In this document: piece after piece, positions 1-62,733 of the stretch
How positions within the stretch are numbered: the stretch's first letter is position 1
Layout of the letters: the number at the start of each line of letters is the position of its first letter
Origin: an uncultured Mycoplasmatota bacterium
GTDB lineage: Bacteria; Bacillota_I; Bacilli_A; RF39; UBA660
Length of the DNA: 62,733 nt
Assembly (NCBI GenBank): GCA_900549325.1
Contig: UROI01000003.1
Span: 1-62,733 of the forward strand
Direction of reading: 5' to 3'
Translations under genes and position numbers: made by a program
The notes under the pieces: model-generated
Database searches by the model: none
What the model saw: only the letters and a program-made list of their open reading frames with translations
Told to the model about the DNA's origin: nothing

Positions 1-294
1 TTGTATAATAAAATCAGTATATTTAAATATTATTAATAAAAATACATGTATAAATAAAGTTATTATTAATATATTTTTACTTTGATTTTTATATTTATCA
101 ATTAAAATGGCTCCTATATAAGCAATAATAATTTCTGCAATCATTAAAAAAACATACTTAGGTTCTCCATAAAAATAAAACAATAAAGAAGCAATTAATA
201 AAATAATATTTTTATATTTTTTAGGTGTTATAAAATATATAATTATTAACGCTGGTAAAAAATAATACAAAAAACTAATACTAGTAAATAACAT
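1..294 (-). CDS. MBOAT-family O-acyltransferase (AlgI/DltB-like), N-terminal 98 codons only; continues past the window edge
   Basis: Not in the ORF track (no stop in window). Own translation from ATG 294: MLFTSISFLYYFLPALIIIYFITPKKYKNIILLIASLLFYFYGEPKYVFLMI..., a typical MBOAT N-terminus. SD GGAGG (plus cctcc 300-304) lies 5 nt upstream. Confidence 0.55.
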   Translation of the reverse strand, partial: MLFTSISFLYYFLPALIIIYFITPKKYKNIILLIASLLFYFYGEPKYVFLMIAEIIIAYIGAILIDKYKNQSKNILIITLFIHVFLLIIFKYTDFIIQ

Positions 295-305
295 TTTATC
301 CTCCT

Positions 306-331
306 CTTAAAAAGGCACCTTTAAAGGTGCT
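306..331 (-). terminator. Hairpin plus T-run after the 335..913 gene
   Basis: Perfect palindrome GCACCTTTAAAGGTGC at 315-330, followed on the minus strand by TTTTT. It overlaps the SD region of the downstream MBOAT gene, so termination is probably partial. Confidence 0.45.
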
Positions 332-334
332 TCT

Positions 335-913
335 TTACTCTACTATTGTCATTTCTGGTGGAAGTTCTAGACTTCCCTCATCATTTGTTTTTTCTAATTC
401 TTTTCCAATCTCATTATTTACATATTTCTTAAAATCATCATATACTGCTTTAGCTATATCTTTATCGGTCATTACAGAGAATATTACATTACCACTATTA
501 GTAATATATAATTGTTCTGCAGAAACACAAATCCAACGTCCCATATCAATATTATCTAGCATCTCTTGCTTAATTTTTTCTACATCGGCAGTATCTTTAA
601 CCTTAACAACAGCCACTGAATAAGCTTGTGATGTTATCAATGGTACTGATACAACAATTGATTCAATATCATCATTTGATTTTAATCCTGTATAACTAGT
701 AACTTCATCAATATTTTTTACATCTATTTTCATAGTTTCAAGTTCCGGTAAAACATTTTTATTATCTTTATTTATTGAATTAATCATTTTGATAATATCT
801 TTAGTTGTCTCAAGACTACCTGTATTTTCCTTTCCTGATACTAATATAATTATACCAAATGAGATAACCGCTAGTAATATTAAAGCTATTACTAAAATAT
901 TTTGTTTTTTCAT
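335..913 (-). CDS. Membrane-anchored extracytoplasmic protein, DUF4358-like
   Basis: 192 aa with N-terminal signal-anchor MKKQNILVIALILLAVISFGIIILV. Sits directly upstream of an MBOAT gene, a common Clostridia-type pairing. Family assignment is from memory only. Confidence 0.5.
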   Translation of the reverse strand: MKKQNILVIALILLAVISFGIIILVSGKENTGSLETTKDIIKMINSINKDNKNVLPELETMKIDVKNIDEVTSYTGLKSNDDIESIVVSVPLITSQAYSVAVVKVKDTADVEKIKQEMLDNIDMGRWICVSAEQLYITNSGNVIFSVMTDKDIAKAVYDDFKKYVNNEIGKELEKTNDEGSLELPPEMTIVE

Positions 914-1165
914 TATTTCTTCCTCCTATTTATATCTTAATTATACCATACTAAAAATATTAAGTAAATGTATTTTTACTCATTAATTTCGATTTAATTT
1001 TTAAAAGAGTTTATGTTTCCTTATTTATTATTAGAATATATAATTGCGATATTTTATTTTTGTTTTTGTCATAATATGACAATATTTGACAAAGTAAGAT
1101 ACAGCATTAATTTGACTTTACATTTGATGTGTAAATCAAAACCAGAATATATGTATGTCCTAGTT

Positions 1166-3445
1166 TTAACATTTATTTTTTTCTCTAGATATATTATATA
1201 TTTCATTAACAAACCTGCTACGATGTAATGGATTTCTATTTACTAATAAATATACATTGTGTTTGGTTCTAGTTAAAGCCACATAAAATAATCTACGTTC
1301 TTCTGCAAATGGTATTTTTTCTTGATACCAATGATTATTAAATATTTCTATCATCCAAAAATTTCCTTTTACCATCGGAAAATCCTCATCTAAACCTATG
1401 ATTATAACTTCATCACTAGTTAGTCCCTTAGACTTATGAATAGTCATACCATCTATATCAACATCAGAGCCTTCAAAAATTATTTTTGTGCCTATTCCAT
1501 CTTTTAGACTTGGGTCATTATAAATTTTTTTAATAATATTATTAGTTCTACCAAGAATCATTATGTGAGAGTCTTTATTTTTTTCGTGTATTTTAATAAT
1601 CAGTTCCTTTAATTTTTGATACTCTTCTTTATCATCAAACATTATATACTTAATTGGTGAACTATTTTCTTTGGTGGAAATTAATTTTTTAGGTATCTGC
1701 TGGCGATTTTCCATGATAAATTTACTGGTATATTCAATTAGTTTTTTGCTATTACGATAAACTTTTGATATTCTCAAATATTTAGCAGTTGGAAAATATA
1801 TAGAAAAATTATATATGTATTCTATTTTAGAACCTGCAAATGAAAATATTGTCTGCCAGTCATCTCCTACTGCTACTACTTTGGCAGCATTTTTATCTGA
1901 TACATGTTTAGCTAAAATGTATCTATCTTCTGATATATCCTGATACTCATCAATTATTAGGTATTCAAAGTTTAGATTTTCCGTATTTTTTATGACACTA
2001 ATATATTTGTTAGCATAATAAATCATATCACTAAAATCAAAGCCATAGTTTTCACTATTATAAAGCTTTGATTGATAATATATATAGAAATCATTAATAA
2101 ATTTATATTGAATTTCAGCAGCAGTCTTCTCACTACCTTGTAGTTTTGAAATATAATCATTTATTACTTCCTGATAATTATTTCTATTAACTGATGATTT
2201 TATTCTTTCAATTACTGAATAAACAAAATTTCTAAAACGGAAGAACTGTGAAGACTCATTTTGATCTAACATAAAATTAAATATTTCTAGGTCTGACTTT
2301 TCTTTTAAAGTAAAACCCATTTTTAGTAGTTCCTCTTTTAACTTTACTATCATATCTTCGCCTTTTTGATAATCAAGAGCAATAAACTTAGTATGATGTT
2401 TGGCATGGTAATATTCTTTCATTCTTTTAATTTTATTGTATCTTGATAGTTCATTGTCTTCATATGTTGATAAGCCAAAATATTCTATATATACTGGCTG
2501 CCCATGTAGTGATAAGGTAAAGTCAGGATGATAACTTCTTCGCTCAGGCATTAAATTTTCGTATATTTTTTCATATTCATAGTCAACATTATTTCTAAAT
2601 AAAAAATTTGCTATTAGTGCTTCTCCCTTAGATTTTACAAGTTCACCTTTTATGGTATAAATCACTTCTTTATTTAGAGACATTTCTATACCATCTTCAA
2701 TCCACTGATGTAAATCTATTTTATCTTGTAATTCACTTTGCTTGTAACTTTCAAAATATTCTTCAAAAGTCTGATATTTATCATAATTTTCTTTAAAATA
2801 TTTACCAAAGGCTCTACTGTGATCTACTGTTTCAATAGTAAAAACATTAATTAGGTCTTTTAATCTTTCTTTGTCTGGGAAGATTTCTTCTTTAAAGAAT
2901 TTTAAAAATATTTGATTTTTTAAATTGGAATCTACGACATAGCATTTATGTTCTTTAAATATTTCTCTAATATACATAAAACCAAGCGAATGGAATGTTG
3001 TTACTCTAGCAGGTATTCCAAAATCTATAACTATTCTTTTTTCTAATTCTTGAGTAGCCTTCTTTGTATAACTCATCACTAATATTTTTGATGGATTTAC
3101 TTTTTTGATGTCTACAAGAAATTTTACTTTGGAAGCCATTGTTGTTGTTTTACCAGTACCCGCTCCTGCAAGAATAAGGGAGTATTCTTCATCTGACAAG
3201 ATAGCTTTTATCTGTTCTTCATCTAAGTGAATTTCTGGATCTATATCATTATACATGGTATCAAAATATTCTTTGTATTTAATATATTCCTTATCTAATA
3301 CTTTATTATTGTAGTTATCTAAATTAAAATTAGCCGGAATGATATCGGGAATGGTGTTTTTTATATTTTCAAAAAGATAGTTTGAAATATACTCTTCTTT
3401 CTGTAATTTATTTAAAAACTCTTCTCTTAGTTTTGATACTTCCAT
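1166..3445 (-). CDS. UvrD/Rep-family SF1 DNA helicase, helicase IV (HelD)-like, with an inserted nuclease-like segment
   Basis: Walker A AGAGTGKTTT, Walker B IIDEYQD, VGDDWQTIFSFAG, HKSKGL and YVALTRTK motifs. Internal segment ALIANFLFRNNVDYEYEK...YHPDFTL...YIEYFG resembles a restriction-endonuclease-like insert. Confidence 0.8.
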   Translation of the reverse strand: MEVSKLREEFLNKLQKEEYISNYLFENIKNTIPDIIPANFNLDNYNNKVLDKEYIKYKEYFDTMYNDIDPEIHLDEEQIKAILSDEEYSLILAGAGTGKTTTMASKVKFLVDIKKVNPSKILVMSYTKKATQELEKRIVIDFGIPARVTTFHSLGFMYIREIFKEHKCYVVDSNLKNQIFLKFFKEEIFPDKERLKDLINVFTIETVDHSRAFGKYFKENYDKYQTFEEYFESYKQSELQDKIDLHQWIEDGIEMSLNKEVIYTIKGELVKSKGEALIANFLFRNNVDYEYEKIYENLMPERRSYHPDFTLSLHGQPVYIEYFGLSTYEDNELSRYNKIKRMKEYYHAKHHTKFIALDYQKGEDMIVKLKEELLKMGFTLKEKSDLEIFNFMLDQNESSQFFRFRNFVYSVIERIKSSVNRNNYQEVINDYISKLQGSEKTAAEIQYKFINDFYIYYQSKLYNSENYGFDFSDMIYYANKYISVIKNTENLNFEYLIIDEYQDISEDRYILAKHVSDKNAAKVVAVGDDWQTIFSFAGSKIEYIYNFSIYFPTAKYLRISKVYRNSKKLIEYTSKFIMENRQQIPKKLISTKENSSPIKYIMFDDKEEYQKLKELIIKIHEKNKDSHIMILGRTNNIIKKIYNDPSLKDGIGTKIIFEGSDVDIDGMTIHKSKGLTSDEVIIIGLDEDFPMVKGNFWMIEIFNNHWYQEKIPFAEERRLFYVALTRTKHNVYLLVNRNPLHRSRFVNEIYNISREKNKC

Positions 3446-3541
3446 ATTGATACACTTCCTTTATTGTAATTATAACATAGGTAATTAAACTTTTGATATA
3501 TTAATTGTAAAAATTTGGTAATTACTTAATTTAAAATTGTT

Positions 3542-3596
3542 CATTATGAAGACCTTAGGCTTCATAATGCCCCGAAAGACTATAGGCTTAAGGGGG
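3542..3596 (+). repeat. Double-hairpin element, copy a
   Basis: cattatgaag-ACCTTAGG-cttcataatg (3542-3569), then ccccgaaag-ACTATAGG-cttaagggg (3570-3595, 2x2 internal mismatch). Both apices read AGAC..GGCT. Confidence 0.85.
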
Positions 3597-3644
3597 AGTG
3601 CAAAGAAAAAGAAAATATATTGTTATATACTTTCTATATGAATA

Positions 3645-5036
3645 TTATCCTACGATTAATATTTGACCTATATTTAATAGATTTGAACTAAGATTATTTA
3701 ATTCTTTTAGTCTATTTACTGTTGTGTTATACTTTTTAGCTATAGAATATAGAGAATCTCCTGATTTAACTGTATAAGTTGTTTCCCTTGAAGTACCTAG
3801 TGGTATTCTTAATACCTCTCCTATTTGGAGAGTATTGGTAGTAAGATTATTGGCTCTTTTGATGGCATCCACAGTTACATTATATTGATTTGCTATCTTG
3901 TACAAGGAGTCACCTGATTTAACGGTATAATCTACTGTATTTGATGATGGTGTTTCTGATGATGTGGTTGGTAGTTTTAAGACCTGACCTACGGATAAAA
4001 TGTTTGAAGTAAGGTTGTTTACTCTCTTTAGTTCATCTACTGTGGTATTATATTTTTGGGCTATTTTATATAAAGAATCTCCACTTTTTACTGTGTAAGT
4101 ATTTTCTGGAGTAAGAGGACTTGGCAGTTTTAGTGTCTGGCCTATTACGAGGTTATTCGATGTTAAATTATTTAATTTTTTTATTTCATCAACAGTGGTG
4201 TTATTATTTTGGGCTATCTTGTATAGTGAGTCACCACTTTTTACTGTATAAATATTAGTTTCCCCTTCATATACTTCTTTTGATGGTATTCTTAGGACCT
4301 CTCCTATCTGGAGAGTATTTGAGGTAAGGTTGTTTTCTTTTTTTAATTCTGAAACAGTGGTACCTAGTTTATTGGCAATGCTATATAATGAGTCGCCCTT
4401 TTGTACTATGTATGTATTGGTTATTAATCCTTCAGGTGGTGTGTATGGTACTCCTATATAGTTTGCTACTGCTGAAATGACGGCTTCTGCTAGTTCTTCA
4501 TAGTTTTCTTTTAGAAAGTTTACATCTTTGGCATTATCTATGAAGCCATATTCAACAATTAGTGGTTCTAGGTTGCCAGTATCTCTGTGGATGAAATAAT
4601 AGTCTTTGGAAGTGTTTGATGGTAGTCTTCTTTGATAGTATTTTCTTGTTTCTTGTCCTGCAGCCCCGATATTGCTCAGAATATTTTTGGCTAGGGTATC
4701 TTTGTTTCTTAGGGCGTATATGACTTCGGCTCCTTCGCCGCCTCCTGAATTAACATGGTTCGATATTAGGATGACATCGCTGGAATTGCCAAACTTACCC
4801 AAGATATTGCTTACTCTCTGTGATGGAGATAGTGTGGTATCTGAGTCTCTAGTTATAGCTACGGGAATGCCTAGGTCTTTAAATCTATCATACATATACT
4901 TTGATATTAATAGATTGTAGTCTTTTTCTAGCAAACCATTTCCTGTAGCTCCCGAATCCGATCCTCCGTGACCAGGATCAATTACTACTTTACGGACCTC
5001 TCTATATTCATTATTATTCATAGTTATCACCTTCAA
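3645..5036 (-). CDS. N-acetylmuramoyl-L-alanine amidase (Amidase_3) with five C-terminal LysM repeats
   Basis: VVIDPGHGGSDSGATGNG amidase_3 signature. Five repeats of the type YTVKSGDSLYKIAQKYNTTVDELKRVNNLTSN.L.(I/V)GQ.LK(L/I)P. Confidence 0.9.
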   Translation of the reverse strand: MKVITMNNNEYREVRKVVIDPGHGGSDSGATGNGLLEKDYNLLISKYMYDRFKDLGIPVAITRDSDTTLSPSQRVSNILGKFGNSSDVILISNHVNSGGGEGAEVIYALRNKDTLAKNILSNIGAAGQETRKYYQRRLPSNTSKDYYFIHRDTGNLEPLIVEYGFIDNAKDVNFLKENYEELAEAVISAVANYIGVPYTPPEGLITNTYIVQKGDSLYSIANKLGTTVSELKKENNLTSNTLQIGEVLRIPSKEVYEGETNIYTVKSGDSLYKIAQNNNTTVDEIKKLNNLTSNNLVIGQTLKLPSPLTPENTYTVKSGDSLYKIAQKYNTTVDELKRVNNLTSNILSVGQVLKLPTTSSETPSSNTVDYTVKSGDSLYKIANQYNVTVDAIKRANNLTTNTLQIGEVLRIPLGTSRETTYTVKSGDSLYSIAKKYNTTVNRLKELNNLSSNLLNIGQILIVG

Positions 5037-5081
5037 AGTAGTATATGTAAATAATGTTAATTTGGTTAACTTGACTAGAAG

Positions 5082-5105
5082 AAAAAGATACTATTTTTTA
5101 GTACC
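5082..5105 (-). terminator. Hairpin plus T-run after the UDG-family gene; degenerate copy of the 5846-5880 hairpin
   Basis: aaaaagatacta/ttttttagtacc. On the minus-strand RNA this reads GGUACU-loop-AGUAUC followed by UUUUU. Confidence 0.5.
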
Positions 5106-5106
5106 T

Positions 5107-5694
5107 TTAATCTTTATTTAATGTGTTATTTATTATTTTTCTTATTTCAATAATTCTTTTTTTCATAAAGTCTGGATTATCTTTAAACCATTTTATGTTA
5201 AGTGGAGATGGATGTGGCAGAACTATTGCTGGTTTATTAAATAATATATTATTTTTAAATATTAGGTCATTATAATTTTCATTTGGAAAAAATGTTTTAG
5301 CGGCTTGGGCTCCAATTATTATGTATAATTTATTATCTATATATTCTAATTCTTTCTTTATCCATTTTTCGTAGCATATTTTAGGTGGTGCTTTGTCATT
5401 ACCATTTTTATCTTTTCCTGGGTAGCAATGCGCTAAGGCTGTGATAAAGAAGTTATCTGGATTATAGAATTCTTCATCGGTTATTTGATACCATTCATAT
5501 TTTAATTTTTTACCGCTTTGATCAGTAAATGGCTTTAGTGTAGTATCTACCGTTTTAGATGGTGCTTGACTTATTTGAACTATTTTTGAAGTAGCTGAAC
5601 CTATGACTACTGGATGCGGTTTGAAACCAAACTTATCTTCACAAATATTACATTTTCTTATTTCACTTATTAAATTACTAAAGTCTTTTCCCAT
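5107..5694 (-). CDS. Uracil-DNA glycosylase superfamily protein
   Basis: 195 aa. CNIC near the N-terminus, ISQAPS (motif A-like) and LPHPSPLN (motif B, HPSPLN) are typical of the UDG fold. Confidence 0.6.
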   Translation of the reverse strand: MGKDFSNLISEIRKCNICEDKFGFKPHPVVIGSATSKIVQISQAPSKTVDTTLKPFTDQSGKKLKYEWYQITDEEFYNPDNFFITALAHCYPGKDKNGNDKAPPKICYEKWIKKELEYIDNKLYIIIGAQAAKTFFPNENYNDLIFKNNILFNKPAIVLPHPSPLNIKWFKDNPDFMKKRIIEIRKIINNTLNKD

Positions 5695-5845
5695 AATGCC
5701 TCCTGATACATTTAGTTTATTATATCATATTTTTATTATTTTTATTTCTATTTTTAGTATTGTTAAATTTTTAAATACATCATCTTATTATGATTTCACA
5801 CAATTAAATCAATGTAATTATTGAATTTATATTATCTCCTATTGT

Positions 5846-5880
5846 AAAAAGATACTAATTTTATTTTTTAGTATCTTTTT
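5846..5880 (-). terminator. Intrinsic terminator after the 5972..6619 gene
   Basis: 12-bp stem aaaaagatacta / tagtatcttttt with a T-rich loop. A/T runs on both sides allow function in either direction. Confidence 0.65.
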
Positions 5881-5971
5881 GATATTTAATTTATAGCGAT
5901 GTTATTTATATATAATTTGTAACCATTGAAATCTGTATTGCTATTGGTAGTATCGGTATTATCTAATGATG

Positions 5972-6619
5972 TTAGGTAAGTATCTCTGTAAAAAGACAAT
6001 ATCTACGTTTAAATTTTCTTTCAAATAAACTTAACTTATTAAAATTTGAAAATTCATTTTGTAGATAATTAAACCTATGATTTACAAGTTCTTTATTTAA
6101 GAATTTTGGTATTAGTTTATCAATGTTTGACATTACTATATTTATATCTTTGGGTATATCTACTAGACCATCTTGATATAAATATTTACCATATAATTCA
6201 AAATCTTTATGTTTATATTTTTTCTTCTGCTTCTTTTTATCTTCAATATCAATGTATTTTATTTTGTTATTTTTAAATTTTATTCCTATTATATTGTTAT
6301 TTGTATCTTGTACCCAACATTTGGTATATACAACATTATTAAAATAATTATCAGTTAATAAATGGGAATAATATCCTAATATTAAATCATCATTAAGTTC
6401 ATTTTTGTATGTATTTAAAAATTTGTTTATATTTATCATTTTTTCTTTAGGACAAGATGGAAAAGGAATATTATCATAAAAATGTGCTGTATAACGATTA
6501 ATAATGGTACCTTTATCTACATCTGGTATTAAATTACCATAATAAAATAAATCTTTATTTAAATTTAATTTTTTATTAACTTCTTTTGCTACTGCTAAAT
6601 GTACTGACCAACTAGGCAT
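5972..6619 (-). CDS. Zinc-dependent phospholipase C-like / metal-dependent hydrolase family protein
   Basis: 215 aa. N-terminal WSVHLAVA, GNLIPDVD and YYSHLLTDNYF resemble the His/Asp ligand pattern of the Zn-dependent PLC fold. Weak, by-eye call. Confidence 0.4.
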   Translation of the reverse strand: MPSWSVHLAVAKEVNKKLNLNKDLFYYGNLIPDVDKGTIINRYTAHFYDNIPFPSCPKEKMININKFLNTYKNELNDDLILGYYSHLLTDNYFNNVVYTKCWVQDTNNNIIGIKFKNNKIKYIDIEDKKKQKKKYKHKDFELYGKYLYQDGLVDIPKDINIVMSNIDKLIPKFLNKELVNHRFNYLQNEFSNFNKLSLFERKFKRRYCLFTEILT

Positions 6620-6723
6620 TATATCACCTCTATCATTAATTTAAGTATATCATAATTTTAATAATTTATATGTTATATTGGGTTATTTTTACAATATTTT
6701 GATATTTTATATGTAATTAGTTA

Positions 6724-6813
6724 TGGCTTATAATATAATACAACACAAATATTTTTAATTTAGAGACTATATAATAGGCTCTAAATTGCCTCTTAAGACC
6801 TAGGCTTAAGAGG
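6724..6813 (+). repeat. Double-hairpin element, copy b (box plus two hairpins)
   Basis: Box ggcttataatataatac (6724-6741). aatttagag-ACTATATAATAGG-ctctaaatt (6757-6787). cctcttaag-ACCTAGG-cttaagagg (6789-6813). Confidence 0.9.
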
Positions 6814-6840
6814 ATAAAGAAAAAAATAACATAGACTATA

Positions 6841-7932
6841 TTAATCTACATTATTTACTTTTATAGTACTTACATACTTTATATTTAATATTTTATCATA
6901 TAGTAATTGCTTATTTTTTAATACTCTTATAAAACTATATATATAGAAAATTATAAATATTAAAAATGTATTTAATCCTATTATTACTGATAAATAGTTA
7001 GGTATATTTTTAGCTAATAACATTTCTAAATGTACCACTAATGAAAATATTCCATAGTAATATAAATAGATAAAGATATTTCTTAAAGTTAATCTAAGTA
7101 ATCTCTTATCTGGTACTTCTAATGATACATTTATTATTTTTCCAAAGATTGTTTGGTTATGGTTAAAATATGGAATGATAATAAAGTATAGGACCGCTAA
7201 TAAAAGATTTATATATTTATTATTTATTAAAATTGATACTAACATTATCATTAGTAGATAGATAAAGATATCTCCTATAAAGAGTGTTATTCTTCTTAAG
7301 GAAGATACTTTTTGTCCTTCTTTTAATGATTTGGTATCGATATCTTCTCTTGTTGGTAAATGTTTTTGGATAGGACTTATTATTAAATAGCCCAGAAGAC
7401 CTCCTAATGTGTTTATTAATAGGTCATCCACATCAAAATTACGATATGGTCTAGGATAGATATAATATAGTCCTGTTAACTGAGTTAATTCAAAGAATAG
7501 TGATATTAAGAAACTTATAATTATTGTTTTCTTTAATGAACATTTATAGTAATATTTTAAATATACTCCTAATGGCATAAACATTATTATATTAAAGATA
7601 ACAGTATATATACTAGGCATAGTTATTATTTTTAAGATATTTATTTGTTTTAATTCTATAAAGTCCTCTATTATATCTTTTGTGAATGTTAATGGGATTA
7701 ACTGAGGATTAATCACTTTCATTTTGATTACTTCTTCTTTGGTTGGAAGAGGTAATATTACTAAAAAGTAGATTGTCATTAGATATAAGATAAAGGAATA
7801 TATTATTAAAGTTCTTAATTTGTTTACTGATCCATAATGATGATATTCATATATTATATATGGTAATGTTATTAATAAAGCTAAAAAAGGAAAGATTATT
7901 AAAGCTGCTTTTATTGGTACTAAATAGCTCAT
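6841..7932 (-). CDS. VanZ-family membrane protein with extended multi-TM C-terminal region
   Basis: 363 aa, polytopic. VanZ-like FNIIMFMPLGVYL ... FFELTQL ... RNFDVDDLLINTLGGLLGY. Confidence 0.7.
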   Translation of the reverse strand: MSYLVPIKAALIIFPFLALLITLPYIIYEYHHYGSVNKLRTLIIYSFILYLMTIYFLVILPLPTKEEVIKMKVINPQLIPLTFTKDIIEDFIELKQINILKIITMPSIYTVIFNIIMFMPLGVYLKYYYKCSLKKTIIISFLISLFFELTQLTGLYYIYPRPYRNFDVDDLLINTLGGLLGYLIISPIQKHLPTREDIDTKSLKEGQKVSSLRRITLFIGDIFIYLLMIMLVSILINNKYINLLLAVLYFIIIPYFNHNQTIFGKIINVSLEVPDKRLLRLTLRNIFIYLYYYGIFSLVVHLEMLLAKNIPNYLSVIIGLNTFLIFIIFYIYSFIRVLKNKQLLYDKILNIKYVSTIKVNNVD

Positions 7933-7933
7933 C

Positions 7934-9994
7934 TTATCTCTCCTTTATTATGTTTTTACTACAATAGTATGTTACTAAGAAATATCCTCCATAGATTACT
8001 ACTAGAAATACGGCGGTTAAAATTATTGATGATAATAATGATGATGTTCCTATTGTTTTTAAGATATAATTAGCAAATTTTATTCCAAATATGGAGTGAA
8101 TTATGGCAAGTAATAATGGAAATAAGAAGAATACTGCTATCTGATTAAATAAGGCTTTGTTTATCATCTTCTCATCGGTTCCTATTTTTCTTAACATATT
8201 AAATCTTTCTTTATTATCAGTACTTTCAGATAATTCTTTTAAGGCTAAGATGGCTGCACTTGATATTAAGAAAATTATTCCTAGATATAGTCCTACAAAT
8301 GTTACCATTGCTCCTAGTCCTATAGATGATGCATAGATATCTATTTTGGTATTATATGTTAGTAAGGTATCTTTGTTAAAATGATTATTCATTATAGTAT
8401 TAACCGTCTCTTCGATATCTTCTTTTTCTTCTTTGGTATCAGCTTGATAGTTGGCTGCTAAGATATTTTTATACGGATGAATACCTTCTAAGGCATTATC
8501 TGGTAATATTATTACTCCTGTATTAGTAGAACTTCCACTTAGTTCGATAAAACCATCTTGACATTCTTGATATTTTGGATAGTAGTTTTTACTATTTATA
8601 GTTAGTTTGGCATTATTTTTTAAAGCTATGTTTCGAATATCCGCCATCATCTTATAATTGGCTATAATTACATATTCATTATCTTTCAGAGTTAATTCTT
8701 TTTTGTTATATAGTTTTGCTAGACGATTGTAGTCACTTAATTTTATTAGTGTTTCTTTATCTTGATATGCTAGGAATGGATAATCTTTTTCTATTTGTTC
8801 TATTTGGTCTCCAAAAGAGTCTTTTAGGGTTATTTCTTCTACTCTATATGTATTTATATCTACTACATCTTTTAGATACTTATATACATCTAATCTTTGT
8901 AAGGTATCTTTGGCAGTGGTGTTATAGTCCTCTATTATGTCTTTGGAGAAACTTTCCTCTTCTTCATCTGATAATTGTTGTAATTTTGAGAACTGAATAT
9001 CAACGGGTGCTAAATCTTTTAGATTACCTGATAGGGAGTTCTTTATGGATAATGCTGATGAAAAGATACATATAGTAAAGAATAGCGTTAGGCATATAAT
9101 TGTCATTGAAAAGACTGTGGTATTTATTTTACTACTTATTTGACGAACGGTAAAACTATTTAGTCCTTTGTAGTAGTATTTTTTTAGATGCATTACTATC
9201 TTTAGGATTAGACCTGATAGTGACCAAAATATTAGAAATGTTGATACGCATCCTAAAGCTATAGGCAACAATATTCCTCTTATGGTATTCATTAGTGGTG
9301 AAGTACCAAATCCATCTGTTACTAGATAGTAAGCATATGATAGTGCTATGACAGCAATTATGAATACTATAGTGCAAATGATAGGATTTTTTAATTTTAC
9401 TTTTTCGGATTTTTTATTACCATGTAATAGGTCTATTAGTTTACATTTGTTTACAATTATGGTGTTAAATATCATTACTATTAGATACATTATGCTAAAG
9501 TATAATAAGGCTTTTAGGGCCGCTGAAGATGAAAATGTAAACTGAAATTTTGTTAAGTCAGCTTCAAACATATTGGCTACTAAGATACTCATTAGTTGTG
9601 ATAAAACTGTTCCTAGGGCTAGGCCTACTCCTAAAGAGATAACCCCTATTATAAGAGTTTCAAAGAAAAGGATTAGAGATATTTTTCTTTTGGGCATTCC
9701 TAGGGTTAAGTAGATTCCAAATTCTTTGTTTCTTCTTTTTATGAGAAAACGACTGGCATAGATTATTAGAAATCCTAGAATAAATGAGACAAAGACACTT
9801 ACTCCTCCTAGAATAGTGGTCATTAGTTCTATTGCTTCATACTTTGACGATGAGACATTTAGCATTACTGTTTGACTATCTATGGCATTGAAGACATAGA
9901 AAATGGCTACTCCTAGTACTAGGGTAAAGAAATAGATGGCATAATCTTTGATACTTTTGGTTATGTTTTTTAGTGACAATTTAAAGAGCATCAT
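7934..9994 (-). CDS. ABC transporter permease, FtsX-fold, BceB type (10 TM with large extracellular loop)
   Basis: 686 aa. The stretch at about aa 330-560 carries no TM segments and reads as a large loop between two FtsX-like halves. Start overlaps the ATPase gene stop by 14 nt. Sits in an RR-HK-ATPase-permease module. Confidence 0.85.
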   Translation of the reverse strand: MMLFKLSLKNITKSIKDYAIYFFTLVLGVAIFYVFNAIDSQTVMLNVSSSKYEAIELMTTILGGVSVFVSFILGFLIIYASRFLIKRRNKEFGIYLTLGMPKRKISLILFFETLIIGVISLGVGLALGTVLSQLMSILVANMFEADLTKFQFTFSSSAALKALLYFSIMYLIVMIFNTIIVNKCKLIDLLHGNKKSEKVKLKNPIICTIVFIIAVIALSYAYYLVTDGFGTSPLMNTIRGILLPIALGCVSTFLIFWSLSGLILKIVMHLKKYYYKGLNSFTVRQISSKINTTVFSMTIICLTLFFTICIFSSALSIKNSLSGNLKDLAPVDIQFSKLQQLSDEEEESFSKDIIEDYNTTAKDTLQRLDVYKYLKDVVDINTYRVEEITLKDSFGDQIEQIEKDYPFLAYQDKETLIKLSDYNRLAKLYNKKELTLKDNEYVIIANYKMMADIRNIALKNNAKLTINSKNYYPKYQECQDGFIELSGSSTNTGVIILPDNALEGIHPYKNILAANYQADTKEEKEDIEETVNTIMNNHFNKDTLLTYNTKIDIYASSIGLGAMVTFVGLYLGIIFLISSAAILALKELSESTDNKERFNMLRKIGTDEKMINKALFNQIAVFFLFPLLLAIIHSIFGIKFANYILKTIGTSSLLSSIILTAVFLVVIYGGYFLVTYYCSKNIIKER

Positions 9995-10748
9995 TTATGT
10001 CTCCTCCTAGTAAGGTTACGACATCTATTATTTTATCAAAGAATTCTTTTCTGGTATCATTTCCTTTACGAATTTCGTTATATATTTTACCATCTTTTAT
10101 GAAGATTATTCTAGTAGCGTAACTTGCGGCATAAGCGTCATGGGTTACCATTAAAATAGTGGCTCCTAAGGTATTATTTAAGTATGTTAGTTTTTCTAGA
10201 AGCATTTTTGATGACTTGGAATCTAGGGCTCCGGTTGGTTCGTCTGCGAGTACTAAGCATGGATTTGTTATTATGGCACGAGTTGCTGCTACTCTTTGTT
10301 TTTGTCCTCCACTCATTTGGTAAGGATATTTTTTTAGTACTGATTCGATATCTAGTTCTCTTGCTACTTTCTTTATTCTTTTATCTATTTCTTTGGGACT
10401 TACATTTTGAATTGATAAGGCTAGTGCTATATTTTCATAGGCTGTTAAGGTATCTAATAAATTGAAGTCTTGAAAGATGAAACCTAAGTCTTCTCTTCTA
10501 AACTTGTTTAAATCATTTCCTTTTAGTTTTGTTATGTCAGTTCCTCCTACAAAAATATGTCCGGCGGTTACTTTATCAATTGTAGATATACAGTTTAGTA
10601 ATGTTGTTTTACCTGAACCTGATGAACCCATGATAGCGACAAATTCTCCTTTTTCTACTTCAAATGATATGTTATCTATGGCTTTGGTTAAACTTGATTT
10701 ACTTCCGTAGTATTTTTCAATATTTTCTATTTTTAGTATATTTTCCAT
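9981..10748 (-). CDS. ABC transporter ATP-binding protein, BceA type
   Basis: Walker A GSSGSGKTT, signature MSGGQKQRVA, Walker B LVLADEPTGALD, H-loop VTHD. Confidence 0.9.
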   Translation of the reverse strand: MENILKIENIEKYYGSKSSLTKAIDNISFEVEKGEFVAIMGSSGSGKTTLLNCISTIDKVTAGHIFVGGTDITKLKGNDLNKFRREDLGFIFQDFNLLDTLTAYENIALALSIQNVSPKEIDKRIKKVARELDIESVLKKYPYQMSGGQKQRVAATRAIITNPCLVLADEPTGALDSKSSKMLLEKLTYLNNTLGATILMVTHDAYAASYATRIIFIKDGKIYNEIRKGNDTRKEFFDKIIDVVTLLGGDINDAL

Positions 10749-10809
10749 ATTATTTTCCTTCCTTTCGTAATTAATAATACTAGATAACGGGATATTTGTC
10801 GTAAGTTTA

Positions 10810-10826
10810 ATATTACAGTATATTAC
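10810..10826 (-). promoter_or_regulatory. Candidate response-regulator site: direct repeat GTAATAT x2 (minus-strand reading) spaced 10 bp, upstream of the bceA-like gene
   Basis: Plus strand shows ATATTAC at 10810-10816 and 10820-10826. Located between the HK stop (10839) and the ATPase start (10748). OmpR-family regulators bind tandem repeats one helical turn apart. Confidence 0.3.
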
Positions 10827-10838
10827 TTTTTTGTAAGG

Positions 10839-11858
10839 TTAGTCTTCTGGGTGATAAAGTTTATTTTTGCCAAAAGTTATTTTGACGATTGTATATTCTT
10901 TTTCCTCAGATTCTATTTCTATTTTATGTCCTAGTTTGGTACATAATTTTTTTGCTATGTATAGGCCCATGCCTGTTGATTTGATTTTATCTCTGCCATT
11001 AGTACCAGTAAAGGATTTCTTGAAAACATTAGGGATATCACTTTTTGGTATGCCAATACCGTTATCTTTGATGGATAGGACTATTTGATTGTTGTCTTCT
11101 TGTGTTTTTATTTGGATATAGGAGTTTGGAATATCTTTTTTGTATTTGATACTGTTATTGATAATTTGATTTAAAATGAATTCTAACCATTTGGTGTCGG
11201 TATAGACTTCGGTATTTTTTATATCGACGATTAGGTCAATTTTATTTTCTAAGAGGTCATCTTTATTTTTAAGGGCTACGGAGGAGATTATTTTTTCTAG
11301 TTTTACTTTTTTGAAGATAAAGTCTTCACTAGTATAGTTACTTCTTACATAATAGAGGATTTGGTCAATGTAGTTATCTAGTCTTCTTATTTCTTCGATA
11401 TATTCTTTTGGTACTTGGTTTTTATGATTATGAGTCATAAGGATTAGACTTGATATTGGTATTTTTACTTCATGTATCCACATCTCGATATAGTCTTTGA
11501 AGTCTTTGGTGCTATTTATGTAACTACTGACATTTTCAATCATTGATTTATTGATGTCATATAAGGTGTTATATATTAGTTCTTCTTCATAAGTAGTTGG
11601 TTTGGGTAAGGTTTCTAAGACTAGGTATTTTTTATCTAGATTTTTGGTATTGGTTATGATGGTGGTATAGAAGGTTCTTTTTTGGAAATATGATATTAGG
11701 ATGGTTATGATTAGTGTTAGTAGTAGTAATACTATGGTTACTATTATTAGCTCCTTTGGTACTTTGAAGGCTATATCTAATAGGGTTATTAGAATTATTG
11801 ATATGATAGTTATAATGATTATGGTTATTTTATCTTTTAGATAGTTTGTTAATTTCAT
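10839..11858 (-). CDS. Sensor histidine kinase, intramembrane-sensing BceS type
   Basis: 339 aa. Two N-terminal TM helices with a negligible loop. H-box WIHEVKIPIS, N/G boxes NQIINNSIKY, DNGIGI, GMGLYI. Confidence 0.85.
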   Translation of the reverse strand: MKLTNYLKDKITIIIITIISIILITLLDIAFKVPKELIIVTIVLLLLTLIITILISYFQKRTFYTTIITNTKNLDKKYLVLETLPKPTTYEEELIYNTLYDINKSMIENVSSYINSTKDFKDYIEMWIHEVKIPISSLILMTHNHKNQVPKEYIEEIRRLDNYIDQILYYVRSNYTSEDFIFKKVKLEKIISSVALKNKDDLLENKIDLIVDIKNTEVYTDTKWLEFILNQIINNSIKYKKDIPNSYIQIKTQEDNNQIVLSIKDNGIGIPKSDIPNVFKKSFTGTNGRDKIKSTGMGLYIAKKLCTKLGHKIEIESEEKEYTIVKITFGKNKLYHPED

Positions 11859-12517
11859 AATAGTATATATCCTTGTCCTTTTCTTGTTTCTATGGCATTT
11901 GGATAGCCAAAGCCCTCTAGTTTACTTCTTAATCTACTTATATTTACGGTTAGAGCATTATCATTTATGTATTCTTCATTATTCCAAAGAATGGTCATTA
12001 ATTCATCTCGTGATACAATTCTATTTTGGTTATTTAATAGGTGCTGAAAGATTAGCATTTCATTTTTGGTTAGTTCTAATTCTTTATTATTGCCAGATAA
12101 AGTACCTCGTGATGGCGAGACTTCTAAATCTTTATATTTCAGTACTTCAGTACTATTATCTAATCTTTTAAAGATATTTTGTATTCTTAGTAATAGAATG
12201 GTTGGGCTATAGGGCTTGGTTATGTAATCGTCTGCTCCATAAGAGATAGATAATATTTCATCTGTTTCACTTGCTCTTGAGGTTACCATTATTACTGGAA
12301 TGTTTGATTCTTTCCTTATTTCTTTAAGTAACTGCTCACCATTTTGATATGGTATATTTATATCTAAGAGAATTAGGTCTATATTACTTTTTAACACTTC
12401 TTCTTTGGCATTTGAGAAGTCTTTTAGTATTAATGCTTCATAGCCAGCATTTACTAGTAGTTCATATAATTCTTTAGATATTATGGTATCATCTTCAATT
12501 ATCATTATCTTTTTCAT
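11855..12517 (-). CDS. OmpR-family response regulator, BceR type
   Basis: Receiver domain (IIEDD, DLILLDINIP, K near position 100) plus winged-helix C-terminus (LTKNEMLIFQHL...RLRSKLE...IETRKGQGY). 4-nt overlap with the HK gene. Confidence 0.9.
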   Translation of the reverse strand: MKKIMIIEDDTIISKELYELLVNAGYEALILKDFSNAKEEVLKSNIDLILLDINIPYQNGEQLLKEIRKESNIPVIMVTSRASETDEILSISYGADDYITKPYSPTILLLRIQNIFKRLDNSTEVLKYKDLEVSPSRGTLSGNNKELELTKNEMLIFQHLLNNQNRIVSRDELMTILWNNEEYINDNALTVNISRLRSKLEGFGYPNAIETRKGQGYILL

Positions 12518-12697
12518 ATATTATATTTCCTTCTTTCTATAGTTATATTATATCATTATTTTAATGGGTTTTATATTACAAGTTTGTAATGCAGAAGAAA
12601 AAAGACTTAGTACAACATATAATCATATTTCAAATAAATAAAGTATTATCATTTTAATATGATAATTTCTATTAATAATGAATAATAGAAATTTTTA

Positions 12698-12706
12698 TGA
12701 TATAAT
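12698..12706 (+). promoter_or_regulatory. Extended -10 element TGATATAAT upstream of the KAP NTPase gene
   Basis: Exact TGnTATAAT at 12698-12706, just upstream of SD GAGG (12713-12716). Implies a very short leader. Confidence 0.4.
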
Positions 12707-12715
12707 GTTGATGAG

Positions 12716-14050
12716 GTGATACATTTGAAAAAGTATGAACTTTTAACTAGTGACGATAATATATTTAACACAATTAACGATGACTGGTTAGGAAGAAACA
12801 GTAAGATAATTAATCTTATGAAATTATTAAATAATGTTAATGAAAACATTATAATATCAATTGATGGTGAATGGGGAACTGGTAAAACCTTTTTTATAAA
12901 ACAATTAATTTATATCTGCAATAATTACGATAAGATTGATAACATTAAAAATCATAAGGATTATGCTAAAGTGGAGGAGTTTTCAAAAAAGCATGTTGTA
13001 GTTTATTATAATGCTTGGGAAAACGATAATCATGATAATCCTTTAGAATCGCTAATTTATAATATTCTAAATGAATATCCTAAATATAAAAACCATATTG
13101 AAAATCCAGAAGAATTGTTTCAGGCGGTAAAGCCAATACTAAAAAATATTATTGAAAAAGGTAGTTTGGGATATATAACTAAAGACTGCTTTGAAAACTT
13201 AAAATCATTTGAAGATTTAGCTGATAGTATAGTTACAATCGAAGAAAAACAATCATCATTAAATAAGTTATTTAACAAAATAATTAAATCAGATCAAAGA
13301 GTATTATTAGTGGTTGATGAACTAGATAGATGCCGTCCAGATTATGCAGTAAAATCACTTGAAACATTAAAACATTTCTATAATAATTCTAAATTAAGCA
13401 TTATAGTTGTAACTAACAATAAACAATTGAGTCATACAATAAAAAAATATTATGGTAATGATTTTGATGGGTATAGTTATTTAGATAAAATCTATGATAG
13501 CATTATTACGCTTGGAATTGATAATTTAGATAATTATGTTAAAAAACATTGTAAGATTACACAGGCTACTAATTTACCAGAAAATATATCTTTTGAATTA
13601 TTTAAGTATTTAAATTTTTCATACAGAGAATGTAATAAATATATGTCAATGTACAGGATTGTTGAGCCATATACAAAAGTTAGAGACTCTTTTAATATGA
13701 ATAAGTTTTTATTTGAGGCAGACATTTTGTTACCAATGGCTTTAGCATTAAAAATTAAAAATATAAATAACTATAATAGTTTTGTTACTGGTATTGGCGA
13801 TGAAATAATAAAGTCATTTCTAGCATTTCTAAAAAATGATAATGATGAACTTGATTATATTAGATGGCTATCTGAACTTTTATCACCAAACGAAAATGAA
13901 ACTTTAGAAGAAACTTTTATTAGGAAATATAGATGTGTTTTTTCTAAGAGGACTAGCTATGATAATTTTCCATATCTTGAGGCCATTTCTATGCTAGGAA
14001 ATTCAATTAATTTTAATAATGATAATAGTCAATCAATAGGGATGGAATAA
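12716..14050 (+). CDS. KAP-family P-loop NTPase (soluble, no TM insert)
   Basis: IIISIDGEWGTGKTFF (Walker A), VVVYYNAWENDNHDNPLESLIY, LLVVDELDRCRPDYAVKSLETLKHF (Walker B plus KAP-typical DRC). The start may be TTG 12725 rather than GTG 12716. Confidence 0.8.
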   Translation: MIHLKKYELLTSDDNIFNTINDDWLGRNSKIINLMKLLNNVNENIIISIDGEWGTGKTFFIKQLIYICNNYDKIDNIKNHKDYAKVEEFSKKHVVVYYNAWENDNHDNPLESLIYNILNEYPKYKNHIENPEELFQAVKPILKNIIEKGSLGYITKDCFENLKSFEDLADSIVTIEEKQSSLNKLFNKIIKSDQRVLLVVDELDRCRPDYAVKSLETLKHFYNNSKLSIIVVTNNKQLSHTIKKYYGNDFDGYSYLDKIYDSIITLGIDNLDNYVKKHCKITQATNLPENISFELFKYLNFSYRECNKYMSMYRIVEPYTKVRDSFNMNKFLFEADILLPMALALKIKNINNYNSFVTGIGDEIIKSFLAFLKNDNDELDYIRWLSELLSPNENETLEETFIRKYRCVFSKRTSYDNFPYLEAISMLGNSINFNNDNSQSIGME

Positions 14051-14052
14051 TT

Positions 14053-15450
14053 ATGATTTATAAAGGTATATTTTATTTTGATAAAAAAAATCATCCTGGA
14101 GAATGTGAAATAGATGATAATAATCATATATACTTGACAATACATGAAAGCAACATAAACGGTTATAAGAAAAAAATAACTGGAATTGCCGGTAATGAGA
14201 CCTTAACATTATATAACTGTTGCTTAATTAGTAATGGAATAGGTTATTATAAGTATAGAATAAGTTATATTGTAAAAAATGGTATTAATATAAAGTATAA
14301 GAACGTAGATTTTAATAAACATATACAAAGTTTTAGATTTACTTTTAATCGTTTAGATGAATGGCTAGGTATTAAAACAATAATAAAAAGCAAAAATGAA
14401 ATTAAATTTAATATACCAAATGATATTCTATTATATAGTGATGATAAATTAAAAATTTATATAAAATATTTTGAAGAAAAATGTACTTTAACTGATACAT
14501 CTATTAGTAATCTTAGCATAGTACCATATATTTGTACAAAATCAACTTGTGTTATGAGCATAGAAAAGATTACAATGTATATTCAAATGATTACTAGGTT
14601 TTTTGCTTTACTAATTGGATATAGCGAGCAGGTAAGAACAATTAAATTTCATAAGATGTATAATTGGCAAAATATTATGGGAGATATCGAGGATGAAGTT
14701 GTAATAAATACAGACTTTAGCAATTGTTATTATAACAAAATTGGTTATTCTAAATTTAATTTAAGAACTTATTATAATGATATAAGTGAAAATATAATGA
14801 TGCTATTTAGTAAGTGGTATAATATTTATTTTAATAAGAGATATAAAGAGGCTATATTTTTTTACTATAGCCCATATAAGTCTCAAACTATAGAAGATGA
14901 TTTTTTAACAATAATGAAATGTCTTGAAAAATTTAGTTGTGCAACAGATAATATTAAAGAGAAAAAGAAAAAAAATAAGAACTTAAGAAATATTTTATGT
15001 GATTTTTACGATAAAAATAAAATAACTTTGGAAAAAACTATGAAAGATAGAGGTTTTAAAAAGGAATATATAAAAAATATAGAAGACATACATGAAGATA
15101 TAGCAAATGCTATTGTATATCGCTATAATACAAGAGTAAAATTATCAAGTAGAATAAAAGCACTTGATAAAAATAATATAATAACCAAGAGATTTAATTA
15201 CAAGCACTGTAAAAAGAAAGATGTTAATTGTAATGTTTATGATTATTTATCTAATACACGAAATTATTACACACATCTTGATACAAATGATTGTATTTTA
15301 AGAGATGAATATTTGCCAGGATACATTAGAAGGCTAGAAAAAATTTTTATAAATAATCTATTATTATTAATAATAAATGATGAAGACTATGTTAAAAAAG
15401 TCTTAGATAAAGATGAATATTTATCAATATATGATAATCGTGATATTTAA
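14053..15450 (+). CDS. HEPN-domain protein, ApeA-like (N-terminal ApeA_NTD-like region plus C-terminal Rx4H motif)
   Basis: 465 aa. ATG lies 2 nt after the KAP stop. C-terminal YLSNTRNYYTHLD contains the canonical HEPN R-N-x3-H. Length and N-terminus (GIFYFDKKNHPGECEID..IYLTI) recall ApeA. The CDS is solid; the family call is inference. Confidence 0.55.
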   Translation: MIYKGIFYFDKKNHPGECEIDDNNHIYLTIHESNINGYKKKITGIAGNETLTLYNCCLISNGIGYYKYRISYIVKNGINIKYKNVDFNKHIQSFRFTFNRLDEWLGIKTIIKSKNEIKFNIPNDILLYSDDKLKIYIKYFEEKCTLTDTSISNLSIVPYICTKSTCVMSIEKITMYIQMITRFFALLIGYSEQVRTIKFHKMYNWQNIMGDIEDEVVINTDFSNCYYNKIGYSKFNLRTYYNDISENIMMLFSKWYNIYFNKRYKEAIFFYYSPYKSQTIEDDFLTIMKCLEKFSCATDNIKEKKKKNKNLRNILCDFYDKNKITLEKTMKDRGFKKEYIKNIEDIHEDIANAIVYRYNTRVKLSSRIKALDKNNIITKRFNYKHCKKKDVNCNVYDYLSNTRNYYTHLDTNDCILRDEYLPGYIRRLEKIFINNLLLLIINDEDYVKKVLDKDEYLSIYDNRDI

Positions 15451-15519
15451 TTTAAACAATAATATTTATATCTATCTATTTTTATTGATAACAATATTGT
15501 TATTATGTTTTATTTTAAT

Positions 15520-15561
15520 AAAAGACTTAGCACATCTTAATGATGTTGTTAAGTCTTTTTT
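15520..15561. terminator. Bidirectional terminator between the convergent HEPN gene and the 141-aa gene
   Basis: aaaagactta...taagtctttt 10-bp outer stem plus inner acatc/gatgt stem. A-run on the 5' side and T-run on the 3' side. Confidence 0.7.
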
Positions 15562-15574
15562 AATTGTTTATCTG

Positions 15575-16000
15575 TTATTTATACTTATCTTCTTCCCATT
15601 CATCAGTAATAAGTTCATCATCATCTCGTTCTTCTGCTTCAACGAAATCCGCTGGACTCATTCTTTCTTCTTTAGCTATTCTTTTATCCTCTTCTGATAA
15701 TCCCCATAATTCTGCTTCTTTATCAAATTCTTCATCTTTATAATTTCTTTTTACTATTTTATTTGATTTAACATTTGTCTTCTTAAAAGATGACTCTGGA
15801 AAGTTAATATGTATTTTCTTTTTACTAAAAATATTATATATTGTTTGAAATAACCAAATTATAAAATAACAAAATAATTTAGTTATTTCAACCATCAAGA
15901 TAAAAATATAATAAAACATAATAGCCCCTATTTTAAAGATATACCAGACAAATATAAGAGGAAAAAATAATATATATAATAATGTTTTAATAGTAACCAC
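15575..16000 (-). CDS. Small membrane protein with strongly acidic C-terminal tail
   Basis: 141 aa. Two N-terminal TM helices, a K-rich linker, and C-terminus WGLSEEDKRIAKEERMSPADFVEAEERDDDELITDEWEEDKYK. The GTG start has poor SD spacing, so the start is uncertain. Confidence 0.4.
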   Translation of the reverse strand: MVTIKTLLYILFFPLIFVWYIFKIGAIMFYYIFILMVEITKLFCYFIIWLFQTIYNIFSKKKIHINFPESSFKKTNVKSNKIVKRNYKDEEFDKEAELWGLSEEDKRIAKEERMSPADFVEAEERDDDELITDEWEEDKYK

Positions 16001-16055
16001 CTCAATCTAATTATATCAATAATTTAATATAAAGTCATTAGTTATGTAATTTACT

Positions 16056-17309
16056 TTAAAGTACCACACATTCATTTTTTTCTTGTAATAATATACATTT
16101 ATTACTATTTTGAAATTCAATAGGAATAAATTCTCCGCAATATTTATAATCTTCTTTTTTACTGCTTCTTTCAAACAGATAAACTTTAGTATGTTTATTA
16201 TATCCTAATATAATATCTCTGCATATTTGATTTGGTTTATGAACAAATTCAAGATACTTATACTTTTCTTCACTTTCATTTTGCAAAAAATATATTATTT
16301 TTTTATTATTCAACCATTTATCATCATATTCTCCTTCGGTTGTTTGTCCTTTTAAAATTAAAATATCATCCTTCTTATTATAATACATCCCCATCATTTG
16401 ATTAAAATTATTTGCTATTGCACATATAGTCATTGTGTTAACTAGTGAACCAATTTTTAAATCATTTATATTAGTATATTTTATATTAGTTTTATCATAC
16501 TCATTCATTATGTCAACAGCTGTCTTCAATCCATTATTGTGAATCAATTTATATTGTTCTTTTTTGATATCAAGAATACTTTGATTATTTAAAAACTTAA
16601 CAATGTCCCCATCATTAGGTAAAGATTTAATTTTTTGAATAAAAAGATTTATTGATTGACCATATTCATTATAAAACCTATAATTTAATTGCTTTTCATT
16701 ATCCAAGATCATTTCTTTTAATGATTTCTTCTTATTATTATCTGATATTTTTTTTGTTTCAGTTATATTATTACATATCATTGTGTCTGAATAATTGATG
16801 TTTTTAACTATATCTATGAAATTACCTACTAACTCTTTTTTTATTGATATTCCTTTGCCCCTGGTTCCATCGCTTTTTACCTTTCTTATATCAAGATATT
16901 CATTTCCATTTTCATATTTGATAAAATTTAATTCTATAAACACATTTGCCGAACTTCTTATTTTACCAATATGTTGAACCTGAGGATTTTTTTGTGGTTT
17001 CATTTCCTGTAATAATCTTTGACTATAGGAACTATTTTTTGTCATTCTTATATAATCTATTTTTTTAATAAATAACGTTGTTTTTTCTTCTCCTACACCT
17101 GTTAAACTTGGTATTCCCATTTTCAACTTGTTATAATCACTAAGTGATAATTTTTTTAAATCGTTCGTTGTTTTAATATTATTGTCAAATAAATATTCTT
17201 CAAGTAAATCATATTTCTTTTCGTTTAGTATACTACTAATATTTATTTCTTTTTCATCCAGTTCAACGTTATTAGTTCCCATTTGATTAATTAGACTCTT
17301 CAGTTCCAT
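16056..17309 (-). CDS. Predicted DNA-binding protein: HhH-like motif, PC4/YdbC-like ssDNA-binding segment, C-terminal DUF3427/PUA-like segment
   Basis: 417 aa, overlapping the GHKL gene stop by 23 nt. GIPSLTGVGEEKTTLFIKKI (HhH-like, aa 65-84). FIELNFIKYENGNEYLDIRKVKSDGTRGKGISIKKELVGNFIDIVKNI matches the PC4 pattern (..vdIREy....g.kGIsL..eqw..l). The C-terminus GMYYNKKDDILILKG...KVYLFERSSKKEDYKYCGEF resembles DUF3427-type modules. Confidence 0.55.
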   Translation of the reverse strand: MELKSLINQMGTNNVELDEKEINISSILNEKKYDLLEEYLFDNNIKTTNDLKKLSLSDYNKLKMGIPSLTGVGEEKTTLFIKKIDYIRMTKNSSYSQRLLQEMKPQKNPQVQHIGKIRSSANVFIELNFIKYENGNEYLDIRKVKSDGTRGKGISIKKELVGNFIDIVKNINYSDTMICNNITETKKISDNNKKKSLKEMILDNEKQLNYRFYNEYGQSINLFIQKIKSLPNDGDIVKFLNNQSILDIKKEQYKLIHNNGLKTAVDIMNEYDKTNIKYTNINDLKIGSLVNTMTICAIANNFNQMMGMYYNKKDDILILKGQTTEGEYDDKWLNNKKIIYFLQNESEEKYKYLEFVHKPNQICRDIILGYNKHTKVYLFERSSKKEDYKYCGEFIPIEFQNSNKCILLQEKNECVVL

Positions 17310-19527
17310 TGTCTACCACACTTTCGGTAATATACACTTGTAAGTTATCATTTATCATTCCGCTTATTAATATAGCGACTCTTTTTAGTTCTTCATTCTT
17401 TGCAACATCACTTAGTCTGTTTTCATCATCTTTAGAATCCTCTTTTATATGTAAAATTAAACTATAATATGCCATTTGCTTTATATATTCATCATTCAAG
17501 GCTTTTATTGACAAATCATCGTCTGTTCCTTTGGTAATATTTTCTTGAAGTTTTTTTAATGGTTTATTCTCCATGTTGATATATATTTCAATTGACTCTG
17601 TAGAATCCTTCAAAACACAAGGTAGTTCTTCATCATCACTAAAGAATTCTTCAAACTCCGTGCTATTCTTAAATACTGGTACTGTTGAAATTTTAGGTGG
17701 TTGCTTTGTTTGCTCATCTTTTGATTGATCGCTCTTTTCTTTATCTACAACTTTTATCATAATTGATGATGATAAATTTTCATCATCATACCCCTTAATA
17801 TACAACTTAAAGAAAATGTCATCTCCAACTTTTACATCGGGAGATAATTTGAAGTTTATAATTCCATGACCGTTTTTATAAAATTTAAATCCATCGAAAA
17901 TTAAAGCATTTTCATTTTCAAAAATGAAGCCAAGATTGTCTTCCATACTATACATCTCATGATCTGCATTAGAAGTATAGTTTAAAGCAAGGTCTTTATT
18001 TATTGGTAGTTCAAAATTCTCTTTATTTGAAATATTTAAAAATGTTGGAAATGCAAATAATTCTGGTAATTTTTGAGGATTGTTAGATTTTTGTTGTTTT
18101 GTACTAGGAATATCTTTGGAAACCTTTCCTATTCCACCTGTATTTAGAAAAACTCTCAATTTGTTTTCTATTTTTTTATTTAGTTCTTCACTCATATTTT
18201 CTGAACTTGCACTCAGCATTTGTTCTTTAAAATATTTATTCAAATCTATTAACTCTTGATCCTCCTGCAATAAGTCAACAACTTTCCTTCTTAATGCATC
18301 TGTATAATCATTATCTTGAAACTTTGCTCTATCAGAAGTAAACAAACGTGCTTTAATCCTGTCATCCATATTGTCACAATCAACATTAACAATTAAATGA
18401 TTTAATAAATATGGTTTATTAATTTTTTCAAAAAAATTAGAATTTTCATTTCCTTCTACCTGACCATTAATTGTATATAATACTGGTGTAGTTTTTTCGT
18501 TATAATTTTTATATGAATCTTTATCAGTAATAATCCAATAATTAATAGTAATAGTTCCGCCGAAAATATAATCTGCTATTATTCTATTATTATACTTTAC
18601 ATGTTCATTATTATTTAATCTTGAATTGCATCCTAGTGCAATTATTACATTATTGTGATTTTCAAAATTTGTTTTGTCAACAGAAATTCTGTTCTCAGTA
18701 ATTCTTATTGGTAAAATTGGATTGAATAATTTTTTATTAACAAAATGAAATATACTTTTATCACCTGGAGCTTTTGCACTACTTCTACCATATTGATTAA
18801 TGTTCATTTCTATATGTCTTACTAATGTTCCTGGTAAAAACTCATTATTTTTATCAATTACAGATATCGGACAACCAGTACTTTTTAAAACTAAGTATTT
18901 ATGTATTGGCGTTTTATAATCTAAATCATCAAATTCTTTTGTAATAGTAAATGAAATTCTGTTTGAATTATCTTTTTCCGGTATTGGTTTTGATATTATT
19001 AATGTATGTTTAGAAAATATATTAGCAGTTGAGCCTCCCTGTCCAAATGTTCCTGCAAGGTAAAACTTTCTTAATTTATTCCCCCCCTGTAAACTAAGAA
19101 TTGTTTTTCCAAATTCTTCACTACTTAGTCCTATACCATAATCTCTTATCTCTATTGTTGGTCTCCATTTTTTATTTGACTCTAAAACATTTAATTCTAC
19201 TAAAGACTTAAGGTTTTTATCAATTTCCTTAATATCATACTTAGATAGATCACCTTCTTTAATACCAAAATATTTTTCGGAAGACATTCGTGGATTTTTT
19301 AGTTGATTATCAGGGTTTAAATAATAATATTTTTCAATAACTGCATCTATTGCGTTAGTTAATCTCTCTATAATACCATTTTCACCACGCTCAAGCATTT
19401 GAAAAGTTGAATGATTTGACTCATTGTTGCCAATTGGAATCCATTCAGTTTCATATTTACTTTCTATTAATTTTATTAGTTCATCTATATCCTTAACTGT
19501 ATTTGCATTGAATACCTCTCTTAACAT
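17287..19527 (-). CDS. GHKL (Bergerat-fold, HATPase_c) ATPase, MORC/paraMORC-like, with a long uncharacterised C-terminal region
   Basis: 746 aa. N-box ERLTNAIDAV, G1 box IEIRDYGIGL, G2 box AGTFGQGGS. SD AGAGGTGA lies 5 nt upstream of the ATG. Confidence 0.75.
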   Translation of the reverse strand: MLREVFNANTVKDIDELIKLIESKYETEWIPIGNNESNHSTFQMLERGENGIIERLTNAIDAVIEKYYYLNPDNQLKNPRMSSEKYFGIKEGDLSKYDIKEIDKNLKSLVELNVLESNKKWRPTIEIRDYGIGLSSEEFGKTILSLQGGNKLRKFYLAGTFGQGGSTANIFSKHTLIISKPIPEKDNSNRISFTITKEFDDLDYKTPIHKYLVLKSTGCPISVIDKNNEFLPGTLVRHIEMNINQYGRSSAKAPGDKSIFHFVNKKLFNPILPIRITENRISVDKTNFENHNNVIIALGCNSRLNNNEHVKYNNRIIADYIFGGTITINYWIITDKDSYKNYNEKTTPVLYTINGQVEGNENSNFFEKINKPYLLNHLIVNVDCDNMDDRIKARLFTSDRAKFQDNDYTDALRRKVVDLLQEDQELIDLNKYFKEQMLSASSENMSEELNKKIENKLRVFLNTGGIGKVSKDIPSTKQQKSNNPQKLPELFAFPTFLNISNKENFELPINKDLALNYTSNADHEMYSMEDNLGFIFENENALIFDGFKFYKNGHGIINFKLSPDVKVGDDIFFKLYIKGYDDENLSSSIMIKVVDKEKSDQSKDEQTKQPPKISTVPVFKNSTEFEEFFSDDEELPCVLKDSTESIEIYINMENKPLKKLQENITKGTDDDLSIKALNDEYIKQMAYYSLILHIKEDSKDDENRLSDVAKNEELKRVAILISGMINDNLQVYITESVVDNGTEESN

Positions 19528-19543
19528 ACTATCACCTCTTTAC

Positions 19544-19759
19544 TTAAAACTTAAAACTATTGTTTTTTCCTTTTAACTTAAATTTTGTTTCTGCTAAGGC
19601 TAATTCTTCTTTTAAAGTTTTAAAAACTTTTTTTACGTCTTCTTCAGTGTAAGAATAAGCCCGCGTATTGGATAAATTACCTATAAGTTGAATGTTTTTT
19701 ATTGCGTTATTAACTCTTTTTTCAGCCAATTCTTTAAACTTTATTTCCTTTTCTTCCAT
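19544..19759 (-). CDS. Small helical protein, first gene of the GHKL operon
   Basis: 71 aa (MEEKEIKFKELAEKRVNNAIKNIQLIGNLSNTRAYSYTEEDVKKVF...). SD GAGAGG. 16-nt gap to the GHKL gene. Confidence 0.5.
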   Translation of the reverse strand: MEEKEIKFKELAEKRVNNAIKNIQLIGNLSNTRAYSYTEEDVKKVFKTLKEELALAETKFKLKGKNNSFKF

Positions 19760-19786
19760 ATAACATTTGCCTCTCTTTCAACATAT

Positions 19787-19814
19787 ATTATACATATTTT
19801 TAAAATGTTGTCAA
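19787..19814 (-). promoter_or_regulatory. Near-consensus sigma-A promoter for the 71-aa/GHKL operon
   Basis: Minus strand reads TTGACA (19814-19809), 16-nt spacer, TATAAT (19792-19787). Located between the dcm stop and the 71-aa start. Confidence 0.6.
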
Positions 19815-19860
19815 TATATTTTTGCAATATTTTAAAAATATTACAAAAATGAAGCATATT

Positions 19861-21030
19861 TTATTGTGCTTCATTAAACAGTTTTTCAGCCATTGTTTTA
19901 ATTACATCAACATTCACAGCATTTCCAAATTGTTTGTATGCTTGTTGATCATTCTTATTTGGAATAAATGTGTCAGGAAAACTCTGAAGTCTAGCTGCTT
20001 CTCTAACTGTTAGTCTTCTTTTATACTTACCTATTATTGGAATTTGTACCATTGCTACTAACGCAGGAAAGCATGTTGGTTTTTTAACCCTAATACCTGA
20101 CGGTCTAAATTGTATTATCCCATCCCATAACGATTTTATGCTATTACCAGCTTGCCATTCTAATTTTCTATGTGTTGGAGCAAATTCTTTTAAATAATTA
20201 TATTTTTCCATCCATCTATCTATAAACTCTTTATTATTGTTATATAAATTAATATTCTTATTTATGAAATCCTCTTTCCATTTTGGCAATTTTTCATCTT
20301 TAAAATATCCATTAAAATATACTGCCCATATTGGGAAACCAATAACTGTTTCTTTAATTCCTTTATAAAATTCATCCCACGCTGTTAAAACCATTTTTTC
20401 ATAATCTGAAATATAGTATTTATTTGACACTTTCTTTGTTTCTAGCACGGTTGAAATATCATTTTCTTCTTTTGACATCAATTCTGGCAGTTTTATATTT
20501 AAATCTTTATCAGCATTTTCTGGATCATATATACCCAAAATTACAACTCTTTCCCTTAATTGCGGGATACCTAATTGATGTGGGCTAATAATAATAGGTT
20601 CTTTTGTCAAACGATAGCCAATTTCTTTCAAATGTGAATAAATTGTATTCCATGTCTTTTTATTGTCATGTGATACTAAGTTTCTTACATTTTCTAAAAC
20701 TATATACTTTGTCTTATGATATTTTAAAATTCTCTCTATTTCAAAAAATAGCGTTCCTTTAGTTTCATCGTTGAATCCTAACTGTTTTCCAGCTTTAGAA
20801 AATGTTTGGCATGGGAAGCCAGCGCATAGAACGTCATGTTTGGGTATATCTTTCTCATCTATATCCCTAATATTGCAATCAGAATTAATACCATAGTTTT
20901 CATAATATGTTTCTATTGCATACTTATCAATTTCAGATGCAAATACACAATTTCCACCTAATTGTTCCATTGCCTGATGAAAGCCACCTATTCCAGCAAA
21001 TAAATCTATAAACTTAAAGTCCTTTTTCAT
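19861..21030 (-). CDS. dcm: DNA (cytosine-5)-methyltransferase
   Basis: Motif I FIDLFAGIGGF, motif IV GFPCQTFS, motif VI LENVRNL, motif VIII QLRERV, motif X QFGNAV. Confidence 0.92.
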   Translation of the reverse strand: MKKDFKFIDLFAGIGGFHQAMEQLGGNCVFASEIDKYAIETYYENYGINSDCNIRDIDEKDIPKHDVLCAGFPCQTFSKAGKQLGFNDETKGTLFFEIERILKYHKTKYIVLENVRNLVSHDNKKTWNTIYSHLKEIGYRLTKEPIIISPHQLGIPQLRERVVILGIYDPENADKDLNIKLPELMSKEENDISTVLETKKVSNKYYISDYEKMVLTAWDEFYKGIKETVIGFPIWAVYFNGYFKDEKLPKWKEDFINKNINLYNNNKEFIDRWMEKYNYLKEFAPTHRKLEWQAGNSIKSLWDGIIQFRPSGIRVKKPTCFPALVAMVQIPIIGKYKRRLTVREAARLQSFPDTFIPNKNDQQAYKQFGNAVNVDVIKTMAEKLFNEAQ

Positions 21031-21172
21031 TTTTACATCACCACTATATTAATTATACTACTTTTTTTTACATAAAGCTAGCATTTTTTACAAATTTAAG
21101 CGAAAATTTTGCATTTGGTTATAGATTTATTTAGAGCAATGTTATATAATTATTATAGGAGGTTAATAATAT

Positions 21173-22444
21173 ATGGCCAATTTAAAAAGTGAACAGTTGA
21201 GAAGCGACCTAGGTCTTGAAATAAACTATGATCAACCACTTTCAACTTCTGAAATGATGAAAAATATTATCAATATTCTTGGTAAAAGTAATTGCTATAT
21301 AGAAAAAGTTAATAATAAAAAGTTGCTTTTTTACAAACATAGTAATACAATTGAAGTACTATTACTTGCATCAATTACTTACATGGGAGGGAATGGTCAA
21401 CATCCGATTTATAAAAAAAGAATGCAATTAAAGAAATGGTATAAAGATATTGTGAATTATTATAGTAATAAATCAAATTATAATGTTAGATTCATTGGTG
21501 TATATCATTATCAAAATAATATTATTTTTGCAGAATTTAACAAAGATTCCTATGTTAAGAAAAAAATGAATTCTTCTGCCGCCCATGTTTATACCAATGA
21601 TTTGTATCAGGCAATGAAGGATGGTTCTTTTAAAAGAAAAGACAGAAATAAAAATGAAATTACTACAATCAAATACATTAAATTTAAAGACTATTTAGAT
21701 AATAACATGTCAAAATACAGTAATGATTTATTTAACATATTTACTTTATTTAATGAAGGCGATTTCTTTGGAAAATGGATAAGTGCAAAAGTTGCAATAC
21801 CAGAAATGCACAAAGAAAACTGGAATAAATGGAAAGAAACAGAGTGGCCAGGATGGTACCTAGAATTTAAAATGAATTCCTTCATCAAAGAGAAATGTCT
21901 TGAAAATAAAATCTTATATGTTGGTAGTTCTCATAAGCGTGCAGGAGAATTAGACTTTGACTTGTGGTTTGGTGAAGATAATTTTTATGGTGATTTAAAA
22001 GCAAGTGATATTGATAAAAAGGAAGCACCTGGAAATGATCAAAATAGTTTTATTGAATGTATCAACAAGTATAATAAATTTTGGTATATCATTTACGAAC
22101 ATAATACTATAAAAGATAATGAAACCAATAATTATGATGCAACTAGATTTAGAGCAAACTATATTAAAGATAATAATGAATGGCCACTTGGAAAACAATT
22201 TGATGAATTAAGTTATTATAAAAGAATGAAAAATTCTATTAAATTCATTAAGATGTATATAATTGAACTTAATAGAATTAATTTTAGAAATGTATTAAGT
22301 GACTTTAATCAGGGAAAGCAGCCCAGTGGAGATGCAAGGAATCCTAAATTTAAAATATCAAAGAAAAATATAGATAACTTTATTGTTTACGAGCAAGATT
22401 TTATACAGATTGAAGAGAAAAAATTGAATCATTGTCAGGAATAG
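21173..22444 (+). CDS. Candidate type II restriction endonuclease (PD-(D/E)XK-like), divergent from dcm
   Basis: 423 aa. GELDFDLWFGEDNFYGDLKAS gives D-x12-D-L-K. Divergent arrangement with a C5 MTase across a 142-bp shared promoter region. No family was recognised by eye. Confidence 0.5.
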   Translation: MANLKSEQLRSDLGLEINYDQPLSTSEMMKNIINILGKSNCYIEKVNNKKLLFYKHSNTIEVLLLASITYMGGNGQHPIYKKRMQLKKWYKDIVNYYSNKSNYNVRFIGVYHYQNNIIFAEFNKDSYVKKKMNSSAAHVYTNDLYQAMKDGSFKRKDRNKNEITTIKYIKFKDYLDNNMSKYSNDLFNIFTLFNEGDFFGKWISAKVAIPEMHKENWNKWKETEWPGWYLEFKMNSFIKEKCLENKILYVGSSHKRAGELDFDLWFGEDNFYGDLKASDIDKKEAPGNDQNSFIECINKYNKFWYIIYEHNTIKDNETNNYDATRFRANYIKDNNEWPLGKQFDELSYYKRMKNSIKFIKMYIIELNRINFRNVLSDFNQGKQPSGDARNPKFKISKKNIDNFIVYEQDFIQIEEKKLNHCQE

Positions 22445-22462
22445 TTATAAATATTAAAACTT

Positions 22463-22492
22463 AAAATTCGGAAAATCTTCCGAATTTTTTTA
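22463..22492 (+). terminator. Intrinsic terminator after the candidate endonuclease gene
   Basis: 11-bp stem aaaattcggaa / ttccgaatttt with loop aatc, then a T-run. Confidence 0.8.
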
Positions 22493-22700
22493 TTTATTAT
22501 TTTTTGATTTGTATTATTTGCATTAATACTTTAAAAATCTAACCTTATACACCCTATTTTATTAAAAGGGGGGTTGTTCTACATTGTTTTATGTTTAATA
22601 TATATTTTAACAAAATGTATTATAAAGTTATTTTTTTCTTTATATATTTGAGATTATATAAAAATGATGTATAATATAATGTGTATTAGGAGGAGATAAT

Positions 22701-23669
22701 GTGGTAGTAGGCGTTAATATATCGAGTTTTAGACTTAAAAAAAAATATACAAAAAAAGAAGAATTTATTCCGTTTTATTCTGACTTTTCAAAAAATAAAG
22801 ATGATTGTATTTATTCATGTGATAATATCATAGATGTTATAGAAGAATTCTATAAATCTAAAATTTTACCAGAACAGTTAGATTATCATAAAAAATATTT
22901 TGGAACAAAAAAAGATTCCTTTAAGATTATTGAAAAAAATGATAGAATATATGTCTCTTTCACAGTTATTTGTGGTGCATATGGAATCAAATCGGAAATA
23001 ACTGATATTGATACTAATGAAATTTTGTTTAAAAGAAAAATAAACAATGCCGATGTAAAAGATTTTAGAATTATGTTTGCTTTTGCTAGAAATCAAGATA
23101 CATTTGAAGTTAATAAAGGAGTTGTTCTATTTGAAGTAATTGGGCAATATGGAGTAAAAACTTTAATTACTAATAAACTTAGAGAGTTTTTATCAAATAG
23201 TTTTCATGTAATTCCATTTTTTTATACAGTTTCAACAAGAGAGGCTTTTGAGAAATTGGTTGAAAAAGGAAGTTTTAAAAAAATTAACTTAATAAAAAAT
23301 GAAGTTAGTCCTAATTTTTCTAATATGTTGGGTATTAATTGTGGAAAAGAAGTTAGAACTGTTGCAGTAGCATCAATTAGAGAAAAGAAAAATTTTGTTG
23401 ATAAACTATTAAACTTTGCAACATCCGACAAGGAAGTTTACGAAATAGATGATGAATACGATGATATTTCGATTACAATAGATATGGGTGGAAGAACAAA
23501 AACAACAAGTATTAAAAACTTTAGTTCATTGTATATTGTTGAAGAACTTCCTAAGGATGTTTTAGATATAGATGGAGAAATGATTGTACAAAAAATCGAT
23601 GATGCAATGATGCAATATGCCAATGATTATTTAGATAATATTGTGGAAGGTGATGAGATTGTTAATTAA
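22701..23669 (+). CDS. Hypothetical cytoplasmic protein (no motif recognised)
   Basis: 322 aa. GTG start with SD AGGAGG 7 nt upstream. A9 and A7 tracts at codons 13-19. The 3' end overlaps the next gene. Confidence 0.6.
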   Translation: MVVGVNISSFRLKKKYTKKEEFIPFYSDFSKNKDDCIYSCDNIIDVIEEFYKSKILPEQLDYHKKYFGTKKDSFKIIEKNDRIYVSFTVICGAYGIKSEITDIDTNEILFKRKINNADVKDFRIMFAFARNQDTFEVNKGVVLFEVIGQYGVKTLITNKLREFLSNSFHVIPFFYTVSTREAFEKLVEKGSFKKINLIKNEVSPNFSNMLGINCGKEVRTVAVASIREKKNFVDKLLNFATSDKEVYEIDDEYDDISITIDMGGRTKTTSIKNFSSLYIVEELPKDVLDIDGEMIVQKIDDAMMQYANDYLDNIVEGDEIVN

Positions 23670-24267
23670 ATTATTAATTTTAATAATTGCAATTTATTTG
23701 TTTATATACTGTTTTTTAACAAAGCAAGACTACATAAATGTATCGCAAGTTATAAGAGAACAGTTACAATCTATACTTAAGAAGAAATCTGAAAGAAGAA
23801 AACGTGACATATATTCTTTTGTAAACATATATATACTTCCGCTACTATTATCATTTTTTTCTGCTTTAGAAAATATAATAAGTAACAATTTCTATGATAA
23901 TATTATTGTAATTTTAGCTATACTTGTATCTGTATTTTTAACTTTAATCAGCATTTTAACATCTAAAAGTTATAAAACAAAAACAGATAAGCAAAAAATA
24001 ATAGTTAACCTAACTTTTAATAATGTCTATTTTTTAACTGTAATATCTACGATATTACTAATACTTTGTTTTTTAAAGAGTAGTATTAGTAATATAGAAT
24101 TAAACCTTTTCAATAATATACCTATAATATGCAAGATATTTAATCTTAGTAATTATAAAGTTTTGTTTAACACCATAGTAATATATTTAATTATACAAAT
24201 AATCATACATTTATTAATTGTGTTAAAAAGGATACAACAAATATTTTTTATAACGTTTGATGATTAA
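23653..24267 (+). CDS. Hypothetical polytopic membrane protein (about 5 TM)
   Basis: ORF track starts at TTG 23641. ATG 23653 with SD GGAAGGTG is preferred. It overlaps the upstream gene by 17 nt. Hydrophobic segments include LLIKLLILIIAIYLFIYCFL, IYILPLLLSFFSAL, IIVILAILVSVFLTLISIL, VYFLTVISTILLILCFL and IVIYLIIQIIIHLLIVL. Confidence 0.6.
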   Translation: MRLLIKLLILIIAIYLFIYCFLTKQDYINVSQVIREQLQSILKKKSERRKRDIYSFVNIYILPLLLSFFSALENIISNNFYDNIIVILAILVSVFLTLISILTSKSYKTKTDKQKIIVNLTFNNVYFLTVISTILLILCFLKSSISNIELNLFNNIPIICKIFNLSNYKVLFNTIVIYLIIQIIIHLLIVLKRIQQIFFITFDD

Positions 24268-24370
24268 ATAATTAATATATTTATTTTTAACTTTATGTAA
24301 AAAATATTGTACACCTAGTATAAAATTATATTAAAGCACAAAACGATCTAACAATGGACCGCTTCATGCT

Positions 24371-24541
24371 TTATTTTTTTAGTTCATATTTTTCAATCAA
24401 TTTAGAAAATGTCATGTTTACACTATTAATTATATCTTGCTGCTTTTCTTTTAAGTCAATTAATTTCTTGTAAATATCATTATATATTATACTTGCTGCT
24501 TTATTTTCAATTTTATTATTTTCATCTTCAAATCCTACTTC
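24371..24541 (-). pseudogene. 3' remnant (about 55 codons) of an unidentified gene, cut off at repeat T1
   Basis: Own translation: (stop)LEVGFEDENNKIENKAASIIYNDIYKKLIDLKEKQQDIINSVNMTFSKLIEKYELKK*. The open frame begins 2 codons after a TAA that lies inside the T1 repeat. No start codon or SD. Confidence 0.4.
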
Positions 24542-24545
24542 TAGT

Positions 24546-24655
24546 TAACAAAAAAGCACTAGCACAAAAAATCTATTAAATAGACCTGTACTAGCGTCTT
24601 TCTTTAGTCAATTTAAGTATATCAGATTATTTTTATTTAATCAACAAATTTAAAC
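24546..24655 (-). repeat. Repeat T1: promoter-like TTGATT-17-TATACT followed by hairpin plus U6 (about 100-bp unit, copy 1)
   Basis: About 85-90% identical by eye to 27496-27595. Minus strand: -35 at 24644-24639, -10 at 24621-24616, hairpin CGCUAGUAC..GUGCUAGUG (24557-24597), T6 (24550-24555 as A6 on plus). Confidence 0.8.
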
Positions 24656-24665
24656 AAATTTCTCC

Positions 24666-24787
24666 ATACTAAAATAATATTAGTGTATATATCTATAGCT
24701 TATATATAATAGATGCAATAAGCATATTGTTATTAGACCTAGGCTAATAACAACACTAATAAGACTTACATAGTAAGGCTTATAGTG
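24666..24787 (+). repeat. Double-hairpin element, copy c (long form)
   Basis: Left arm atactaaaataatattagtgtatatatctata plus box GCTTATATATAATAGA (24698-24713). tgttattag-ACCTAGG-ctaataaca (24728-24752). cactaataag-ACTTACATAGTAAGG-cttatagtg (24754-24787). Confidence 0.9.
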
Positions 24788-24808
24788 AACATAATAAAAT
24801 ATATATAA

Positions 24809-27469
24809 TTATTTATTACTAACTATCTCATCTAATTTACTTCTTATAATACTTTCTTCTCTACTACCATTAGTAGTTAATCTTATTAATGGTATATTAT
24901 ATTTAGATAGTATATTATTCTTTAATATATCTCTTTCTTTTTGTTTATTATCTTCTTTATGATATTTATATCCATCTACTTCTACCGCTAATAATGGTAT
25001 TTTACTTATTTTATTATATATTAAGAAATCTATATGAGTATTATGATGAGAAGCATATTTTCTTTCTTCTTCCGTTAGTAATGTTTTATCTTTTATTAAT
25101 ATATTTACTGGATATCTAAAAGTAAATGTTAAGTCTTTATAATCTTCTAATACTTTATTTAATAAATGATACATGATATTTTCTGAATCATAGTCTGATA
25201 TCTTTTTATGTTTTTTAAAATAGTCTAATCTTTCTTTTTCATATTGTTTGTATAATAAATCGAATACTGAATATATATTACTTTCTTCTACTTCCATATT
25301 TATATATTTGGTATAATCTATAAAATCTTTTATATTTTGATTCTTTATATTATTACCAGTTACTATGAATATTAGTTCTTTCTTTGCTCTAGATATAGCT
25401 ACATTTAAGATATTAGAGTCCGCTACAAAGTCTGATATTTCATCATCTACTGTTGATATTATTATGGCATCTTTTTCTCTACCTTGAAACTTATGAACTG
25501 TACTTACTTCTATATCTTGGATATTTTGTTTTATTAAATCTACTTGATTATTATATGGGGCTATTATTCCTATATCATTAGTTTTTATCTTTGGTAGTAT
25601 TTCTTTTATTATATCTAATTGTCTTTGACTTGTATTATCTCTTTTATGATTTCCTTTATTGGTTTTTATTACTTTTATAACATCTTGCTCATCTTTATCT
25701 TCAGTCATTATTACTAGTTCATTATTATAGAACTTTTTATTACAGAAGTTTATTATTTTAGGATGACATCTATAGTGTTCTTTTAACATTACTTTTGGTA
25801 CTTCTTCTATGATATTTTTAACACTACTTAAGAAACTGTTTAATGAATAACTATAACCATTATCTATATTGTATTCTTTGAATATTTTTTCTGTCTTTTC
25901 TTTTATTATATCTGATACAACATTTGGTAGTTGTTTTTCATCTCCTATTACAACAGCGTATTTGGCTGATGATAATGCTAATAGGCCTGTTACAACATCT
26001 ATTTGACTTGATTCATCCATTATTATATAGTCAAACTTAAAATCTTCTTTGAAAGTATTTCTTGATGAGTAGGTTGTGCTTAGTATAACTGGATAATCCT
26101 TTATAAAATTAGTACTATTTTTCTTTATTTCTTGATATGTATATTTTTTTCTTGGTTCTTTGTATTTTTGTGATAGGTATTTTTTTAGATAAGTCATTGA
26201 TGAGTTTATAAAGGCTGTTTCTATATATTTATTTTTTTCTACAAAGGATTGTTCTTTGGTTATTTGTTCTTCTAAGGATTTTATTTGTGTTTGGTATAGA
26301 TTATTTTGAATTGTATTTATTATTATTTCAATATTATTTTTATATAATGAGAAGTCTCCTATTTGATATATGAATATATATTTTAATTTATTTAATAATG
26401 TTAATTTATCGGTGTTTATCAATTCATTCCATAATTTTTGCAAGTTATTTGGATTTATTCTTGTTAGTTCTATAAGGTTAATGTTCTGATTTTTCATGTA
26501 TTCTTTAAAGTATTTGTATTCTAGTGTTAGGTCATTTTTACTTTGAGTTAGTATGGCTATCTTTTGTCTACTGGTATAGATTTGTTTTACTATGCTATTG
26601 TTATTTTTTATTACATTGGTTATATCTTCAATATTTATATTTTCGTACTCTTTAAACGATGGAATGTTATCTGTTTGGTTTTCTATAAAATTATTTTTAT
26701 TGGCGCTTTTTCCTAAGAGTGCTTCAAAGAAGTCTAGGTTGTATTTTTTTAGTTTCTCTTCGATGTTTTCGATAGCAGCATTATTATTTGATACTACTTG
26801 ACAGTTCATATTTCTTATTAGTATATTGGCTATGATATTTAGTATTGTTTGTGTCTTGCCTGTTCCTGGAGGACCCTCAATAACACTTACTTTATTATTT
26901 ATAGCATTTTCTACGGCTTTATACTGACTAGAATTACAACCAAAGGGAAATATTAGAAAGTCTATGTCATTTCCTTTTATTATACTATTTGATAGTTTTA
27001 GATAGTTTGATAATGCTGTATCTAGATTATCTACTTCTACTTTCTTCATCTGCTCACTTAGTATCTTCTTTCCATCCTCGGTACTAAGTGATGTTATGTC
27101 AGCGGCCTTTTGCATGTATTCTATTACATCTTTGTTATTGCTTATTATTTTTACTTGGGTATCTAGGTAGTCTTGATGTGTATTATTGTTTAAAATCATG
27201 TGGTAGTAATAGTTATTTCCGTAGTTAAATTCATAGACTTCTTTTATATCTTTTACTTTAATGTTATTTATGAAGATGTTATATTTTGTTAGGTCTATTT
27301 GTTCTGAAACTGTTAAATGCTTTACTCTATATGCTTGATAATTGTAAAACTTACTACTATTTTTGTATTTTATTACGTAGGTATAGTTGATGTGGTTATA
27401 CCTGCAATAGGATATTTTGGGTGTTACTATTTCGTTATCGATGATTATCATTTCTTTTCTTGGGTCCAT
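24809..27469 (-). CDS. Upf1/DNA2-like SF1 helicase (AAA_11/AAA_12) with unknown N-terminal domain and C-terminal DUF2726-like nuclease-fold domain
   Basis: 886 aa. VIEGPPGTGKTQT, IIMDESSQ, VIGDEKQLPN, HYRCHPKIINF, VSTVHKFQGREKDAIIIS, VAISRAKKEL. C-terminus HIDFLIYNKISKIPLLAVEVDGYKYH...ERDILKNNILSKYNIPLIRL. Confidence 0.85.
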   Translation of the reverse strand: MDPRKEMIIIDNEIVTPKISYCRYNHINYTYVIKYKNSSKFYNYQAYRVKHLTVSEQIDLTKYNIFINNIKVKDIKEVYEFNYGNNYYYHMILNNNTHQDYLDTQVKIISNNKDVIEYMQKAADITSLSTEDGKKILSEQMKKVEVDNLDTALSNYLKLSNSIIKGNDIDFLIFPFGCNSSQYKAVENAINNKVSVIEGPPGTGKTQTILNIIANILIRNMNCQVVSNNNAAIENIEEKLKKYNLDFFEALLGKSANKNNFIENQTDNIPSFKEYENINIEDITNVIKNNNSIVKQIYTSRQKIAILTQSKNDLTLEYKYFKEYMKNQNINLIELTRINPNNLQKLWNELINTDKLTLLNKLKYIFIYQIGDFSLYKNNIEIIINTIQNNLYQTQIKSLEEQITKEQSFVEKNKYIETAFINSSMTYLKKYLSQKYKEPRKKYTYQEIKKNSTNFIKDYPVILSTTYSSRNTFKEDFKFDYIIMDESSQIDVVTGLLALSSAKYAVVIGDEKQLPNVVSDIIKEKTEKIFKEYNIDNGYSYSLNSFLSSVKNIIEEVPKVMLKEHYRCHPKIINFCNKKFYNNELVIMTEDKDEQDVIKVIKTNKGNHKRDNTSQRQLDIIKEILPKIKTNDIGIIAPYNNQVDLIKQNIQDIEVSTVHKFQGREKDAIIISTVDDEISDFVADSNILNVAISRAKKELIFIVTGNNIKNQNIKDFIDYTKYINMEVEESNIYSVFDLLYKQYEKERLDYFKKHKKISDYDSENIMYHLLNKVLEDYKDLTFTFRYPVNILIKDKTLLTEEERKYASHHNTHIDFLIYNKISKIPLLAVEVDGYKYHKEDNKQKERDILKNNILSKYNIPLIRLTTNGSREESIIRSKLDEIVSNK

Positions 27470-27495
27470 ACTTCTTTTACCTCCGCCTACTATTA

Positions 27496-27595
27496 AATAA
27501 AAACTAGCACAAAAAATCTATAAGTAGACCTGTACTAGCGTCTTTTTTAACAATTTAAGTATATCAAATATTTTTTATTTATTCAATAAATTGGA
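27496..27595 (-). repeat. Repeat T2: promoter-like TTGAAT-17-TATACT followed by hairpin plus U-run, immediately upstream of the helicase start
   Basis: Minus strand: -35 at 27586-27581, -10 at 27563-27558, hairpin 27503-27540, then a short U-run, then SD GGAGG and ATG 27469. Confidence 0.8.
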
Positions 27596-27646
27596 TATAT
27601 TTGTTAATCCTTTTTAGAAATATTATCACATAAGATACAATATTTC

Positions 27647-27829
27647 TTATTCATTATCATCTTCAGAATAATAGTCATCATCTTCTAGTTCTTCCTCTTC
27701 AAAATTAAATGAATCATACTTCTTTTCTTTTACTAATTCTTTTTGCCAATCTTCTAAATCATTGTTATCTTTTTTATTGTCATCTTCTGTATCTGTAAAT
27801 GCTTTTATTAAGTTCCATATTAAACACAT
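27647..27829 (-). CDS. Tiny highly acidic protein (60 aa)
   Basis: MCLIWNLIKAFTDTEDDNKKDNNDLEDWQKELVKEKKYDSFNFEEEELEDDDYYSEDDNE. Lies between the HEPN gene and the helicase on the same strand. Coding status is unproven. Confidence 0.4.
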   Translation of the reverse strand: MCLIWNLIKAFTDTEDDNKKDNNDLEDWQKELVKEKKYDSFNFEEEELEDDDYYSEDDNE

Positions 27830-27881
27830 AATCTCACCACCTCTGGAGTTTAGTTACCGCTGTTTATTATACTTTTGTTCC

Positions 27882-27909
27882 ACAATTGTTCCGTTTATGG
27901 TACAATTGT
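27882..27909. promoter_or_regulatory. Two copies of the 8-bp palindrome ACAATTGT spaced 20 bp centre to centre (candidate operator)
   Basis: ACAATTGT at 27882-27889 and 27902-27909, in the 85-bp gap between the 320-aa gene stop and the 60-aa ORF start. Confidence 0.3.
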
Positions 27910-27914
27910 TATTT

Positions 27915-28877
27915 TTATTTATTTTCTTTTGACCATTCTTTAAATGTATCTAATACAACAAATTTTAAAAAATAAACATTAGTCTCTACATCATCTTCTT
28001 CAGAGATTTTTTCTCCATGAATAATTTTACTTCTTAGCCTATAAGAGTCTGTTACAATTTTATTTTTCTTAAACGATTTATAATCATTTTTGCAATATTT
28101 TTCTAATAAGTTTTTAATTTTTTTACTACTACTGATTTGTTTTAATGCGTTAATGCCATTTTCTAAAGATTGTTTTTCAGTATCATCTATATCGCTATTT
28201 TTTAATTCTGCAATAAACGAATCAAGCAATTCAATTGCTTTATTACTTTTATTTTCATTTTCACTCATTGTTTCAAGAATTTGGCATAACAACAATATTT
28301 TAATATCATCCTTGGCATTTTCCACCAAATGAAACAAATTAAAAATTTTTTGATTTGTTTCATTATAACTACATTCATAATCTATTTTTTTCATTTCTCT
28401 TATAAAATCTATTTCTGTATCATAAACAACAGATAATTCTACAGATATTTTGTTTTTATTCTTATATTCATCTAAATTCTCTAATGATTCTGACCACTCT
28501 ATTTGAAGCCCTAAAAAATCTCTTTCGCCACTTTTTTTGCAATAAAACCATTCTTCATTTTTGTAAAACTCTTCTTCTGAACATTTAAAATATTTTGGAT
28601 GACAATACCATTTTACATAATCAAAGTCTCCCATACTGTAATTTAGGATTGTTCGATAACCATTAAATAATACATTAAAATATAGTATTTTTCCGTCTAA
28701 TAATGCATCTTCTCTGTTCTCATAACCATATATAGCAAATTCTAAATTATTATTATCATAAAACTTATAATATAGATTTTTATCTTTAAACTTTCCCAAA
28801 CAAATATATTCATTATGATTACAAAATCCTATTTCTGCCGAATTATTTAACCTTACTTTTATTCTTGGTATCCACAC
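27915..28877 (-). CDS. HEPN-domain protein (C-terminal Rx4H)
   Basis: 320 aa. The helical C-terminal third contains VTDSYRLRSKIIHGEK (R-S-K-I-I-H). GTG start with SD AAGGTGA. Confidence 0.5.
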   Translation of the reverse strand: MWIPRIKVRLNNSAEIGFCNHNEYICLGKFKDKNLYYKFYDNNNLEFAIYGYENREDALLDGKILYFNVLFNGYRTILNYSMGDFDYVKWYCHPKYFKCSEEEFYKNEEWFYCKKSGERDFLGLQIEWSESLENLDEYKNKNKISVELSVVYDTEIDFIREMKKIDYECSYNETNQKIFNLFHLVENAKDDIKILLLCQILETMSENENKSNKAIELLDSFIAELKNSDIDDTEKQSLENGINALKQISSSKKIKNLLEKYCKNDYKSFKKNKIVTDSYRLRSKIIHGEKISEEDDVETNVYFLKFVVLDTFKEWSKENK

Positions 28878-28897
28878 TATTAATCACCTTCGTTTAT

Positions 28898-28906
28898 ATT
28901 ATATCA
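28898..28906 (-). promoter_or_regulatory. Extended -10 TGATATAAT upstream of the 320-aa HEPN gene
   Basis: Plus attatatca at 28898-28906 equals minus TGATATAAT, about 8 nt upstream of the SD. Confidence 0.4.
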
Positions 28907-29117
28907 TTAAATTATATTATTAATTTATTTTTTCCATTTTTATCATAGGATTTTCTAATTAAGCTACTATTTTTACATAAAAAGTGATTTACGATATCAC
29001 ATCACGCTTAAATACAAAATAATTATATTTTTATTTAATGTTCGTTTGATGTTCACACTGAAAATATGTTATTTTTCAGTTTAATTGTCAACACCATTTA
29101 ATTAATAATTACTTCCT

Positions 29118-29245
29118 TATACTAAAATAATATTAGTATATACCTACTGCTTATATATAATAAGTATCTTGGATACTTTTAATTAAGATAAGTTTACTTA
29201 GCTTAATTAAACACTAATAAGACTTACATAGTAAGGCTTATAGTG
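29118..29245 (+). repeat. Double-hairpin element, copy d (long form, paralogue of copy c)
   Basis: The left arm tatactaaaataatattagtatatacctactGCTTATATATAATAAG and the right hairpin cactaataag-ACTTACATAGTAAGG-cttatagtg (29212-29245) are near-identical to copy c. The central hairpin differs (ttaattaag...cttaattaa). Confidence 0.9.
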
Positions 29246-29302
29246 GACATAATAAAGATAATATATAGGTATATTAAAACTAAGACTCGATATCTTAGTT
29301 TA

Positions 29303-30106
29303 TTATTTAGTTAATGTTAATGTTTTTATTTTAAATTTTTTAGTATCATAACCCCATGGATTAGATACTAATCTTGTATTATTTATTATTATATCTTCTT
29401 CTTTATGATCATGTCCATATATCCATACCGGTGATTTATATTCTTTTACTTCTGTATAGTAACAAGAGTTATTACCCCTACTATTACTTTTATTTCTAAA
29501 TGGTGGTATATGAGTTATTATTAAATCTATATTATTTGGTAAGTTATTATACCAGGATATGCTATCGTTATGTAGTTTTTGTATTTTTTCTTTCTTAGAT
29601 AATTCTGATAAGATAAATCTTGAATCATTCTGCATAGGATAGTTATATAGTTTATCTACTAATGTTACTGGTTTATACCAAAGGGTATCTCCCGCTAATA
29701 AGAAGGTGTTATAGGTATATAGTCCTTTAGTATTATTTGTTTTATCTAGTATGATTATATCTTTATTATCTTTAAATATTTCATTTAATCTATATACTTT
29801 ATTCATACTATTATAGTTATATTCTTTTGCCATAGGATCAGTATAGATATATTTTATTACTGGTATATAGTATTCATGATTACCTAGGATGAATATTACT
29901 TTTTTATAGTATTTTGAACATGAATATAATAGTTCACTTACTCTATTTATATCTTCATCGATATCTCCCGCTACTACAAGGATATCTCCTTTTACTTGCA
30001 TGCTTATTTTATCTTGGACTAATTTATCTATTTTGGTTATGCTTTCTTTTTTACTTATGTAGTGAGTTAAGTGTAAATCGGATACATAGTCAATGTTTAA
30101 TTCCAT
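29303..30106 (-). CDS. Calcineurin-like metallophosphoesterase
   Basis: DYVSDLHL (DxH), VVAGDID (GD), LGNHEY (GNHE), ITHIPP, YGHDH (GHxH). Confidence 0.8.
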   Translation of the reverse strand: MELNIDYVSDLHLTHYISKKESITKIDKLVQDKISMQVKGDILVVAGDIDEDINRVSELLYSCSKYYKKVIFILGNHEYYIPVIKYIYTDPMAKEYNYNSMNKVYRLNEIFKDNKDIIILDKTNNTKGLYTYNTFLLAGDTLWYKPVTLVDKLYNYPMQNDSRFILSELSKKEKIQKLHNDSISWYNNLPNNIDLIITHIPPFRNKSNSRGNNSCYYTEVKEYKSPVWIYGHDHKEEDIIINNTRLVSNPWGYDTKKFKIKTLTLTK

Positions 30107-30132
30107 GGTATTTTTCCTTTCTAGATGCTTAT

Positions 30133-30161
30133 ATTATAGAGAAATACACGAATTATGTCAA
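30133..30161 (-). promoter_or_regulatory. Consensus sigma-A promoter for the metallophosphoesterase gene
   Basis: Minus strand TTGACA (30161-30156), 17-nt spacer, TATAAT (30138-30133). Confidence 0.65.
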
Positions 30162-30198
30162 ATAAAAAACTGTTGACGCTTTTGTATGTCAACAGTTT
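30162..30198 (-). terminator. Intrinsic terminator downstream of the DinD-like gene region
   Basis: 11-bp stem aaactgttgac / gtcaacagttt (30167-30198), followed on the minus strand by TTTTT. Confidence 0.65.
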
Positions 30199-30418
30199 CT
30201 GCGGATAAGTTATTTACGATAGGTAATTATCTTATATAATTTGTACATTTATAAAATTATTTTTTAGAAGTTATCAGAAAGATTTGTTTCTTTTTTAATT
30301 TTATATATTTTTGTTGTTTCTATTTTATTTTTAATTAACCTACCTTCTATTTGAGACATATATGATGATAAAGTATCATTGTTTAAATATTTAAATCTCT
30401 TCATAAATCTAACCAACT

Positions 30419-31277
30419 CTACTTCATTTCAATTTTTATTTCATCTTTATATTCATAATTTAATTTATTTTGTTTACTAACTACAGACTCACCTAAATTT
30501 CTTTCTATATCTTCTCTCGCCACTTTTGCTGCATGTCCACCCATTCTTGCAACCTCTTTATTTTGTTCTAAACCTTGTGGTTTATGTTTTTCAGCAAGTC
30601 TTTTTGTGGTCTCTTCTGATAAATCAGTTAATATCACTTCAATGTTATCCATATTATCTCTTAAAGATTCTTTACGAAGGCCTTTATATTGTTTATATTC
30701 TTTTGCTGTCATACCAGACCATTCTTTATAGATTTCATTAGTTAGTATAGCGTATTCTTTACCTTCATTTATACCATTTTCTTGCCAAATATCAGTTAAT
30801 TCTTTTCTATCTTGAATTTCTTTTAATCTTTTAGCAATCCATTTTTCATCATAACCTTTAGCTCGATATATATCTATAGCTCTTTGAGCTGCAAGTGATG
30901 GGTCAAATACTTCATCGATTCTTTCACTTCCTAATTTAGCTAACCATCCTTTTATTGATTCAACATTTTTACTAGGAATAGATTGAATTATTCTAAACAT
31001 ACCCTCAACATCAACCACATCAGTGTTATAGTATTTACCATCTGAAGACTTTAATTTCAGTTGGTTACAATTTGTAACCGACTCATTTCCTTCTTTTTTT
31101 AATCTGTGTTTTAACACTTTCCAATAATTTCTAGGATTATCACTTTCTGATAAAACTCCTACTACATCAACAACACTAATATAATATTTTTCTTTTTCTT
31201 TATCCCATACAGTTCTTATTGTTTCGCTATTAAAAATTTTATTAATTAAATGTTAAATGCATTTTATCCTGATTCAT
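30419..31277 (-). pseudogene. DinD / Bro-N family gene with an apparent frameshift about 10 codons after the start
   Basis: ATG 31277 with SD AGGAGG (31284-31289 region) gives MNQDKMHLTFN* . A different frame opens at 31252 and reads HLINKIFNSETIRTVWDKEKEKYYISVVDVVGVLSESDNPRNYWKVLKHRL..., continuous with the 232-aa ORF-track entry (GTG 31117). The C-terminal half resembles E. coli DinD. Confidence 0.65.
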
Positions 31278-31489
31278 TTATAACCTCCTACTTCTTTTCA
31301 AATTTAGATAATTTAATTATATCTTTTAAATTTCTTACTCCTCTTAAGATATTATAAATCACCATCAACAGCTATAATTTTGCAAGTACATCATTTAAAA
31401 TCATGAACACATTTAGACTCAATAATGTCTTTGCACTTCATACATTGTATTTTATTTACTATTTTGAGTATAATAATAGTGCAATATAC

Positions 31490-31518
31490 TTGATTTTTTA
31501 TGATAGTTATAGTATCAT
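31490..31518 (+). promoter_or_regulatory. Candidate promoter TTGATT-17-TATCAT for the orphan RNA
   Basis: -35 at 31490-31495, 17-nt spacer, -10 at 31513-31518. An alternative upstream -10 TATAAT lies at 31469-31474. Confidence 0.35.
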
Positions 31519-31525
31519 TGTATTA

Positions 31526-31639
31526 TCGGAGAGAAATCTCGTCAGGTCGATAGCTCAATGTCGATTTTATTAAATTAAGTGTATGTTAAGTACACCGCTT
31601 GAGCTGGGGAGAGACTACTAGATAGTCTCTTTTCTTTTT
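31526..31639 (+). ncRNA. Candidate stand-alone structured small RNA (about 115 nt) ending in an intrinsic terminator
   Basis: GAGA-GAAA-UCUC tetraloop hairpin (31529-31540). Long-range pair AGCUCAA (31552-31558) with UUGAGCU (31599-31605) encloses hairpin GUGUA-ugUUAAG-UACAC. Terminator at 31610-31639. No plus-strand ORF follows. Convergent with the antitoxin gene. Confidence 0.35.
31610..31639 (+). terminator. Intrinsic terminator (plus strand)
   Basis: agagacta / tagtctct 8-bp stem, 5-nt loop, then TTTCTTTTT. Confidence 0.7.
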
Positions 31640-31666
31640 AGTTATCAACAAATATTGTTGATAACT
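31640..31666. other. 12-bp-stem palindrome overlapping the antitoxin stop codon
   Basis: AGTTATCAACAA-ata-TTGTTGATAACT. No T-run on the minus strand. Probably a 3'-end stabiliser or terminator for the TA operon. Confidence 0.5.
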
Positions 31667-32642
31667 ATTTTAAATCTATGTCAAAAGAATAGTCATAGCT
31701 TATTTTTTCACATTTATTAGTATCTAAGAATGCTTTTTCTTTATGAGAATATTCTACTATTTCTTTAGCATTATAATTTTTAAAATATTTCTTTACCTTA
31801 TCTAATACTTCTAATTCTTCGTTGGTAAATAAATCTTTATTAAACTTTTTCTTTGGTGTTATTTCATAATATTCTTTAGATGAAGTTATTACTGGTTTAT
31901 AGTCTATTATATCCTCTTGATCTCCATATGATAATATTGTTTCAAAACTATCTGGTACTGGACCAAAAGGTAGTTTACAATATTCTAGTCCGGTTATTGA
32001 TTTACAGTTTTCTTTATAAAATAAGAAATCAGCGTAAAACATTTCTTTTAATAATTTTGTTTTTAATATCGTATTATCCGCAAGAAAGATAATCATATTA
32101 TATACTTTTTCTTTATTAAACTTAGTATAACCATTATACTCTGTTGGGCTATGCTTTTCGCTTAGTAATAATTGCCTTTCATTATTAGCTAAGAATATAG
32201 ATATCTTATTATTAATTTTATTATATTCTTTATCAGTAAATTGTACTTTATTAGCTTCAACTAAGTTTGCTATTATTTCTGGATTGGCTATTAAAATTTT
32301 TATTAGTATTAAGTAACTATCATTTGGTATAGACATTCCTTTTTCATAACTTATTAATGTCTTTTTAGCACAGCCTATTACTTTAGAAAATAATTCTTGT
32401 GATAGATTATATTTCTTTCTTAAGGCTATTATTTCTTCTTTAGTTACACCATATAATTTATTATATATTTCTATACCTTTTTCAGAGGCAATATTATCTA
32501 GCTTTTCATCATATACTAAATTATTACATTTTGAGCAGAATCTTCTATCTGAATTAAATTTTATTTCTTTTCCTTTTATTTGGTAGATATGTTCATGATT
32601 CTTAATATAAGTATCACTACTACCACAATTATCACATCTCAT
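31665..32642 (-). CDS. Antitoxin: MqsA-type zinc-finger plus XRE HTH fused to a DUF4065 (Panacea/SocA-like) domain
   Basis: CDNCGS...CSKCNN zinc ribbon. HTH LSQELFSKVIGCAKKTLISYEKGMSIPN. C-terminal YNMIIFLADNT..LKTKLLKEMFYADFLFYKENCKSITGLEYCKLPFGPVP matches the DUF4065 pattern. Confidence 0.7.
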   Translation of the reverse strand: MRCDNCGSSDTYIKNHEHIYQIKGKEIKFNSDRRFCSKCNNLVYDEKLDNIASEKGIEIYNKLYGVTKEEIIALRKKYNLSQELFSKVIGCAKKTLISYEKGMSIPNDSYLILIKILIANPEIIANLVEANKVQFTDKEYNKINNKISIFLANNERQLLLSEKHSPTEYNGYTKFNKEKVYNMIIFLADNTILKTKLLKEMFYADFLFYKENCKSITGLEYCKLPFGPVPDSFETILSYGDQEDIIDYKPVITSSKEYYEITPKKKFNKDLFTNEELEVLDKVKKYFKNYNAKEIVEYSHKEKAFLDTNKCEKISYDYSFDIDLK

Positions 32643-32651
32643 AGTATCCTC

Positions 32652-32978
32652 CTATTTATAATCTAAATGAAATGATAAGCATACTGTCATTTCTTTATTA
32701 TTATATTCTTCTATCTTTAACTTAATATATACTCTATTTCCATTAATATCTTTTTTAAATACTAGTGAATTTTCACTTTTTGAATAAAAAGGCTTATAAT
32801 CTTGAACATAGTTATATGAAGATAATGTTAATATTTCTTGCCATGCTAAACTTTCAGTTATTCCAATTTCTAACAATTCTTCAAGATAATCTCTATCTTT
32901 TCTATTAGCAAATCTTTTATTTCCTTTAGTTATTAACTTTTTCATTTTTGTTAGTAGTTTGAGCTGCTCTCCAGTCAT
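32652..32978 (-). CDS. MqsR-like toxin (RNase-type), upstream partner of the MqsA-like antitoxin
   Basis: 108 aa. By-eye alignment to E. coli MqsR: LLTKMKKLITKGNKRF vs LSQVKKLVNAGQVRT; VYIKLKIEEYNNKEMTVCLSFH vs VYLKITVIHDVLIVSFKE. Toxin-first order as in mqsRA. 9-nt gap. Confidence 0.6.
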   Translation of the reverse strand: MTGEQLKLLTKMKKLITKGNKRFANRKDRDYLEELLEIGITESLAWQEILTLSSYNYVQDYKPFYSKSENSLVFKKDINGNRVYIKLKIEEYNNKEMTVCLSFHLDYK

Positions 32979-33113
32979 ACAATTCCCCCTTATACTTATT
33001 TTTTACTGCATGATATAAATTTTCCTTTCTGTATTAATGGTAACATATGTAACCTATTTTTGTCAATATGTATTTTATACTTTTACATATTTTTTTATCA
33101 CTACTTGTGACCT

Positions 33114-33142
33114 AAAAAAACTATAGACATAATCTATAGTTT
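33114..33142 (-). terminator. Intrinsic terminator after the 426-aa gene; its sequence is repeated at 34525-34550
   Basis: ctataga-cataa-tctatag hairpin flanked by A7 (plus), which is T7 on the minus strand. Confidence 0.7.
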
Positions 33143-33151
33143 GTGCAAATA

Positions 33152-34432
33152 CTATCTTGTTTTACCGTACCCATTATTTATGGTTTTTTCCTTCAAGGTT
33201 TCACGCACTTTATTAAATTTAGATACAGAAGAATAGATTCTATAGTAATACACTTTTAACTCTGTTATATTTTGTATGCTTAAACTTTCTCCACCTTCTT
33301 CTAGAATCTTTTCTATCATTCTTAATTGTTCTTTTGCAGAAAAAATACAACATAGTTCTAGTTTTGAGTTATTTGTTTTTTTCTCTCTAATTTCTTTAGT
33401 CGTTCCCTTAGCTTGTTTAAAAATGCTTCTTATATTGTAGACATCTCCAATTCCATTTGTAATATCGTTAGTTGATTGTAATGTTTCTGGTTTATATAGC
33501 CTCTTCGCATTATCAGAATTAAAGAAGCCCATTTGAGCATAATTATCTCTTCCACATTTCTTTGATAGTCTATTTAATAAAAAGGTATCTGCTTTCCAAT
33601 TATTGTTTGCTTTAGGTCTAGCGTTTGTGCAAATTGCGGATATTTCACTTAGTATACCAAAATTTTGAAATAAGAAATTTTTATATTTTATTTTTTCATA
33701 GTTAAAAATAGGATTCTCTTTTTGTATCCTAGTTATTACTTCTAATGGTGTTTCGCCATTTATTTTTTCTCCATCATTCATTAACATCTGTAATATTTTA
33801 AAAATAGTTATGTTTCTTTCTTTTAATATATGTTCTAAATTTCTTTTTTCTATTCCTAAAAGATGGCAAATATTTTCTTCATATATCTCAAAATTATATG
33901 TTGATTTTCCAGCTTTTAAAGAAGTTAACTTATTTCTATAGTTTTCTACAAATATATAATAAGAGTATCGTATCCATTTTGATATTTCTTCCATATCTTC
34001 GTTTGAACAAACTTTCGGTGGGAGAAAAGCTTTCTCTTTTTCTGCTAGTGAAATATCTTTTATTTTACCTTCTTCTTTTTCAATTATATATTTTTCTCCC
34101 GTGTCATATATAAGCCTTTCTAGAATATCATACTCCTTATCTATTTGTTCTATTTTTTTTCGTATTTTTTCTATGTCTTCATCAGCAGAAGTTTCTTCCA
34201 ATTTGTTTAATTCATATAAATAATAGCTTCCATAGTCCGCTAAAAAATTTAATATGGTATCTATGCTATACATATCTTCTATTGTGCTTTCTTGCTCTCC
34301 GCAATATTTTAATATTAGTTCTTCTTTTGTCTTTCCTGTAATCTTGCTAAAATCTTTGAAATAACTTTCAAATTTTTCTTGTAAGTACGCTGCATATTCT
34401 CTTCTACTTGATAATCTCATTTTCGCCTCCAT
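33152..34432 (-). CDS. Hypothetical protein (426 aa), possible nuclease-like centre
   Basis: No firm motif. ENICHLLGIEKRNLEHIL faintly recalls barnase/EndoU-like (PBECR) modules. Flanked by 26-bp direct repeats. Confidence 0.55.
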   Translation of the reverse strand: MEAKMRLSSRREYAAYLQEKFESYFKDFSKITGKTKEELILKYCGEQESTIEDMYSIDTILNFLADYGSYYLYELNKLEETSADEDIEKIRKKIEQIDKEYDILERLIYDTGEKYIIEKEEGKIKDISLAEKEKAFLPPKVCSNEDMEEISKWIRYSYYIFVENYRNKLTSLKAGKSTYNFEIYEENICHLLGIEKRNLEHILKERNITIFKILQMLMNDGEKINGETPLEVITRIQKENPIFNYEKIKYKNFLFQNFGILSEISAICTNARPKANNNWKADTFLLNRLSKKCGRDNYAQMGFFNSDNAKRLYKPETLQSTNDITNGIGDVYNIRSIFKQAKGTTKEIREKKTNNSKLELCCIFSAKEQLRMIEKILEEGGESLSIQNITELKVYYYRIYSSVSKFNKVRETLKEKTINNGYGKTR

Positions 34433-34524
34433 ATTACAATTTTATTATACTATATATTTTTATTTTTTTATACTTTTTTACCTTGAGTTTACACTTTTAT
34501 ATCAACAGCACCTGTGGATATAAG

Positions 34525-34620
34525 AAAAAACTATAGACATAAATCTATAGCTTATATAAATATTTTAATTTTAGAGACTACAGGCTCTAAAATTCTTTTG
34601 AAGGCCCTAGGCTTCAAAAG
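34525..34620 (+). repeat. Double-hairpin element, copy e
   Basis: aaaaaactatagacataaatctatag (34525-34550), box-like gcttatataaatat, aattttagag-ACTACAGG-ctctaaaatt (34567-34594), cttttgaag-GCCCTAGG-cttcaaaag (34595-34620). Confidence 0.9.
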
Positions 34621-34650
34621 TAAGTGAGAAACCTTGGGTTCGAACTTTTA

Positions 34651-35238
34651 CTACTTTATACTAAAGTACTTAGTTAAATCTTTAATTACTCTTTTATGAT
34701 AGAATACTAAGAGAATTATTAAACTTAATAGACCTACTCCTCCTAAAACAATGATAGGCCAGTTTAATTCTACTACTTTAGTTAAAGCTAATATACAAAA
34801 TATTATGGCCCCAATGGCAGTAAAGAATAATGGAATAAATTTCTTTCTTTGTAATTTGAATTCAGATAGAAATATTATTAACTGAAATATTATAATACTA
34901 AAGAGAATTATATTAATTACAAAGTATGAGAAACTAGTTTCTTCAATGATATCTATCATGTATAAATAAGCACATACTATCATTACTACTATTGTTATTC
35001 TTTTTATTAGAGTATTATCTATTAATGGTTTATTTAATATAGCAAAATAGAATATTATTTCTCCTCCTAGTACATAAAACATCCACTTTTTACCTCCTAG
35101 TGAGAGGTTTACTATAGTACAAGTTATTATAGATATTAAAAATATTATTAACATTATCTTTCTAAATATTAAGAATTTGTTTACTTCTTTTTTTAGCCTT
35201 GGATAATTATTTTCTACTTTCATAGTCTTCACTTCCAT
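34651..35238 (-). CDS. Polytopic membrane protein (DUF6320-like)
   Basis: 195 aa, 5-6 TM. Overlaps the 3' end of the acyltransferase gene by 32 nt. Confidence 0.55.
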   Translation of the reverse strand: MEVKTMKVENNYPRLKKEVNKFLIFRKIMLIIFLISIITCTIVNLSLGGKKWMFYVLGGEIIFYFAILNKPLIDNTLIKRITIVVMIVCAYLYMIDIIEETSFSYFVINIILFSIIIFQLIIFLSEFKLQRKKFIPLFFTAIGAIIFCILALTKVVELNWPIIVLGGVGLLSLIILLVFYHKRVIKDLTKYFSIK

Positions 35239-36757
35239 ATACTTTTACTTTGATATCATTTTGAGTTAATATGTTATATATACTGTTTTCTACTGATGTA
35301 TTTGTAGTTAATTTACTTATTGATAATGTTAAAATATTATTACACGTTATAATAGAAAATGAGGCTCTATTTGTAATAGCGGTTCCTAAGACAAAATCCA
35401 TCTTTTCTACTTCTTTTTGTATTTCTTTTGGTAATTTTATATTACCTAGATTGGATAATACTGTAGTTTGAGATTTATCACCAGCATAACCATATATTAA
35501 TTTAGCTACTGGTCTTTTTATAAATAGTGGAATGAATTTTAAATACTTTATTAAATTATCTGTATATTTTAATAATTCATCTAAGTTATCTTTAGTATTT
35601 TTTTCTCTTAATTGTCTTTGTACTTCAAGTAAAGTACTATCTAAATCTTTTACATCCTCTCTTGGAATATTTATGGATACATATAATGAGAAGTTTCTTA
35701 ATGTTTTAGAGGGATAGTATTTACGCATATTTACTGGTACTTGTATTTTTATTAGTCCTTTTTTTGATGTTGAATATGATATTGTTAGAAATAAAATACT
35801 TAACATTAGTTCTGTTATAGTGGCATTCTTTTCTTTAGATAGTTTTTTTATATCATTTAAATCTATATCAAAATGTAATATCTGACATGGTCTAACGCTT
35901 GATTTTTTTCCATCTATTTGAATAGCCTTTTTCTCTATTAGACTTTGTGATTTTATCTTTGAAACTTTTCCTTTAAATTCATCTTTTGTTTCTTCTTCTT
36001 TAGGTCTTTCATTTATATCTAATACATAATTATTGGTACCTTGTATTCCTTTTAATAATTTTAGATAAGTAGCCACTAGTGTGGATAGAAATATGGTAGC
36101 TCCTGTTCCATCTGTTAGGGTATGAAAGCATTCTATACTTATTCTATTTTTATAGTATAGTGATTTAAATGATTGTTTACCTATGTTTGATACATTTATA
36201 TATGAACATGGTAATTTTTTTTCTTCATGGATATGGAATCTTTTCTTTATCCCATCTAAATAGTGCCAAAAGAAGCCTCTTCTTACTGATGTTCTAAAGG
36301 TAGGAAATCTTTTCATAGTAAATAATAAAGCTATTTGATATATCTCTGGTATGATATCTTCTTTTAAATAACATGATACTCTATAGACACTCATAAGATT
36401 ATCTCTCATTGATAATGGATATATTTTAGCGGCACTATCTAATGGATACCAGTTTTCTGGTTCTTTTTGATAAATGTCTCCAAGGTTATCTATGGATAAT
36501 ATTTTAAGAGTTTCTTCAAGTGGTTTACCATTTTTTATATAGTACTCTATGGCCTTCTCAAAGTCTTCATTTATTTTTATGGTTTCTTTTTTTGTTAGAG
36601 ATATATTATTATTTAGATTGGTGAAATATTCTTTTATTATTTTTTCTTCTTCTAGATTAAAGTTCTTGTAAAAGGTTCTTCTTTGTTTCAATTTATCACT
36701 TCCATATTTATTATAGCACAATATAGTGATTATTTGTGTACTTTTTCCCATGGACAA
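35207..36757 (-). CDS. Condensation-domain-like acyltransferase (alcohol acetyltransferase / WS-DGAT-like HxxxD enzyme)
   Basis: CFHTLTDGTGA (HxxxDG active-site motif). The ORF-track start overlaps metK by 28 nt. TTG 36691 with SD GGAAGTGA is in frame (495 codons) and is the more likely start. Confidence 0.6.
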   Translation of the reverse strand: MSMGKSTQIITILCYNKYGSDKLKQRRTFYKNFNLEEEKIIKEYFTNLNNNISLTKKETIKINEDFEKAIEYYIKNGKPLEETLKILSIDNLGDIYQKEPENWYPLDSAAKIYPLSMRDNLMSVYRVSCYLKEDIIPEIYQIALLFTMKRFPTFRTSVRRGFFWHYLDGIKKRFHIHEEKKLPCSYINVSNIGKQSFKSLYYKNRISIECFHTLTDGTGATIFLSTLVATYLKLLKGIQGTNNYVLDINERPKEEETKDEFKGKVSKIKSQSLIEKKAIQIDGKKSSVRPCQILHFDIDLNDIKKLSKEKNATITELMLSILFLTISYSTSKKGLIKIQVPVNMRKYYPSKTLRNFSLYVSINIPREDVKDLDSTLLEVQRQLREKNTKDNLDELLKYTDNLIKYLKFIPLFIKRPVAKLIYGYAGDKSQTTVLSNLGNIKLPKEIQKEVEKMDFVLGTAITNRASFSIITCNNILTLSISKLTTNTSVENSIYNILTQNDIKVKVYGSEDYESRK

Positions 36758-37824
36758 TCTATATTGGTTCTTCCAAAATGACCATAGGCTGCAAGTGGAT
36801 AATAGATTGGTTTTTGTAAATCTAATTCTTTTATGATATTATCTACACTGAAATTGAAATTGTTATTTACATATTTATATATTTCTTCTTCAGATACTTT
36901 ATTTGTATTAAAGGTATTTATATATAATGATATTGGATAGGCTTTCCCTATAGCATAACTTAGTTCTATTTCACATTTATCAGCATAGCCTTTGGCAACA
37001 ATGTTTTTAGCTACATATCTAGCATAATAGGCTGCACTTCTATCTACTTTAGAAGGATCTTTACTACTGAAACATCCTCCTCCTACTTTACCCATTCCAC
37101 CGTATGTATCACATACTATTTTTCTACCAGTAGTACCGCTATCACCAAAAGAACCTCCTAATGTAAAGCTACCGCTGGTATTGGTTAAGATATTTGTTTT
37201 ATCATCTATTAGATTGCTTGGCACTACTTTATTTATTACTTTTTCTATTATATATTTTCTTAATTCTTTACTAGATACTTCTTTTTTATGCTGAGATGCT
37301 ATAATTATGGTATCTATTCTTTTGGGAATATCATTTTGATATTCTACTGTTACTTCGGTTTTACCATCAGGTAATAAAGGACTATCTTTATCTTCTTTTC
37401 TTACCTTGGTTAAATTATAGGCTAGTTTATTGGCAAGCATTATTGACATAGGCATTAATTCTTTTGTTTCATTAGTGGCATAACCAAACATTATTCCTTG
37501 GTCTCCTGCCATAATGGTATCTTTTTCTACAGCCTTATTTATTTCTTTAGACTGCTTACCTACTTTTACTATTACGTGGTATTCTTCATTATAACCTATA
37601 TCTTTTAGTACTTCTTTGGCTAATTTTTCATAATCTAGTTTAGCCTTGGTACTTGCTTCTCCATATATTAGTATTAAATCATCTTTGATTGTGGCCTCAA
37701 CAGCCATTTTACTAGTTTTATCTTGTCTTAAGGCTTCATCTAAAATGTAATCACTTATTTTATCACATATTTTATCTGGATGTCCTTCAGTTACTGATTC
37801 ACTAGTAAATAAATATTTTTTCAT
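36730..37824 (-). CDS. metK: S-adenosylmethionine synthetase
   Basis: FTSESVTEGHPDKICDKISD, GDQGIMFGYA, GGGCFSSKDPSKVDRSAAY. Confidence 0.93.
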   Translation of the reverse strand: MKKYLFTSESVTEGHPDKICDKISDYILDEALRQDKTSKMAVEATIKDDLILIYGEASTKAKLDYEKLAKEVLKDIGYNEEYHVIVKVGKQSKEINKAVEKDTIMAGDQGIMFGYATNETKELMPMSIMLANKLAYNLTKVRKEDKDSPLLPDGKTEVTVEYQNDIPKRIDTIIIASQHKKEVSSKELRKYIIEKVINKVVPSNLIDDKTNILTNTSGSFTLGGSFGDSGTTGRKIVCDTYGGMGKVGGGCFSSKDPSKVDRSAAYYARYVAKNIVAKGYADKCEIELSYAIGKAYPISLYINTFNTNKVSEEEIYKYVNNNFNFSVDNIIKELDLQKPIYYPLAAYGHFGRTNIDCPWEKVHK

Positions 37825-37844
37825 TATATCACTCCTTCTTTGTT

Positions 37845-37988
37845 TTTATCAAAAAGAAAAAACTCTTGAAAGAGTTTGTAGCTAGCATTATTCTCTTTCA
37901 TCGTTATTAGCTGTACCACCTTACTTTATGCAGGTTGGTATGAGTTCATAGAGCTAATTCTCTCCCTCATTCTTGATAAAATACATTT
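37845..37988 (-). promoter_or_regulatory. SAM-I (S-box) riboswitch leader with terminator, upstream of metK
   Basis: Minus strand: UUAUCAAGA..GAGGGA..AUGAA..CCAACC..AAGGUGG..GAAAGAGAAUAA, then terminator AAACUCUUucAAGAGUUU plus U-run (plus 37860-37877). Matched by eye to the yitJ-type consensus. Confidence 0.7.
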
Positions 37989-38044
37989 ATATTATATATT
38001 ATTTTTGATACTTATACAAGTAATTTTGTTTATTTTTTTATTAT

Positions 38045-38133
38045 TTAGGTATATATAACTGGCTTATATATGATAGATTTTATTTTTAGACTATAGGCTA
38101 AAAATAACACTCTAAGACTACAGGCTTAGAGTG
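38045..38133 (+). repeat. Double-hairpin element, copy f
   Basis: Box GGCTTATATATGATAGA (38061-38077). ttatttttag-ACTATAGG-ctaaaaataa (38080-38107). cactctaag-ACTACAGG-cttagagtg (38108-38133). Confidence 0.9.
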
Positions 38134-38143
38134 ATAATATTAA

Positions 38144-38527
38144 TTAATTATATTTTATTTCTTTTATATATGGTTTAGCGGATATTAAACCCATCTTTGG
38201 TATTATAGTTATTGTTACTTCTTTTTTATCTTCAGATAACTCTATATTTTCAATTACATCTTTTTCAGTACTTATTATTTTTATTTCATGCATACTTAAA
38301 GTACTACTGGTAGTTAATGATGAATTATTAGATAATGTACCTAGCTTAGTATCATCTATGTATACATCAAATGGTATAGCAAAACCTAACATTTTCTTTT
38401 CTCTTACTATAGTTATCTTTCCAATATTATTTTCATTATTTAATGGAGTTTCTTTACCACAATGAGGACAGAATTTGGCTCCTAAATCTAATTTACATCC
38501 ACAATTTAAACATATCATATTAAACAC
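38144..38527 (-). CDS. Zinc-ribbon protein with beta-rich C-terminal domain
   Basis: 127 aa. CLNCGCKLDLGAKFCPHCG. Confidence 0.55.
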   Translation of the reverse strand: MFNMICLNCGCKLDLGAKFCPHCGKETPLNNENNIGKITIVREKKMLGFAIPFDVYIDDTKLGTLSNNSSLTTSSTLSMHEIKIISTEKDVIENIELSEDKKEVTITIIPKMGLISAKPYIKEIKYN

Positions 38528-38630
38528 TTCCTATCTACATACTTATATTAACATAAGTATATTTTTTTTGCAATTTTATTATATACTTTTTTGTACTTAT
38601 GTGATAAAATTATACTAGGAGAAGAAGAAT

Positions 38631-40394
38631 ATGTTAGGGAAGATTATTGCTATTAATGAAAATGTTGTATCTGTTAAATTAGAAGTTAATGTCTATGATT
38701 TTGATGGTTTAATAGGTAAGAATGTTACTTTTAAAGATGAAAATATTACTAGTATTGGAGAAGTTACTGCTATTGGTAATGGTATTATGCAGGCTATTTT
38801 GGTTGGTGAAATTAAAGATGGTAAATTTTTATATGGAGATATTTCTAAGCCTTCCTTTAAGGCTATATGTTATTTGATTGATAATGCTACTTTGGATATT
38901 GTTCTAAATAGTGATGCTGCTAATACTATTAAACTTGGTAAATCTTATATATATCCTGATTATGATATTAAACTTGATGTTGGTAATTTCTTTTCTAATC
39001 ATTTTGCTATACTAGGTAATTCTGGTAGTGGTAAATCTTATTTGGTTGCTAAGATACTACAGGGAATCTTCTATCAGTGTAAGACTCTTCCGTTTTATTC
39101 TAATATTTTCTTATTTGATGCTTATGGTGAATATCAAAGAGCCTTCTCGAGAATACACGAGGTTAATGAAAATATTAATTATAAAGTATATACTACAGAT
39201 TTAAATAGTACGGAGTTTGAAATACTTACTTATCCTTTTTGGCTTTTAGGAGTAGATGATTTATGTTTACTTATGGGTGTTACTTCTAGAGAACAGATTC
39301 CAATAGTAGAAAAGACTTTGAAGTTAGTTAGTTATTTTTCTAGAGATGAAAATGAAGTTATTAATCAGAAGAATGATATTATTGCTAGATGTTTACTTGA
39401 TATATTGTTTTCTGGTAAGGCTCCTAGTATGATAAGAAATAAAGTTGTATCTATTCTTACTAAGTTTAGTACTAGTAATTTGAATCTTGAGGTTAAACTT
39501 GAAAAAGGTGGATGGGCTAGAACTATAAGACAATGTTTATTTGTAGAACAAGGTGGAGAGTTTGCGGATGTTGAACTTGTTATTGAGTATTTAGAGAGTT
39601 TATGTCTAGATAACTTTGAACTTTCTTTACCTAATGGTGAATTTATGTATTCTATGAAAGATTTTAGTACAGCTTTAGAGTTTGCTCTTATATCTGAGGG
39701 GGCTCTTAATAGTGATACTGCCTTTGAACTTGGTAATGCTCTTAAAGTTAGATTTAATAATCTTATGAATAGTGATTATTCTAGATATTTTGATTATAAT
39801 GGTTATATTAATAGAGAGGGATATATTAATTTACTTCTTACTTGTAATAATGGTAGAAAGGCACAGATTGTTAACTTTAATATTAATTATGTTGATGATA
39901 GATTTGCTAAAAACTTAGTTAAGATTTATTCTAAACTTTTGTTTGATTATATTGTATCTTTAAATCAAAGAGCTACGATGCCATTTCATATTGTACTTGA
40001 AGAGGCTCATAGATATGTACAGAATGATAGTGATGTTATGATTCTTGGTTATAATATATTTGAGAGAATTACTAAAGAAGGTAGAAAGTATGGTTTACTA
40101 CTTGGAATTGTTTCACAGAGGCCTTCTGAATTATCAGAAACTACGATATCACAGTGTAGTAATTTCTTAGTATTTAAGATGTTCCATCCTAGAGATTTGC
40201 AGTTTATTAAAGATATTATTTCTAGTGCTGATGTTACTTTAACTAATAAGATTAAGACATTACATCCTGGTACTTGTATTATGTTTGGTACTGCTTTTAA
40301 ACTTCCTACGATTGCTATACTTGATAAACCTAATCCTGAACCTCTTAGTCAAAACTGTGATATTAATAAGACTTGGTATCTTAATAATAATTAA
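38631..40394 (+). CDS. HerA-like / DUF87 ASCE ATPase
   Basis: 587 aa. N-terminal HAS-barrel-like MLGKIIAINENVVSVKLEV. Walker A AILGNSGSGKSY, Walker B PFHIVLEEAHRY, RKYGLLLGIVSQRPSEL. Confidence 0.7.
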   Translation: MLGKIIAINENVVSVKLEVNVYDFDGLIGKNVTFKDENITSIGEVTAIGNGIMQAILVGEIKDGKFLYGDISKPSFKAICYLIDNATLDIVLNSDAANTIKLGKSYIYPDYDIKLDVGNFFSNHFAILGNSGSGKSYLVAKILQGIFYQCKTLPFYSNIFLFDAYGEYQRAFSRIHEVNENINYKVYTTDLNSTEFEILTYPFWLLGVDDLCLLMGVTSREQIPIVEKTLKLVSYFSRDENEVINQKNDIIARCLLDILFSGKAPSMIRNKVVSILTKFSTSNLNLEVKLEKGGWARTIRQCLFVEQGGEFADVELVIEYLESLCLDNFELSLPNGEFMYSMKDFSTALEFALISEGALNSDTAFELGNALKVRFNNLMNSDYSRYFDYNGYINREGYINLLLTCNNGRKAQIVNFNINYVDDRFAKNLVKIYSKLLFDYIVSLNQRATMPFHIVLEEAHRYVQNDSDVMILGYNIFERITKEGRKYGLLLGIVSQRPSELSETTISQCSNFLVFKMFHPRDLQFIKDIISSADVTLTNKIKTLHPGTCIMFGTAFKLPTIAILDKPNPEPLSQNCDINKTWYLNNN

Positions 40395-40444
40395 TATACA
40401 TAAAAAGATAATTCTAAATATGCAGAATTATCTTTTGTTTATAT

Positions 40445-40499
40445 CCTCAGAAGCCTAAGGTCTTCTTGAGGCAAATTGGAGCCTGTAGTCTCCAATTTG
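40445..40499 (-). repeat. Double-hairpin element, copy g (reverse orientation)
   Basis: cctcagaag-CCTAAGGT-cttcttgagg (40445-40471, 1-nt bulge). caaattggag-CCTGTAGT-ctccaatttg (40472-40499). Confidence 0.9.
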
Positions 40500-40562
40500 A
40501 TTATCTTTGTTGTTGTAGTATAATAATTCTTTGAGTTATTATCTGTTTTTCTAAACTTCAAA

Positions 40563-40581
40563 TAGTCACAAATTGTGACTA
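40563..40581. other. Perfect 19-bp palindrome TAGTCACAAATTGTGACTA in a gene-free stretch
   Basis: Read directly. Followed by three TTTTTGTC(A/T)-type direct repeats at about 40596-40640. Confidence 0.85.
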
Positions 40582-40699
40582 GCTCTTTTTCCTATTTTTT
40601 TGTCTTTAACTGGTAACTTTTTGTCACCAATTCTTTTTTGACTTTTTTATTTTTAACTTATACTTTTTTCTCCTATAACATTCATTATTAAACTTTTTT

Positions 40700-40754
40700 T
40701 ATTTTAAAGACTACAGGCTTTAAAATACTTTTTGAAGACCTTAGGCTTCAAAAA
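40700..40754 (+). repeat. Double-hairpin element, copy h
   Basis: tattttaaag-ACTACAGG-ctttaaaata (40700-40727). tttttgaag-ACCTTAGG-cttcaaaaa (40729-40754). Confidence 0.9.
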
Positions 40755-40784
40755 ACCTCATTAAACTTTTAAGGTTAATGAGGT
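40750..40784 (-). terminator. uvrA intrinsic terminator
   Basis: acctcattaa / ttaatgaggt 10-bp stem (40755-40784), followed on the minus strand by a T-run. Confidence 0.75.
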
Positions 40785-40798
40785 ATATATAAATATAA

Positions 40799-43615
<2,817 letters not shown>

Positions 43616-43663
43616 CGCCTCTTCTTTGGTATTATATCACAATTTTTTAAATTTATAAACAAG

Positions 43664-43687
43664 AAAAAAATGCTAATTAAAGCATTT
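43664..43687 (-). terminator. Terminator after the 169-aa gene
   Basis: aaatgct / agcattt stem with T7 on the minus strand. Confidence 0.6.
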
Positions 43688-43694
43688 ATATTTA

Positions 43695-44204
43695 TTATAG
43701 TTTTAACTGACCTGGTAAAACTGTTTCAATACCAGCCCAAGGATTATTTACTGTCTTTTCTAATACTTTAGGATGCTCCTCTAGTGATTCTTTTTCATCG
43801 TAAGTTTCATCCATTGATGGTATTACTTGGTCCGCTGAACTTATGGTCTCTTGATGCTCCACTACTGGATGATCTAATCTATCTTGCTCTACAAGTGCTT
43901 TAGCTTCCTCTCTATAAATACTAGCTTCTTTTGGATTTGTAATAATGGAAGGATTGATAACTGGCTCTACCACTGATTTTGGTTGAAGTGCTTCTGATAC
44001 AATGGCATCATTATTATTAGTTACTTGTTCTTGCTTTTTATCTTCATGTAAATCTTTATCGAGTTCTGGTATTTCTATATTAAATTCACTTTCTATAGCT
44101 CTTAGTATACCGAATAAGCCTTCAGAATTTGCAACTTTTCTAATTAAATTTATTCTCTCTGTATCGCTTATTTTTCTATCTTCCATAATACTCCTCCTTG
44201 TCAA
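43695..44204 (-). CDS. Hypothetical acidic protein
   Basis: 169 aa, E/P/V-rich, no motif recognised. Confidence 0.45.
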   Translation of the reverse strand: MTRRSIMEDRKISDTERINLIRKVANSEGLFGILRAIESEFNIEIPELDKDLHEDKKQEQVTNNNDAIVSEALQPKSVVEPVINPSIITNPKEASIYREEAKALVEQDRLDHPVVEHQETISSADQVIPSMDETYDEKESLEEHPKVLEKTVNNPWAGIETVLPGQLKL

Positions 44205-44256
44205 GTATAGTATATAGTAATTTTATTAAAAAGTAAATGTTTTTTTATCTACATTT

Positions 44257-44823
44257 TTAATTTGACATTAATTTGATAGTTTTATCTTGTATTCTCTTTA
44301 TTATATTATATACAGTTCTTAATTTATTATCAGTTATTTCTGATATTTCAAATACTGTATAATTTTGCTCTTTTAAAATAAATATTAGTTCTTCTTTCCA
44401 AGTTAGAACTTTTAGTATCTTATTTCTTAAACTTAAATAATCATATTCATTATATAAATTTATTTCAGGATTATATTTATTGCTTCCTAGTTCTAATATC
44501 TTTTCGTTATTATATTCATATGATATTGATTCATTTAATATTTTATTTTTAGTATTGTTATATTTTAATATGTAGTTAGTTAGATTATTATCTATTATTT
44601 TATTTAAATAAGTTTTAAAGGTATTTTTGTCTATGTAGTTATCTACGGCTTTATAAAAAGATATTTCGGTTTCACTTAATAATTCTTTTATATCTATGTG
44701 CGAACTTCTGTTATATGATAGTGCTTTAGTATACAATAGGCTATTATACTTTTTTCTTAATTCATTTACTGCATCTTCATTATTTTCTTGTGCTAAATAT
44801 AATAGTTCATAATCGTTATACAT
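44257..44823 (-). CDS. sigH: Sigma-70-family sigma factor, SigH-like by position
   Basis: 188 aa. Region-2-like N-terminus and C-terminal HTH (YTVFEISEITDNKLRTVYNIIKRI). Sits downstream of mrnC-rlmB as sigH does in Bacillus. Confidence 0.55.
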   Translation of the reverse strand: MYNDYELLYLAQENNEDAVNELRKKYNSLLYTKALSYNRSSHIDIKELLSETEISFYKAVDNYIDKNTFKTYLNKIIDNNLTNYILKYNNTKNKILNESISYEYNNEKILELGSNKYNPEINLYNEYDYLSLRNKILKVLTWKEELIFILKEQNYTVFEISEITDNKLRTVYNIIKRIQDKTIKLMSN

Positions 44824-44824
44824 A

Positions 44825-45532
44825 TTAAATCCCCCTAGATCTATTTATTTCTGATAAGAATATTCCACATGCTACGGAAGCATTTAGACTATTTACGGTT
44901 CCTTTCATTGGTATTTTAGCAATGAAATCACAGTTATCTGCGGTAACCTTGCTTATACCTTTTCCTTCGTTTCCTATTACTAATCCGATTTTTGTTTTGT
45001 AATCTATTTCTGTATAATTAGTTCCTTCCATATCTGTTCCTACTATCCAGTATCCTAAATCTTTTAATTTTCTGATGGCATTATTGATATTTGGTACATT
45101 TACTATTTTTACTTTTTCTATTGTACCAACTGATGTTTTAACAACCGTACTTGTTATTTGAACACTGCGGTCATTTGGAACTATTATGGCATCTACACCA
45201 AAGGCTTCACTAGAACGAACAATGGCTCCAAGATTATGGGGATCTTCAAGATGATCTAGTATAACTACAAGGGGATATTCTGTAGTAATATTTGGTATTA
45301 CATCATCAAATGAATATGTTTTAATATCCTCTACTTCAAGTATTATACCCTGATGTAATCCTTTACACATTTTATCTAATTCTCTATTATCAAGAATTTT
45401 TGTATTTATGTTTTTTCTTTCTATTAAAGATAGTATTTCTTCATCTTTAAACTTACTACTTAAGTATATTTTATGTATTTTTTTATTTTCTTTTAAAGCC
45501 TCTAGGGCTACATTTTTACCATATATTTTCAT
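44825..45532 (-). CDS. rlmB: 23S rRNA (guanosine-2'-O)-methyltransferase, TrmH/SpoU family group 3
   Basis: LDHLEDPHNLGAIVRSSEAFG, LVIGNEGKGIS, SLNASVACGI. Confidence 0.8.
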   Translation of the reverse strand: MKIYGKNVALEALKENKKIHKIYLSSKFKDEEILSLIERKNINTKILDNRELDKMCKGLHQGIILEVEDIKTYSFDDVIPNITTEYPLVVILDHLEDPHNLGAIVRSSEAFGVDAIIVPNDRSVQITSTVVKTSVGTIEKVKIVNVPNINNAIRKLKDLGYWIVGTDMEGTNYTEIDYKTKIGLVIGNEGKGISKVTADNCDFIAKIPMKGTVNSLNASVACGIFLSEINRSRGI

Positions 45533-45903
45533 TATTTCACCTCAATTAAATTTAATATTTCATATAGTCTTTCTTTGTTATTTAGATATAGGTCTCCGAG
45601 TAATGACTCAAACCCTGTAGATAATTTATAAGTAATTATGTCAGTGTTTTTAGGATGGCTGTTATTTTTATAGTTTCTTCCTCTTTTTACTATATCTAAT
45701 TCTTCTTCAGTTAATAAATTATTGTCTTTTAGATAGTTTAATGCTCTTACTTCTCCTTTAGCGGATACATGCTCTACTTGTTTTTTCTGTATTTTTTCTA
45801 TATCGTTATAGCCTGCCTCTATTAATTTTTCTCTTATGTAAAGGGAATAAATGGCATCTCCAAGTAAAGCTAAAACTTGGATGTTAATTAATTTTGTATT
45901 CAT
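45532..45903 (-). CDS. mrnC: Mini-ribonuclease III
   Basis: 123 aa. LALLGDAIYSLYIRE, VSAKGEV, STGFESLLGDLYL. Confidence 0.8.
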   Translation of the reverse strand: MNTKLINIQVLALLGDAIYSLYIREKLIEAGYNDIEKIQKKQVEHVSAKGEVRALNYLKDNNLLTEEELDIVKRGRNYKNNSHPKNTDIITYKLSTGFESLLGDLYLNNKERLYEILNLIEVK

Positions 45904-45975
45904 AATAACCTCAATTCTGTTGTTATTATATATTATTTATTTGGTTATGTCAATTGGTTAAAAAGAAAAAGAGCT

Positions 45976-46635
45976 TTAAGCTCCTTGATTATAATTTTGT
46001 TGTATTTGGCCAAACATTGATGGTCCATTATTTGGAACATTATTTACTGGTATTGGATTGTTTACTGGTTCTGTAGCTGGTCCAAAAAATGGAGTATTTT
46101 GACTATTAGTACTCATATTTGGCATAGTATTTTGTACTGTGTTAAAGTTATCAGTAGTTTCCATCATATTACCAATGGTAGGCATCTGTGGCTCCCAAAG
46201 ATTTCCACTAAAGTTCACTCTTGTATTATTGTTTTGTACTGGAACACTCTGTGGTACTTCAAGTGAAGGAATTGTATTGTTTATGTTACTATTTACTTGA
46301 GGTATTGGTTCACTTGATATTGAGATTGTTTCCTGTTTGTTATTTGGTACTTCGTTTACTGGAACACTTTCTGGTACATTAAATGTTGACATATTTATAT
46401 TAGGCATAGTACTCTCTGAAGTGGCTCTAGCATTTGGTACTTCAAATGTGGGAATATCAATTTTTATTTCTGGTGTACTTGGTACTGGTTGTATATTTTC
46501 TTTTACAGGTTCTGTCATAGGTTTTATTTCTTCACTATTATATTTACTATTTAATACCTTTAGGGTCTCTCTAGTAGGATTTTCTAACAACTCTTTAGTT
46601 ATATCTTCCAATTCTTCTTTACTTAGATACTTCAT
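45976..46635 (-). CDS. Low-complexity N/P/V-rich protein
   Basis: 219 aa. Structured N-terminus (MKYLSKEELEDITKELLENPTRETL), then repetitive P/N/V-rich sequence. Confidence 0.45.
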   Translation of the reverse strand: MKYLSKEELEDITKELLENPTRETLKVLNSKYNSEEIKPMTEPVKENIQPVPSTPEIKIDIPTFEVPNARATSESTMPNINMSTFNVPESVPVNEVPNNKQETISISSEPIPQVNSNINNTIPSLEVPQSVPVQNNNTRVNFSGNLWEPQMPTIGNMMETTDNFNTVQNTMPNMSTNSQNTPFFGPATEPVNNPIPVNNVPNNGPSMFGQIQQNYNQGA

Positions 46636-46707
46636 ATAGGTACCCCTCCTCTATTCTAAATAGATTATAATATAAAAAAGAAAAAAAGTAAATACAATTT
46701 CACTTTT

Positions 46708-47682
46708 TTATATTAAATTATCTCTGTCATAAATGTTTATATTATATAAACTATAAATATCAATATTTGCAGCTTCAGTAAACTTAATAAAACATAAATC
46801 TTCAATAACTATATCTTTATTTTTAGGTAGTTTAAATTCTTTTTTTATGTCATTTCTTAGTTTAGAATTATCTAGTCCTGTTTTAACTATATTTAAATTG
46901 TTAGCTAGATATATAGCAATATTATTATTACTGAAATAATCTATTCTTACTTTGTTATCAATTATTAGTGAACCTTTGCCTTTTAACTGGTAACTTCTTG
47001 GTTTTATTTCTTTTTTAGGAGTTATTCTCTTTATTTCTTTTAAATCTAGTTTATTTATTATACTTCCTTCAGATATTAAACCCGGAGTATCTACAATATG
47101 AATGCCCTCTAGGTCTATTTCTATTTTGTTTAAGGTTGTTGATGGATAAATACTAGTGGTTACTTCAATATCTTTTTCAGAATAATTTTTTATTATTTTA
47201 TTTATTAGTGTTGATTTACCTGAATTGGTATTGCCTATGAAGTATACTTCTTTATTATTATTATATTTTTTTATTTTATTCATTAGGCTATCTAAATTAT
47301 AATTTTTTACTGAACTTATTACTTCAATATCTAGATAGTTATTTACTCTCTTTGCTACATAGTCTATTAACTTATAATCTTTTACTGACTTTGGAAATAG
47401 ATCTTTTTTGGTTAGAACTATTATTACATTGTTAAAGTTATTTGCAATGTCTAAGTTTAAGCTTAGTAGGGATGTAAGATAAACTACTAATGAGTCTTTG
47501 GGAATACTATTTAATATATTTTGATAATCTTTATTGTCTAGGGTTACTTCTTTATATTCACCATAGTATTTTAATTTAAAACATCTTTCACAAATATCTT
47601 TATTTAAATCATCTACATAGCCTTCTTTATCTATGTTATCGTTTTGAAGTAATACTCCGCATCCTGAACATTTCTTAGTCAT
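46708..47682 (-). CDS. yqeH: Ribosome biogenesis GTPase YqeH (circularly permuted, N-terminal zinc ribbon)
   Basis: CSGCG...CERC. G4 TKKD precedes G1 GNTNSGKST and G3 DTPG. Confidence 0.8.
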   Translation of the reverse strand: MTKKCSGCGVLLQNDNIDKEGYVDDLNKDICERCFKLKYYGEYKEVTLDNKDYQNILNSIPKDSLVVYLTSLLSLNLDIANNFNNVIIVLTKKDLFPKSVKDYKLIDYVAKRVNNYLDIEVISSVKNYNLDSLMNKIKKYNNNKEVYFIGNTNSGKSTLINKIIKNYSEKDIEVTTSIYPSTTLNKIEIDLEGIHIVDTPGLISEGSIINKLDLKEIKRITPKKEIKPRSYQLKGKGSLIIDNKVRIDYFSNNNIAIYLANNLNIVKTGLDNSKLRNDIKKEFKLPKNKDIVIEDLCFIKFTEAANIDIYSLYNINIYDRDNLI

Positions 47683-48208
47683 AATATTCTCCTACTTTAA
47701 AGATTCCCTCTTTGGTCATCTTATTTATTTCTTTTCTTTCTATATATCTATGAATCTTAGTAAATGGCATATCAATATTAGACATGGGATTTACTAGGAC
47801 TGTTGTTATTCCTACTTTATTGCCACCGTATATATCAGTAACTAATTGATCTCCAATTATAGCTACTTCAGACAAATCATATTTATATAAATCCAACACT
47901 TTTATAAAATTTTTCTTTCTTGGTTTTCCTGCTTTAGCGCAGCAGTCTACTTTTAACTCTTTTTTAAATGGAGCTAATCGTTTTTTGGGTGAATTAGAAA
48001 ATATTATTACTTTGAAGCCTTGTTCTCCTAATTTATCAAATAAGTTTTTTAATTTTTTAGTGGGTGTTCTGTCAACATAAGGTACACAGGTATTGTCTAA
48101 ATCAAATAGTAGACATTTGATACCATTTTCTTTTAATTTATCATAATTTATTGTGTATATACTTTTTTGATAAGCATCTGGATAAAAGTAATTCATTTTC
48201 CACCTCAA
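47675..48208 (-). CDS. yqeG: YqeG-family HAD-IIIA phosphatase
   Basis: LLFDLDNT, FSNS, IGDQLVTDI. Adjacent to yqeH. Confidence 0.8.
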   Translation of the reverse strand: MRWKMNYFYPDAYQKSIYTINYDKLKENGIKCLLFDLDNTCVPYVDRTPTKKLKNLFDKLGEQGFKVIIFSNSPKKRLAPFKKELKVDCCAKAGKPRKKNFIKVLDLYKYDLSEVAIIGDQLVTDIYGGNKVGITTVLVNPMSNIDMPFTKIHRYIERKEINKMTKEGIFKVGEYYD

Positions 48209-48369
48209 GATTATTATACTTTATTTTAAACTAAAAATAAAGATATTGAGGACTTAAATTGATTTTTTAACGGAAATTACACTTATAAATGTTTAAAATT
48301 GTATTTAATTATACTTAGGCTTAAGTAGTATAATATAATAAAAAGCATAAACTTTATTAGGAGGTTTTT

Positions 48370-49071
48370 ATGCTTTATAGTTTATTTAATTTTATTGTTA
48401 ATAATCTTACTTTTTTTACTGGGGCATACTCTAATAATGTCTTTCCAGAGCCTTTATCAAAAGAAGATGAAGAGATGTATATTGAAAAAATGATGAAAGG
48501 TGATAAAGAGGCTAGGGCTAAATTAATAGAACATAATCTTAGACTAGTAGCACATATAGTTAAGAAGTTTGAATCTAGTACTAATGATGTAGATGATTTA
48601 ATAGGTATTGGTACTGTTGGCTTGATTAAGGGTATTGATAGTTTTTCTCCGGATAAGAATATTAAACTGGCCACTTATATAGCTAAATGTTCGGAAAATG
48701 AAATTCTTATGCATTTTAGATCTGATAAGAAGAATTCAAAGAATGTTAGTATTTATGATGGAATAAGTTATGATAAAGAAGGAAATGAGATCACTATTTT
48801 GGATGTATTAAAAACAGAGAATCCTGACTATGCAGAAGAAATATACAAAAATGATAACATTAAATTATTAAAAAAATATTTTAGTGTTTTGAATAAGAGA
48901 GAAAAAGAAGTTTTAACTAAAAGATATGGTCTAAATAATACCGATGAGATTACACAAAAAGAAATAGCTAGGGAACTTGGTATTTCTAGGAGTTATGTAT
49001 CAAGAATAGAAAAAAGGGCTATTACTAAAATTCTTAGAGAATTTATTAGAAATGATAGTAGTACAAAATAA
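48370..49071 (+). CDS. sigK: Sporulation sigma factor, SigK-like (pro-sequence present, uninterrupted)
   Basis: YSNNVFPEPLSKEDEEMYIEKMMKGDKEARAKLIEHNLRLVAHIVKKF and IGTVGLIKGIDSF closely follow B. subtilis SigK (NNAFPQPLS...LIEHNLRLVAHIVKKF). SigE cannot be fully excluded. Confidence 0.65.
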   Translation: MLYSLFNFIVNNLTFFTGAYSNNVFPEPLSKEDEEMYIEKMMKGDKEARAKLIEHNLRLVAHIVKKFESSTNDVDDLIGIGTVGLIKGIDSFSPDKNIKLATYIAKCSENEILMHFRSDKKNSKNVSIYDGISYDKEGNEITILDVLKTENPDYAEEIYKNDNIKLLKKYFSVLNKREKEVLTKRYGLNNTDEITQKEIARELGISRSYVSRIEKRAITKILREFIRNDSSTK

Positions 49072-49145
49072 AATTCTTAATAATTACTTGACTAAATGTT
49101 ATTTTTATGGTAAAGTTAATAACGAACTGATGAGGAGGTAATTCT

Positions 49146-49322
49146 ATGGAAAATATATCAACTAAAAAGACTAGATCTGTAAATAATAGACCTAACTGTC
49201 TTAAAATAACTAAAGGTACTCAAAAAGTAAATATGACTACTGTTACTTTAAAAGATGGTAGTAAAGTTAAGACTAGTGTTAGAGAAGCTAGATCTATGAA
49301 AAAGAATAATGAATTAGCATAA
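49146..49322 (+). CDS. Small basic protein (58 aa), below the ORF-track cutoff
   Basis: Own translation MENISTKKTRSVNNRPNCLKITKGTQKVNMTTVTLKDGSKVKTSVREARSMKKNNELA. SD GAGGAGG lies 7 nt upstream. A terminator follows. Confidence 0.4.
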   Translation: MENISTKKTRSVNNRPNCLKITKGTQKVNMTTVTLKDGSKVKTSVREARSMKKNNELA

Positions 49323-49324
49323 TT

Positions 49325-49349
49325 AAGATAGAATACTCTATCTTTTTTT
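49325..49349 (+). terminator. Intrinsic terminator after the 58-aa ORF
   Basis: aagatag / ctatctt stem followed by T7. Confidence 0.65.
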
Positions 49350-49395
49350 GTTATATAATAATTAATAAATAAAAATGAGACTATAATTGTCTCTT

Positions 49396-50046
49396 TTATA
49401 TTTTTTCTTTTTCTAATTGTCTTCGAATAAGTTTATATACTTTGGTTTTATCTTTATATTCTGGATAAATATTTCCATAGAATTCATAGTTTCTGTCTTT
49501 TATATAATTTGAATTAATAAGAATGTATCTCTCTATTAATTTATCTTGCTCAATTTTTCTTTTTACTGCGAGAAACAGGTCATTCTTGGCATATAGAACA
49601 ATATTTTTTTCTTTTAATGGAGAAGTATAGCTAGTATCTAGCATATCATTCTTTCTAATTGGTGTTGTTCTTACAAATTCTTTTCCAATAAATGATGATT
49701 CGTTTAAAAACTCTGATAGTTTCATATATATTCTTTTCATTTCTTCAACGCCATTATATTTTCTTTCTTGAAAAGCATCTCTCATTAATAAGTTTATACC
49801 ATCATTAGTATATAATCTCCAAAAGGTATCTGTACCGCTGTAATCTAATTTACCTCTTTCCTTTTCTAAAGATGATTTTACACTCTTTGATAATTCTATA
49901 ACACCAAGTGTAAAAAGATTTGGATCTTCAGTAAAAAGTTTTTGTAATTCTTCTATTTTTTCATCTATTTCTTTTATATCAGCACTTGGGTTATAAATTT
50001 CTGGTCCTTTTTTTAAATATATTTCGCCATTATAAATAATATCCAT
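49396..50046 (-). CDS. Hypothetical protein
   Basis: 216 aa, no motif recognised. Confidence 0.5.
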   Translation of the reverse strand: MDIIYNGEIYLKKGPEIYNPSADIKEIDEKIEELQKLFTEDPNLFTLGVIELSKSVKSSLEKERGKLDYSGTDTFWRLYTNDGINLLMRDAFQERKYNGVEEMKRIYMKLSEFLNESSFIGKEFVRTTPIRKNDMLDTSYTSPLKEKNIVLYAKNDLFLAVKRKIEQDKLIERYILINSNYIKDRNYEFYGNIYPEYKDKTKVYKLIRRQLEKEKI

Positions 50047-50101
50047 AATACCCTTCTTTCACGTATATAGTATCATAAATAGTATATTTAGACAAGATTA
50101 A

Positions 50102-50212
50102 TTACTTTGTTTTTTCTTCTCTGGCTAATTCTAATATTTTACTATAATATTCTTTACCTAGCATATATTCTTCTTCGATTATTTCCTTATCTATATTTTT
50201 GTTTTCTGACAT
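50102..50212 (-). CDS. Possible 36-aa ORF
   Basis: Own translation MSENKNIDKEIIEEEYMLGKEYYSKILELAREEKTK. SD AAAGGAG lies 8 nt upstream. Located between rpe and the 216-aa gene. Confidence 0.3.
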   Translation of the reverse strand: MSENKNIDKEIIEEEYMLGKEYYSKILELAREEKTK

Positions 50213-50257
50213 ATTAAAAACTCCTTTCTTTATTATTATTAAGAAGGGAGTTTATTT

Positions 50258-50884
50258 TTATACTAATAAACTATTTATTTGAGATACTGGATCAGTACTT
50301 TTGGTTATGTAAGAACCTACTACAGCGATATTGGCATCTTTAACTAGATTTATGGTATTGTTATTGATACCGCCATCTACTTCAAGAAGAATATCTCTTG
50401 TACCTATTAGTTTTTTTATTTCTTTTAATCTTTTGGTACTTGACTCTAGGAATGGTTGACCTCCAAGTCCTGGTTCTACAGTCATTACTAGAATTAAATC
50501 TATATCTTCTAGATATGGTACCAATTTATTTATATCTGTATTGGGTTTTATTGATAAGCCTCTTTTAAATCCTAATGATTTTATTTTAGATAGTATTTCT
50601 TTTATGTCTTTGTCTATTTCGAGATGTATTGTTATATTTTCAATATTATCTAAATCTTTTATATTATCTATATACTCTTCAGGACTATCCATCATTAAAT
50701 GAATATCTAATTTTTTTGTTGATATACCAGATAGTTCTTGTAATTCTGGATATGGTAATGTTCTTTGAGGAACAAATTGTCCATCCATTACATCCATGTG
50801 AATATATGAAATATTAGTATTGTTTAGTATTTTTATCATTTCTTTTTTGTCTACTGAGTTTAGTATTGATACTGATATTTTCAT
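50258..50884 (-). CDS. rpe: Ribulose-phosphate 3-epimerase
   Basis: MKISVSILN start preferred (ORF-track start 50950 would overlap rsgA). HMDVMDG, DIHLM, MTVEPGLGGQ, VDGGIN. Confidence 0.85.
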   Translation of the reverse strand: MKISVSILNSVDKKEMIKILNNTNISYIHMDVMDGQFVPQRTLPYPELQELSGISTKKLDIHLMMDSPEEYIDNIKDLDNIENITIHLEIDKDIKEILSKIKSLGFKRGLSIKPNTDINKLVPYLEDIDLILVMTVEPGLGGQPFLESSTKRLKEIKKLIGTRDILLEVDGGINNNTINLVKDANIAVVGSYITKSTDPVSQINSLLV

Positions 50885-50885
50885 A

Positions 50886-51719
50886 TTATTTTCCTCCGAT
50901 GAAAGATTTATAGTTATTATATCTTGAAGGAAGTATATTACCTTTTTCAAGTGTTTCCTTTATATAGCAACCATCTTCTTTAATATGCATACAATCTCTA
51001 TATTTACAATAGTGTAGGCCATCAAACATTTCTTTCATATTATCTCTTATATCTAACTTAGTCATTCCTCTAAAGTCTACTGAAGAGAAACCTGGAGTAT
51101 CGGCGATTAATGCACCATCTACTTCATATAATGTTACGCATCTTGTAGTATGTTTTCCTCTTCCTAGGGCTTTTGATATTTCATTTGTTTCGAGTGATAG
51201 GTTTTTATCTAATCTATTTAGAAGAGATGATTTACCTGCACCTGACTGTCCTGCGAGTACTACTTTTTTATTTTTTATTATTTTTTTTATTTCTTTAATA
51301 TTATTATTATTAGTTACTATATAACCAATTCTTTGATAGTAAGAGGTTATTTTATCTATTTCATTTCTTTCTTCTTCGGTTAATAAATCTAGTTTGGTTA
51401 GACATATTACTGGTTCAATATTATTAAATGATATTATAGTTAATAATTTATCTAATAAATTACTATCAAAGTTTGGTTCTTTTACTGATACTGCAATTAA
51501 AGCGATATCTATATTGGCAATGGGAGGTCTAATAAGAGAATTCTTTCTTGGTAATATTTCTAGTAGGTAATTATTTATATCATCTATTATTACTGAGTCT
51601 CCTACTAGAGGAGTTATTTTATCATTTCTGAATTTTCCTCTTGGTTTGCAAACATATAATCCATTTGATGTTCTTACTGTGTAATCGTTACTTTGATTTT
51701 TAATTATTATTCCTTCCAT
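50886..51719 (-). CDS. rsgA: Ribosome small-subunit-dependent GTPase A
   Basis: OB-fold N-terminus. LTKLDL (G4), LAGQSGAGKSSL (G1), DTPGF (G3). C-terminal Cys/His zinc cluster (HYCKYRDCMHIKEDGC). Confidence 0.88.
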   Translation of the reverse strand: MEGIIIKNQSNDYTVRTSNGLYVCKPRGKFRNDKITPLVGDSVIIDDINNYLLEILPRKNSLIRPPIANIDIALIAVSVKEPNFDSNLLDKLLTIISFNNIEPVICLTKLDLLTEEERNEIDKITSYYQRIGYIVTNNNNIKEIKKIIKNKKVVLAGQSGAGKSSLLNRLDKNLSLETNEISKALGRGKHTTRCVTLYEVDGALIADTPGFSSVDFRGMTKLDIRDNMKEMFDGLHYCKYRDCMHIKEDGCYIKETLEKGNILPSRYNNYKSFIGGK

Positions 51720-51731
51720 TTATGCTCCTTA

Positions 51732-53507
51732 TTAATTTGTTTTTTCATCACTTGGTAGTAGTGGATCTGTTGGATTTTTATCCTTGTCTTTATCATCTTT
51801 CTTTTCTGGTTTCTTTGATAGTGTTATTTTTAGTGTATATCCTTCGTATATTGGATCACCTACTGCTCTATTTTGTGATAAAACAATGTCTTCTTCTACT
51901 TCATCTGTTTCTTTATATGATTTATCTAGTGTTAGATTGTATTCTTTTACAAAGTCTTCTACTTGTGATAATGTCCATTTTTCTTTTACCATATCTGGAT
52001 AAACATCTACTTCTGGTATATATAATACAACACTATCATTAGCATATAATTTTGTCTCTTCATCTTTATTGAAGGCTGGTTCTTGACTTATTATGTTATC
52101 TTTCTTATCTTTATATTCTGAAGCATTTTCTACTGATTTGGTTTTCATTTCTACTTTGATGCCTTTGGCCTCTAGTTTACCTTTTATTTCATAATAGTTT
52201 TGACCGGTATAGTCTTCAAGAACTACATATTCTTTACCTGATGATTCAACAATTGTTATTGTACTCTTCTTAGTTCTAGTAGAACCGGCTTTGGGTTCTG
52301 TTCTTATTACTTTGCCTTCTTCAACAGTAGTACTTTCTTCACTCTTTGTGGTATATTCTAAACCTTTTTCTTTTATTTTTTTGATAGCTTCTTCTGTAGT
52401 TAATCCTACTACATTTGGTACTTTTACTTCTTTTACATCTTTACTTGTTATTAGTAAGTATACACCTGCGAGTACAATTAATGTTCCTAAAAGAACTACT
52501 GCGAGAATGATTGGTAATTTATTTTTTTCATCTTTCTCTTTTAGTACTGAATCGTCATCAGTATCTTCTTCTTTAGCTGTTGGTTTATCTATCACTTGTT
52601 TTACTTCTTTAGTAACTTGTGGTATAACCTTTGTCTCTTCAAGATCGTTTTCTGGATATTCATATACTAATCTCTTTTCATTATCTCTTTGAAGGGCTGT
52701 CTGCAAATCTTTATACATATCTCTAACATTATCATATCTGTTCTTTGGATTTTTAGCAGTTGCTTTTAATACGATATTTTCAACAGATTGTGGTATTGTT
52801 GGATTTTGTTTTCTAATACTTGGTATTTTTTCTTTCATATGTTTTAAGGCTATTTCAACAGCAGTATCTCCTTTAAATGGTACTGAACCTGTTAATAGTT
52901 CATACATTAATATTCCTAGAGAATAAATATCACTTTTTACTGTAGAACCTTTTCCATTAGCCTGTTCTGGGGGAAGATAATGAACTGAGCCCATTACTGA
53001 ATTTGTTTGGGTTAACTGTGTTGAATTTAGAGCCATGGCTATACCAAAATCAGTTATTTTTACTAGTCCGTTGTCCTCAATCATTATATTTTGTGGTTTA
53101 ATGTCTCTATGAATTATATAGGCTTCATGAGCATGAGCTAAACCATCTGTTAACTGTGTCATTATATCTATTACTTCATTTAAAGTAAGTGCTCCTCTTT
53201 TTTGAAGTAATTGTTTTAATGTTTTTCCTTCAATATATTCCATTACGATGTAGTAGTTTCCGTCTTCTTCACCAACATCGTATACTTCAACAATATTTGG
53301 ATGTGATAAATTTGATACTGATAGAGCTTCTCTTTTGAAACGACGAATGAACTTTTCATCATTTGAAAGATCTCCACGTAATACTTTTATTGCAACTTTT
53401 CTATCTAGAATTGTATCATTTGCTAAATAGACATTAGCCATACCACCTTCGCCAATTGTTTTAATAATTTCATATCTATCATTAATCTTTTGACCTTTTG
53501 ATAGCAT
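51732..53507 (-). CDS. prkC: Ser/Thr protein kinase with TM segment and PASTA repeats
   Basis: GEGGMANVY, AIKVL, HRDIKPQNI, DFGIA, then a TM helix and three PASTA-like repeats. Confidence 0.92.
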   Translation of the reverse strand: MLSKGQKINDRYEIIKTIGEGGMANVYLANDTILDRKVAIKVLRGDLSNDEKFIRRFKREALSVSNLSHPNIVEVYDVGEEDGNYYIVMEYIEGKTLKQLLQKRGALTLNEVIDIMTQLTDGLAHAHEAYIIHRDIKPQNIMIEDNGLVKITDFGIAMALNSTQLTQTNSVMGSVHYLPPEQANGKGSTVKSDIYSLGILMYELLTGSVPFKGDTAVEIALKHMKEKIPSIRKQNPTIPQSVENIVLKATAKNPKNRYDNVRDMYKDLQTALQRDNEKRLVYEYPENDLEETKVIPQVTKEVKQVIDKPTAKEEDTDDDSVLKEKDEKNKLPIILAVVLLGTLIVLAGVYLLITSKDVKEVKVPNVVGLTTEEAIKKIKEKGLEYTTKSEESTTVEEGKVIRTEPKAGSTRTKKSTITIVESSGKEYVVLEDYTGQNYYEIKGKLEAKGIKVEMKTKSVENASEYKDKKDNIISQEPAFNKDEETKLYANDSVVLYIPEVDVYPDMVKEKWTLSQVEDFVKEYNLTLDKSYKETDEVEEDIVLSQNRAVGDPIYEGYTLKITLSKKPEKKDDKDKDKNPTDPLLPSDEKTN

Positions 53508-54247
53508 TATAAATCACCACTTTCCTTTTTTAGATAAGCAATTGATATATTATCTGTACCACCGCGCATATTACTCTTTTTAATTAATTTTTCTACTTGT
53601 TCCTCTATTGAACTTTTATTATTTAATACTTTTTCTATTTGATCATCTGCGACCATATTTGTTAGGCCATCACTACATAGGAATAATCCTGATACGTTAG
53701 TGTCTACATCAAAAATATCTATTTCGATTGGATCATTTGCTCCAAGAGCTCTAGTTAGTAGATTTTTTCTTGGATGAAATTTTGCTTGTTCTGGAGTTAA
53801 TTCTCCTGTTGATACAAGTAAATTTACTAGGGTATGATCCTTTGTTATTTTATGTAATAATCCATTTTTCATTACATATCCTGATGAATCGCCAATATTT
53901 CCATATAGTATGTAATCATTTGTTTTGATAGCTATTACTAGGGTTGTTCCCATGCCTTTACTCTCGGGATGATTTTTTGTATAAGAAAATATTTTTTCAT
54001 TTATTTCTTTTACTATTCTTCTTAAGTAGTCGATAGCATCTTCTTTTTTTCCGAGCGTTTCTAGTTCTTCGAAACTATCTCTAACATGTTCTATTGCTAT
54101 ATTAGAGGCTACTTCTCCTGCTTTATGTCCACCCATTCCGTCCGCTACGGCAAGAATGAATTCATTATTATTATTATTTAATATTATTACATTGTCTTCA
54201 TTATGTGTTCTTACTTTTCCTGCATCTGTCATATAAAATGTCTGCAT
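53507..54247 (-). CDS. prpC: PP2C-family Ser/Thr phosphatase
   Basis: RTHNED, VADGMGGH, GDS, CSDGL, GGTDNIS. Confidence 0.9.
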   Translation of the reverse strand: MQTFYMTDAGKVRTHNEDNVIILNNNNNEFILAVADGMGGHKAGEVASNIAIEHVRDSFEELETLGKKEDAIDYLRRIVKEINEKIFSYTKNHPESKGMGTTLVIAIKTNDYILYGNIGDSSGYVMKNGLLHKITKDHTLVNLLVSTGELTPEQAKFHPRKNLLTRALGANDPIEIDIFDVDTNVSGLFLCSDGLTNMVADDQIEKVLNNKSSIEEQVEKLIKKSNMRGGTDNISIAYLKKESGDL

Positions 54248-54251
54248 AACT

Positions 54252-55283
54252 TCACTCCTCTTTTGCTTTGGCTCTTAGCTGTCCACAGGCAGCATCTACA
54301 TTTCCGCCAAATTCTTTTCTTATTGTTACATTTATATTATTTGATTTAAGTATATCATAAAACTGTAAAATTTTCCACTTTTTTGTTCTTTTGAAGCCAA
54401 TATTTTCTGTTTCATTATATGGTATTAAATTTACGTAGCAGTTTATTCCTTTAAGAAGTGAGACTAATTCTTTTGCTTCTTTTTCACTATCGTTTATATC
54501 CTCTAACATAATATATTCAAAAGTTACTCTTCTATTAGTAAGTTTTATATATTCTTTTATGGTATCCATTAATTCTTTTATTGGATAGGCTTTGTTTATT
54601 TTCATTATCTTATTTCTTAGTTCATCATTTGGAGCATGCAGGCTTATGGCTAGATTTACCTGTCCTTCTTCTTTCATAAATTTCTTAATTCCTGGTACTA
54701 CTCCACATGTAGATATAGTTATATGTCTTGAACCGATATCTATTCCTTTACCACAGTTAATTATTTTAACAAAACGCATAACATTATTATAATTATCAAA
54801 TGGTTCACCAATACCCATAACTACTACATGAGATATTCTAGTCTTAATGTCTTCTTCAATAAGGAGAATCTGCTCTACTATTTCATAGGCTAGTAAGTCT
54901 CTTACTTTCTTTAGTCTTCCGCTCTCACAAAAAGCACATGACATGTTGCAACCTACTTGTGATGATACACAAATACTTATTCCATAGTCATGAAACATTA
55001 GTACTGACTCTATTCTATTCTTATCTTCAAGTTCAAATAAATATTTGTTTACTTCTTTACTTTCTTGTTTTATTAATAGTTTTATCTTATAGAAAGAGAA
55101 ATCTTGTTTTAGTTTTTCTCTTAACTCTTTACTAATATTAGTCATTTCATCAAATGAAGTATATCTTTTTTTATATAATCCTTCATATACTTGAGCCGCT
55201 CTAAAGGGCTTTTCATTTATATTTATAAAATAATCTTCTAATTCTTTTAATGTTACATCATATATATTTCTCATTTTTTTCAC
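54252..55283 (-). CDS. rlmN: 23S rRNA/tRNA A2503 C2-methyltransferase (radical SAM)
   Basis: CVSSQVGCNMSCAFCESG (CxxxCxxC), MGIGEP, DAACGQL. Confidence 0.93.
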   Translation of the reverse strand: MKKMRNIYDVTLKELEDYFININEKPFRAAQVYEGLYKKRYTSFDEMTNISKELREKLKQDFSFYKIKLLIKQESKEVNKYLFELEDKNRIESVLMFHDYGISICVSSQVGCNMSCAFCESGRLKKVRDLLAYEIVEQILLIEEDIKTRISHVVVMGIGEPFDNYNNVMRFVKIINCGKGIDIGSRHITISTCGVVPGIKKFMKEEGQVNLAISLHAPNDELRNKIMKINKAYPIKELMDTIKEYIKLTNRRVTFEYIMLEDINDSEKEAKELVSLLKGINCYVNLIPYNETENIGFKRTKKWKILQFYDILKSNNINVTIRKEFGGNVDAACGQLRAKAKEE

Positions 55284-55340
55284 TTCTAACTTTCCATTAT
55301 TATTATAACAAAAAAAATATGTTATTAAAACACATTTTTA

Positions 55341-55883
55341 TTATTTTTCTTCTTTATGTTCATGATGAGAATGTCCTTTTATACCATACTTATTGGTTAT
55401 TGGGTCTTTGAATAAGAAATTTTTTATTGGTAATAGTGTTAATACCATGTAAAATCCAAGTATTATGAATAATACTATTACTGATATGTATGTTAGATAA
55501 AATGGTAATGATGTTATATTTATTAGGTATTTAAATGTTAATGTACTAGATATGATGGCTACATAAAAGATGATGATATCTATCCACAATACTGATTTTT
55601 TAGTAAATATTTGATATGTATAAAATAATAGTGGTATTAATAATATTATTACTAATAAACTGGCTGTTTTGGCTATGAAATAATTTTGATTTAATCCATA
55701 TACTGCTCCATCATATAGTGTCCATATAAAGGTTGGTGTTAGGGCTATTTTGATATGTTCCCAAGTGCTTTCATTAACTGCTGCAAAAAGGGATACTATT
55801 TTATTATGACCTGACCATTCATACATAAAATGTAGTAGTGTTCCAATTAGTGATATAAATATTATTCCAATTACTATATCCAT
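55341..55883 (-). CDS. Polytopic membrane protein (DUF6512-like) with His-rich tail
   Basis: 180 aa, about 5 TM, C-terminus GHSHHEHKEEK. Confidence 0.5.
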   Translation of the reverse strand: MDIVIGIIFISLIGTLLHFMYEWSGHNKIVSLFAAVNESTWEHIKIALTPTFIWTLYDGAVYGLNQNYFIAKTASLLVIILLIPLLFYTYQIFTKKSVLWIDIIIFYVAIISSTLTFKYLINITSLPFYLTYISVIVLFIILGFYMVLTLLPIKNFLFKDPITNKYGIKGHSHHEHKEEK

Positions 55884-55935
55884 TTACTCCTCCTATTTAT
55901 AAGATAATTATATATTATTTTTTTATTTATTACAA

Positions 55936-57966
55936 CTAGTTATTTTTTAATAGTCTTAATGTATTTAGAATACATAGTACTGTTACTCCAACATCTGCGA
56001 ATACGGCTTCCCACATGGTGGATAATCCTAGTATGGTTAATATTAATACTAATAGTTTTATGGTAATGGCAAATATTAGATTTTCTTTGATTATTTTATT
56101 TGTTTTTTGGGATATTTTTATAGCGGTTATTATTTTTGATAAGTTATCATTCATTATTACTACATCTGAGGCTTCAATAGCGGAATCACTACCTAGGCTA
56201 CCCATTGATATTCCTATATCTGATAAGGCTAGTACTGGGGCATCGTTTATGCCGTCTCCTACAAATGATACTAGTTCTTTTTCTTTTTTAGTATTTATTA
56301 ACTCTTCTAATTTTTGATACTTATCACTAGGAAGCATTTCATAAAAGACATTTTTTATTCCTACTTTTTTAGCTATTTCTAAGGCTTTTTCTTTATTATC
56401 GCCAGTAAACATATAGGTTTCTATATTCATATCTTTAAGTGCTTTAATTGTTTCTTTAGCACTTTCTTTTATTTCGTCCTTTATTTCTAATTCAGCAACT
56501 AAATTATCATTAATCATTAGATAAATATTTTTGGTTTCTTTTTGATTACAGAACTTGGAATTTCCTATTTTGATATTTTGATCTTTATATTTATAGGTTA
56601 TACCTTTACCTTGATATTCTCTATGTTCTTTGATATCTTCAGTTGATACTTTTTTTCCATACTCTTTAATTATTGATGCGGCGATAGGATGATTAGATAG
56701 GCTTTCTCCTTTAGCACATAATTCTAATACTTTGTCTTTGGTATATTTTTTATCGTAAATGTTTATTTTTGATACATAAAACTCTCCTGTTGTTATGGTT
56801 CCTGTTTTATCAAATACTACTTTTTGGATATTTTTTATACTATCTAAGTAATTACTTCCTTTTATTAGTATTCCTTCTTTAGAAGAAGCTCCTATTCCTG
56901 AGAAGTATGCTAGTGGTACGGATATGGCAACAGCACAAGGACATGATACTACTATTATGGTTAAGGCTTTATAAATACTTTCGGTATATGTTAAGTTTGT
57001 TATTAGTGGTAAAAGGGCTCCTACTAGAATAGCTACGATTAATACACTTAGGGTATATACTGGGGCATACTTTGATACTACTGTTTCGGTTTTGGTTTTT
57101 CTTTCAGTAGCGGTTTCTACTAGTGATAATATTCTACTTACTGTTGAGTTTTTGTATATGGAAGTTACTTTTACTTCTATTAAACCACTTTTATTGATAC
57201 TTCCAGATAATACTTCACTACCTATGGTAGCATTTAATAATTCTGATTCTCCTGTTAATGCACTAGTATCTAGCATGGCATTTCCCTCTATTATTATTCC
57301 ATCTAGTGGTACTTTTTCGCCTTCTTTTACGACAATTATATTGCCTACTTTTATGGTTTCTGTTGGTACTACTTTTATGGTATCTTCTTCTTTTAAATTA
57401 GAGTTTTCTTCTTTTATATTCATTAGTTCTGATACTGACTTTCTACTTCGATTAACGGCTAATTTTTCTAGGGCTTTTCCTAGTTCATATAGGAATATTA
57501 CCATTAGTCCTTCATGTAACTCTCCTAATACGAAGGCTCCTATTGTTGATATTACTATTAATAGGTTTTCATTAATTACTTTTTTTGATAACTGTTTAAT
57601 AGCGGTTATAAAGGTACTATATACTAATACTATATAGCTTATTATAATTAGAATTAGATTTAAATGATATGGTAATTTTGTTATACAGCCTATTAATCCT
57701 AATATACCTCCTACTAGGATTTGATAAAATATTTTATAGTTATTTTCTTTTACTTTTTCTTCGCTTAGTATGGCATCTGGTTCTACTTCACTAACTATTT
57801 GTTTAACATATTCAAATGGTTTTTCTAAGTCTGTTTCCACAGATACTGTTGATGCGCTAAAATTTACTATAGCGTTTTTGATATTTTTGTCTTTATTTAG
57901 TTTTTCTTCTATTTTCTTGGCACAGTTGGCGCAATCTAGGTTTTTGATATTATATTTATATTTCAT
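55936..57966 (-). CDS. cadA: Heavy-metal (Cd/Zn-type) P1B-type ATPase
   Basis: N-terminal HMA CANCAKKIE. TM CPC motif VSCPCAV, DKTGTIT, GDGINDAP. Confidence 0.9.
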   Translation of the reverse strand: MKYKYNIKNLDCANCAKKIEEKLNKDKNIKNAIVNFSASTVSVETDLEKPFEYVKQIVSEVEPDAILSEEKVKENNYKIFYQILVGGILGLIGCITKLPYHLNLILIIISYIVLVYSTFITAIKQLSKKVINENLLIVISTIGAFVLGELHEGLMVIFLYELGKALEKLAVNRSRKSVSELMNIKEENSNLKEEDTIKVVPTETIKVGNIIVVKEGEKVPLDGIIIEGNAMLDTSALTGESELLNATIGSEVLSGSINKSGLIEVKVTSIYKNSTVSRILSLVETATERKTKTETVVSKYAPVYTLSVLIVAILVGALLPLITNLTYTESIYKALTIIVVSCPCAVAISVPLAYFSGIGASSKEGILIKGSNYLDSIKNIQKVVFDKTGTITTGEFYVSKINIYDKKYTKDKVLELCAKGESLSNHPIAASIIKEYGKKVSTEDIKEHREYQGKGITYKYKDQNIKIGNSKFCNQKETKNIYLMINDNLVAELEIKDEIKESAKETIKALKDMNIETYMFTGDNKEKALEIAKKVGIKNVFYEMLPSDKYQKLEELINTKKEKELVSFVGDGINDAPVLALSDIGISMGSLGSDSAIEASDVVIMNDNLSKIITAIKISQKTNKIIKENLIFAITIKLLVLILTILGLSTMWEAVFADVGVTVLCILNTLRLLKNN

Positions 57967-58282
57967 TGATATGCTCCTTTCCTACACTAAATAGTTTTTT
58001 TACATGGTCATCACTTAATTCGTAATATACTGTTTTACCTATTTTGGTATATTTTACTAGTTTAGCGGACTTTAGTATTCTAAGCTGGTGAGAGATGGCT
58101 GACTGAGTACCTCCGACAAGAGTGGCTATATCTCCTACACAAAGTTTATTTTCTAATAAGACATTTATTATTTTTACTCTAGTTGAATCTGCGAATACTT
58201 TGAATAATTCTGCTATATCTATAATAGTATCTTCTTCAAGTAGTTTGTTTTTTATACTATTTATTTCTTTTGTATCTAACAT
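57956..58282 (-). CDS. cadC: ArsR/SmtB-family metalloregulator (CadC-like)
   Basis: 108 aa. FKVFADSTRVKIINVL, CVGDIA, SAISHQLRILK. 11-nt overlap with the ATPase gene. Confidence 0.8.
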   Translation of the reverse strand: MLDTKEINSIKNKLLEEDTIIDIAELFKVFADSTRVKIINVLLENKLCVGDIATLVGGTQSAISHQLRILKSAKLVKYTKIGKTVYYELSDDHVKKLFSVGKEHINEI

Positions 58283-58293
58283 ATTTCCTCCTT

Positions 58294-58317
58294 ATATATG
58301 AATATATATTCATATAT
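58294..58317. promoter_or_regulatory. Perfect 24-bp palindrome, candidate CadC/ArsR operator
   Basis: ATATATGAATATATATTCATATAT, 12 bp upstream of the cadC start. The TGAATATATATTCA core resembles 12-2-12 ArsR/SmtB operators. Confidence 0.55.
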
Positions 58318-58373
58318 TTAAATAATATCACTATTAGTATATTATGTCAATAGATTTTTATATTCTTTTTTAT

Positions 58374-58456
58374 CACTTCAAGTCTAGGTCTTGAAGTGTT
58401 GTTGTTAGCCTGTAGTCTAACAACAATATACCAGTGGTATCTATTATATATAAGCC
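58374..58456 (-). repeat. Double-hairpin element, copy i (reverse orientation, with box)
   Basis: cacttcaag-TCTAGGT-cttgaagtg (58374-58398). tgttgttag-CCTGTAGT-ctaacaaca (58400-58425). Box complement TCTATTATATATAAGCC (58440-58456). Confidence 0.9.
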
Positions 58457-58500
58457 AGTAATTATATACTTTTATTTTGGCAATTATTTTATAAATTATT

Positions 58501-58555
58501 ATTTTTGAGACTACAGGCTCAAAAATATTTTCTAATGACCTTAGGCATTAGAAAA
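58501..58555 (+). repeat. Double-hairpin element, copy j
   Basis: atttttgag-ACTACAGG-ctcaaaaat (58501-58526). attttctaatg-ACCTTAGG-cattagaaaa (58527-58555). In the second hairpin the usual AG/CT closing pairs are replaced by TG/CA, a compensated change. Confidence 0.9.
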
Positions 58556-58595
58556 CGACGAACTACTTTAGTGTGAGACGAAACTGAAAGAGAAT

Positions 58596-59165
58596 CTATT
58601 TCTTAGACTCTCTTTCTTTATATTCCTCTAGTGTTAAATTATTATTATAAATATAACTGGCTATATTTCCTACATATCTTATATGCCATGGTTCATAACT
58701 ATATTTTGTTATATCTTCTTTTCCTTCGGGATATCTTAATATAAATCCATATCTATAACAATTTTGATGAACCCATTTAGTTTCTAATAATTCTTCTATT
58801 TCATGTTCTATGTAACACTTTTCATCTTTATATATACAAAAATCTATGGCTAATCCTGTTTGATGTTCTGATTTACCTGGTTCTGCTATTCTTGTGATAG
58901 CATAAGTAAATCCTTTTTCTTCAAGTAATTTATTATATATTTTTTCTTGATAATCATAATCACGATATCCACTTTCTATATCTATGTGATATCCATATCT
59001 TAAAGCATCTTGTTTCATTCTATCAAAAGCATTCTTTGTTTCTCTATCTATTAATATGCCATCTTTATAACTACTACTGGCTTCTACTAAAGTACTTGGT
59101 ATATGTGCTCTTGGCAGGGGATTATCTTTATTTACTAAAATATTATAATCCATAAGTACCTCCAC
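58596..59165 (-). CDS. M15B (VanY-type) D-alanyl-D-alanine carboxypeptidase
   Basis: SGYRDYDYQ, SEHQTGLAIDF, EPWHIRYVG. Confidence 0.8.
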   Translation of the reverse strand: MEVLMDYNILVNKDNPLPRAHIPSTLVEASSSYKDGILIDRETKNAFDRMKQDALRYGYHIDIESGYRDYDYQEKIYNKLLEEKGFTYAITRIAEPGKSEHQTGLAIDFCIYKDEKCYIEHEIEELLETKWVHQNCYRYGFILRYPEGKEDITKYSYEPWHIRYVGNIASYIYNNNLTLEEYKERESKK

Positions 59166-59196
59166 TATAATATATGCTATAAAAAGAGAAGAGAGA

Positions 59197-59502
59197 CTAC
59201 TTTAGTTTATCTATCTTCTTATTTAAATTACTTATCTTATTATTTAACTGTTTTATTTCTGATTCTAATTCTTCTTTTTGACTATTTAGATTTTCATTAT
59301 TTAATTTGGCTATATCATAACTTTCTTTTAAGTTATTTAGGTTATCTATTTCTTTTTTTAGTTCTTTGTACTCTACTAGATATTTATCTAACTCTTTATT
59401 TTTGTTATTTAGAGTTATGTTATTATATAGGGTAATTATTAGGATAGTGAATACTCCTATAAAAGAGATAGTTCCTATTATTTTAAATATTTTATTTTTC
59501 AT
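59197..59502 (-). CDS. Membrane-anchored coiled-coil protein
   Basis: 101 aa. One TM helix, then a heptad-rich K/E/N/L sequence. Confidence 0.5.
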   Translation of the reverse strand: MKNKIFKIIGTISFIGVFTILIITLYNNITLNNKNKELDKYLVEYKELKKEIDNLNNLKESYDIAKLNNENLNSQKEELESEIKQLNNKISNLNKKIDKLK

Positions 59503-60470
59503 TAGTAATATAAGGCCTTCTTTCCAAAGTAATTATATCTTTCTCTAAATAGTGATAATGACTGGTATTTTATTTTACCACCGATTGGGTCAGATATTAT
59601 TATTTTATCAGTAGTATAACCAATTATAACTACAGCATGCTCTCCTGATTTCCAATAGATGGTTTCTCCGGTTGGTTCATATATCCAAGATCTTGATATG
59701 TATGGTGGGGATAATCCTATAGAGGTCCAAGTTAGTACTGGTCTACCTGATTTTACTATTTTTAGTATTTCATCAAAAGAACTTCCAGTAGCATTTATTA
59801 TTCCTGGTTTATAGGTATTTGCTACTTTGGCAATTGGTTTATCAAAGACACCATAGGAATTTTGGGTTCTTGGGTCTCCGATAAACTCTAATTCTGGATT
59901 ACCTCCATAAGTAACACCATCTTTGGTATATGGTGCTTTTCCTTTTTCTAACTTATTTATAATATCATTAGGAGTTACTGATACACCATAATATTTTAAT
60001 AGAATAGTTAGAGCAACGGATTCACAGCCTGTTGGATAGTCAGGATACTGATTGATTGTGGGCACTCCTGTTATATAGGCAGAATTTTTTTCTTCATACT
60101 CTTTGGCTAATCTATTATATTCTGCTTCAAGAGTGGTGATGTTGCCTTCGAGACCTACGATTTGTTCTTCAAGAGATGATATACTATCTTGAAGTTCTTT
60201 ACTTTTATCTTCTTCTTTGGTAATTAGTTCTTCAATATCTTCGACTTTGAAGGCAGTAGTGGAAAATAGTTCTTCAACTTTTTCTCTCGTTTCTTCCTCT
60301 TCTTTATATACCGAATCTAATGATACTTTACCATCTTCAATTAGATTATTTTGTTTTAATTCTTCAAGAGTAGTATTATTGGAAATAATTAGGTTTTTGT
60401 TATCTTGATGTAATACTACTATTTCAATAATTATAGTAATTGAAAATATGGTAAGTAATATTTTTTTCAT
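59502..60470 (-). CDS. Secreted/anchored C39-like cysteine peptidase (Peptidase_C39_2) with coiled-coil N-terminus
   Basis: QYPDYPTGCESVALTILLKYYG (catalytic Cys context) and a later EHAVVIIGY (His). Confidence 0.6.
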   Translation of the reverse strand: MKKILLTIFSITIIIEIVVLHQDNKNLIISNNTTLEELKQNNLIEDGKVSLDSVYKEEEETREKVEELFSTTAFKVEDIEELITKEEDKSKELQDSISSLEEQIVGLEGNITTLEAEYNRLAKEYEEKNSAYITGVPTINQYPDYPTGCESVALTILLKYYGVSVTPNDIINKLEKGKAPYTKDGVTYGGNPELEFIGDPRTQNSYGVFDKPIAKVANTYKPGIINATGSSFDEILKIVKSGRPVLTWTSIGLSPPYISRSWIYEPTGETIYWKSGEHAVVIIGYTTDKIIISDPIGGKIKYQSLSLFRERYNYFGKKALYY

Positions 60471-60482
60471 AGTAACTCCTTT

Positions 60483-62564
60483 TTATATTTTCTTGATATT
60501 TGGATGACCCTTCATTAGTTTTCTTATTCCTGTTGGATGCGGAAAGGCTACGGTTAGGATTGATTTATCTACTCCTATTACGACACCTTCACCAAAATCA
60601 GTATGAATAATATGTTCTCCTACTGTGTATTCGGCATTTTTATCAATTTTTTTCTTGATATTTGATATCATCTTAGTAAGTGGTTTTATTCCTTCTACTT
60701 CAATATATTCTTTATCTATTTCATTTATAAATCTACTTGGCATATTTCTACTGGTATTTCCAAATAACATACGAGTATCAGCAGATGTTATATAGAGTTT
60801 TTTCTTGGCTCTGGTAATGGCTACATAGCATAGTCTACGCTCTTCTTCAATAGCGGAATTACTTCCATCATTGATAGCATTATAATGTGGGAATATTCCT
60901 TCTTCCATGCCAACGATAAAGACATAATCAAACTCTAGTCCTTTTACAGAGTGGACAGTCATTAAACTTACTCTTCCATCACTGTCTTGATGTTCGGTTA
61001 TATCACTAACTAAGGAGATTTCTTCGAGAAAATCCTCTAGACTTGCTGAGCCATATTCTTCTTCATAACTCTTGGTAACTCCTTTAAACTCGTTTAAGTT
61101 TTCTAGTCTTATTTCATCTTCGAGTAATTTAGAACTTTCTAATTCTTTTCTTATACCACTTTTATCTAGAATATCATCGACTAATTCAGTAAGTGACATT
61201 TTTTCACTATCTTTAGTTAGTTCTTCAATTAGTTCTTTAAAAGTTAATTCTTTACCTGTTGTAATGGCTTCATAGATAGAAATACCGGCATCTTCTGCTA
61301 ATGAGGTTAAGTTATCAATTGTTTTTTCACCAATTCCTCTTTTTGGAGTATTGATTATTCTAAGCAGACTTACATCATCTTTATGATTATTTATTAATCT
61401 TAGATAACATAATAAGTCTTTTATTTCTTTTCTATTATAGAAATAGAAACTTCCTACCACTCTATATTTGATATTCTTTTTTAGTAATTCTTCTTCGATA
61501 GTTCTTGACTGAGCATTGGTACGATATAAGACCGCTATATCTTCTTCTTTAACACCTTTTGATATTAAATCTTTTATTTCTCCTACGACAAAGGAAGCCT
61601 CTTCTTTTTCGGTTGATACTTTTTTATATTTTATTTTATCTCCTTCTTCGTTATTACTCCATAGATTTTTATCTTTTCTTTCTCTATTATTTTTTATAAC
61701 GCTATTAGCGGCATTTAAGATGTTTTTAGTAGAACGATAGTTTTCTTCAAGTAATATTGTTTTGGCTTCGGGATAGTCTTTTTCAAAGTTTAAGATATTT
61801 TTATAATTGGCTCCACGAAAAGCATATATGGCTTGGTCATTATCTCCTACTACAAAGATATTACGATATTTAGATGATAGTAGTCTACTGAAGGTATATT
61901 GGGCTTCATTTGTATCCTGATATTCATCTATTAATATATATTTATATCTTTCTTGATAGTCATTTAAGACATTTGGATAGTTTTTAAATAGTTTTATTGG
62001 TAATATTAATAAATCGTCAAAGTCTACAGAATTTCCTTGTTTTAACTTTTTTTGATATGTTTTATATACTTCTACTACTTTATGGTCAAATTCTATTTTA
62101 GAGAATTTTTCTACATCCATCATTTCGTTTTTAGCAGAACTTATTTTATTCTTTATTTCTCTAGGATTATAGTATTCTTTACTCATATTTAGGTCTTTCA
62201 TTATTTTTTTGATAATAGTTAAGACATCATCACTATCTATGATAGTAAAGTTTCTTTCATAGCCTAATAGGCTATAGTTTTCTTTTAGTATTCTAAGTCC
62301 TAAAGAGTGAAATGTTGATATTTGTATATTATTAGCAGTACTTCCTATCAGAGATACTACTCTATCTTTCATTTCTTTAGCGGCTTTATTAGTAAAGGTT
62401 ATTGCTAATATGTTATATGGACTTATTCCATTTTCTATTAAATTTGCTATTCTACTAGTTAGTACTTTGGTCTTTCCAGAACCTGCTCCTGCAAGTACTA
62501 ACATTGGTCCATTTATATGATTAACAGCTTCTTGCTGATTCTTATTTAATTCTAAAACTTTCAT
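60483..62564 (-). CDS. pcrA: ATP-dependent DNA helicase PcrA/UvrD
   Basis: LAGAGSGKTKVLT, LIDEYQDTN, VGDNDQAIYAFRGA, YRS, TVHSVKGLEFD, CYVAITRAKKKL. Confidence 0.93.
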   Translation of the reverse strand: MKVLELNKNQQEAVNHINGPMLVLAGAGSGKTKVLTSRIANLIENGISPYNILAITFTNKAAKEMKDRVVSLIGSTANNIQISTFHSLGLRILKENYSLLGYERNFTIIDSDDVLTIIKKIMKDLNMSKEYYNPREIKNKISSAKNEMMDVEKFSKIEFDHKVVEVYKTYQKKLKQGNSVDFDDLLILPIKLFKNYPNVLNDYQERYKYILIDEYQDTNEAQYTFSRLLSSKYRNIFVVGDNDQAIYAFRGANYKNILNFEKDYPEAKTILLEENYRSTKNILNAANSVIKNNRERKDKNLWSNNEEGDKIKYKKVSTEKEEASFVVGEIKDLISKGVKEEDIAVLYRTNAQSRTIEEELLKKNIKYRVVGSFYFYNRKEIKDLLCYLRLINNHKDDVSLLRIINTPKRGIGEKTIDNLTSLAEDAGISIYEAITTGKELTFKELIEELTKDSEKMSLTELVDDILDKSGIRKELESSKLLEDEIRLENLNEFKGVTKSYEEEYGSASLEDFLEEISLVSDITEHQDSDGRVSLMTVHSVKGLEFDYVFIVGMEEGIFPHYNAINDGSNSAIEEERRLCYVAITRAKKKLYITSADTRMLFGNTSRNMPSRFINEIDKEYIEVEGIKPLTKMISNIKKKIDKNAEYTVGEHIIHTDFGEGVVIGVDKSILTVAFPHPTGIRKLMKGHPNIKKI

Positions 62565-62651
62565 CTTGTCTACCTCATCTTTCTTTACTTCATTTTATCA
62601 TATTTTGATAATATAGTGAAGTAAAGATAAGCATATTTTTTTATTTTATTC

Positions 62652-62733
62652 GCACTATAGCCTAGGTCTATAGTGTGTCATTTATAGCCTGTAGTCTATA
62701 AATGATATATCTACATATCTATTATATATAAGC
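62652..62733 (-). repeat. Double-hairpin element, copy k (reverse orientation, runs into the window edge)
   Basis: gcactatag-CCTAGGT-ctatagtg (62652-62675). tcatttatag-CCTGTAGT-ctataaatga (62678-62705). Box complement TCTATTATATATAAGC (62718-62733). Confidence 0.9.

Follow-up and report, generated by a model that had tools for sequence, protein, structure and literature searches.

Cleavage of E. coli REP sequences by RAYT depends on mismatched residues at the edge of the hairpin loop, and these elements include both short and long self-complementary loops (PMC3733652). The hairpin family described here is similar in kind, with a mismatched apex and both short and long loops, but it is built differently. 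It was analyzed in a window of 62,733 nucleotides, the whole stretch of DNA under study, from an uncultured Mycoplasmatota bacterium. A previous sequence-only reading had reported tandem hairpins with a near-invariant apex at eleven intergenic sites, all of which were verified. With a covariance model for which 150 AGAC-N4-GGCT occurrences served as unfiltered input, 23 hairpins are recovered, all located at these sites, with no other convincing match in the 62.7 kb; the reported number of 22 hairpins needs correction, as a third hairpin at 34622-34647 had been missed. The short-loop apex, AGAC-N3-4-GGCT, occurs 15 times on the two strands of the window, compared to 0.63 ± 0.80 occurrences expected from dinucleotide shuffles (0 of 100 reach 15), and at least six of seven Watson-Crick pairs flank 13 of these 15 occurrences. 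Three further exact apices have long loops (N9 at 6764, N11 at 24762 and 29220), giving the same total of 18 as counted before. Variant apices are found at 34602 (AGGC..GGCT), 34629 (AAAC..GGTT), 29186 (AGAT..AGCT), 58382 on the minus strand (AGAC..GACT) and 58536 (TGAC..GGCA), the last of which represents the compensated flip of the closing pairs noted earlier for 'copy j'. The high abundance proposed for the family was borne out: the window has a site about every 5.7 kb, and 1.29 Mb of related contigs contain 0.27 hairpins per kb. The notion that the CTAG-type cores of the loops are usually avoided does not hold here, since CTAG is found 233 times in the source genome sequence, versus 145-203 expected.

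The conserved core of each hairpin is a helix motif, 5'-AGAC/GGCT-3', composed of an A-T pair, a G-C pair, an A.G mismatch or bulged A, and a C-G pair; the motif is capped by either a loop of 3-5 nt or a further small helix. It is this motif that is invariant, rather than the loops, which had been regarded as conserved but vary within populations as much as the spacer; most loops are self-complementary down to a minimal loop (CTATAG, CCTAGG, CCTNAGG). Within a unit, two or in some cases three hairpins of 9-11 bp adjoin one another on one strand; hairpin A, with a TAYA loop, comes first, then hairpin B (CTTA or CTA) and occasionally a third, hairpin C. Both orientations of the unit occur in the window, as reported. 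In a longer form, a 16-nt box (GCTTATATATAATAGA) and a mini-hairpin, H0, are added upstream. The seven boxes described previously were recovered, with exact copies at 24698(+), 58440(-) and 62718(-), a copy with one mismatch at 38062, a copy with two mismatches at 29149 and looser variants at 6726 and 34551, in every case 5' of hairpin A. When searched alone at up to three mismatches, the 16-mer is not enriched in the window (7 found, 7.06 expected); its significance derives from the exact copies and the fixed position in 22 units across loci.

Site 1, on the plus strand, contains a B-type hairpin cattatgaAGACCTTAGGCTtcataatg (3542-3569, 36.4 bits) and a second hairpin ccccgaaAGACTATAGGCTtaagggg with purine-purine mismatches in its stem (3570-3596, 20.6 bits). 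At site 2 (+), a loose box variant gcttataatataatac (6726-6741), whose L002 orthologue has the canonical box, precedes hairpin A with its 9-nt loop aatttagAGACtatataataGGCTctaaatt (6757-6787) and hairpin B cctcttaAGACCTAGGCTtaagagg (6789-6813). Site 3 (+) begins with a conserved upstream segment ATACTAAAATAATATTAGTGTATATA, the box (24698-24713) and H0 atgcAATAAgcat, together spanning 24666-24725, and continues with a first hairpin ttgttattAGACCTAGGCTaataacaa (24727-24753) and a second hairpin of the long-loop form, cactaataAGACttacatagtaaGGCTtatagtg (24754-24787), which has an additional helix at its apex. At site 4 (+), the conserved upstream segment, the box with two mismatches (29149-29164) and H0 gtatcTTGgatac cover 29118-29176; they are followed by a long-loop hairpin A (29178-29211), in which the inner C-G pair has changed to T-A with compensation (AGAT..AGCT) and the A.G mismatch is retained, and by a long-loop hairpin B (29212-29245) identical in sequence to the copy at 24754. 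Site 5 (+) comprises a small hairpin ctatagaCATAAAtctatag and a box-like sequence cttatataaata (34531-34562), a diverged copy of which is located at 33127-33162, beyond a strain-variable gene, as well as hairpin A (34567-34594), which is separated from its L024 orthologue by a compensated change of G-C to A-T, hairpin B with the variant apex AGGCCCTAGGCT (34595-34620) and the third, C-type hairpin aagtGAgAAACCTTGGGTTcGAactt (34622-34647), which shows tandem G.A/A.G mismatches and an apex pair changed from G-C to A-T. Site 6 (+) consists of an upstream segment TTAGGTATATA with the one-mismatch box (38062-38077; together 38040-38077), hairpin A ttatttttAGACTATAGGCTaaaaataa (38080-38107) and hairpin B cactctaAGACTACAGGCTtagagtg (38108-38133), which ends 10 nt from the stop codon of the gene at 38144-38527(-) and whose reverse complement, together with TTATTTTT, was terminator-like in a scan. 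On the minus strand, hairpin B of site 7 cctcaagaAGACCTTAGGCTtctgagg (40445-40471) lies directly past the intrinsic terminator of the gene at 38631-40394(+) and is adjoined by hairpin A caaattggAGACTACAGGCTccaatttg (40472-40499). Site 8 (+) harbors hairpin A (40700-40727, 39.3 bits) and hairpin B (40729-40754), next to the terminator hairpin (40756-40783) of uvrA (40799-43615, minus strand). Site 9 (-), with hairpin B carrying the variant apex AGACCTAGACT (58374-58398), hairpin A ttgttgttAGACTACAGGCTaacaacaa (58399-58426) and, at 58427-58475, H0 ataccaCTggtat, the exact box (58440-58455) and the upstream segment AAAGTATATA, is arranged head-to-head with site 10 (+), which contains hairpin A (58500-58527) and a hairpin B with a compensated closing pair TGACCTTAGGCA (58528-58555, 25 bits). 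Site 11 (-) includes hairpin B cactatAGACCTAGGCTatagtg (62653-62675), hairpin A (62678-62705) and, at 62706-62733, H0 atatGTAGatat with the exact box (62718-62733), where the window end cuts it off. In addition, a decayed remnant tatacttaGGCTtaagtagta lacking the 5' half of the apex was detected at 48305-48335 (+), which was absent from the earlier list.

The stems covary well beyond chance, as had been proposed. Paired cells account for 89.2%, versus 61.9% in shuffles, and 483 cells, versus 162, are changed on both sides; the covariation score reaches 0.669, compared to 0.162 in shuffles (0 of 500 attain 0.669) and 0.10-0.21 in slid controls. When two hairpins differ at two arm positions, both changes fall within one base pair in 43 of 68 cases (7.7% by chance; p = 5e-31); single-position differences are seen in only 32 hairpin pairs. 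Paralogues within one genome can likewise differ by single compensated pairs (L009 versus L020, L033 versus L043). Such perfect stems might also be expected of functionless DNA palindromes, maintained by intrastrand template switching (quasi-palindrome correction), with an apex that is conserved by descent only. Nearly all pairs are indeed Watson-Crick, with wobble intermediates making up only ~1.6%, compensated changes are of the transversion type (23) as often as of the transition type (20), and the loops are largely self-complementary. However, correction would erase the A.G mismatch, and the corrected forms are almost absent from hairpins: AGAC..GGCT is located in hairpins in 468 of 605 cases, AGAC..GTCT in 4 of 94 and AGCC..GGCT in 0 of 28. 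The mismatch is thus under selection and never 'repaired'. A strand bias of the stem mismatches, the retention of the A-then-B order and the loop types even in a 63%-GC genome, and the reduced polymorphism of stems and apices also speak against this explanation, which is already disfavored and, in our view, highly improbable. Within one species, segregating sites amount to 3.0% in stems and 4.2% in apices, compared to 8.8% in flanks (p = 0.011), so that stem and apex polymorphism is about threefold below that of the flanking spacer; resident copies are held paired by purifying selection.

Purine.purine mismatches in the stems clearly outnumber pyrimidine.pyrimidine mismatches (33 versus 5; p = 4e-6), identifying the AGAC...GGCT strand as the folding strand. 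On this strand, G.T mismatches exceed A.C mismatches (17 versus 5), and the model scores ~37 bits in the forward but only ~17 bits in the reverse direction. The AGAC...GGCT strand therefore carries the structural constraint, and the stems need only pair. Covariation, the unrepaired mismatch and the low within-species polymorphism together agree with the suggestion that selection acts on a folded single strand or a protein-recognized hairpin.

The proposed conceptual resemblance to REP/BIME elements extends to genomic placement. Of the 36 sites left after dereplication, 27 lie between co-directional genes (19 antisense, 8 sense), 8 have convergent neighbors and 1 has divergent neighbors. Copies are thus found just past stop codons and terminators and almost never between divergent genes, with the B side facing the stop codon in 33 of 47 units (median distance 30 nt). 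In 13 of 33 units, the stop codon is no more than 16 nt from the unit start, so that co-transcription of these units must follow. The elements could accordingly be cis-acting RNAs with a host function, transcribed in the 3' UTRs of neighboring mRNAs or by antisense read-through and serving as terminators, 3'-end stabilizers or sites for an RNA-binding protein or RNase at the bulged-A apex, comparable to the bulged-A hairpins recognized by phage coat proteins. The tandem hairpins fold well as RNA (z-scores -2.4 to -5.8), G.T wobbles are tolerated above A.C, and purifying selection on resident copies is compatible with this possibility. Moreover, in about 30% of units, the reverse complement of B, together with the T-rich arm of A, resembles an intrinsic terminator (at least five T in the 8 nt after B' in 14 of 47 units), which may be a reason why copies are tolerated or retained at these positions. 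However, at 19 of 27 co-directional sites, the strand under constraint runs antisense to its neighboring genes, so that mRNAs mostly hold the complement, with C.U and pyrimidine.pyrimidine mismatches. Furthermore, most units lack a U-tract, genuine intrinsic terminators often already separate the stop codon from the element (40399-40440, 40756-40783), the high share of transversion-type compensations and the scarcity of wobble intermediates are unlike typical RNA covariation, and no Rfam family corresponds to the element. We therefore consider a cis-acting RNA rather unlikely.

The long form could also represent a multicopy small-RNA gene, with the box as a -10 element, a start near H0, and a transcript running through A and B to the bidirectional terminator of the convergent upstream gene. 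In 22 units, the box holds a perfect TATAAT whose spacing from the downstream H0-A-B is constant, covariation extends to H0 as well as A and B, and the usual antisense orientation directs the unit to the upstream gene's terminator, as at site 7, where the hairpin at 40399-40440 and then TTTTTAT follow on the minus strand. Yet, no hexamer at 16-18 nt resembles a -35 element, the conserved AGTATA upstream being unlike TTGACA, the boxes were not picked up in a promoter scan, and no U-tract follows B. In other genomes, the box is also absent from the majority of units, among them the GC-rich copy in L022, and L123 has lost box and H0 but retained A and B, making a small-RNA gene improbable.

The family occurs throughout a clade of gut Bacilli MAGs comprising Clostridium sp. 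CAG:302 and its relatives (about a dozen carriers), and a single unit on GC-rich stems (L022), matching it in order, spacing, post-gene position and loop types, is present in an unrelated 63%-GC genome. Its phyletic spread is thus patchy. We found no match in Rfam 15, plasmids or phages and no description in the literature. The family is thus uncatalogued, as suspected, and abundant in these uncultured gut bacteria. Lineages differ at shared intergenic positions in that copies have been acquired, lost, exchanged for others or inverted. The spacer after a HerA-like gene, for instance, is element-free in L068 and L111, contains one plus-strand unit in L110 and a -/+ pair in L113 and the window, and carries other stems in the 85-87% lineages. 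Similarly, site 48259 is decayed in the window but holds an intact double hairpin in L046, a contig whose HerA-like protein shares 99% identity with the window's. L067 shows an apex-to-apex deletion, and subfamilies with common stems occupy several non-orthologous loci of one genome. The assertion that the element is not a MITE is thus too strong in view of this mobile-repeat behavior.

For BIMEs, a role as gyrase or nucleoid-protein sites at operon ends has been proposed. By analogy, the hairpins might act as cruciform or double-stranded protein-binding sites or, alternatively, as structure-specific recombination sites mediating an attC-like flux of gene cassettes. The deletion in L067 is in line with the latter, and strain-variable genes abut the 5' (box) side of elements, between imperfect 30-50-bp direct repeats (33127/34531, 38000-38060, 48240-48340 and L024), although this association is drawn only from element-bearing sites. 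In their asymmetric unpaired base, an apical structure of variable length and their location on the leading-strand template, the elements would also be reminiscent of the chromosomal attC sites of integrons. However, the cargo segments arrive without a hairpin unit of their own, the duplicated segments resemble promoter regions of the downstream gene, and neither a recombinase gene near the elements within the window nor R''/R' core sites at the stem base were found. In addition, both orientations are present, and the core genes uvrA, metK, polC and rnc are also flanked by units. Recombination or binding sites of this kind are hence improbable.

Our tentative preference is for a REP-like, structure-defined, non-autonomous intergenic element whose mismatched apex is read by a putative protein; the folded elements themselves are probably protein-read. 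This putative factor would act in trans on the folded single strand. Since two thirds of the copies at co-directional sites run antisense to their neighbors, ssDNA is a more likely form of this strand than RNA. Whole units may have been copied to new sites by the factor or with its help. An HUH/Y1-type transposase would be the obvious candidate reader. A tblastn search with three approximate Y1 transposase queries gave no match in 1.64 Mb of highly redundant sequence that includes no whole genome, and, as judged by GC skew and gene direction, 8 of 11 window sites have the folded strand on the leading-strand template, contrary to the preference of IS200/IS605. We did not observe a clean pair of filled and empty sites between closely related strains, a target-site duplication or a sharp target motif, except for a weak AAAATTTT on the 5' side of hairpin A. 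For the low polymorphism of resident copies, a host function is at least as good an explanation as selfish spread. With 87 distinct 7-nt arms among 155 hairpins, the stems are far more diverse than those of an active REPIN or MITE population.

The hairpins are present as described at all 11 sites in the window that the sequence-only reading had named. The motif AGAC-N3-4-GGCT occurs 15 times in the window, compared with 0.63 occurrences expected, and in 13 of these cases at least six of the seven pairs directly outside the motif are of the Watson-Crick type. With three long-loop forms added, the exact apices come to 18, the same as the earlier count, and the remaining ones are one- or two-base variants, several of which are compensated (AGAT..AGCT, AAAC..GGTT, TGAC..GGCA). 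A covariance model derived from 150 unfiltered occurrences finds 23 hairpins, all at the 11 sites, and nothing further in the window, so that the number of sites stands, whereas the original total of 22 hairpins does not. The model scores ~37 bits on the element strand, i.e., the strand that reads AGAC...GGCT, and ~17 bits on the opposite one. Co-variation of the stems, likewise proposed at the outset, is borne out: in the unfiltered alignment, paired cells amount to 89%, as against 62% in shuffles, and the covariation score reaches 0.669, as against 0.162 in shuffles and 0.10-0.21 with slid partners.

The conserved part of each hairpin consists of four helix layers, namely an A-T pair, a G-C pair, an A.G mismatch and a C-G pair, so that the conserved apex of the initial description holds for the helix motif, which is invariant, but not for the loop itself. 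In an alternative fold, drawn by ViennaRNA for the B hairpins, the A is bulged and the C pairs with the first G. A loop of 3-5 nt caps the motif or, in the long-loop forms, a further small helix. An avoidance of CTAG, which had been raised with regard to the loops, is not apparent, as CTAG is not under-represented in this genome. Each unit comprises hairpin A, with a TACA or TATA loop, and hairpin B, which follows after 0-1 nt and has a CTTA, CTA, CTAA, CTGA or CTTG loop. Many loci have a third hairpin, C, after B, with a fairly constant stem (aGTGAG...CGAACt) that includes tandem G.A/A.G mismatches. We treat the T-arm-like GGTTCGAA found in hairpin C as a coincidence, given that ARAGORN finds no tRNA and that C mostly reads GGCTCGAA. 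In the long form (22 units), the hairpins are preceded by AGTATATA-N6-8-GCTTATATATAATAGA and by a mini-hairpin of 4-6 bp, H0, which lies between the 16-nt AT-rich box and hairpin A. The H0 stem covaries as well (ATAT/ATAT, ATACC/GGTAT, ATGC/GCAT, GTATC/GATAC), and hairpin B of the long form always starts with CACT and ends with AGTG. The tandem hairpins can form on either strand; among four cases tried, the element strand was the more stable one by 0.8-2.8 kcal/mol in all four when folded as DNA and the more stable one in three when folded as RNA.

Three results point to selection acting on the fold of one specific strand. The stems of 155 unique hairpins comprise 1085 pairs, of which 1025 are of the Watson-Crick type, and the exceptions on the AGAC...GGCT strand comprise 33 purine.purine versus 5 pyrimidine.pyrimidine and 17 G.T versus 5 A.C combinations, a bias whose source cannot be strand-symmetric mutation. 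The ‘repaired’ motif AGAC..GTCT lies in hairpins in 4 of 94 cases and AGCC..GGCT in 0 of 28, compared with 468 of 605 for the real motif. When two hairpins differ at exactly two arm positions, both changes fall within one base pair in 43 of 68 instances (7.7% expected by chance), and pairs with a single difference number only 32. Compensated changes are also seen between paralogues in one genome, as for ttAttttt/aaaaaTaa at locus L009 and ttCttttt/aaaaaGaa at locus L020. Across 8-18 strains of the window's own species, 3.0% of stem, 4.2% of apex, 13.9% of loop and 8.8% of flanking-spacer positions are segregating (stems plus apex versus flanks, Fisher's p = 0.011); the resident copies are therefore constrained, and the letters of the loops are not. 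This constraint would also fit a role in host RNA, with the hairpins serving as terminators, stabilisers or protein-binding sites, and many units are necessarily co-transcribed. We consider such a role possible, if rather doubtful: wobble pairs are rare (~1.6%), and compensations of the transversion type (23) are at least as common as those of the transition type (20), both unlike ordinary RNA covariation. We lean towards single-stranded DNA as the selected form because wobble intermediates are scarce and loops remain self-complementary down to a minimal loop, and because the constrained strand is usually antisense to the neighbouring genes.

The placement of the units relative to genes was classified at 36 dereplicated sites from ~12 genomes. 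At 19 of them the unit lies antisense between co-directional genes and at 8 in the sense orientation between such genes; a further 8 sites are situated between convergent genes and a single one between divergent genes, so that the 3' end of a gene adjoins 35 of the 36. Of 47 distinct units, 33 have their B side turned towards a stop codon, which is a median of 30 nt away and lies within 16 nt in 13 of them. Intrinsic terminators often lie between the stop codon and the unit (e.g., 40399-40440 and 40756-40783), and an A-run found 6-11 nt past B represents the T-tract of such terminators. The units themselves show occasional terminator-like features: in 14 of 47 units, but not in the others, the 8 nt that follow B', the reverse-complement form of B, include at least five T, and B' together with the T-rich arm of A scans as a terminator in ~30% of units, with three such scans in the window. 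The window has a G+C content of 25%, most of its genes lie on the - strand, and both the GC skew and the AT skew of the + strand are negative. From the GC skew and the direction of the genes, the strand that folds is in most cases the leading-strand template. At 8 of the 11 window sites it is the C/T-rich strand and runs antisense to the genes, most of which are co-oriented.

As the best fit to the data, we tentatively interpret the unit as a REP-like element, a small folded module whose mismatched apex may be read by a single-strand-acting protein. Such a module would be copied around the genome; the region behind terminators would be a safe place for its copies, and selection would partly keep them there. 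Like the REP, BIME and REPIN elements of Enterobacteria and Pseudomonas, which are mobilised by RAYT, an HUH Y1 transposase whose single-copy gene lies in the same genome and often has REPs on its flanks, the units are short, high-copy, extragenic imperfect palindromes. They share the REP trait of 20-40-bp palindromes at gene 3' ends (23 hairpins in 11 spacers of 62.7 kb), the location after genes and between co-directional or convergent but rarely divergent genes, the conserved mismatch near the loop and the occasional terminator-like behaviour. Cleavage of E. coli REPs by RAYT depends on mismatched residues at the edge of the loop, and self-complementary loops occur there in both short and long forms (PMC3733652), as in the present family. 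The likeness to REP/BIME elements seen in the sequence-only reading thus extends to placement, palindromes and mismatch, but not to the GTAG/CGTC tag, the master sequence and the inverted doublets. The tag at the foot of REPs is missing, with stem-flanking positions at 0.64 bit or less and GTAG occurring only within the reverse complement of the TACA loop. REPs cluster around master sequences, stems included, whereas the 155 unique hairpins have 87 distinct 7-nt arms and only AGAC/GGCT is invariant among them. REPINs and BIMEs are inverted doublets; here, the motif is repeated directly on one strand in A and B, whose loops are distinct, and the stems of head-to-head units are unrelated. The AT-rich box and mini-hairpin of some units and the low-GC Bacilli as hosts are further differences. 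The REP-like reading is weakened by a stem diversity far above that of active REPIN populations and by the lack of a transposase in the redundant DNA searched: tblastn with RAYT, IS200 and IS608 TnpA queries gave no match in 1.64 Mb of redundant, incomplete DNA, which is weak negative evidence.

The ends of IS200/IS605 elements and their deletion derivatives, the palindrome-associated MITEs, likewise carry a subterminal pair of hairpins that share a strand and are alike without being identical. Their recognition as single-stranded DNA through shape and an unpaired base, not through stem sequence, follows a logic like that proposed here, and these elements have neither inverted terminal repeats nor target duplications. 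The unit ends that we read consist of direct tandem hairpins with no inverted terminal repeats or duplications; neither a target duplication nor a sharp target motif was found at them, and the exact ends of the element are not fixed because close relatives gave no empty site. Unlike IS200/IS605 elements, which insert 3' of a fixed 4-5-nt target abutting their left end, the present family has no sharp target or cleavage motif of this length, only a weak preference for AAAATTTT 5' of hairpin A (at most 0.64 bit), and its units measure only ~55-110 nt, with no Y1 transposase seen in the DNA searched. Moreover, the folding strand of IS608 and ISDra2 lies on the lagging-strand template, whereas here it is mostly on the leading-strand template, and this opposite orientation again weakens the REP-like reading.

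The units turn over between lineages. A comparison of 80 metagenome loci related to the window shows several forms of the spacer that follows the HerA-like gene: a bare bidirectional terminator in distant lineages (L068 and L111), one + unit in L110 and a head-to-head pair (-/+) in L113. Pairs also occur with members 200 nt apart in the window, ~360 nt apart in locus L115 and separated by whole genes in loci L077 and L086. Empty spacers are confined to lineages with a HerA-like protein 84-87% identical to that of the window, and the stems at the ‘same’ site are wholly different between lineages at 85-87% and at 99% identity. The 200-nt stretch between the head-to-head units of the window (40500-40699) is non-coding, with no convincing ORF, ~95% conserved in related strains and contains the hairpins tagtcacaaattgtgacta (40563-40581) and ggtgacaaaaagttacc; the equivalent position in other lineages holds 34 nt, ~360 nt or whole genes. 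In locus L067, a deletion ~60-95 nt past the stop of the HerA-like gene leaves the 5' arm of B' directly next to the A' apex and 3' arm, a chimera that does not pair; the deletion is the product of recombination or slippage between the two 12-nt apices. At 48259-48336, the window retains only a remnant of a pair that is intact in locus L046. Subfamilies with the same stems (ttattttt with cactcta; ttgttgtt with cactctat) are found at several unrelated loci of one genome. This recurrence of entire units, stems included, led us to reject an insertion of the apex alone into pre-existing terminator loops. No clean pair of filled and empty sites was found between close strains. The only hit is a 35-nt deletion of box and H0 in a single lineage (L123:2855-2888, compared with L071, L104 and L044), where a formerly full-length unit (B, cactagcaAGACAAATGGCTtgcagtg; A, ttatttggAGACCAACTAGACTccaaataa) retains its main hairpins intact. 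That the long form is a small-RNA gene seems very unlikely; this reading is weaker than that of a host RNA function because there is no -35 element and because not every unit needs the box, which is lost in L123. A sigma-70 promoter was likewise rejected as an identity for the box, which has no -35 element at the right spacing and is not picked up by a promoter scan. In locus L020, a gene for an ISAs1-like DDE transposase (5650-6852) starts ~45 nt past the box of a full-length unit situated 3' of the RNase III gene. The box was rejected as the end of this transposase; nothing similar is present at the other end of the transposase region, so the proximity is probably a coincidence.

Strain-variable genes of 1.2-1.6 kb have been gained or lost exactly at the 5' (box) side of units, with imperfect direct repeats of 30-50 bp on both flanks, an association that is uncontrolled because only element-bearing spacers were examined. 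Such spots lie at 33127-33162 together with 34531-34562, at 37990-38060 and at 48240-48340 of the window: the gene at 33152..34432 is missing from loci L044, L050 and L055, two different cargos occur upstream of site 38045, and a cargo is present at 48259 in L051, L057, L060 and L063. Within this same limit, the variable genes at the box side and their flanking repeats bring up the idea of an attC-like recombination site. Integron attC sites are likewise recognised by structure with little sequence conservation, have a polarity set by an unpaired base and an apical structure of variable length, and in chromosomal arrays place their folding strand on the leading-strand template, as is mostly the case here. 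However, attC sites have their conserved cores R'' and R' at the base of the stem, in contrast to the apical motif of the present hairpins; the cores (RYYYAAC / GTTRRRY) were not found, and the columns at the stem base are variable. Unlike attC sites, the units are dispersed in both orientations beside core genes and form no cassette array, and no integrase (intI) was detected among the approximately three-fifths of window ORFs scanned.

Pneumococcal BOX and RUP and the Correia elements of Neisseria are abundant, modular, folding intergenic repeats that can carry terminator or promoter activity and are defined by primary sequence over their whole length, RUP and Correia also by inverted terminal repeats. 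Compared by description, the present family differs in conserving only 8 nt per hairpin and an optional box. In mitochondria of fungi and sponges, double-hairpin elements and repetitive hairpin-forming elements have been noted (PMC2800124). Like the present units, they are small intergenic modules, tandem or single, that are scattered, defined by their fold and inferred to be mobile, with no known enzyme. They differ in being organellar, GC-rich hairpins in AT-rich DNA with conserved stems, and kinship in sequence is not to be expected. An organellar or plastid origin, and with it an assignment to the mitochondrial elements, was rejected for the window, whose SAM riboswitch, metK, uvrA and LysM/spore-type proteins are bacterial. 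A known RNA family was rejected too: Rfam 15 has no gathering-level match at any hairpin site, and searches of short slices at E<=5-10 returned only noise far below threshold. Literature searches for the apex 12-mers retrieved only unrelated primers, and those on REP, stem-loop repeats and RF39 yielded no description of this family. With no match in Rfam 15, plasmids, phages or the literature found, the earlier impression that the consensus does not belong to a catalogued family was upheld.

An exact 22-nt two-apex pattern matched 43 loci among 185,579 species genomes, nearly all of them in ~12 related gut MAGs labelled Bacilli, Tenericutes or Firmicutes CAG and a few evidently on mis-binned contigs. 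L002, from a bin labelled Oribacterium sp., is 94% identical to window 7937-10272 and lacks the VanZ-like gene at 6841..7932; the unit on L004, from a bin labelled Paludibacteraceae, is AT-rich and typical. Both contigs appear to come from a CAG:302-type organism and to have been mis-binned in public MAGs. A phage or plasmid origin was rejected, with no pattern match in viral contigs and no blastn match in plasmids or phages. A different case is L022 (CAZCUX010000015.1; MAG label ‘Enterobacterales’, 63% G+C), where positions 1975-2031 form an A-then-B double hairpin on GC-rich stems (A, AGACTACAGGCT; B, AGACCTTGGGCT). The unit has the usual order and spacing, follows a gene and a small hairpin, and is antisense to both neighbours; it is the only one in the 8 kb examined. 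It is not explicable by chance, because 7-8 perfect pairs flank each apex. This copy in an unrelated high-GC genome suggests a cross-phylum occurrence. The same contig contains, at 1340-1396 inside a long ORF, another adjacent pair of perfect hairpins with unrelated apices (stems atgcattggt...accaatgcat and ccttggtgttg...caacaccaagg). A more far-reaching reading, which we consider unlikely, takes the hairpins as substrates of a new single-strand, structure-specific enzyme system, a hairpin transposon or attC-like site of Gram-positive gut bacteria. Its enzyme would recognise the 8-nt mismatched helix motif alone and would either tolerate any stem or regenerate stems by hairpin-templated copying. 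The L022 copy suggests that such a system would be old or mobile enough to span phyla, and it could drive the gain and loss of genes beside the elements.

To our knowledge, work on REP-type repeats has been confined almost entirely to Proteobacteria, and we know of nothing on genome-structuring repeats in uncultured, small-genome, low-GC gut Bacilli, for which the present family provides an abundant and well-defined REP counterpart. As each hairpin has only 8 fixed nucleotides, with one mismatch among them, and covaries everywhere else, the recognition determinant is easier to define than in classical REPs, and the conserved hairpin offers a ready-made test oligonucleotide for the discovery of a partner protein. 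If that partner were a new single-stranded DNA enzyme or RNA-binding protein, the family would constitute its natural substrate library. Among the element-bearing spacers examined, the units mark terminator-proximal positions that are apparent hot spots of gene gain and loss between strains; as a simple sequence marker for the clade, they also expose mis-binned contigs in public MAGs. Both the clean recognition problem and the cross-phylum occurrence are worth following up.

The window shares 95.6-96% identity with Clostridium sp. CAG:302 scaffolds and with a MAG labelled ‘uncultured Bacilli’, and its HerA-like protein has 99% identical counterparts on metagenome contigs from the human gut. 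An exact-protein look-up of the window's uvrA returned no record, with the choice of start codon as the probable cause. Besides uvrA and a SAM riboswitch ahead of metK, the window carries a two-component system, an ABC transporter, LysM/amidase proteins and several defence-type genes. The latter cluster at 12716-15450, 19861-22444 and 24809-27469 and comprise a KAP NTPase with an ApeA-like protein, a C-5 cytosine methylase with an MTaX1 protein, and a large SF1 helicase that has weak matches of the ProA/Hhe-like kind; this region is flanked by the two long-loop units, at 24666 and 29118. Two sub-threshold matches (33-35 bits; gathering threshold, 65) to n00280, a C. difficile family of sRNAs inside a helicase gene, fall at 1233-1333 (-) and 60776-60876 (-), within ORFs 1166..3445, a UvrD/helicase-IV-like gene, and 60483..62564. 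Finally, a DUF3800-I RNA (Rfam RF02969, 61.6 bits) is located at 31518-31642 (+) inside a variable, defence-rich stretch, where it adjoins an MqsA/HTH/SocA-Panacea antitoxin-like gene (31665-32642, -).

Follow-up and report, generated by a model that had tools for sequence, protein, structure and literature searches.

In the window, a 62,733-nt stretch of DNA from an uncultured Mycoplasmatota bacterium, the gene for a KAP-family P-loop NTPase (12725-14050, plus strand) is followed after a gap of 2 nt by the gene for a protein with ApeA_NTD1 and HEPN_Apea domains (14053-15450, plus strand). Within one clade of relatives the two genes form a real unit, and sequence comparison gives their pairing a single, shallow origin. 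In the reading that we favour, to which we assign a probability of about 0.55, two normally self-sufficient defence genes were joined into one transcription unit, once, in this shallow lineage. PADLOC catalogues the two genes as single-gene defence candidates, PDC-S20 for the KAP gene and PDC-S58 for the ApeA-like gene; both families are known, and the functions of the two proteins are predicted.

The two genes and their products

The longest KAP reading frame spans 12716-14050 and the ApeA-like frame spans 14053-15450, both on the plus strand. A first, sequence-only reading of the window had listed these two frames, their coordinates and the 2-nt gap from stop to ATG, all of which are borne out. 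The real start of the KAP gene is most likely the TTG at 12725, and not the in-frame GTG at 12716, because a GAGGTG Shine-Dalgarno sequence lies at 12713-12718 and because a database protein (P0033), 100% identical over 441 aa, begins at the TTG position.

The 441-aa product matches the KAP_NTPase profile (PF07693) over residues 29-265, with an E value of 6.4e-33 and 114.7 bits where 20 would suffice, in agreement with the family named in the sequence-only reading, and matches the PADLOC model PDC-S20 almost end to end (residues 4-395, E 6.9e-45). The Walker A (GxxGxGKT) and Walker B (hhhhDE) motifs are both intact. Specifically, Walker A reads GEWGTGKT at residues 48-55 (12866-12889, plus strand), with G48, W50, G51, G53 and K54 unchanged across 17 homologues (alignment A2), while the Walker B region reads VVDELDRCRPDY at residues 196-207 (13310-13345, plus strand), contains VVDELDRC, and is invariant at D198, E199, D201, R202, C203 and P205 in 17 homologues.

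Transmembrane helices inserted in the NTPase domain are typical of many, but not all, KAP proteins. In the window protein no transmembrane segment is predicted, the highest 19-residue Kyte-Doolittle mean being 1.19, which bears out the earlier remark that the insertion is missing. In the AF2 model (pLDDT 80) the insert is made of soluble helices, and the C-terminal extension is helical with no separate effector-like region; no recognisable effector domain is present in the 441 residues. By sequence, the protein belongs to a soluble subset of the KAP family, and the absence of transmembrane helices does not bar its membership. The best fold matches of the model in the PDB are RdrA, the ATPase of RADAR (E 3e-5), and ORC/Cdc6, the RdrA match being a weak one (TM 0.37-0.43, 12-15% identity). 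A PDB sequence search with the KAP family profile returned no matches, and the QatA HMM matches the protein only partially, over about 90 residues around Walker B, with 35 bits against a 600-bit cut-off.

The ApeA-like protein (465 aa) is composed of a beta-rich ApeA_NTD1 domain (residues ~1-170), a mixed middle region, and a helical HEPN_Apea domain (residues ~281-453). The match to ApeA_NTD1 (PF18862) covers profile positions 2-271 of 271 (E 2.8e-12, 47.1 bits against a cut-off of 25.5), while the match to HEPN_Apea (PF18739) has 20.5 bits, just under the cut-off of 24.4 (E 7e-4). HEPN_Apea is matched at E<=0.01 by 18 of the 21 aligned family members, with a best E value of 4.8e-9; the assignment, marginal by the single-sequence score, is sound on family-level profile evidence. 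Both matches agree with the ApeA-type HEPN identity first proposed from the letters, and the 465-aa protein does carry HEPN as well as ApeA similarity. The putative catalytic motif, NTRNYYTH (R403-x4-H408), lies at 15253-15276 on the plus strand. Among 21 homologues, down to 38% identity, residues T402, R403, T407 and H408 never vary, and conservation is at least 90% at N404, Y405 and Y406. The translations of this motif and of the two Walker motifs are exactly those quoted in the sequence-only reading.

PDC-S58 is the best PADLOC match of the ApeA-like protein (E 7.5e-13) and is matched by 14 of the 21 family members. The AF2 model (pLDDT 87.9, pTM 0.84) shows an N-terminal domain that is mostly beta-strand, consistent with the description of ApeA-NTD1 as beta-rich (Anantharaman et al. 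2013). A Foldseek search of the model against the PDB returned nothing at E<=0.001, the published ApeA structures included, so the HEPN fold stands without structural confirmation; a PDB sequence search with the family profile likewise returned no matches. Among 5.8 billion proteins the homologues amount to 32 clusters (90% identity), and a profile-based repeat of the search returned the same 32 proteins; the subfamily, as judged by these searches, really is small. A metagenome scan gave only 6 loci, and a viral-contig scan no relatives.

The cassette and its relatives

The DNA homology to the cassettes of two loci in other contexts (L008 and L012) starts at 12650, and the stretch 12650-12724 (plus strand) comprises the leader with the probable promoter region. 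The leader carries an imperfect 30-nt inverted repeat (12645-12674 and 12683-12712), an extended -10-like box, TGATATAAT, at about 12698-12706, and the GAGGTG ribosome-binding site noted above. A promoter is probably located within ~12650-12712; a promoter consensus scan was uninformative in this AT-rich DNA, finding 42 sites versus 38 expected. Downstream of the two genes, at 15515-15563, an AT-rich hairpin with A and T runs at its flanks has a predicted folding energy of -19.8 kcal/mol and a z score of -5.8 versus shuffles, none of 200 shuffles being as stable. The hairpin is probably a bidirectional intrinsic terminator that serves both the operon and the convergent minus-strand gene at 15575-16000, as the sequence-only reading had it, even though it has too few G-C pairs to be called by a stricter consensus terminator scan.

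The upstream neighbour is a BceRS/AB-like four-gene set (response regulator, histidine kinase, ABC ATPase and FtsX permease), the Bce module recognised earlier. Other genes within 12 kb of the pair encode a type II restriction-modification pair and an MkoA/MkoC-like helicase, and the window is, by its gene content, a defence island. The operon-like layout and the defence setting had both been read correctly. A 20-nt direct repeat (12600-12619 and 15520-15539; 17 of 20 identical, 11 exact) was considered as a target-site duplication and rejected; it lies 50-70 nt beyond the conserved cassette edges and may be due to chance.

At the gene junction (14048-14055, plus strand), the TAA stop of the KAP gene (14048-14050) is followed by TT and by the ATG that begins at 14053. 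In an alignment of eight loci (A3), the KAP stop lies 15-20 nt ahead of the ApeA-like ATG in L090, L092, L008, L011 and L012, whereas in the window and in L091 the ancestral stop is lost and six extra codons are read through. By this alignment the 2-nt gap is a derived, local feature that arose from loss of the ancestral stop ~18 nt upstream, and with relatives spaced 15-20 nt apart we reject it as a conserved coupling signal. The spacing is 2-20 nt in all members of the pair clade; such tight spacing is weak evidence of coupling because these genomes are compact, a solo ApeA-like gene (P0009, at L098) beginning, for example, 8 nt past aspS.

Within the pair clade, the two genes behave as a unit. 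The homology across the flanking contexts, of which there are about three, spans 12713 or 12650 to ~15450, i.e. the edges of the two genes, and defines a cassette of ~2.8 kb. The dS values of the two genes track each other pair by pair, up to ~0.7-0.85, and dN/dS is 0.11-0.32 for both genes, indicating purifying selection. Selection for cooperation, as opposed to co-transcription alone, could explain why the pair persists.

The sequence-only reading had called the pairing obligate-looking, a description that fails beyond this clade. The two genes are adjacent only where the ApeA-like proteins are at least 75% identical and the KAP proteins at least 82% identical. None of the 10 ApeA-like contexts sampled outside the clade (38-61% identity and further) has an adjoining KAP gene. 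These solo genes encode P0009 (61% identity), P0012 (60%), P0015 (58%, adjoining an Abi_2 gene), P0016 (57%), P0027 (48%) and P0029 (42%), together with P0153, P0155 (after a DpnII restriction-enzyme gene), P0159 and P0163 (within a conjugative element). On the KAP side, 77 of the 79 genome loci of the subfamily lack an ApeA-like gene, the two that have one both belong to the pair clade, and a KAP gene whose product is 75% identical to that of the window (P0040) is solo. The neighbours of the KAP subfamily vary and are often defence genes (GmrSD, Fic, DUF6904, Mrr, YhcG, NERD, reverse transcriptase, OLD-like ATPase). An overlapping deaminase gene downstream of KAP in L023 and L024 was considered as an effector and set aside, its size and Pfam match fitting housekeeping TadA.

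One locus of the clade has lost most of its KAP gene. In particular, L093 retains a remnant that covers residues 289-434 only, with no P-loop or NTPase domain, while the ApeA-like gene behind it is intact and 98% identical at the DNA level to that of L092; L093 is a single metagenomic contig, and the event may be recent or chimeric. This loss, like the listing of both genes by PADLOC as single-gene candidates, also speaks against an obligate pairing. The expectation of adjacency in other genomes holds for close relatives, in about three genomic contexts, but not for more distant homologues, and co-occurrence of the ATPase and effector families is confined to one clade instead of extending across diverse lineages.

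Independent action or cooperation

If the two genes are self-sufficient, the operon of this uncultured low-GC gut Bacilli lineage would bring two separate protectors together inside a defence island. The ApeA-like protein would be a self-contained sensor-effector, in which the beta-rich ApeA_NTD1 and middle domains would keep the C-terminal HEPN RNase (R403/H408) off until an infection cue arrives. The activated HEPN domain would then cleave RNA and so halt phage growth; if it resembles the ApeA proteins already characterised, its target would be either phage RNA or the anticodon loops of tRNAs. The soluble KAP protein, driven by NTP, would defend in its own right, like recently described single-gene protectors. 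A single promoter (~12650-12712) would serve both genes and a single terminator (15515-15563) would end the transcript; as no separate promoter serves the ApeA-like gene, the two genes would move and diverge jointly as a ~2.8-kb cassette.

It is possible, though we consider it doubtful, that the two proteins form an integrated two-gene system, in which the KAP protein would act as a sensor or switch: a phage cue would make it oligomerise, and its binding or hydrolysis of NTP would activate or tune the HEPN RNase. Such a system would follow the logic of RdrA/RdrB in RADAR or of QatA in QatABCD, and would be a new two-component variant built from formerly solo parts. The precise cassette edges in about three contexts, and the co-divergence to a dS of ~0.8 under purifying selection on both genes, would be expected of it, but a shared promoter alone also predicts co-transfer and co-divergence. 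The 2-20 nt spacing in all clade members is consistent with cooperation too, and the KAP extension that produces the 2-nt gap in the window and in L091 would favour translational coupling, but the single, shallow origin of the pairing, with unpaired relatives on both sides, argues for independence.

The KAP NTPase has 441 residues and no recognisable effector domain, which counts against stand-alone defence, the closest solved fold to it is the ATPase of the two-gene RADAR system, and QatA is the KAP ATPase of a multi-gene system. In contrast, the N-terminal domain of the ApeA-like protein is complete and conserved, and L093 has kept the ApeA-like gene after losing the NTPase domain of KAP. 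A relaxed constraint on the N-terminal domain of paired proteins, which would be in line with KAP acting as the sensor, is not seen: in the paired clade conservation is 0.86 for the N-terminal domain versus 0.79 for HEPN, and in the solo clades the N-terminal domain is likewise at least as conserved. Paired and solo ApeA-like proteins are equal in length and architecture, and give no sign of KAP having taken over sensing.

A toxin-antitoxin-like pair, in which the KAP protein would neutralise a toxic HEPN RNase as antitoxin or chaperone, is highly unlikely. Partners often restrain HEPN RNases, as reviewed for HepT/MNT and PrrC/EcoprrI (bioRxiv 10.64898/2026.02.22.705581), and the KAP gene is upstream and tightly linked, but solo ApeA-like genes with the invariant R and H are kept in at least 10 KAP-free contexts and the KAP subfamily itself is mostly solo. 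The solo homologues, together with the loss of the KAP NTPase domain next to an intact ApeA-like gene in L093, lead us to reject KAP as an essential antitoxin. We give equally little credence to a housekeeping or stress role of the ApeA-like RNase in tRNA or RNA metabolism with an incidental KAP neighbour, which would suit the tRNA-related genes in 5 of ~8 ApeA-like contexts (GlxRS, MetRS, AspRS, TrpRS and TRAM/tRNA-U5 methyltransferase) but not the patchy, strain-variable distribution of the 32 clusters, the neighbouring Abi_2, NERD, YhcG and DpnII restriction-enzyme genes, integrases and conjugative element, the PADLOC flag of the family as a defence candidate, or the defence island that is the window itself.

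If the two proteins are independent, as we favour, the pair is just one ordinary component of a defence island. Tentatively, an autonomous ApeA-like RNase may instead have been captured by a soluble KAP protein into a true two-component system, in which KAP, by sensing or oligomerising in an NTP-dependent way, would gate the activation of the RNase or broaden it; the cassette would then be an evolutionary snapshot of single-gene defences merging into multi-gene systems. In PDC-S58 an ApeA-type HEPN domain follows an N-terminal domain of another, beta-rich kind, the KAP NTPase of PDC-S20 is short, soluble and devoid of an obvious effector, and the cassette is a compact construct that covers both candidate families. 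Interdependence or synergy arising from the operon fusion is directly testable, because the clade offers natural controls: loci with the pair, sister lineages in which one or the other gene stands alone, and a single locus where KAP is naturally truncated.

Relation to known defence systems

In canonical ApeA, helical N-terminal and Mid domains form a ligand pocket, and the protein assembles into a doughnut-shaped decamer or dodecamer. ApeA was reportedly described by Gao et al. in 2020 as a single-gene defence system. It functions as one protein, which carries a ligand pocket of its own (bioRxiv 10.64898/2026.01.26.701840; bioRxiv 10.64898/2026.03.20.713152), and Ec1-4ApeA and Thr1ApeA were characterised in 2026 preprints. 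The cryo-EM structures of E. coli ApeA proteins are described as mainly alpha-helical with a catenin-like N-terminal domain, and the HEPN region of Ec2ApeA comprises residues 335-583 (bioRxiv 10.64898/2026.01.26.701840).

The window protein shares with ApeA a C-terminal Apea-type HEPN domain with the R-x4-H motif, a single polypeptide with a large non-catalytic N-terminal region, and defence contexts. It differs in being shorter, 465 aa in all whereas the HEPN region alone extends over 335-583 in Ec2ApeA; in an N-terminal region that is predicted to be beta-rich where solved ApeA is described as helical; in having no PDB sequence match and no significant fold match; and in its position behind a KAP gene. 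The PADLOC 'Cas13-ApeA' models, which are taken here as ApeA-type HEPN models, match 4 of the 21 family members (best E 5.2e-12), and the window protein has no match to them at E<=1. By its sequence and its model the protein is ApeA-like, not canonical ApeA. For the PADLOC candidate PDC-S58, a gene of ~471 aa that stands alone is reported from Streptococcus thermophilus ST55 (PMC11514479). PDC-S58 is defined as a single gene, whereas the window member is the second gene of an operon; we found no experimental test of PDC-S58 in the literature.

For the KAP protein, the near end-to-end match is to PDC-S20. Single KAP NTPase genes of gut bacteria confer protection that depends on Walker B, and EF_KAP, a validated example, carries two transmembrane helices along with a C-terminal region of 322 aa whose function is unknown (PMC13552941). 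In contrast to EF_KAP, the window protein is soluble by prediction and short, at only 441 aa, and its C-terminal extension is helical without a separate effector-like region. RADAR, with the ATPase RdrA and the deaminase RdrB, and QatABCD, with the KAP ATPase QatA, both provide a precedent in which a KAP-like or STAND-like ATPase works together with a separately encoded effector. Homologues of RdrB, QatB, QatC and QatD are absent, and the pair in the window differs from both systems in that the partner of its ATPase is a predicted HEPN RNase, one that appears to be autonomous in its relatives.

The KAP and ApeA-like genes in the window

In the window (G+C, ~25%), an ORF scan places two plus-strand genes next to each other, a KAP P-loop NTPase gene (KAP, 12716-14050) and an ApeA-like HEPN gene (14053-15450). 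The KAP stop codon TAA (14048-14050) is followed by TT and then by the ATG of the ApeA-like gene, and the motifs GEWGTGKT, VVDELDRCRPDY and NTRNYYTH translate exactly as quoted in the sequence-only reading, which had noticed this tight spacing. KAP most likely starts at TTG 12725 rather than at the 5′ end of the ORF at 12716, because the ribosome-binding site GAGGTG lies ahead of that codon at 12713-12718 and because the database protein P0033 is 100% identical to KAP from there, across exactly 441 aa.

Profile searches bear out both proposed identities. KAP matches PF07693 (E 6.4e-33) and has no transmembrane segment (maximum hydropathy, 1.19). The ApeA-like protein exceeds the Pfam cut-off for ApeA_NTD1 (E 2.8e-12); for HEPN_Apea, the window sequence falls slightly under the cut-off (E 7e-4), and 18 of 21 aligned homologues match the profile. 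The two key residues of the R-x4-H motif, R403 and H408, do not vary among homologues, to 38% identity.

The pair is located, as had been noted, between a Bce module and a terminator: a minus-strand BceRS/AB-type module (response regulator, histidine kinase, ABC ATPase and FtsX permease) lies 5′, while a hairpin at 15515-15563 (RNA fold, -19.8 kcal/mol; z = -5.8 against shuffles) stands between the pair and a convergent minus-strand gene. An imperfect 30-nt inverted repeat at 12645-12712 (77% complementary, 8-nt spacer) occupies the conserved leader just 5′ of the KAP ribosome-binding site, and might serve the operon as an operator or as a regulatory hairpin. An imperfect 20-nt direct repeat (AAAAGACTTAG..., 17/20 identical) flanks the cassette at 12600-12619 and 15520-15539, each copy 50-70 nt beyond the conserved boundaries and the second supplying the terminator hairpin's 5′ arm; the repeat may be due to chance or be an insertion-site remnant.

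The region from 12.7 to 27.5 kb is a defence island of about 15 kb, since a restriction-modification pair and an MkoA/MkoC-like helicase are nearby. The former is a divergent type II pair, comprising a Dcm-type methylase (19861-21030, minus strand) and a restriction enzyme (21173-22444, plus strand; PADLOC REase_II and Pfam MTaX1), while the latter is an SF1 helicase with a DUF2726 domain (24809-27469, minus strand) that resembles Mokosh MkoA/MkoC. The island also includes the pair itself and, just beyond the terminator, two further genes. These two minus-strand genes, encoding 417 aa (16056-17309) and 746 aa (17287-19527), overlap by 23 nt, on the same strand as the C5 DNA methylase gene. Neither protein has a Pfam, PADLOC or NCBIfam match; GHKL/Bergerat ATPase-like motifs (ERLTNAIDA, RDYGIGLS and GTFGQGGS) are visible by eye in the larger one, and the two may constitute an uncharacterised defence pair.

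Extent of the pairing

The ApeA-like subfamily is small, with 32 clusters among 5.8 billion proteins and 258 matches in a representative library at E<=1e-3. KAP lies directly 5′ of the ApeA-like gene only in a clade with ApeA-like identity of at least 75%; the nearest loci derive from metagenome-assembled genomes of the human and animal gut, which carry the labels uncultured Bacilli, Tenericutes or Mollicutes. Within this clade, the gap is 2 nt in the window and locus L091, 15 nt in L012, 17 nt in L092 and L011, and 20 nt in L090 and L008-L010. Alignment reveals that the gap of 2 nt arose locally: the window and L091 have lost an ancestral TAA that lay ~18 nt upstream, lengthening KAP by six codons.

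Inside this clade, the two genes genuinely form a unit. Comparison of flanks distinguishes about three contexts, A (window, L090 and L091), B (L092, L011, L093 and L094) and C (L008, to which L012 is partly related), and the DNA homology that the window shares with loci in other contexts begins at 12713 (or 12650) and ends at ~15450, where the two genes have their edges. Pair by pair, KAP and the ApeA-like gene have diverged in parallel at synonymous sites (KAP/ApeA-like dS of 0.065/0.096, 0.24/0.22, 0.43/0.45 and 0.70/0.72, for example), and dN/dS is 0.11-0.32 for both. Paired ApeA-like proteins show identities of 0.86 in the N-terminal domain and 0.79 in the HEPN domain, the N-terminal domain being neither lost nor relaxed.

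Outside the clade, none of the 10 ApeA-like contexts examined has an adjoining KAP gene. Among these homologues (identity to the window protein in brackets), P0009 (61%) lies 8 nt past aspS within a housekeeping gene row, P0012 (60%) is preceded by MetRS and acetyltransferase genes, P0015 (58%) is beside Abi_2 and an integrase element, P0016 (57%) has polysaccharide-synthesis genes before and a NERD gene after it, P0029 (42%) has a YhcG nuclease gene next downstream, P0155 is preceded by a DpnII restriction-enzyme gene, and P0163 lies within a type IV secretion conjugative element; P0153 has a different, 982-aa KAP gene at 2.3 kb, with four genes between, and P0027 (48%) and P0159 complete the set. 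On the KAP side (1519 word-search matches), an ApeA-like gene is adjacent in only 2 of the 79 distinct genome loci compared, L011 and L012, and KAP occurs without it in the other 77; P0040, a 75%-identical KAP, is solo. The sequence-only reading is therefore partly supported: the two genes have the proposed identities and form an operon that recurs in close relatives, but its description of the pairing as "obligate-looking" is not supported.

KAP neighbours are variable and often other defence genes, including GmrSD (type IV restriction enzyme), Fic, DUF6904, Mrr, YhcG, NERD, reverse transcriptase and OLD-like ATPase. In Collinsella, Olsenella and Actinomyces, distant KAP-subfamily members (26-30% identity) have a GmrSD-type type IV restriction enzyme 8-9 nt downstream, and a Candidatus Onthousia KAP (64%) has a GmrSD gene 195 nt downstream (loci for both: L062 1460-4944; L064-L081 5977-9435; L072; L014 6001-9342). 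This adjacency recurs across phyla and may make a stronger case for a true KAP partnership than the ApeA-like pairing does.

In relatives, the ApeA-like gene directly follows tRNA-related housekeeping genes in 5 of ~8 independent contexts (AspRS, MetRS, GlxRS, TrpRS and TRAM/tRNA-U5 methyltransferase; L098 2456-5604, L004 3498-7398, L001 4384-7404, L008 4461-9395 and the P0027 locus), seemingly more often than by chance. This adjacency could reflect insertion hot-spots or, because canonical ApeA cleaves tRNA anticodon loops, a tie to tRNA biology.

Origin of the pair

The simplest account is that two defence genes, each normally autonomous, were fused once and fairly recently into a single transcription unit, after which both would have been inherited and relocated together. 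A coupled two-gene KAP-HEPN system is a less probable, minority reading; persistence of the cassette through dS ~0.8 and several relocations argues for it, as do the ATPase-plus-effector precedents RADAR and Qat, and the solo members of both families are to be set beside these. That KAP is an antitoxin of the HEPN RNase is unlikely, because solo ApeA-like homologues exist without KAP and because L093 keeps an intact ApeA-like gene without the KAP P-loop.

In L093, KAP is reduced to its last 146 residues, a 435-nt remnant upstream of an ApeA-like gene with 98% DNA identity to that of L092. In place of the 5′ two-thirds of KAP and of the DNA upstream, this contig (L093 1757-4983) has an EPSP_synthase-family gene (probably murA) together with mreB on the opposite strand. 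The arrangement arose either naturally, by deletion or rearrangement, or as an assembly chimera. The clade would be a convenient natural experiment on whether operon fusion of two defence genes creates interdependence.

Relation to known defence systems

The literature supports the autonomy of both families. A single gene for a KAP NTPase protein of gut bacteria suffices for protection, which depends on Walker B (PMC13552941), and ApeA proteins act as single proteins, sensing via their own pocket and cleaving tRNA anticodon loops or phage RNA (bioRxiv 10.64898/2026.01.26.701840; bioRxiv 10.64898/2026.03.20.713152).

PADLOC's 'Cas13-ApeA' models, which we took as its ApeA-type HEPN models, are matched by only 4 of 21 relatives and not by the window ApeA-like protein. 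The AF2 model of this protein is confident (pLDDT 87.9, pTM 0.84); in it the N-terminal domain is beta-rich, the middle domain mixed and the C-terminal domain helical. The N-terminal domain agrees with how ApeA-NTD1 was first described, as "mostly beta strands" (PMC3710099), whereas E. coli ApeA structures are predominantly alpha-helical (bioRxiv 10.64898/2026.01.26.701840). A PDB search gave no sequence match and no significant fold match. The protein's likeness to ApeA is therefore one of HEPN family, and it is not a canonical ApeA.

Among solved folds, the KAP AF2 model (pLDDT 80) comes closest to RdrA, the ATPase of RADAR (E 3e-5), and to ORC/Cdc6 AAA+ proteins. The top PADLOC match of KAP, nearly full length, is the single-gene phage-defence candidate PDC-S20 (E 6.9e-45), and that of the ApeA-like protein is the single-gene candidate PDC-S58; each gene is a new member of an already catalogued candidate family.

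Follow-up and report, generated by a model that had tools for sequence, protein, structure and literature searches.

The cassette and its conservation

The window (the whole 62,733-nucleotide stretch that was analysed) contains four minus-strand ORFs, which a sequence-only reading had described as an operon next to a restriction-modification (R-M) pair in a defence island. All four are present where that reading had placed them, as are the 23-nt overlap, the Bergerat motifs and the consensus promoter it had reported. The locus is made up as follows.

21173..22444, plus strand: MTaX1-domain protein, 423 aa, candidate restriction nuclease (Pfam MTaX1 1.6e-19, residues 64-175)
19861..21030, minus strand: dcm, C5 cytosine DNA methyltransferase, 389 aa (PF00145, 5e-84)
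19843..19875, minus strand: terminator-like hairpin and U-run, overlapping the dcm stop codon
19822..19846, no strand: 25-bp palindrome TTGTAATATTTTTAAAATATTGCAA, candidate operator abutting the -35 element
19787..19814, minus strand: sigma-70-type promoter TTGACA-16-TATAAT (12/12 consensus match)
19544..19759, minus strand: 71-aa small protein, first operon gene (HMM-defined homologues)
17287..19527, minus strand: 746-aa predicted GHKL+S5 ATPase with a conserved C-terminal extension, probably paraMORC-type (Bergerat motifs and fold)
16056..17309, minus strand: 417-aa predicted DNA reader with no nuclease domain; its gene shares 23 nt (17287-17309) with the GHKL gene
16800..16988, minus strand: predicted PC4-like ssDNA-binding beta domain, residues ~108-170 of the 417-aa protein (Foldseek)
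16074..16442, minus strand: predicted SRA-like domain for reading modified cytosine, residues ~290-412, following a helical 'coupler'-like region (Foldseek)
15575-16000, minus strand: 141-aa ORF, recurring in near-identical strains (40-member 90% cluster)

The gene order (MTaX1 nuclease, dcm, 71-aa gene, GHKL gene, reader gene) is the same in every relative with enough flanking sequence. The surroundings vary between relatives and include integrase, Mob_Pre, Fic, KAP NTPase and PFOR/RecG genes, and the cassettes are found on islands carrying integrases and defence genes. In the window, the other side of the operon is flanked by a KAP NTPase and an ApeA-HEPN protein; with dcm and the MTaX1 restriction endonuclease candidate also around the operon, the proposed defence-island setting holds.

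The dcm of the window is 66-75% identical to those of related cassettes, and its identity tracks that of the GHKL protein (75% and 78%, respectively, against locus L004). The sequence-only reading had asked whether the 71-aa, GHKL and 417-aa genes always travel together, and in the related cassettes compared they do. The operon is not merely a neighbour of the R-M pair, as had been supposed: dcm is inherited together with the genes for the small protein, the GHKL protein and the reader. The MTaX1 protein matches the PADLOC model REase_II (PDLC03409, 5.6e-78), and every relative whose flanking sequence reaches far enough has a homologue upstream of dcm. However, it is less tightly bound to the operon than dcm is, because the window's nuclease gene is inverted and its product is only 34-37% identical to the homologues in related cassettes. 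The 141-aa ORF, previously considered a possible membrane-protein member of the operon, falls outside the module since it is missing from all the more distant cassettes.

Searches against Pfam, NCBIfam, PHROGs, PADLOC and PDB sequences turned up no nuclease, protease, TIR or SIR2 domain in any of the four proteins, in agreement with the lack of such motifs noted earlier. PADLOC, among the checks suggested by that reading, has no model matching the 71-aa, GHKL or 417-aa protein, and neither Pfam nor PADLOC has a model for this cassette variant.

Regulatory DNA between dcm and the operon

The terminator-like hairpin has a predicted RNA folding energy of -8.6 kcal/mol (z -2.64) and is followed by UUUUU; a consensus scan overlooked it because its loop is 10 nt long. 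The equivalent hairpin in locus L005 is more stable (-11.2 kcal/mol, z -4.98), and in the aligned intergenic regions the hairpin and T-run are kept at the same position. The adjoining palindrome occurs once in the window (0 expected in shuffles); most related cassettes also have it in this position, with its arms covarying from T:A to C:G. At the equivalent position, other clades carry CTA[TC]AT-N8-ATGTAG (21 of 41 loci, vs 3.7% of control windows). The promoter is the sole 12/12 match in the 6 kb from 15300 to 21300, a region not enriched in promoter-like sites (55 found vs 47.9 expected), and an alignment of the intergenic regions from 9 cassettes shows both hexamers conserved. Hairpin, palindrome and promoter thus part dcm from the 71-aa gene, which supports the earlier proposal that the operon is separately promoted.

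The GHKL ATPase and its family

The Bergerat motifs quoted in the sequence-only reading lie on columns that do not vary among the 82 aligned family sequences (E54, R55, N58, D61; D129, G131, G133; G159, G162, G164, G165), with Q163 present in at least 90% of sequences. The 746-aa protein has no sequence-level match to any PDB chain. Its AlphaFold model (pLDDT 86.5) is matched by Foldseek to Hsp90/HtpG/TRAP1 (1e-11 to 1e-8), SMCHD1 (2e-8), Topo VI-B (2e-8) and MORC2/3/4 (5e-8 to 3e-7), so that, by its predicted structure, residues ~1-420 form a GHKL+S5 fold including the transducer/middle domain. Beta-rich and helical domains that match no known family make up the C-terminal part, and beyond residue 430 the 82-sequence alignment contains no invariant acidic or histidine residue.

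The protein had been called a MORC-like GHKL ATPase. The GHKL+S5 fold, common to Hsp90, SMCHD1 and MORC, bears out the general assignment, but the MORC-defining S5 motif (GhXhhpXXRhl) is found in 0 of the 82 family members, so that the MORC-like label is not supported on this point. By published description, the protein comes closest to paraMORC1 (Iyer et al., 2008, PMC2292703).

Across many phyla, a DNA methyltransferase (N6_N4) directly adjoins the GHKL gene in 67 of 86 loci. Some clades add nucleases (a PD..ExK-like protein, YhcG or PLD-Mrr_N), and some a second GHKL protein carrying the MORC motif, i.e. a true MORC. In Bacteroidota, including Leeuwenhoekiella blandensis, the family is found together with a true MORC, a methylase and a PD..ExK-like protein; no helicase was found in these loci. 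In 39 of the 67 methyltransferase-linked loci, 20 of which have flanks long enough to judge, there is no recurrent nuclease or other extra partner. Ten sampled neighbours (from eight methyltransferase-linked loci and locus L066) are housekeeping or unrelated genes, and one clade member is a solo GHKL gene amid housekeeping genes.

The small protein and the DNA reader

Homologues of the 71-aa protein, sought with an HMM, are present in 42 of 87 sources, and with the single exception of L072 their genes immediately precede the GHKL gene. Six residues are invariant in this family (F8, R15, N31, Y35, K44 and F69), and Pfam and PDB give no assignment.

The family of the 417-aa protein is narrow, with 58 homologues, each at least 43% identical. 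Its gene directly follows the GHKL gene in the seven family loci that hold it and in six further places looked up, and the junctions in the window and its relatives are overlaps of 23-26 nt or a 4-nt gap. Among the loci examined, its members are confined to the neighbourhood of the dcm-linked GHKL clade; the N6/N4-methylase clades have none. At 43-54% identity, it is the fastest-evolving protein of the cassette.

Its AlphaFold model (pLDDT 82.4) refines the previous description as an HhH/PC4-like protein. The PC4-like part stands by predicted fold, with Foldseek matches to SP_0782/EF_3132 (ssDNA-binding, PC4-like) and Pur-alpha (TMt ~0.6, E 0.025-0.1). Pfam PC4 stays below threshold (13 bits vs a 25-bit cut-off); the homologue P0133 carries a precomputed PF02229 match, and in the remote relative P0229 the same family is matched at 1e-4. 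What that description missed is the key C-terminal half, which the model predicts to be an SRA-like reader of modified cytosine, such as modification-dependent restriction enzymes employ. Its Foldseek matches are SauUSI (7clg, 3.2e-5 over 227 columns), the SUVH6 SRA domain with methylated DNA (6a5n, 1.8e-3) and AspBHI (4oc8, 3.5e-3). Profile positions 190-406 also recur N-terminally in proteins carrying HNH_2, HNH, NOV_C or MTaX1, and remote sequence relatives of this half are fused to HNH or PD-(D/E)xK nucleases.

Comparison with known systems

GHKL proteins of this kind have been predicted by comparative genomics to work in R-M systems (Iyer et al., 2008, PMC2292703), and the paraMORC1/paraMORC proteins described there resemble the window's family in their linkage to DNA methylases and nucleases. 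Leeuwenhoekiella blandensis, whose locus is described above, is among the species listed. The paraMORC functions given there are computational predictions, and the passages on this class make no mention of a 71-aa partner, an SRA/PC4 reader or a conserved operator and promoter. The module, put forward as undescribed, is thus new in its gene set but not in its kind, since the GHKL family fits the paraMORC class. In the literature, we found no experimental test of the predicted GHKL/methylase kind of cassette.

Besides the fold, the GHKL protein shares the ATP-binding motifs of MORC, SMCHD1, Hsp90, MutL and Topo VI-B, but its family lacks both the MORC-specific S5 motif and a MutL-type endonuclease motif. 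The reader resembles SauUSI in its predicted SRA-fold target-recognition domain with a helical coupler in front. SauUSI, however, is an ATP-dependent Type IV enzyme that carries its PLD nuclease and SF2 helicase motor on a single chain. In the window, the reader stands alone as a protein with HhH and PC4-like domains and no fused nuclease, the ATPase is a GHKL protein, and the cassette also encodes dcm. Modification-dependent restriction endonucleases have SRA/PUA/DUF3427 sensors fused to HNH or PD-(D/E)xK nucleases (PMC6765204; AspBHI). The reader's remote relatives share this architecture, with the sensor N-terminal and HNH_2, HNH or NOV_C C-terminal; the reader itself lacks a nuclease domain and is genetically tied to, not excluded by, a methyltransferase.

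The closest experimentally tested defence we found is Ambrosia, which consists of an XRE regulator, a methyltransferase, a HATPase, a REC protein and a Type IV HNH nuclease (bioRxiv 10.1101/2025.09.30.679545). Its likeness to the window's cassette lies in uniting, within one cluster, a regulator and a methyltransferase with a HATPase-type protein and a component directed by modification. Ambrosia's histidine-kinase-like HATPase, REC/wHTH partner and Type IV HNH nuclease have no counterpart in the cassette, and neither Pfam nor PADLOC reveals a sequence relationship.

Possible functions

We bring the observed gene content, co-inheritance, fold assignments, regulatory DNA and family-wide methyltransferase linkage together in one reading, which we consider the likeliest and to which we give about an even chance: a paraMORC-class, R-M-type defence cassette of two transcription units, in which a reader and an ATPase control restriction. 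The first unit, dcm and the MTaX1-domain nuclease, would write a 5-methylcytosine self mark and cut DNA. The second (71-aa protein, GHKL protein, reader) would be transcribed from its own consensus promoter beside the conserved palindromic candidate operator, with the 71-aa protein perhaps an adaptor or regulator. The GHKL+S5 ATPase presumably dimerises on ATP to form a DNA clamp, as do Hsp90, MutL, MORC and SMCHD1, and the nuclease-less reader, with its HhH, PC4-like and SRA-like domains, may report the cytosine-modification state of the DNA to it. Such signalling would follow the logic of SauUSI, where SRA recognition of modified cytosine activates the ATPase motor (PMC7913695). The ATPase might then clamp or loop the DNA and so license, potentiate or restrain cleavage by the linked nuclease. 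Here we infer the protein-protein contact, the reader's preference (self vs foreign mark) and the outcome for the DNA. Against this reading, a 5mC reader is paradoxical in a 5mC-methylating cell unless it is self-recognising or tightly controlled; the 39 loci with no recurrent nuclease, the looser tie of the window's nuclease and the solo family member also count against it.

Instead, the reader could sense foreign cytosine modification (5hmC, or 5mC in a non-dcm context) and the GHKL ATPase act on it, a Type IV-like arm that would complement the Type II pair by covering phages shielded from it by their modified DNA. We consider this fairly unlikely. The reader's structural and remote relatives are indeed sensors of modification-dependent nucleases (SauUSI, AspBHI, the HNH/NOV_C fusions), and its rapid evolution is expected of a protein at the host-phage interface, but the operon encodes no nuclease, and the reader's confinement to the dcm-linked GHKL clade in the loci examined points to the resident 5mC mark as its ligand. 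That mark would also be recognised in self-targeting like that of Ambrosia, where infection would de-repress a machine directed at DNA the cassette itself has marked, so that the infection is aborted or replicating phage DNA is preferentially damaged. The components of Ambrosia are barely expressed before infection (bioRxiv 10.1101/2025.09.30.679545), and the pairing of a perfect-consensus promoter with a conserved candidate operator would suit such control, as would the HTH_3 regulator carried by relatives. However, the window has no HTH_3 gene, the cassette has no REC or HNH domain and a different GHKL family, and we regard this possibility as quite improbable.

Immunity or silencing with no cutting, in which the GHKL protein would clamp or compact DNA according to methylation state (like MORC/SMCHD1) and block replication or expression, with the adjoining nuclease an independent Type II partner of dcm, seems unlikely to us. 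The fold common to MORC2-DNA and SMCHD1 structures, a C-terminal half with no conserved catalytic-type residues, and the 39 loci with no recurrent extra partner, together with the housekeeping or unrelated genes sampled, all speak for it, but other clades do add nucleases, and unlinked nucleases are possible. A housekeeping or epigenetic role, such as VSR/MutL-like repair of 5mC deamination, or methylation maintenance or regulation, appears very improbable. MutL is a GHKL+S5 protein assisting VSR repair, Iyer et al., in their treatment of these families, noted possible repair recruitment in non-R-M contexts (PMC2292703), and the solo family member sits amid housekeeping genes. However, deamination repair makes no sense for most of the family, because its linked methylases are N6/N4, no repair nuclease is present, and the cassette lies in varying flanks on islands with integrases and defence genes.

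For the family as a whole, the 39 of 67 methyltransferase-linked loci with no recurrent nuclease suggest that the ancestral GHKL-methyltransferase unit may need no separate nuclease at all.

Gene content of the operon and its defence island

The sequence-only reading had described four minus-strand open reading frames, two of them overlapping by 23 nt. All were found exactly at those positions in this window, which has a G+C content of about 25%:

19544-19759, minus strand, gene for the 71-aa small protein
17287-19527, minus strand, gene for the 746-aa GHKL protein
16056-17309, minus strand, gene for the 417-aa putative reader, overlapping the 746-aa gene by 23 nt
15575-16000, minus strand, 141-aa ORF

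The operon adjoins dcm (389 aa, 19861-21030, minus strand; Pfam PF00145, 5e-84), beside which lies a 423-aa MTaX1-domain protein (21173-22444, plus strand) matching the PADLOC Type II REase model (REase_II) at 5.6e-78. From these profile matches, the two make a candidate Type II R-M pair, in which dcm is clear and its partner is a putative endonuclease. Of the operon, dcm and MTaX1 proteins, only these two match PADLOC models, both of them generic R-M models. Pfam, NCBIfam, PHROGs, PADLOC and PDB sequence searches gave no assignment for the 71-, 746-, 417- or 141-aa protein; single-sequence and profile searches of the PDB with all four returned nothing usable. A PADLOC check had been proposed with the sequence-only reading, and by it no named system matches the operon proteins (PADLOC 2.0, including Mza, MADS, BREX, DISARM and Druantia; no match at E up to 0.1). 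The annotated collections yielded six distant plasmid matches to the GHKL protein, all labelled hypothetical protein, and none to the MTaX1 nuclease.

The 141-aa ORF has a hydrophobic N-terminal region, an acidic tail and a promoter-like site of its own (16038-16010). It belongs to a 40-member cluster (90%) found in near-identical strains and is missing from more distant cassettes. It had been put forward as a possible membrane-protein member of the operon; because it is not conserved beyond near-identical strains, we place it outside the module.

On the other side of the operon from dcm, Pfam and PADLOC identify a KAP NTPase and an ApeA-HEPN protein. The stretch 12716-15450 (plus strand) holds the KAP-family P-loop NTPase (PADLOC PDC-S20, 7e-45) and then the protein with ApeA-like NTD1 and HEPN domains (PDC-S58); their reading frames abut (14050, 14053), forming a candidate two-gene defence pair. 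One border of the island is a bacitracin-type sensing and efflux module at 6841-12517 (minus strand), comprising VanZ, an FtsX-type permease, an ABC ATPase, a histidine kinase and an OmpR-type response regulator. Beyond the nuclease, at 22701-24267 (plus strand), lie a 322-aa protein without a match in any library and, after it, an overlapping 208-aa multi-pass membrane ORF. On the far side of this pair is an 886-aa SF1 helicase (AAA_11, AAA_12; 24809-27469, minus strand) with a C-terminal DUF2726/REase-like domain, a probable defence gene of the same island. Further along, an Rfam DUF3800-I RNA (31518-31642, plus strand, 61.6 bits) neighbours a gene whose product is antitoxin-like (MqsA-HTH/SocA-Panacea; 31665-32642, minus strand), and there is a SAM riboswitch (S-box leader; 37895-37982, minus strand, 56.3 bits).

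The GHKL protein

The protein collection contains 181 homologues of the 746-aa protein, and PF13589 is carried by some of the distant ones. We scanned 185,579 species genomes for the family's pattern, taking a single genome for each species; tblastn confirmed 231 loci, spread over Bacteroidota, Proteobacteria, Firmicutes, Acidobacteria, Myxococcota, Chloroflexi and archaea. Across an alignment of 82 sequences, E54, R55, N58, D61, D129, G131, G133, G159, G162, G164, G165, T234, G355, Q356 and R400 are invariant, while K205 and N354 are kept in at least 90%; the NGQ triad is 354-356. The Bergerat-fold motifs that the sequence-only reading had recognised fall on invariant columns, and the features of the GHKL superfamily are present (ExxxNxxD, DxGxG, a G-rich motif III and the motif IV threonine, T234). 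R400 and K205 are candidates for the conserved basic S5-domain residue that, in the GHKL+S5 class, reaches the ATP gamma-phosphate.

The AlphaFold model of the protein (pLDDT 86.5) gave these Foldseek matches:

Hsp90, HtpG and TRAP1, E 1e-11 to 1e-8
SMCHD1, E 2e-8
Topo VI-B, E 2e-8
MORC2, MORC3 and MORC4, E 5e-8 to 3e-7

The alignments span about 450 columns (the N-terminal and middle domains of Hsp90; the ATPase modules of MORC, SMCHD1 and Topo VI-B), with TMt up to 0.56. Because of these matches to Hsp90, SMCHD1, Topo VI-B and MORC, residues 1 to ~420 of the predicted structure are a GHKL+S5 module. Beyond ~420, the model continues in a long helix and, after a linker without order, forms a beta-rich domain at 497-651 and a helical bundle at 655-739. 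A nuclease hidden in this half is disfavoured, since the 82-sequence alignment holds no invariant Asp, Glu or His past residue 430.

The protein had been called a MORC-like GHKL ATPase. The GHKL+S5 fold is indeed shared with MORC2, MORC3 and MORC4, but the S5-domain motif given as MORC-defining by Iyer et al. (2008; PMC2292703), GhXhhpXXRhl, was found by regular-expression search in 0/82 family members, the window protein included, and we therefore reject true MORC membership. Of the 18 second GHKL proteins that Bacteroidota loci encode, 17 carry the motif.

Those loci bear on the class to which the family belongs. As described by Iyer et al. (2008; PMC2292703), paraMORC1 co-occurs with MORC and methylase/RE genes, in neighbourhoods said there to be without helicases. 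The conserved C-terminal extension of paraMORC1 is found here: residues ~425-746 align across the whole family, and their long helix, beta-rich domain and helical bundle are confidently modelled. The neighbourhood is found in 18 to 19 Bacteroidota loci, including one from Leeuwenhoekiella blandensis MED217, which encode the small protein, the GHKL protein, an N6_N4 methylase, a 268-aa PD..ExK-like protein (motif seen by eye; no Pfam hit) and MORC; no helicase was found among their neighbours. In the window's clade the neighbourhood differs, with dcm, the MTaX1 protein and the reader filling those places. Since the Bacteroidota combination of MORC, methylase, RE-like protein and C-terminally extended GHKL protein fits the published definition, we take the family to be paraMORC1, a circumstantial assignment made on the paper's description (architecture and neighbourhood). 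The Leeuwenhoekiella locus (L033, 7829-13901) and 17 similar ones carry a five-gene version of the system, whose fifth gene encodes a 508-aa true MORC with the motif GFALVQGNRVI; L. blandensis is a species named by Iyer et al. (2008; PMC2292703).

Neighbourhoods across the family

We predicted the ORFs of 86 related loci and grouped the genes beside the GHKL gene into clusters. A ~415-aa N6_N4 methyltransferase (PF01555; FxGxG and SPPY motifs, read by eye) is directly adjacent in 67 of the 86, in most cases immediately following the GHKL gene on its strand. The 71-aa homologue occurs in 42/87 sources, directly upstream of the GHKL gene except in one locus (L072). Other nucleases (YhcG, PLD-Mrr_N) are added in some loci, and 39 of the 67 methyltransferase-linked loci have no recurrent extra partner (20 of these with long flanks). 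Ten neighbours sampled from eight methyltransferase-linked loci and one further locus (L066) were unrelated and mostly housekeeping genes, among them copper oxidase, carbamoyl-phosphate synthase, topoisomerase IV subunit A and an aminotransferase. In a Bacillales MAG (L002, 8001-10199), a solo GHKL gene lies between those for H+-pyrophosphatase and peptide deformylase, with neither methylase nor small protein nearby. The comparative data say that the GHKL protein works with a DNA methyltransferase, as judged from gene linkage.

In the window's clade (GHKL proteins sharing at least 51% identity with that of the window), the order MTaX1 protein, dcm, 71-aa, GHKL and 417-aa is constant, and the 417-aa gene takes the position held by the methyltransferase in other clades. 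Six more places, found through the 417-aa protein, have the identical order with a 173-aa HTH_3 gene in front, on flanks that vary (Mob_Pre, KAP NTPase, Fic, integrase, PFOR/RecG). The operon had been described as next to an R-M pair; dcm and MTaX1 do adjoin it, but they are not mere neighbours, given this constant order in relatives, and the 71-aa, GHKL and 417-aa genes travel together, with dcm, in every relative with enough flank. Pairwise comparisons show dcm identity following GHKL identity; between the window and its relative L004, dcm is 75%, the small protein 69%, the GHKL protein 78% and the reader 51% identical. By identity, the window's nuclease stands apart from its counterparts in four relatives (L004, L005, L087 and L090): it shares only 34-37% with them, and they are mutually 60-79% identical; it is inverted relative to dcm (21031-22444 region) and has 423 aa vs 392-396 aa. 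The HTH_3 controller gene known from relatives is missing in the window. From these comparisons, it looks as if the R gene was swapped or rearranged here while dcm and the operon remained together. Another relative (L010) has an extra ~597-aa ORF inserted between dcm and the 71-aa gene, and a longer reader (510 aa) with a precomputed PF17726 domain at its C-terminus.

The putative reader and the small protein

The 417-aa protein belongs to a narrow family of 58 homologues, none of them below 43% identity. The AlphaFold model (pLDDT 82.4) comprises an N-terminal helical region with GVGEEKT, a beta domain (~110-170), a helical region and a C-terminal SRA-like part, which gave these Foldseek matches:

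SauUSI TRD, 3.2e-5 over 227 columns
SUVH6 SRA domain with methylated DNA, 1.8e-3
AspBHI N-domain, 3.5e-3

In the model, this C-terminal part has the SRA (PUA-like) fold, with no sequence-level match in Pfam. In SauUSI, the SRA-fold target-recognition domain is joined by a helical coupler to an ATPase, which it activates on binding 5mC (PMC7913695); by the Foldseek match, the C-terminal part of the 417-aa protein aligns with the coupler/SRA-fold TRD region. Six aromatics are invariant in the family (Y309, Y328, W332, Y377, Y388 and F399) and are candidates for a pocket that would take up a flipped 5mC or 5hmC. The model suggests that the 417-aa protein is a putative modified-cytosine reader of the dcm clade, placed beside the ATPase. 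That it is a degenerate form of the methyltransferase it replaces was rejected (hhalign probability 2%).

The sequence-only reading had seen in it an HhH/PC4-like DNA-binding protein. In fold, the beta domain does weakly match SP_0782 and EF_3132, two PC4-like proteins that bind ssDNA, and also Pur-alpha (TMt ~0.6, E 0.025-0.1), but for PF02229 (PC4) it reaches 13 bits where the cut-off is 25, and the SRA-like half had been overlooked. PF02229 has a precomputed hit in one homologue and reaches 1e-4, below the curated cut-off, in one remote relative. AlphaFold and Foldseek, as that reading had proposed, found a GHKL+S5 module in one protein, and an SRA-like domain and a candidate PC4-like domain in the other.

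The 71-aa protein has a weak PDB match to RacA (E 0.11), and sub-threshold DUF4145 matches occur in 6/24 family members. Its C-terminal tail, FKF, is conserved. A MerR/RacA-like winged HTH binding the palindrome described below was rejected, with a profile-profile probability of 0.6% for the MerR N-domain.

Regulatory DNA between dcm and the operon

Aligning the spacers between dcm and the small gene from nine cassettes revealed three common elements: a hairpin with a T-run, a 25-bp palindrome and the -35/-10 hexamers. In the window, the last two are:

19822-19846, 25-bp palindrome TTGTAATATTTTTAAAATATTGCAA, occurring once in the window, where chance predicts none
19814-19787, minus strand, promoter TTGACA-16-TATAAT, the sole 12/12 match in 6 kb

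The near-consensus promoter noted downstream of dcm is therefore borne out, with its hexamers shared across all nine cassettes; weaker promoter-like sites do not exceed the frequency seen in shuffled sequence. The hairpin at the dcm stop has -8.6 kcal/mol (z -2.6) in the window and -11.2 kcal/mol (z -5.0) in L005. The palindrome is found once per cassette in 5/6 relatives searched, its arms covarying across loci (T:A vs C:G), and is on this sequence pattern a candidate operator. In other clades, 21/41 loci have CTA[TC]AT-N8-ATGTAG at a distance of 55-67 nt upstream from the small gene, vs 3.7% of control windows. In Bacteroidota, this palindrome may partly be the Bacteroidota -7 promoter element; the one argument for reading it as an operator is its recurrence in Proteobacteria and other phyla.

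Possible functions

In the model that we favour, at about even chances, dcm would mark self DNA; the reader would sense cytosine-modification state, perhaps of self or of foreign marks, and relay it to the GHKL clamp by SauUSI logic; the clamp would govern cleavage by the linked MTaX1 nuclease; and the operon would be autoregulated through the palindrome. A Type IV-like arm directed against foreign cytosine modifications seems fairly unlikely. Ambrosia, the closest experimentally tested system found in our literature searches, combines a methyltransferase and an HATPase with a response regulator of REC/wHTH type and with a Type IV HNH nuclease (bioRxiv 10.1101/2025.09.30.679545). The window's components differ, lacking the REC/wHTH regulator and the HNH nuclease; Pfam found no REC or HNH domain in the genes at 12716-23669, which argues against inducible targeting of the system's own mark as in Ambrosia, a reading that we consider quite improbable.

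Many loci of the family are without a nuclease, which favours clamping or silencing with no cleavage, although we think this unlikely. The family core is the small protein, the GHKL protein and the methyltransferase, often alone amid housekeeping genes without a nuclease. There, a methylation-guided, ATP-driven GHKL clamp might entrap or silence unmarked or mis-marked DNA, a non-cutting, restriction-like immunity to which we give similarly little weight. A repair or epigenetic housekeeping role is very improbable.

Our literature searches found no experimental work on the GHKL family, for which there is no Pfam or PADLOC model. The operon had been called an undescribed module; its gene set was indeed not found described, but its kind was foreseen, Iyer et al. 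(2008; PMC2292703) having predicted computationally that GHKL ATPases form part of R-M systems. What is not described in the literature searched is the combination in which dcm, the MTaX1 nuclease and a conserved promoter and candidate operator go with the small protein, the GHKL protein of paraMORC type and the putative HhH/PC4/SRA reader.

The GHKL ATPases of R-M operons are the proposed bacterial ancestors of eukaryotic MORC chromatin ATPases, and this family is widespread and tightly linked to methyltransferases. The window's clade offers a compact, clonable five-gene cassette, with dcm as writer, the SRA-like protein as putative reader and the GHKL protein as motor, which would allow direct tests of the coupling of methylation mark to clamp and of restriction without a dedicated nuclease; the system would also extend defence-annotation tools. 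If the non-cutting clamp is real, the 5mC reader of the window's clade would complete a write-read-clamp axis in bacteria, an analogue of the silencing machinery that eukaryotes build from 5mC, SRA reader and MORC/SMCHD1.
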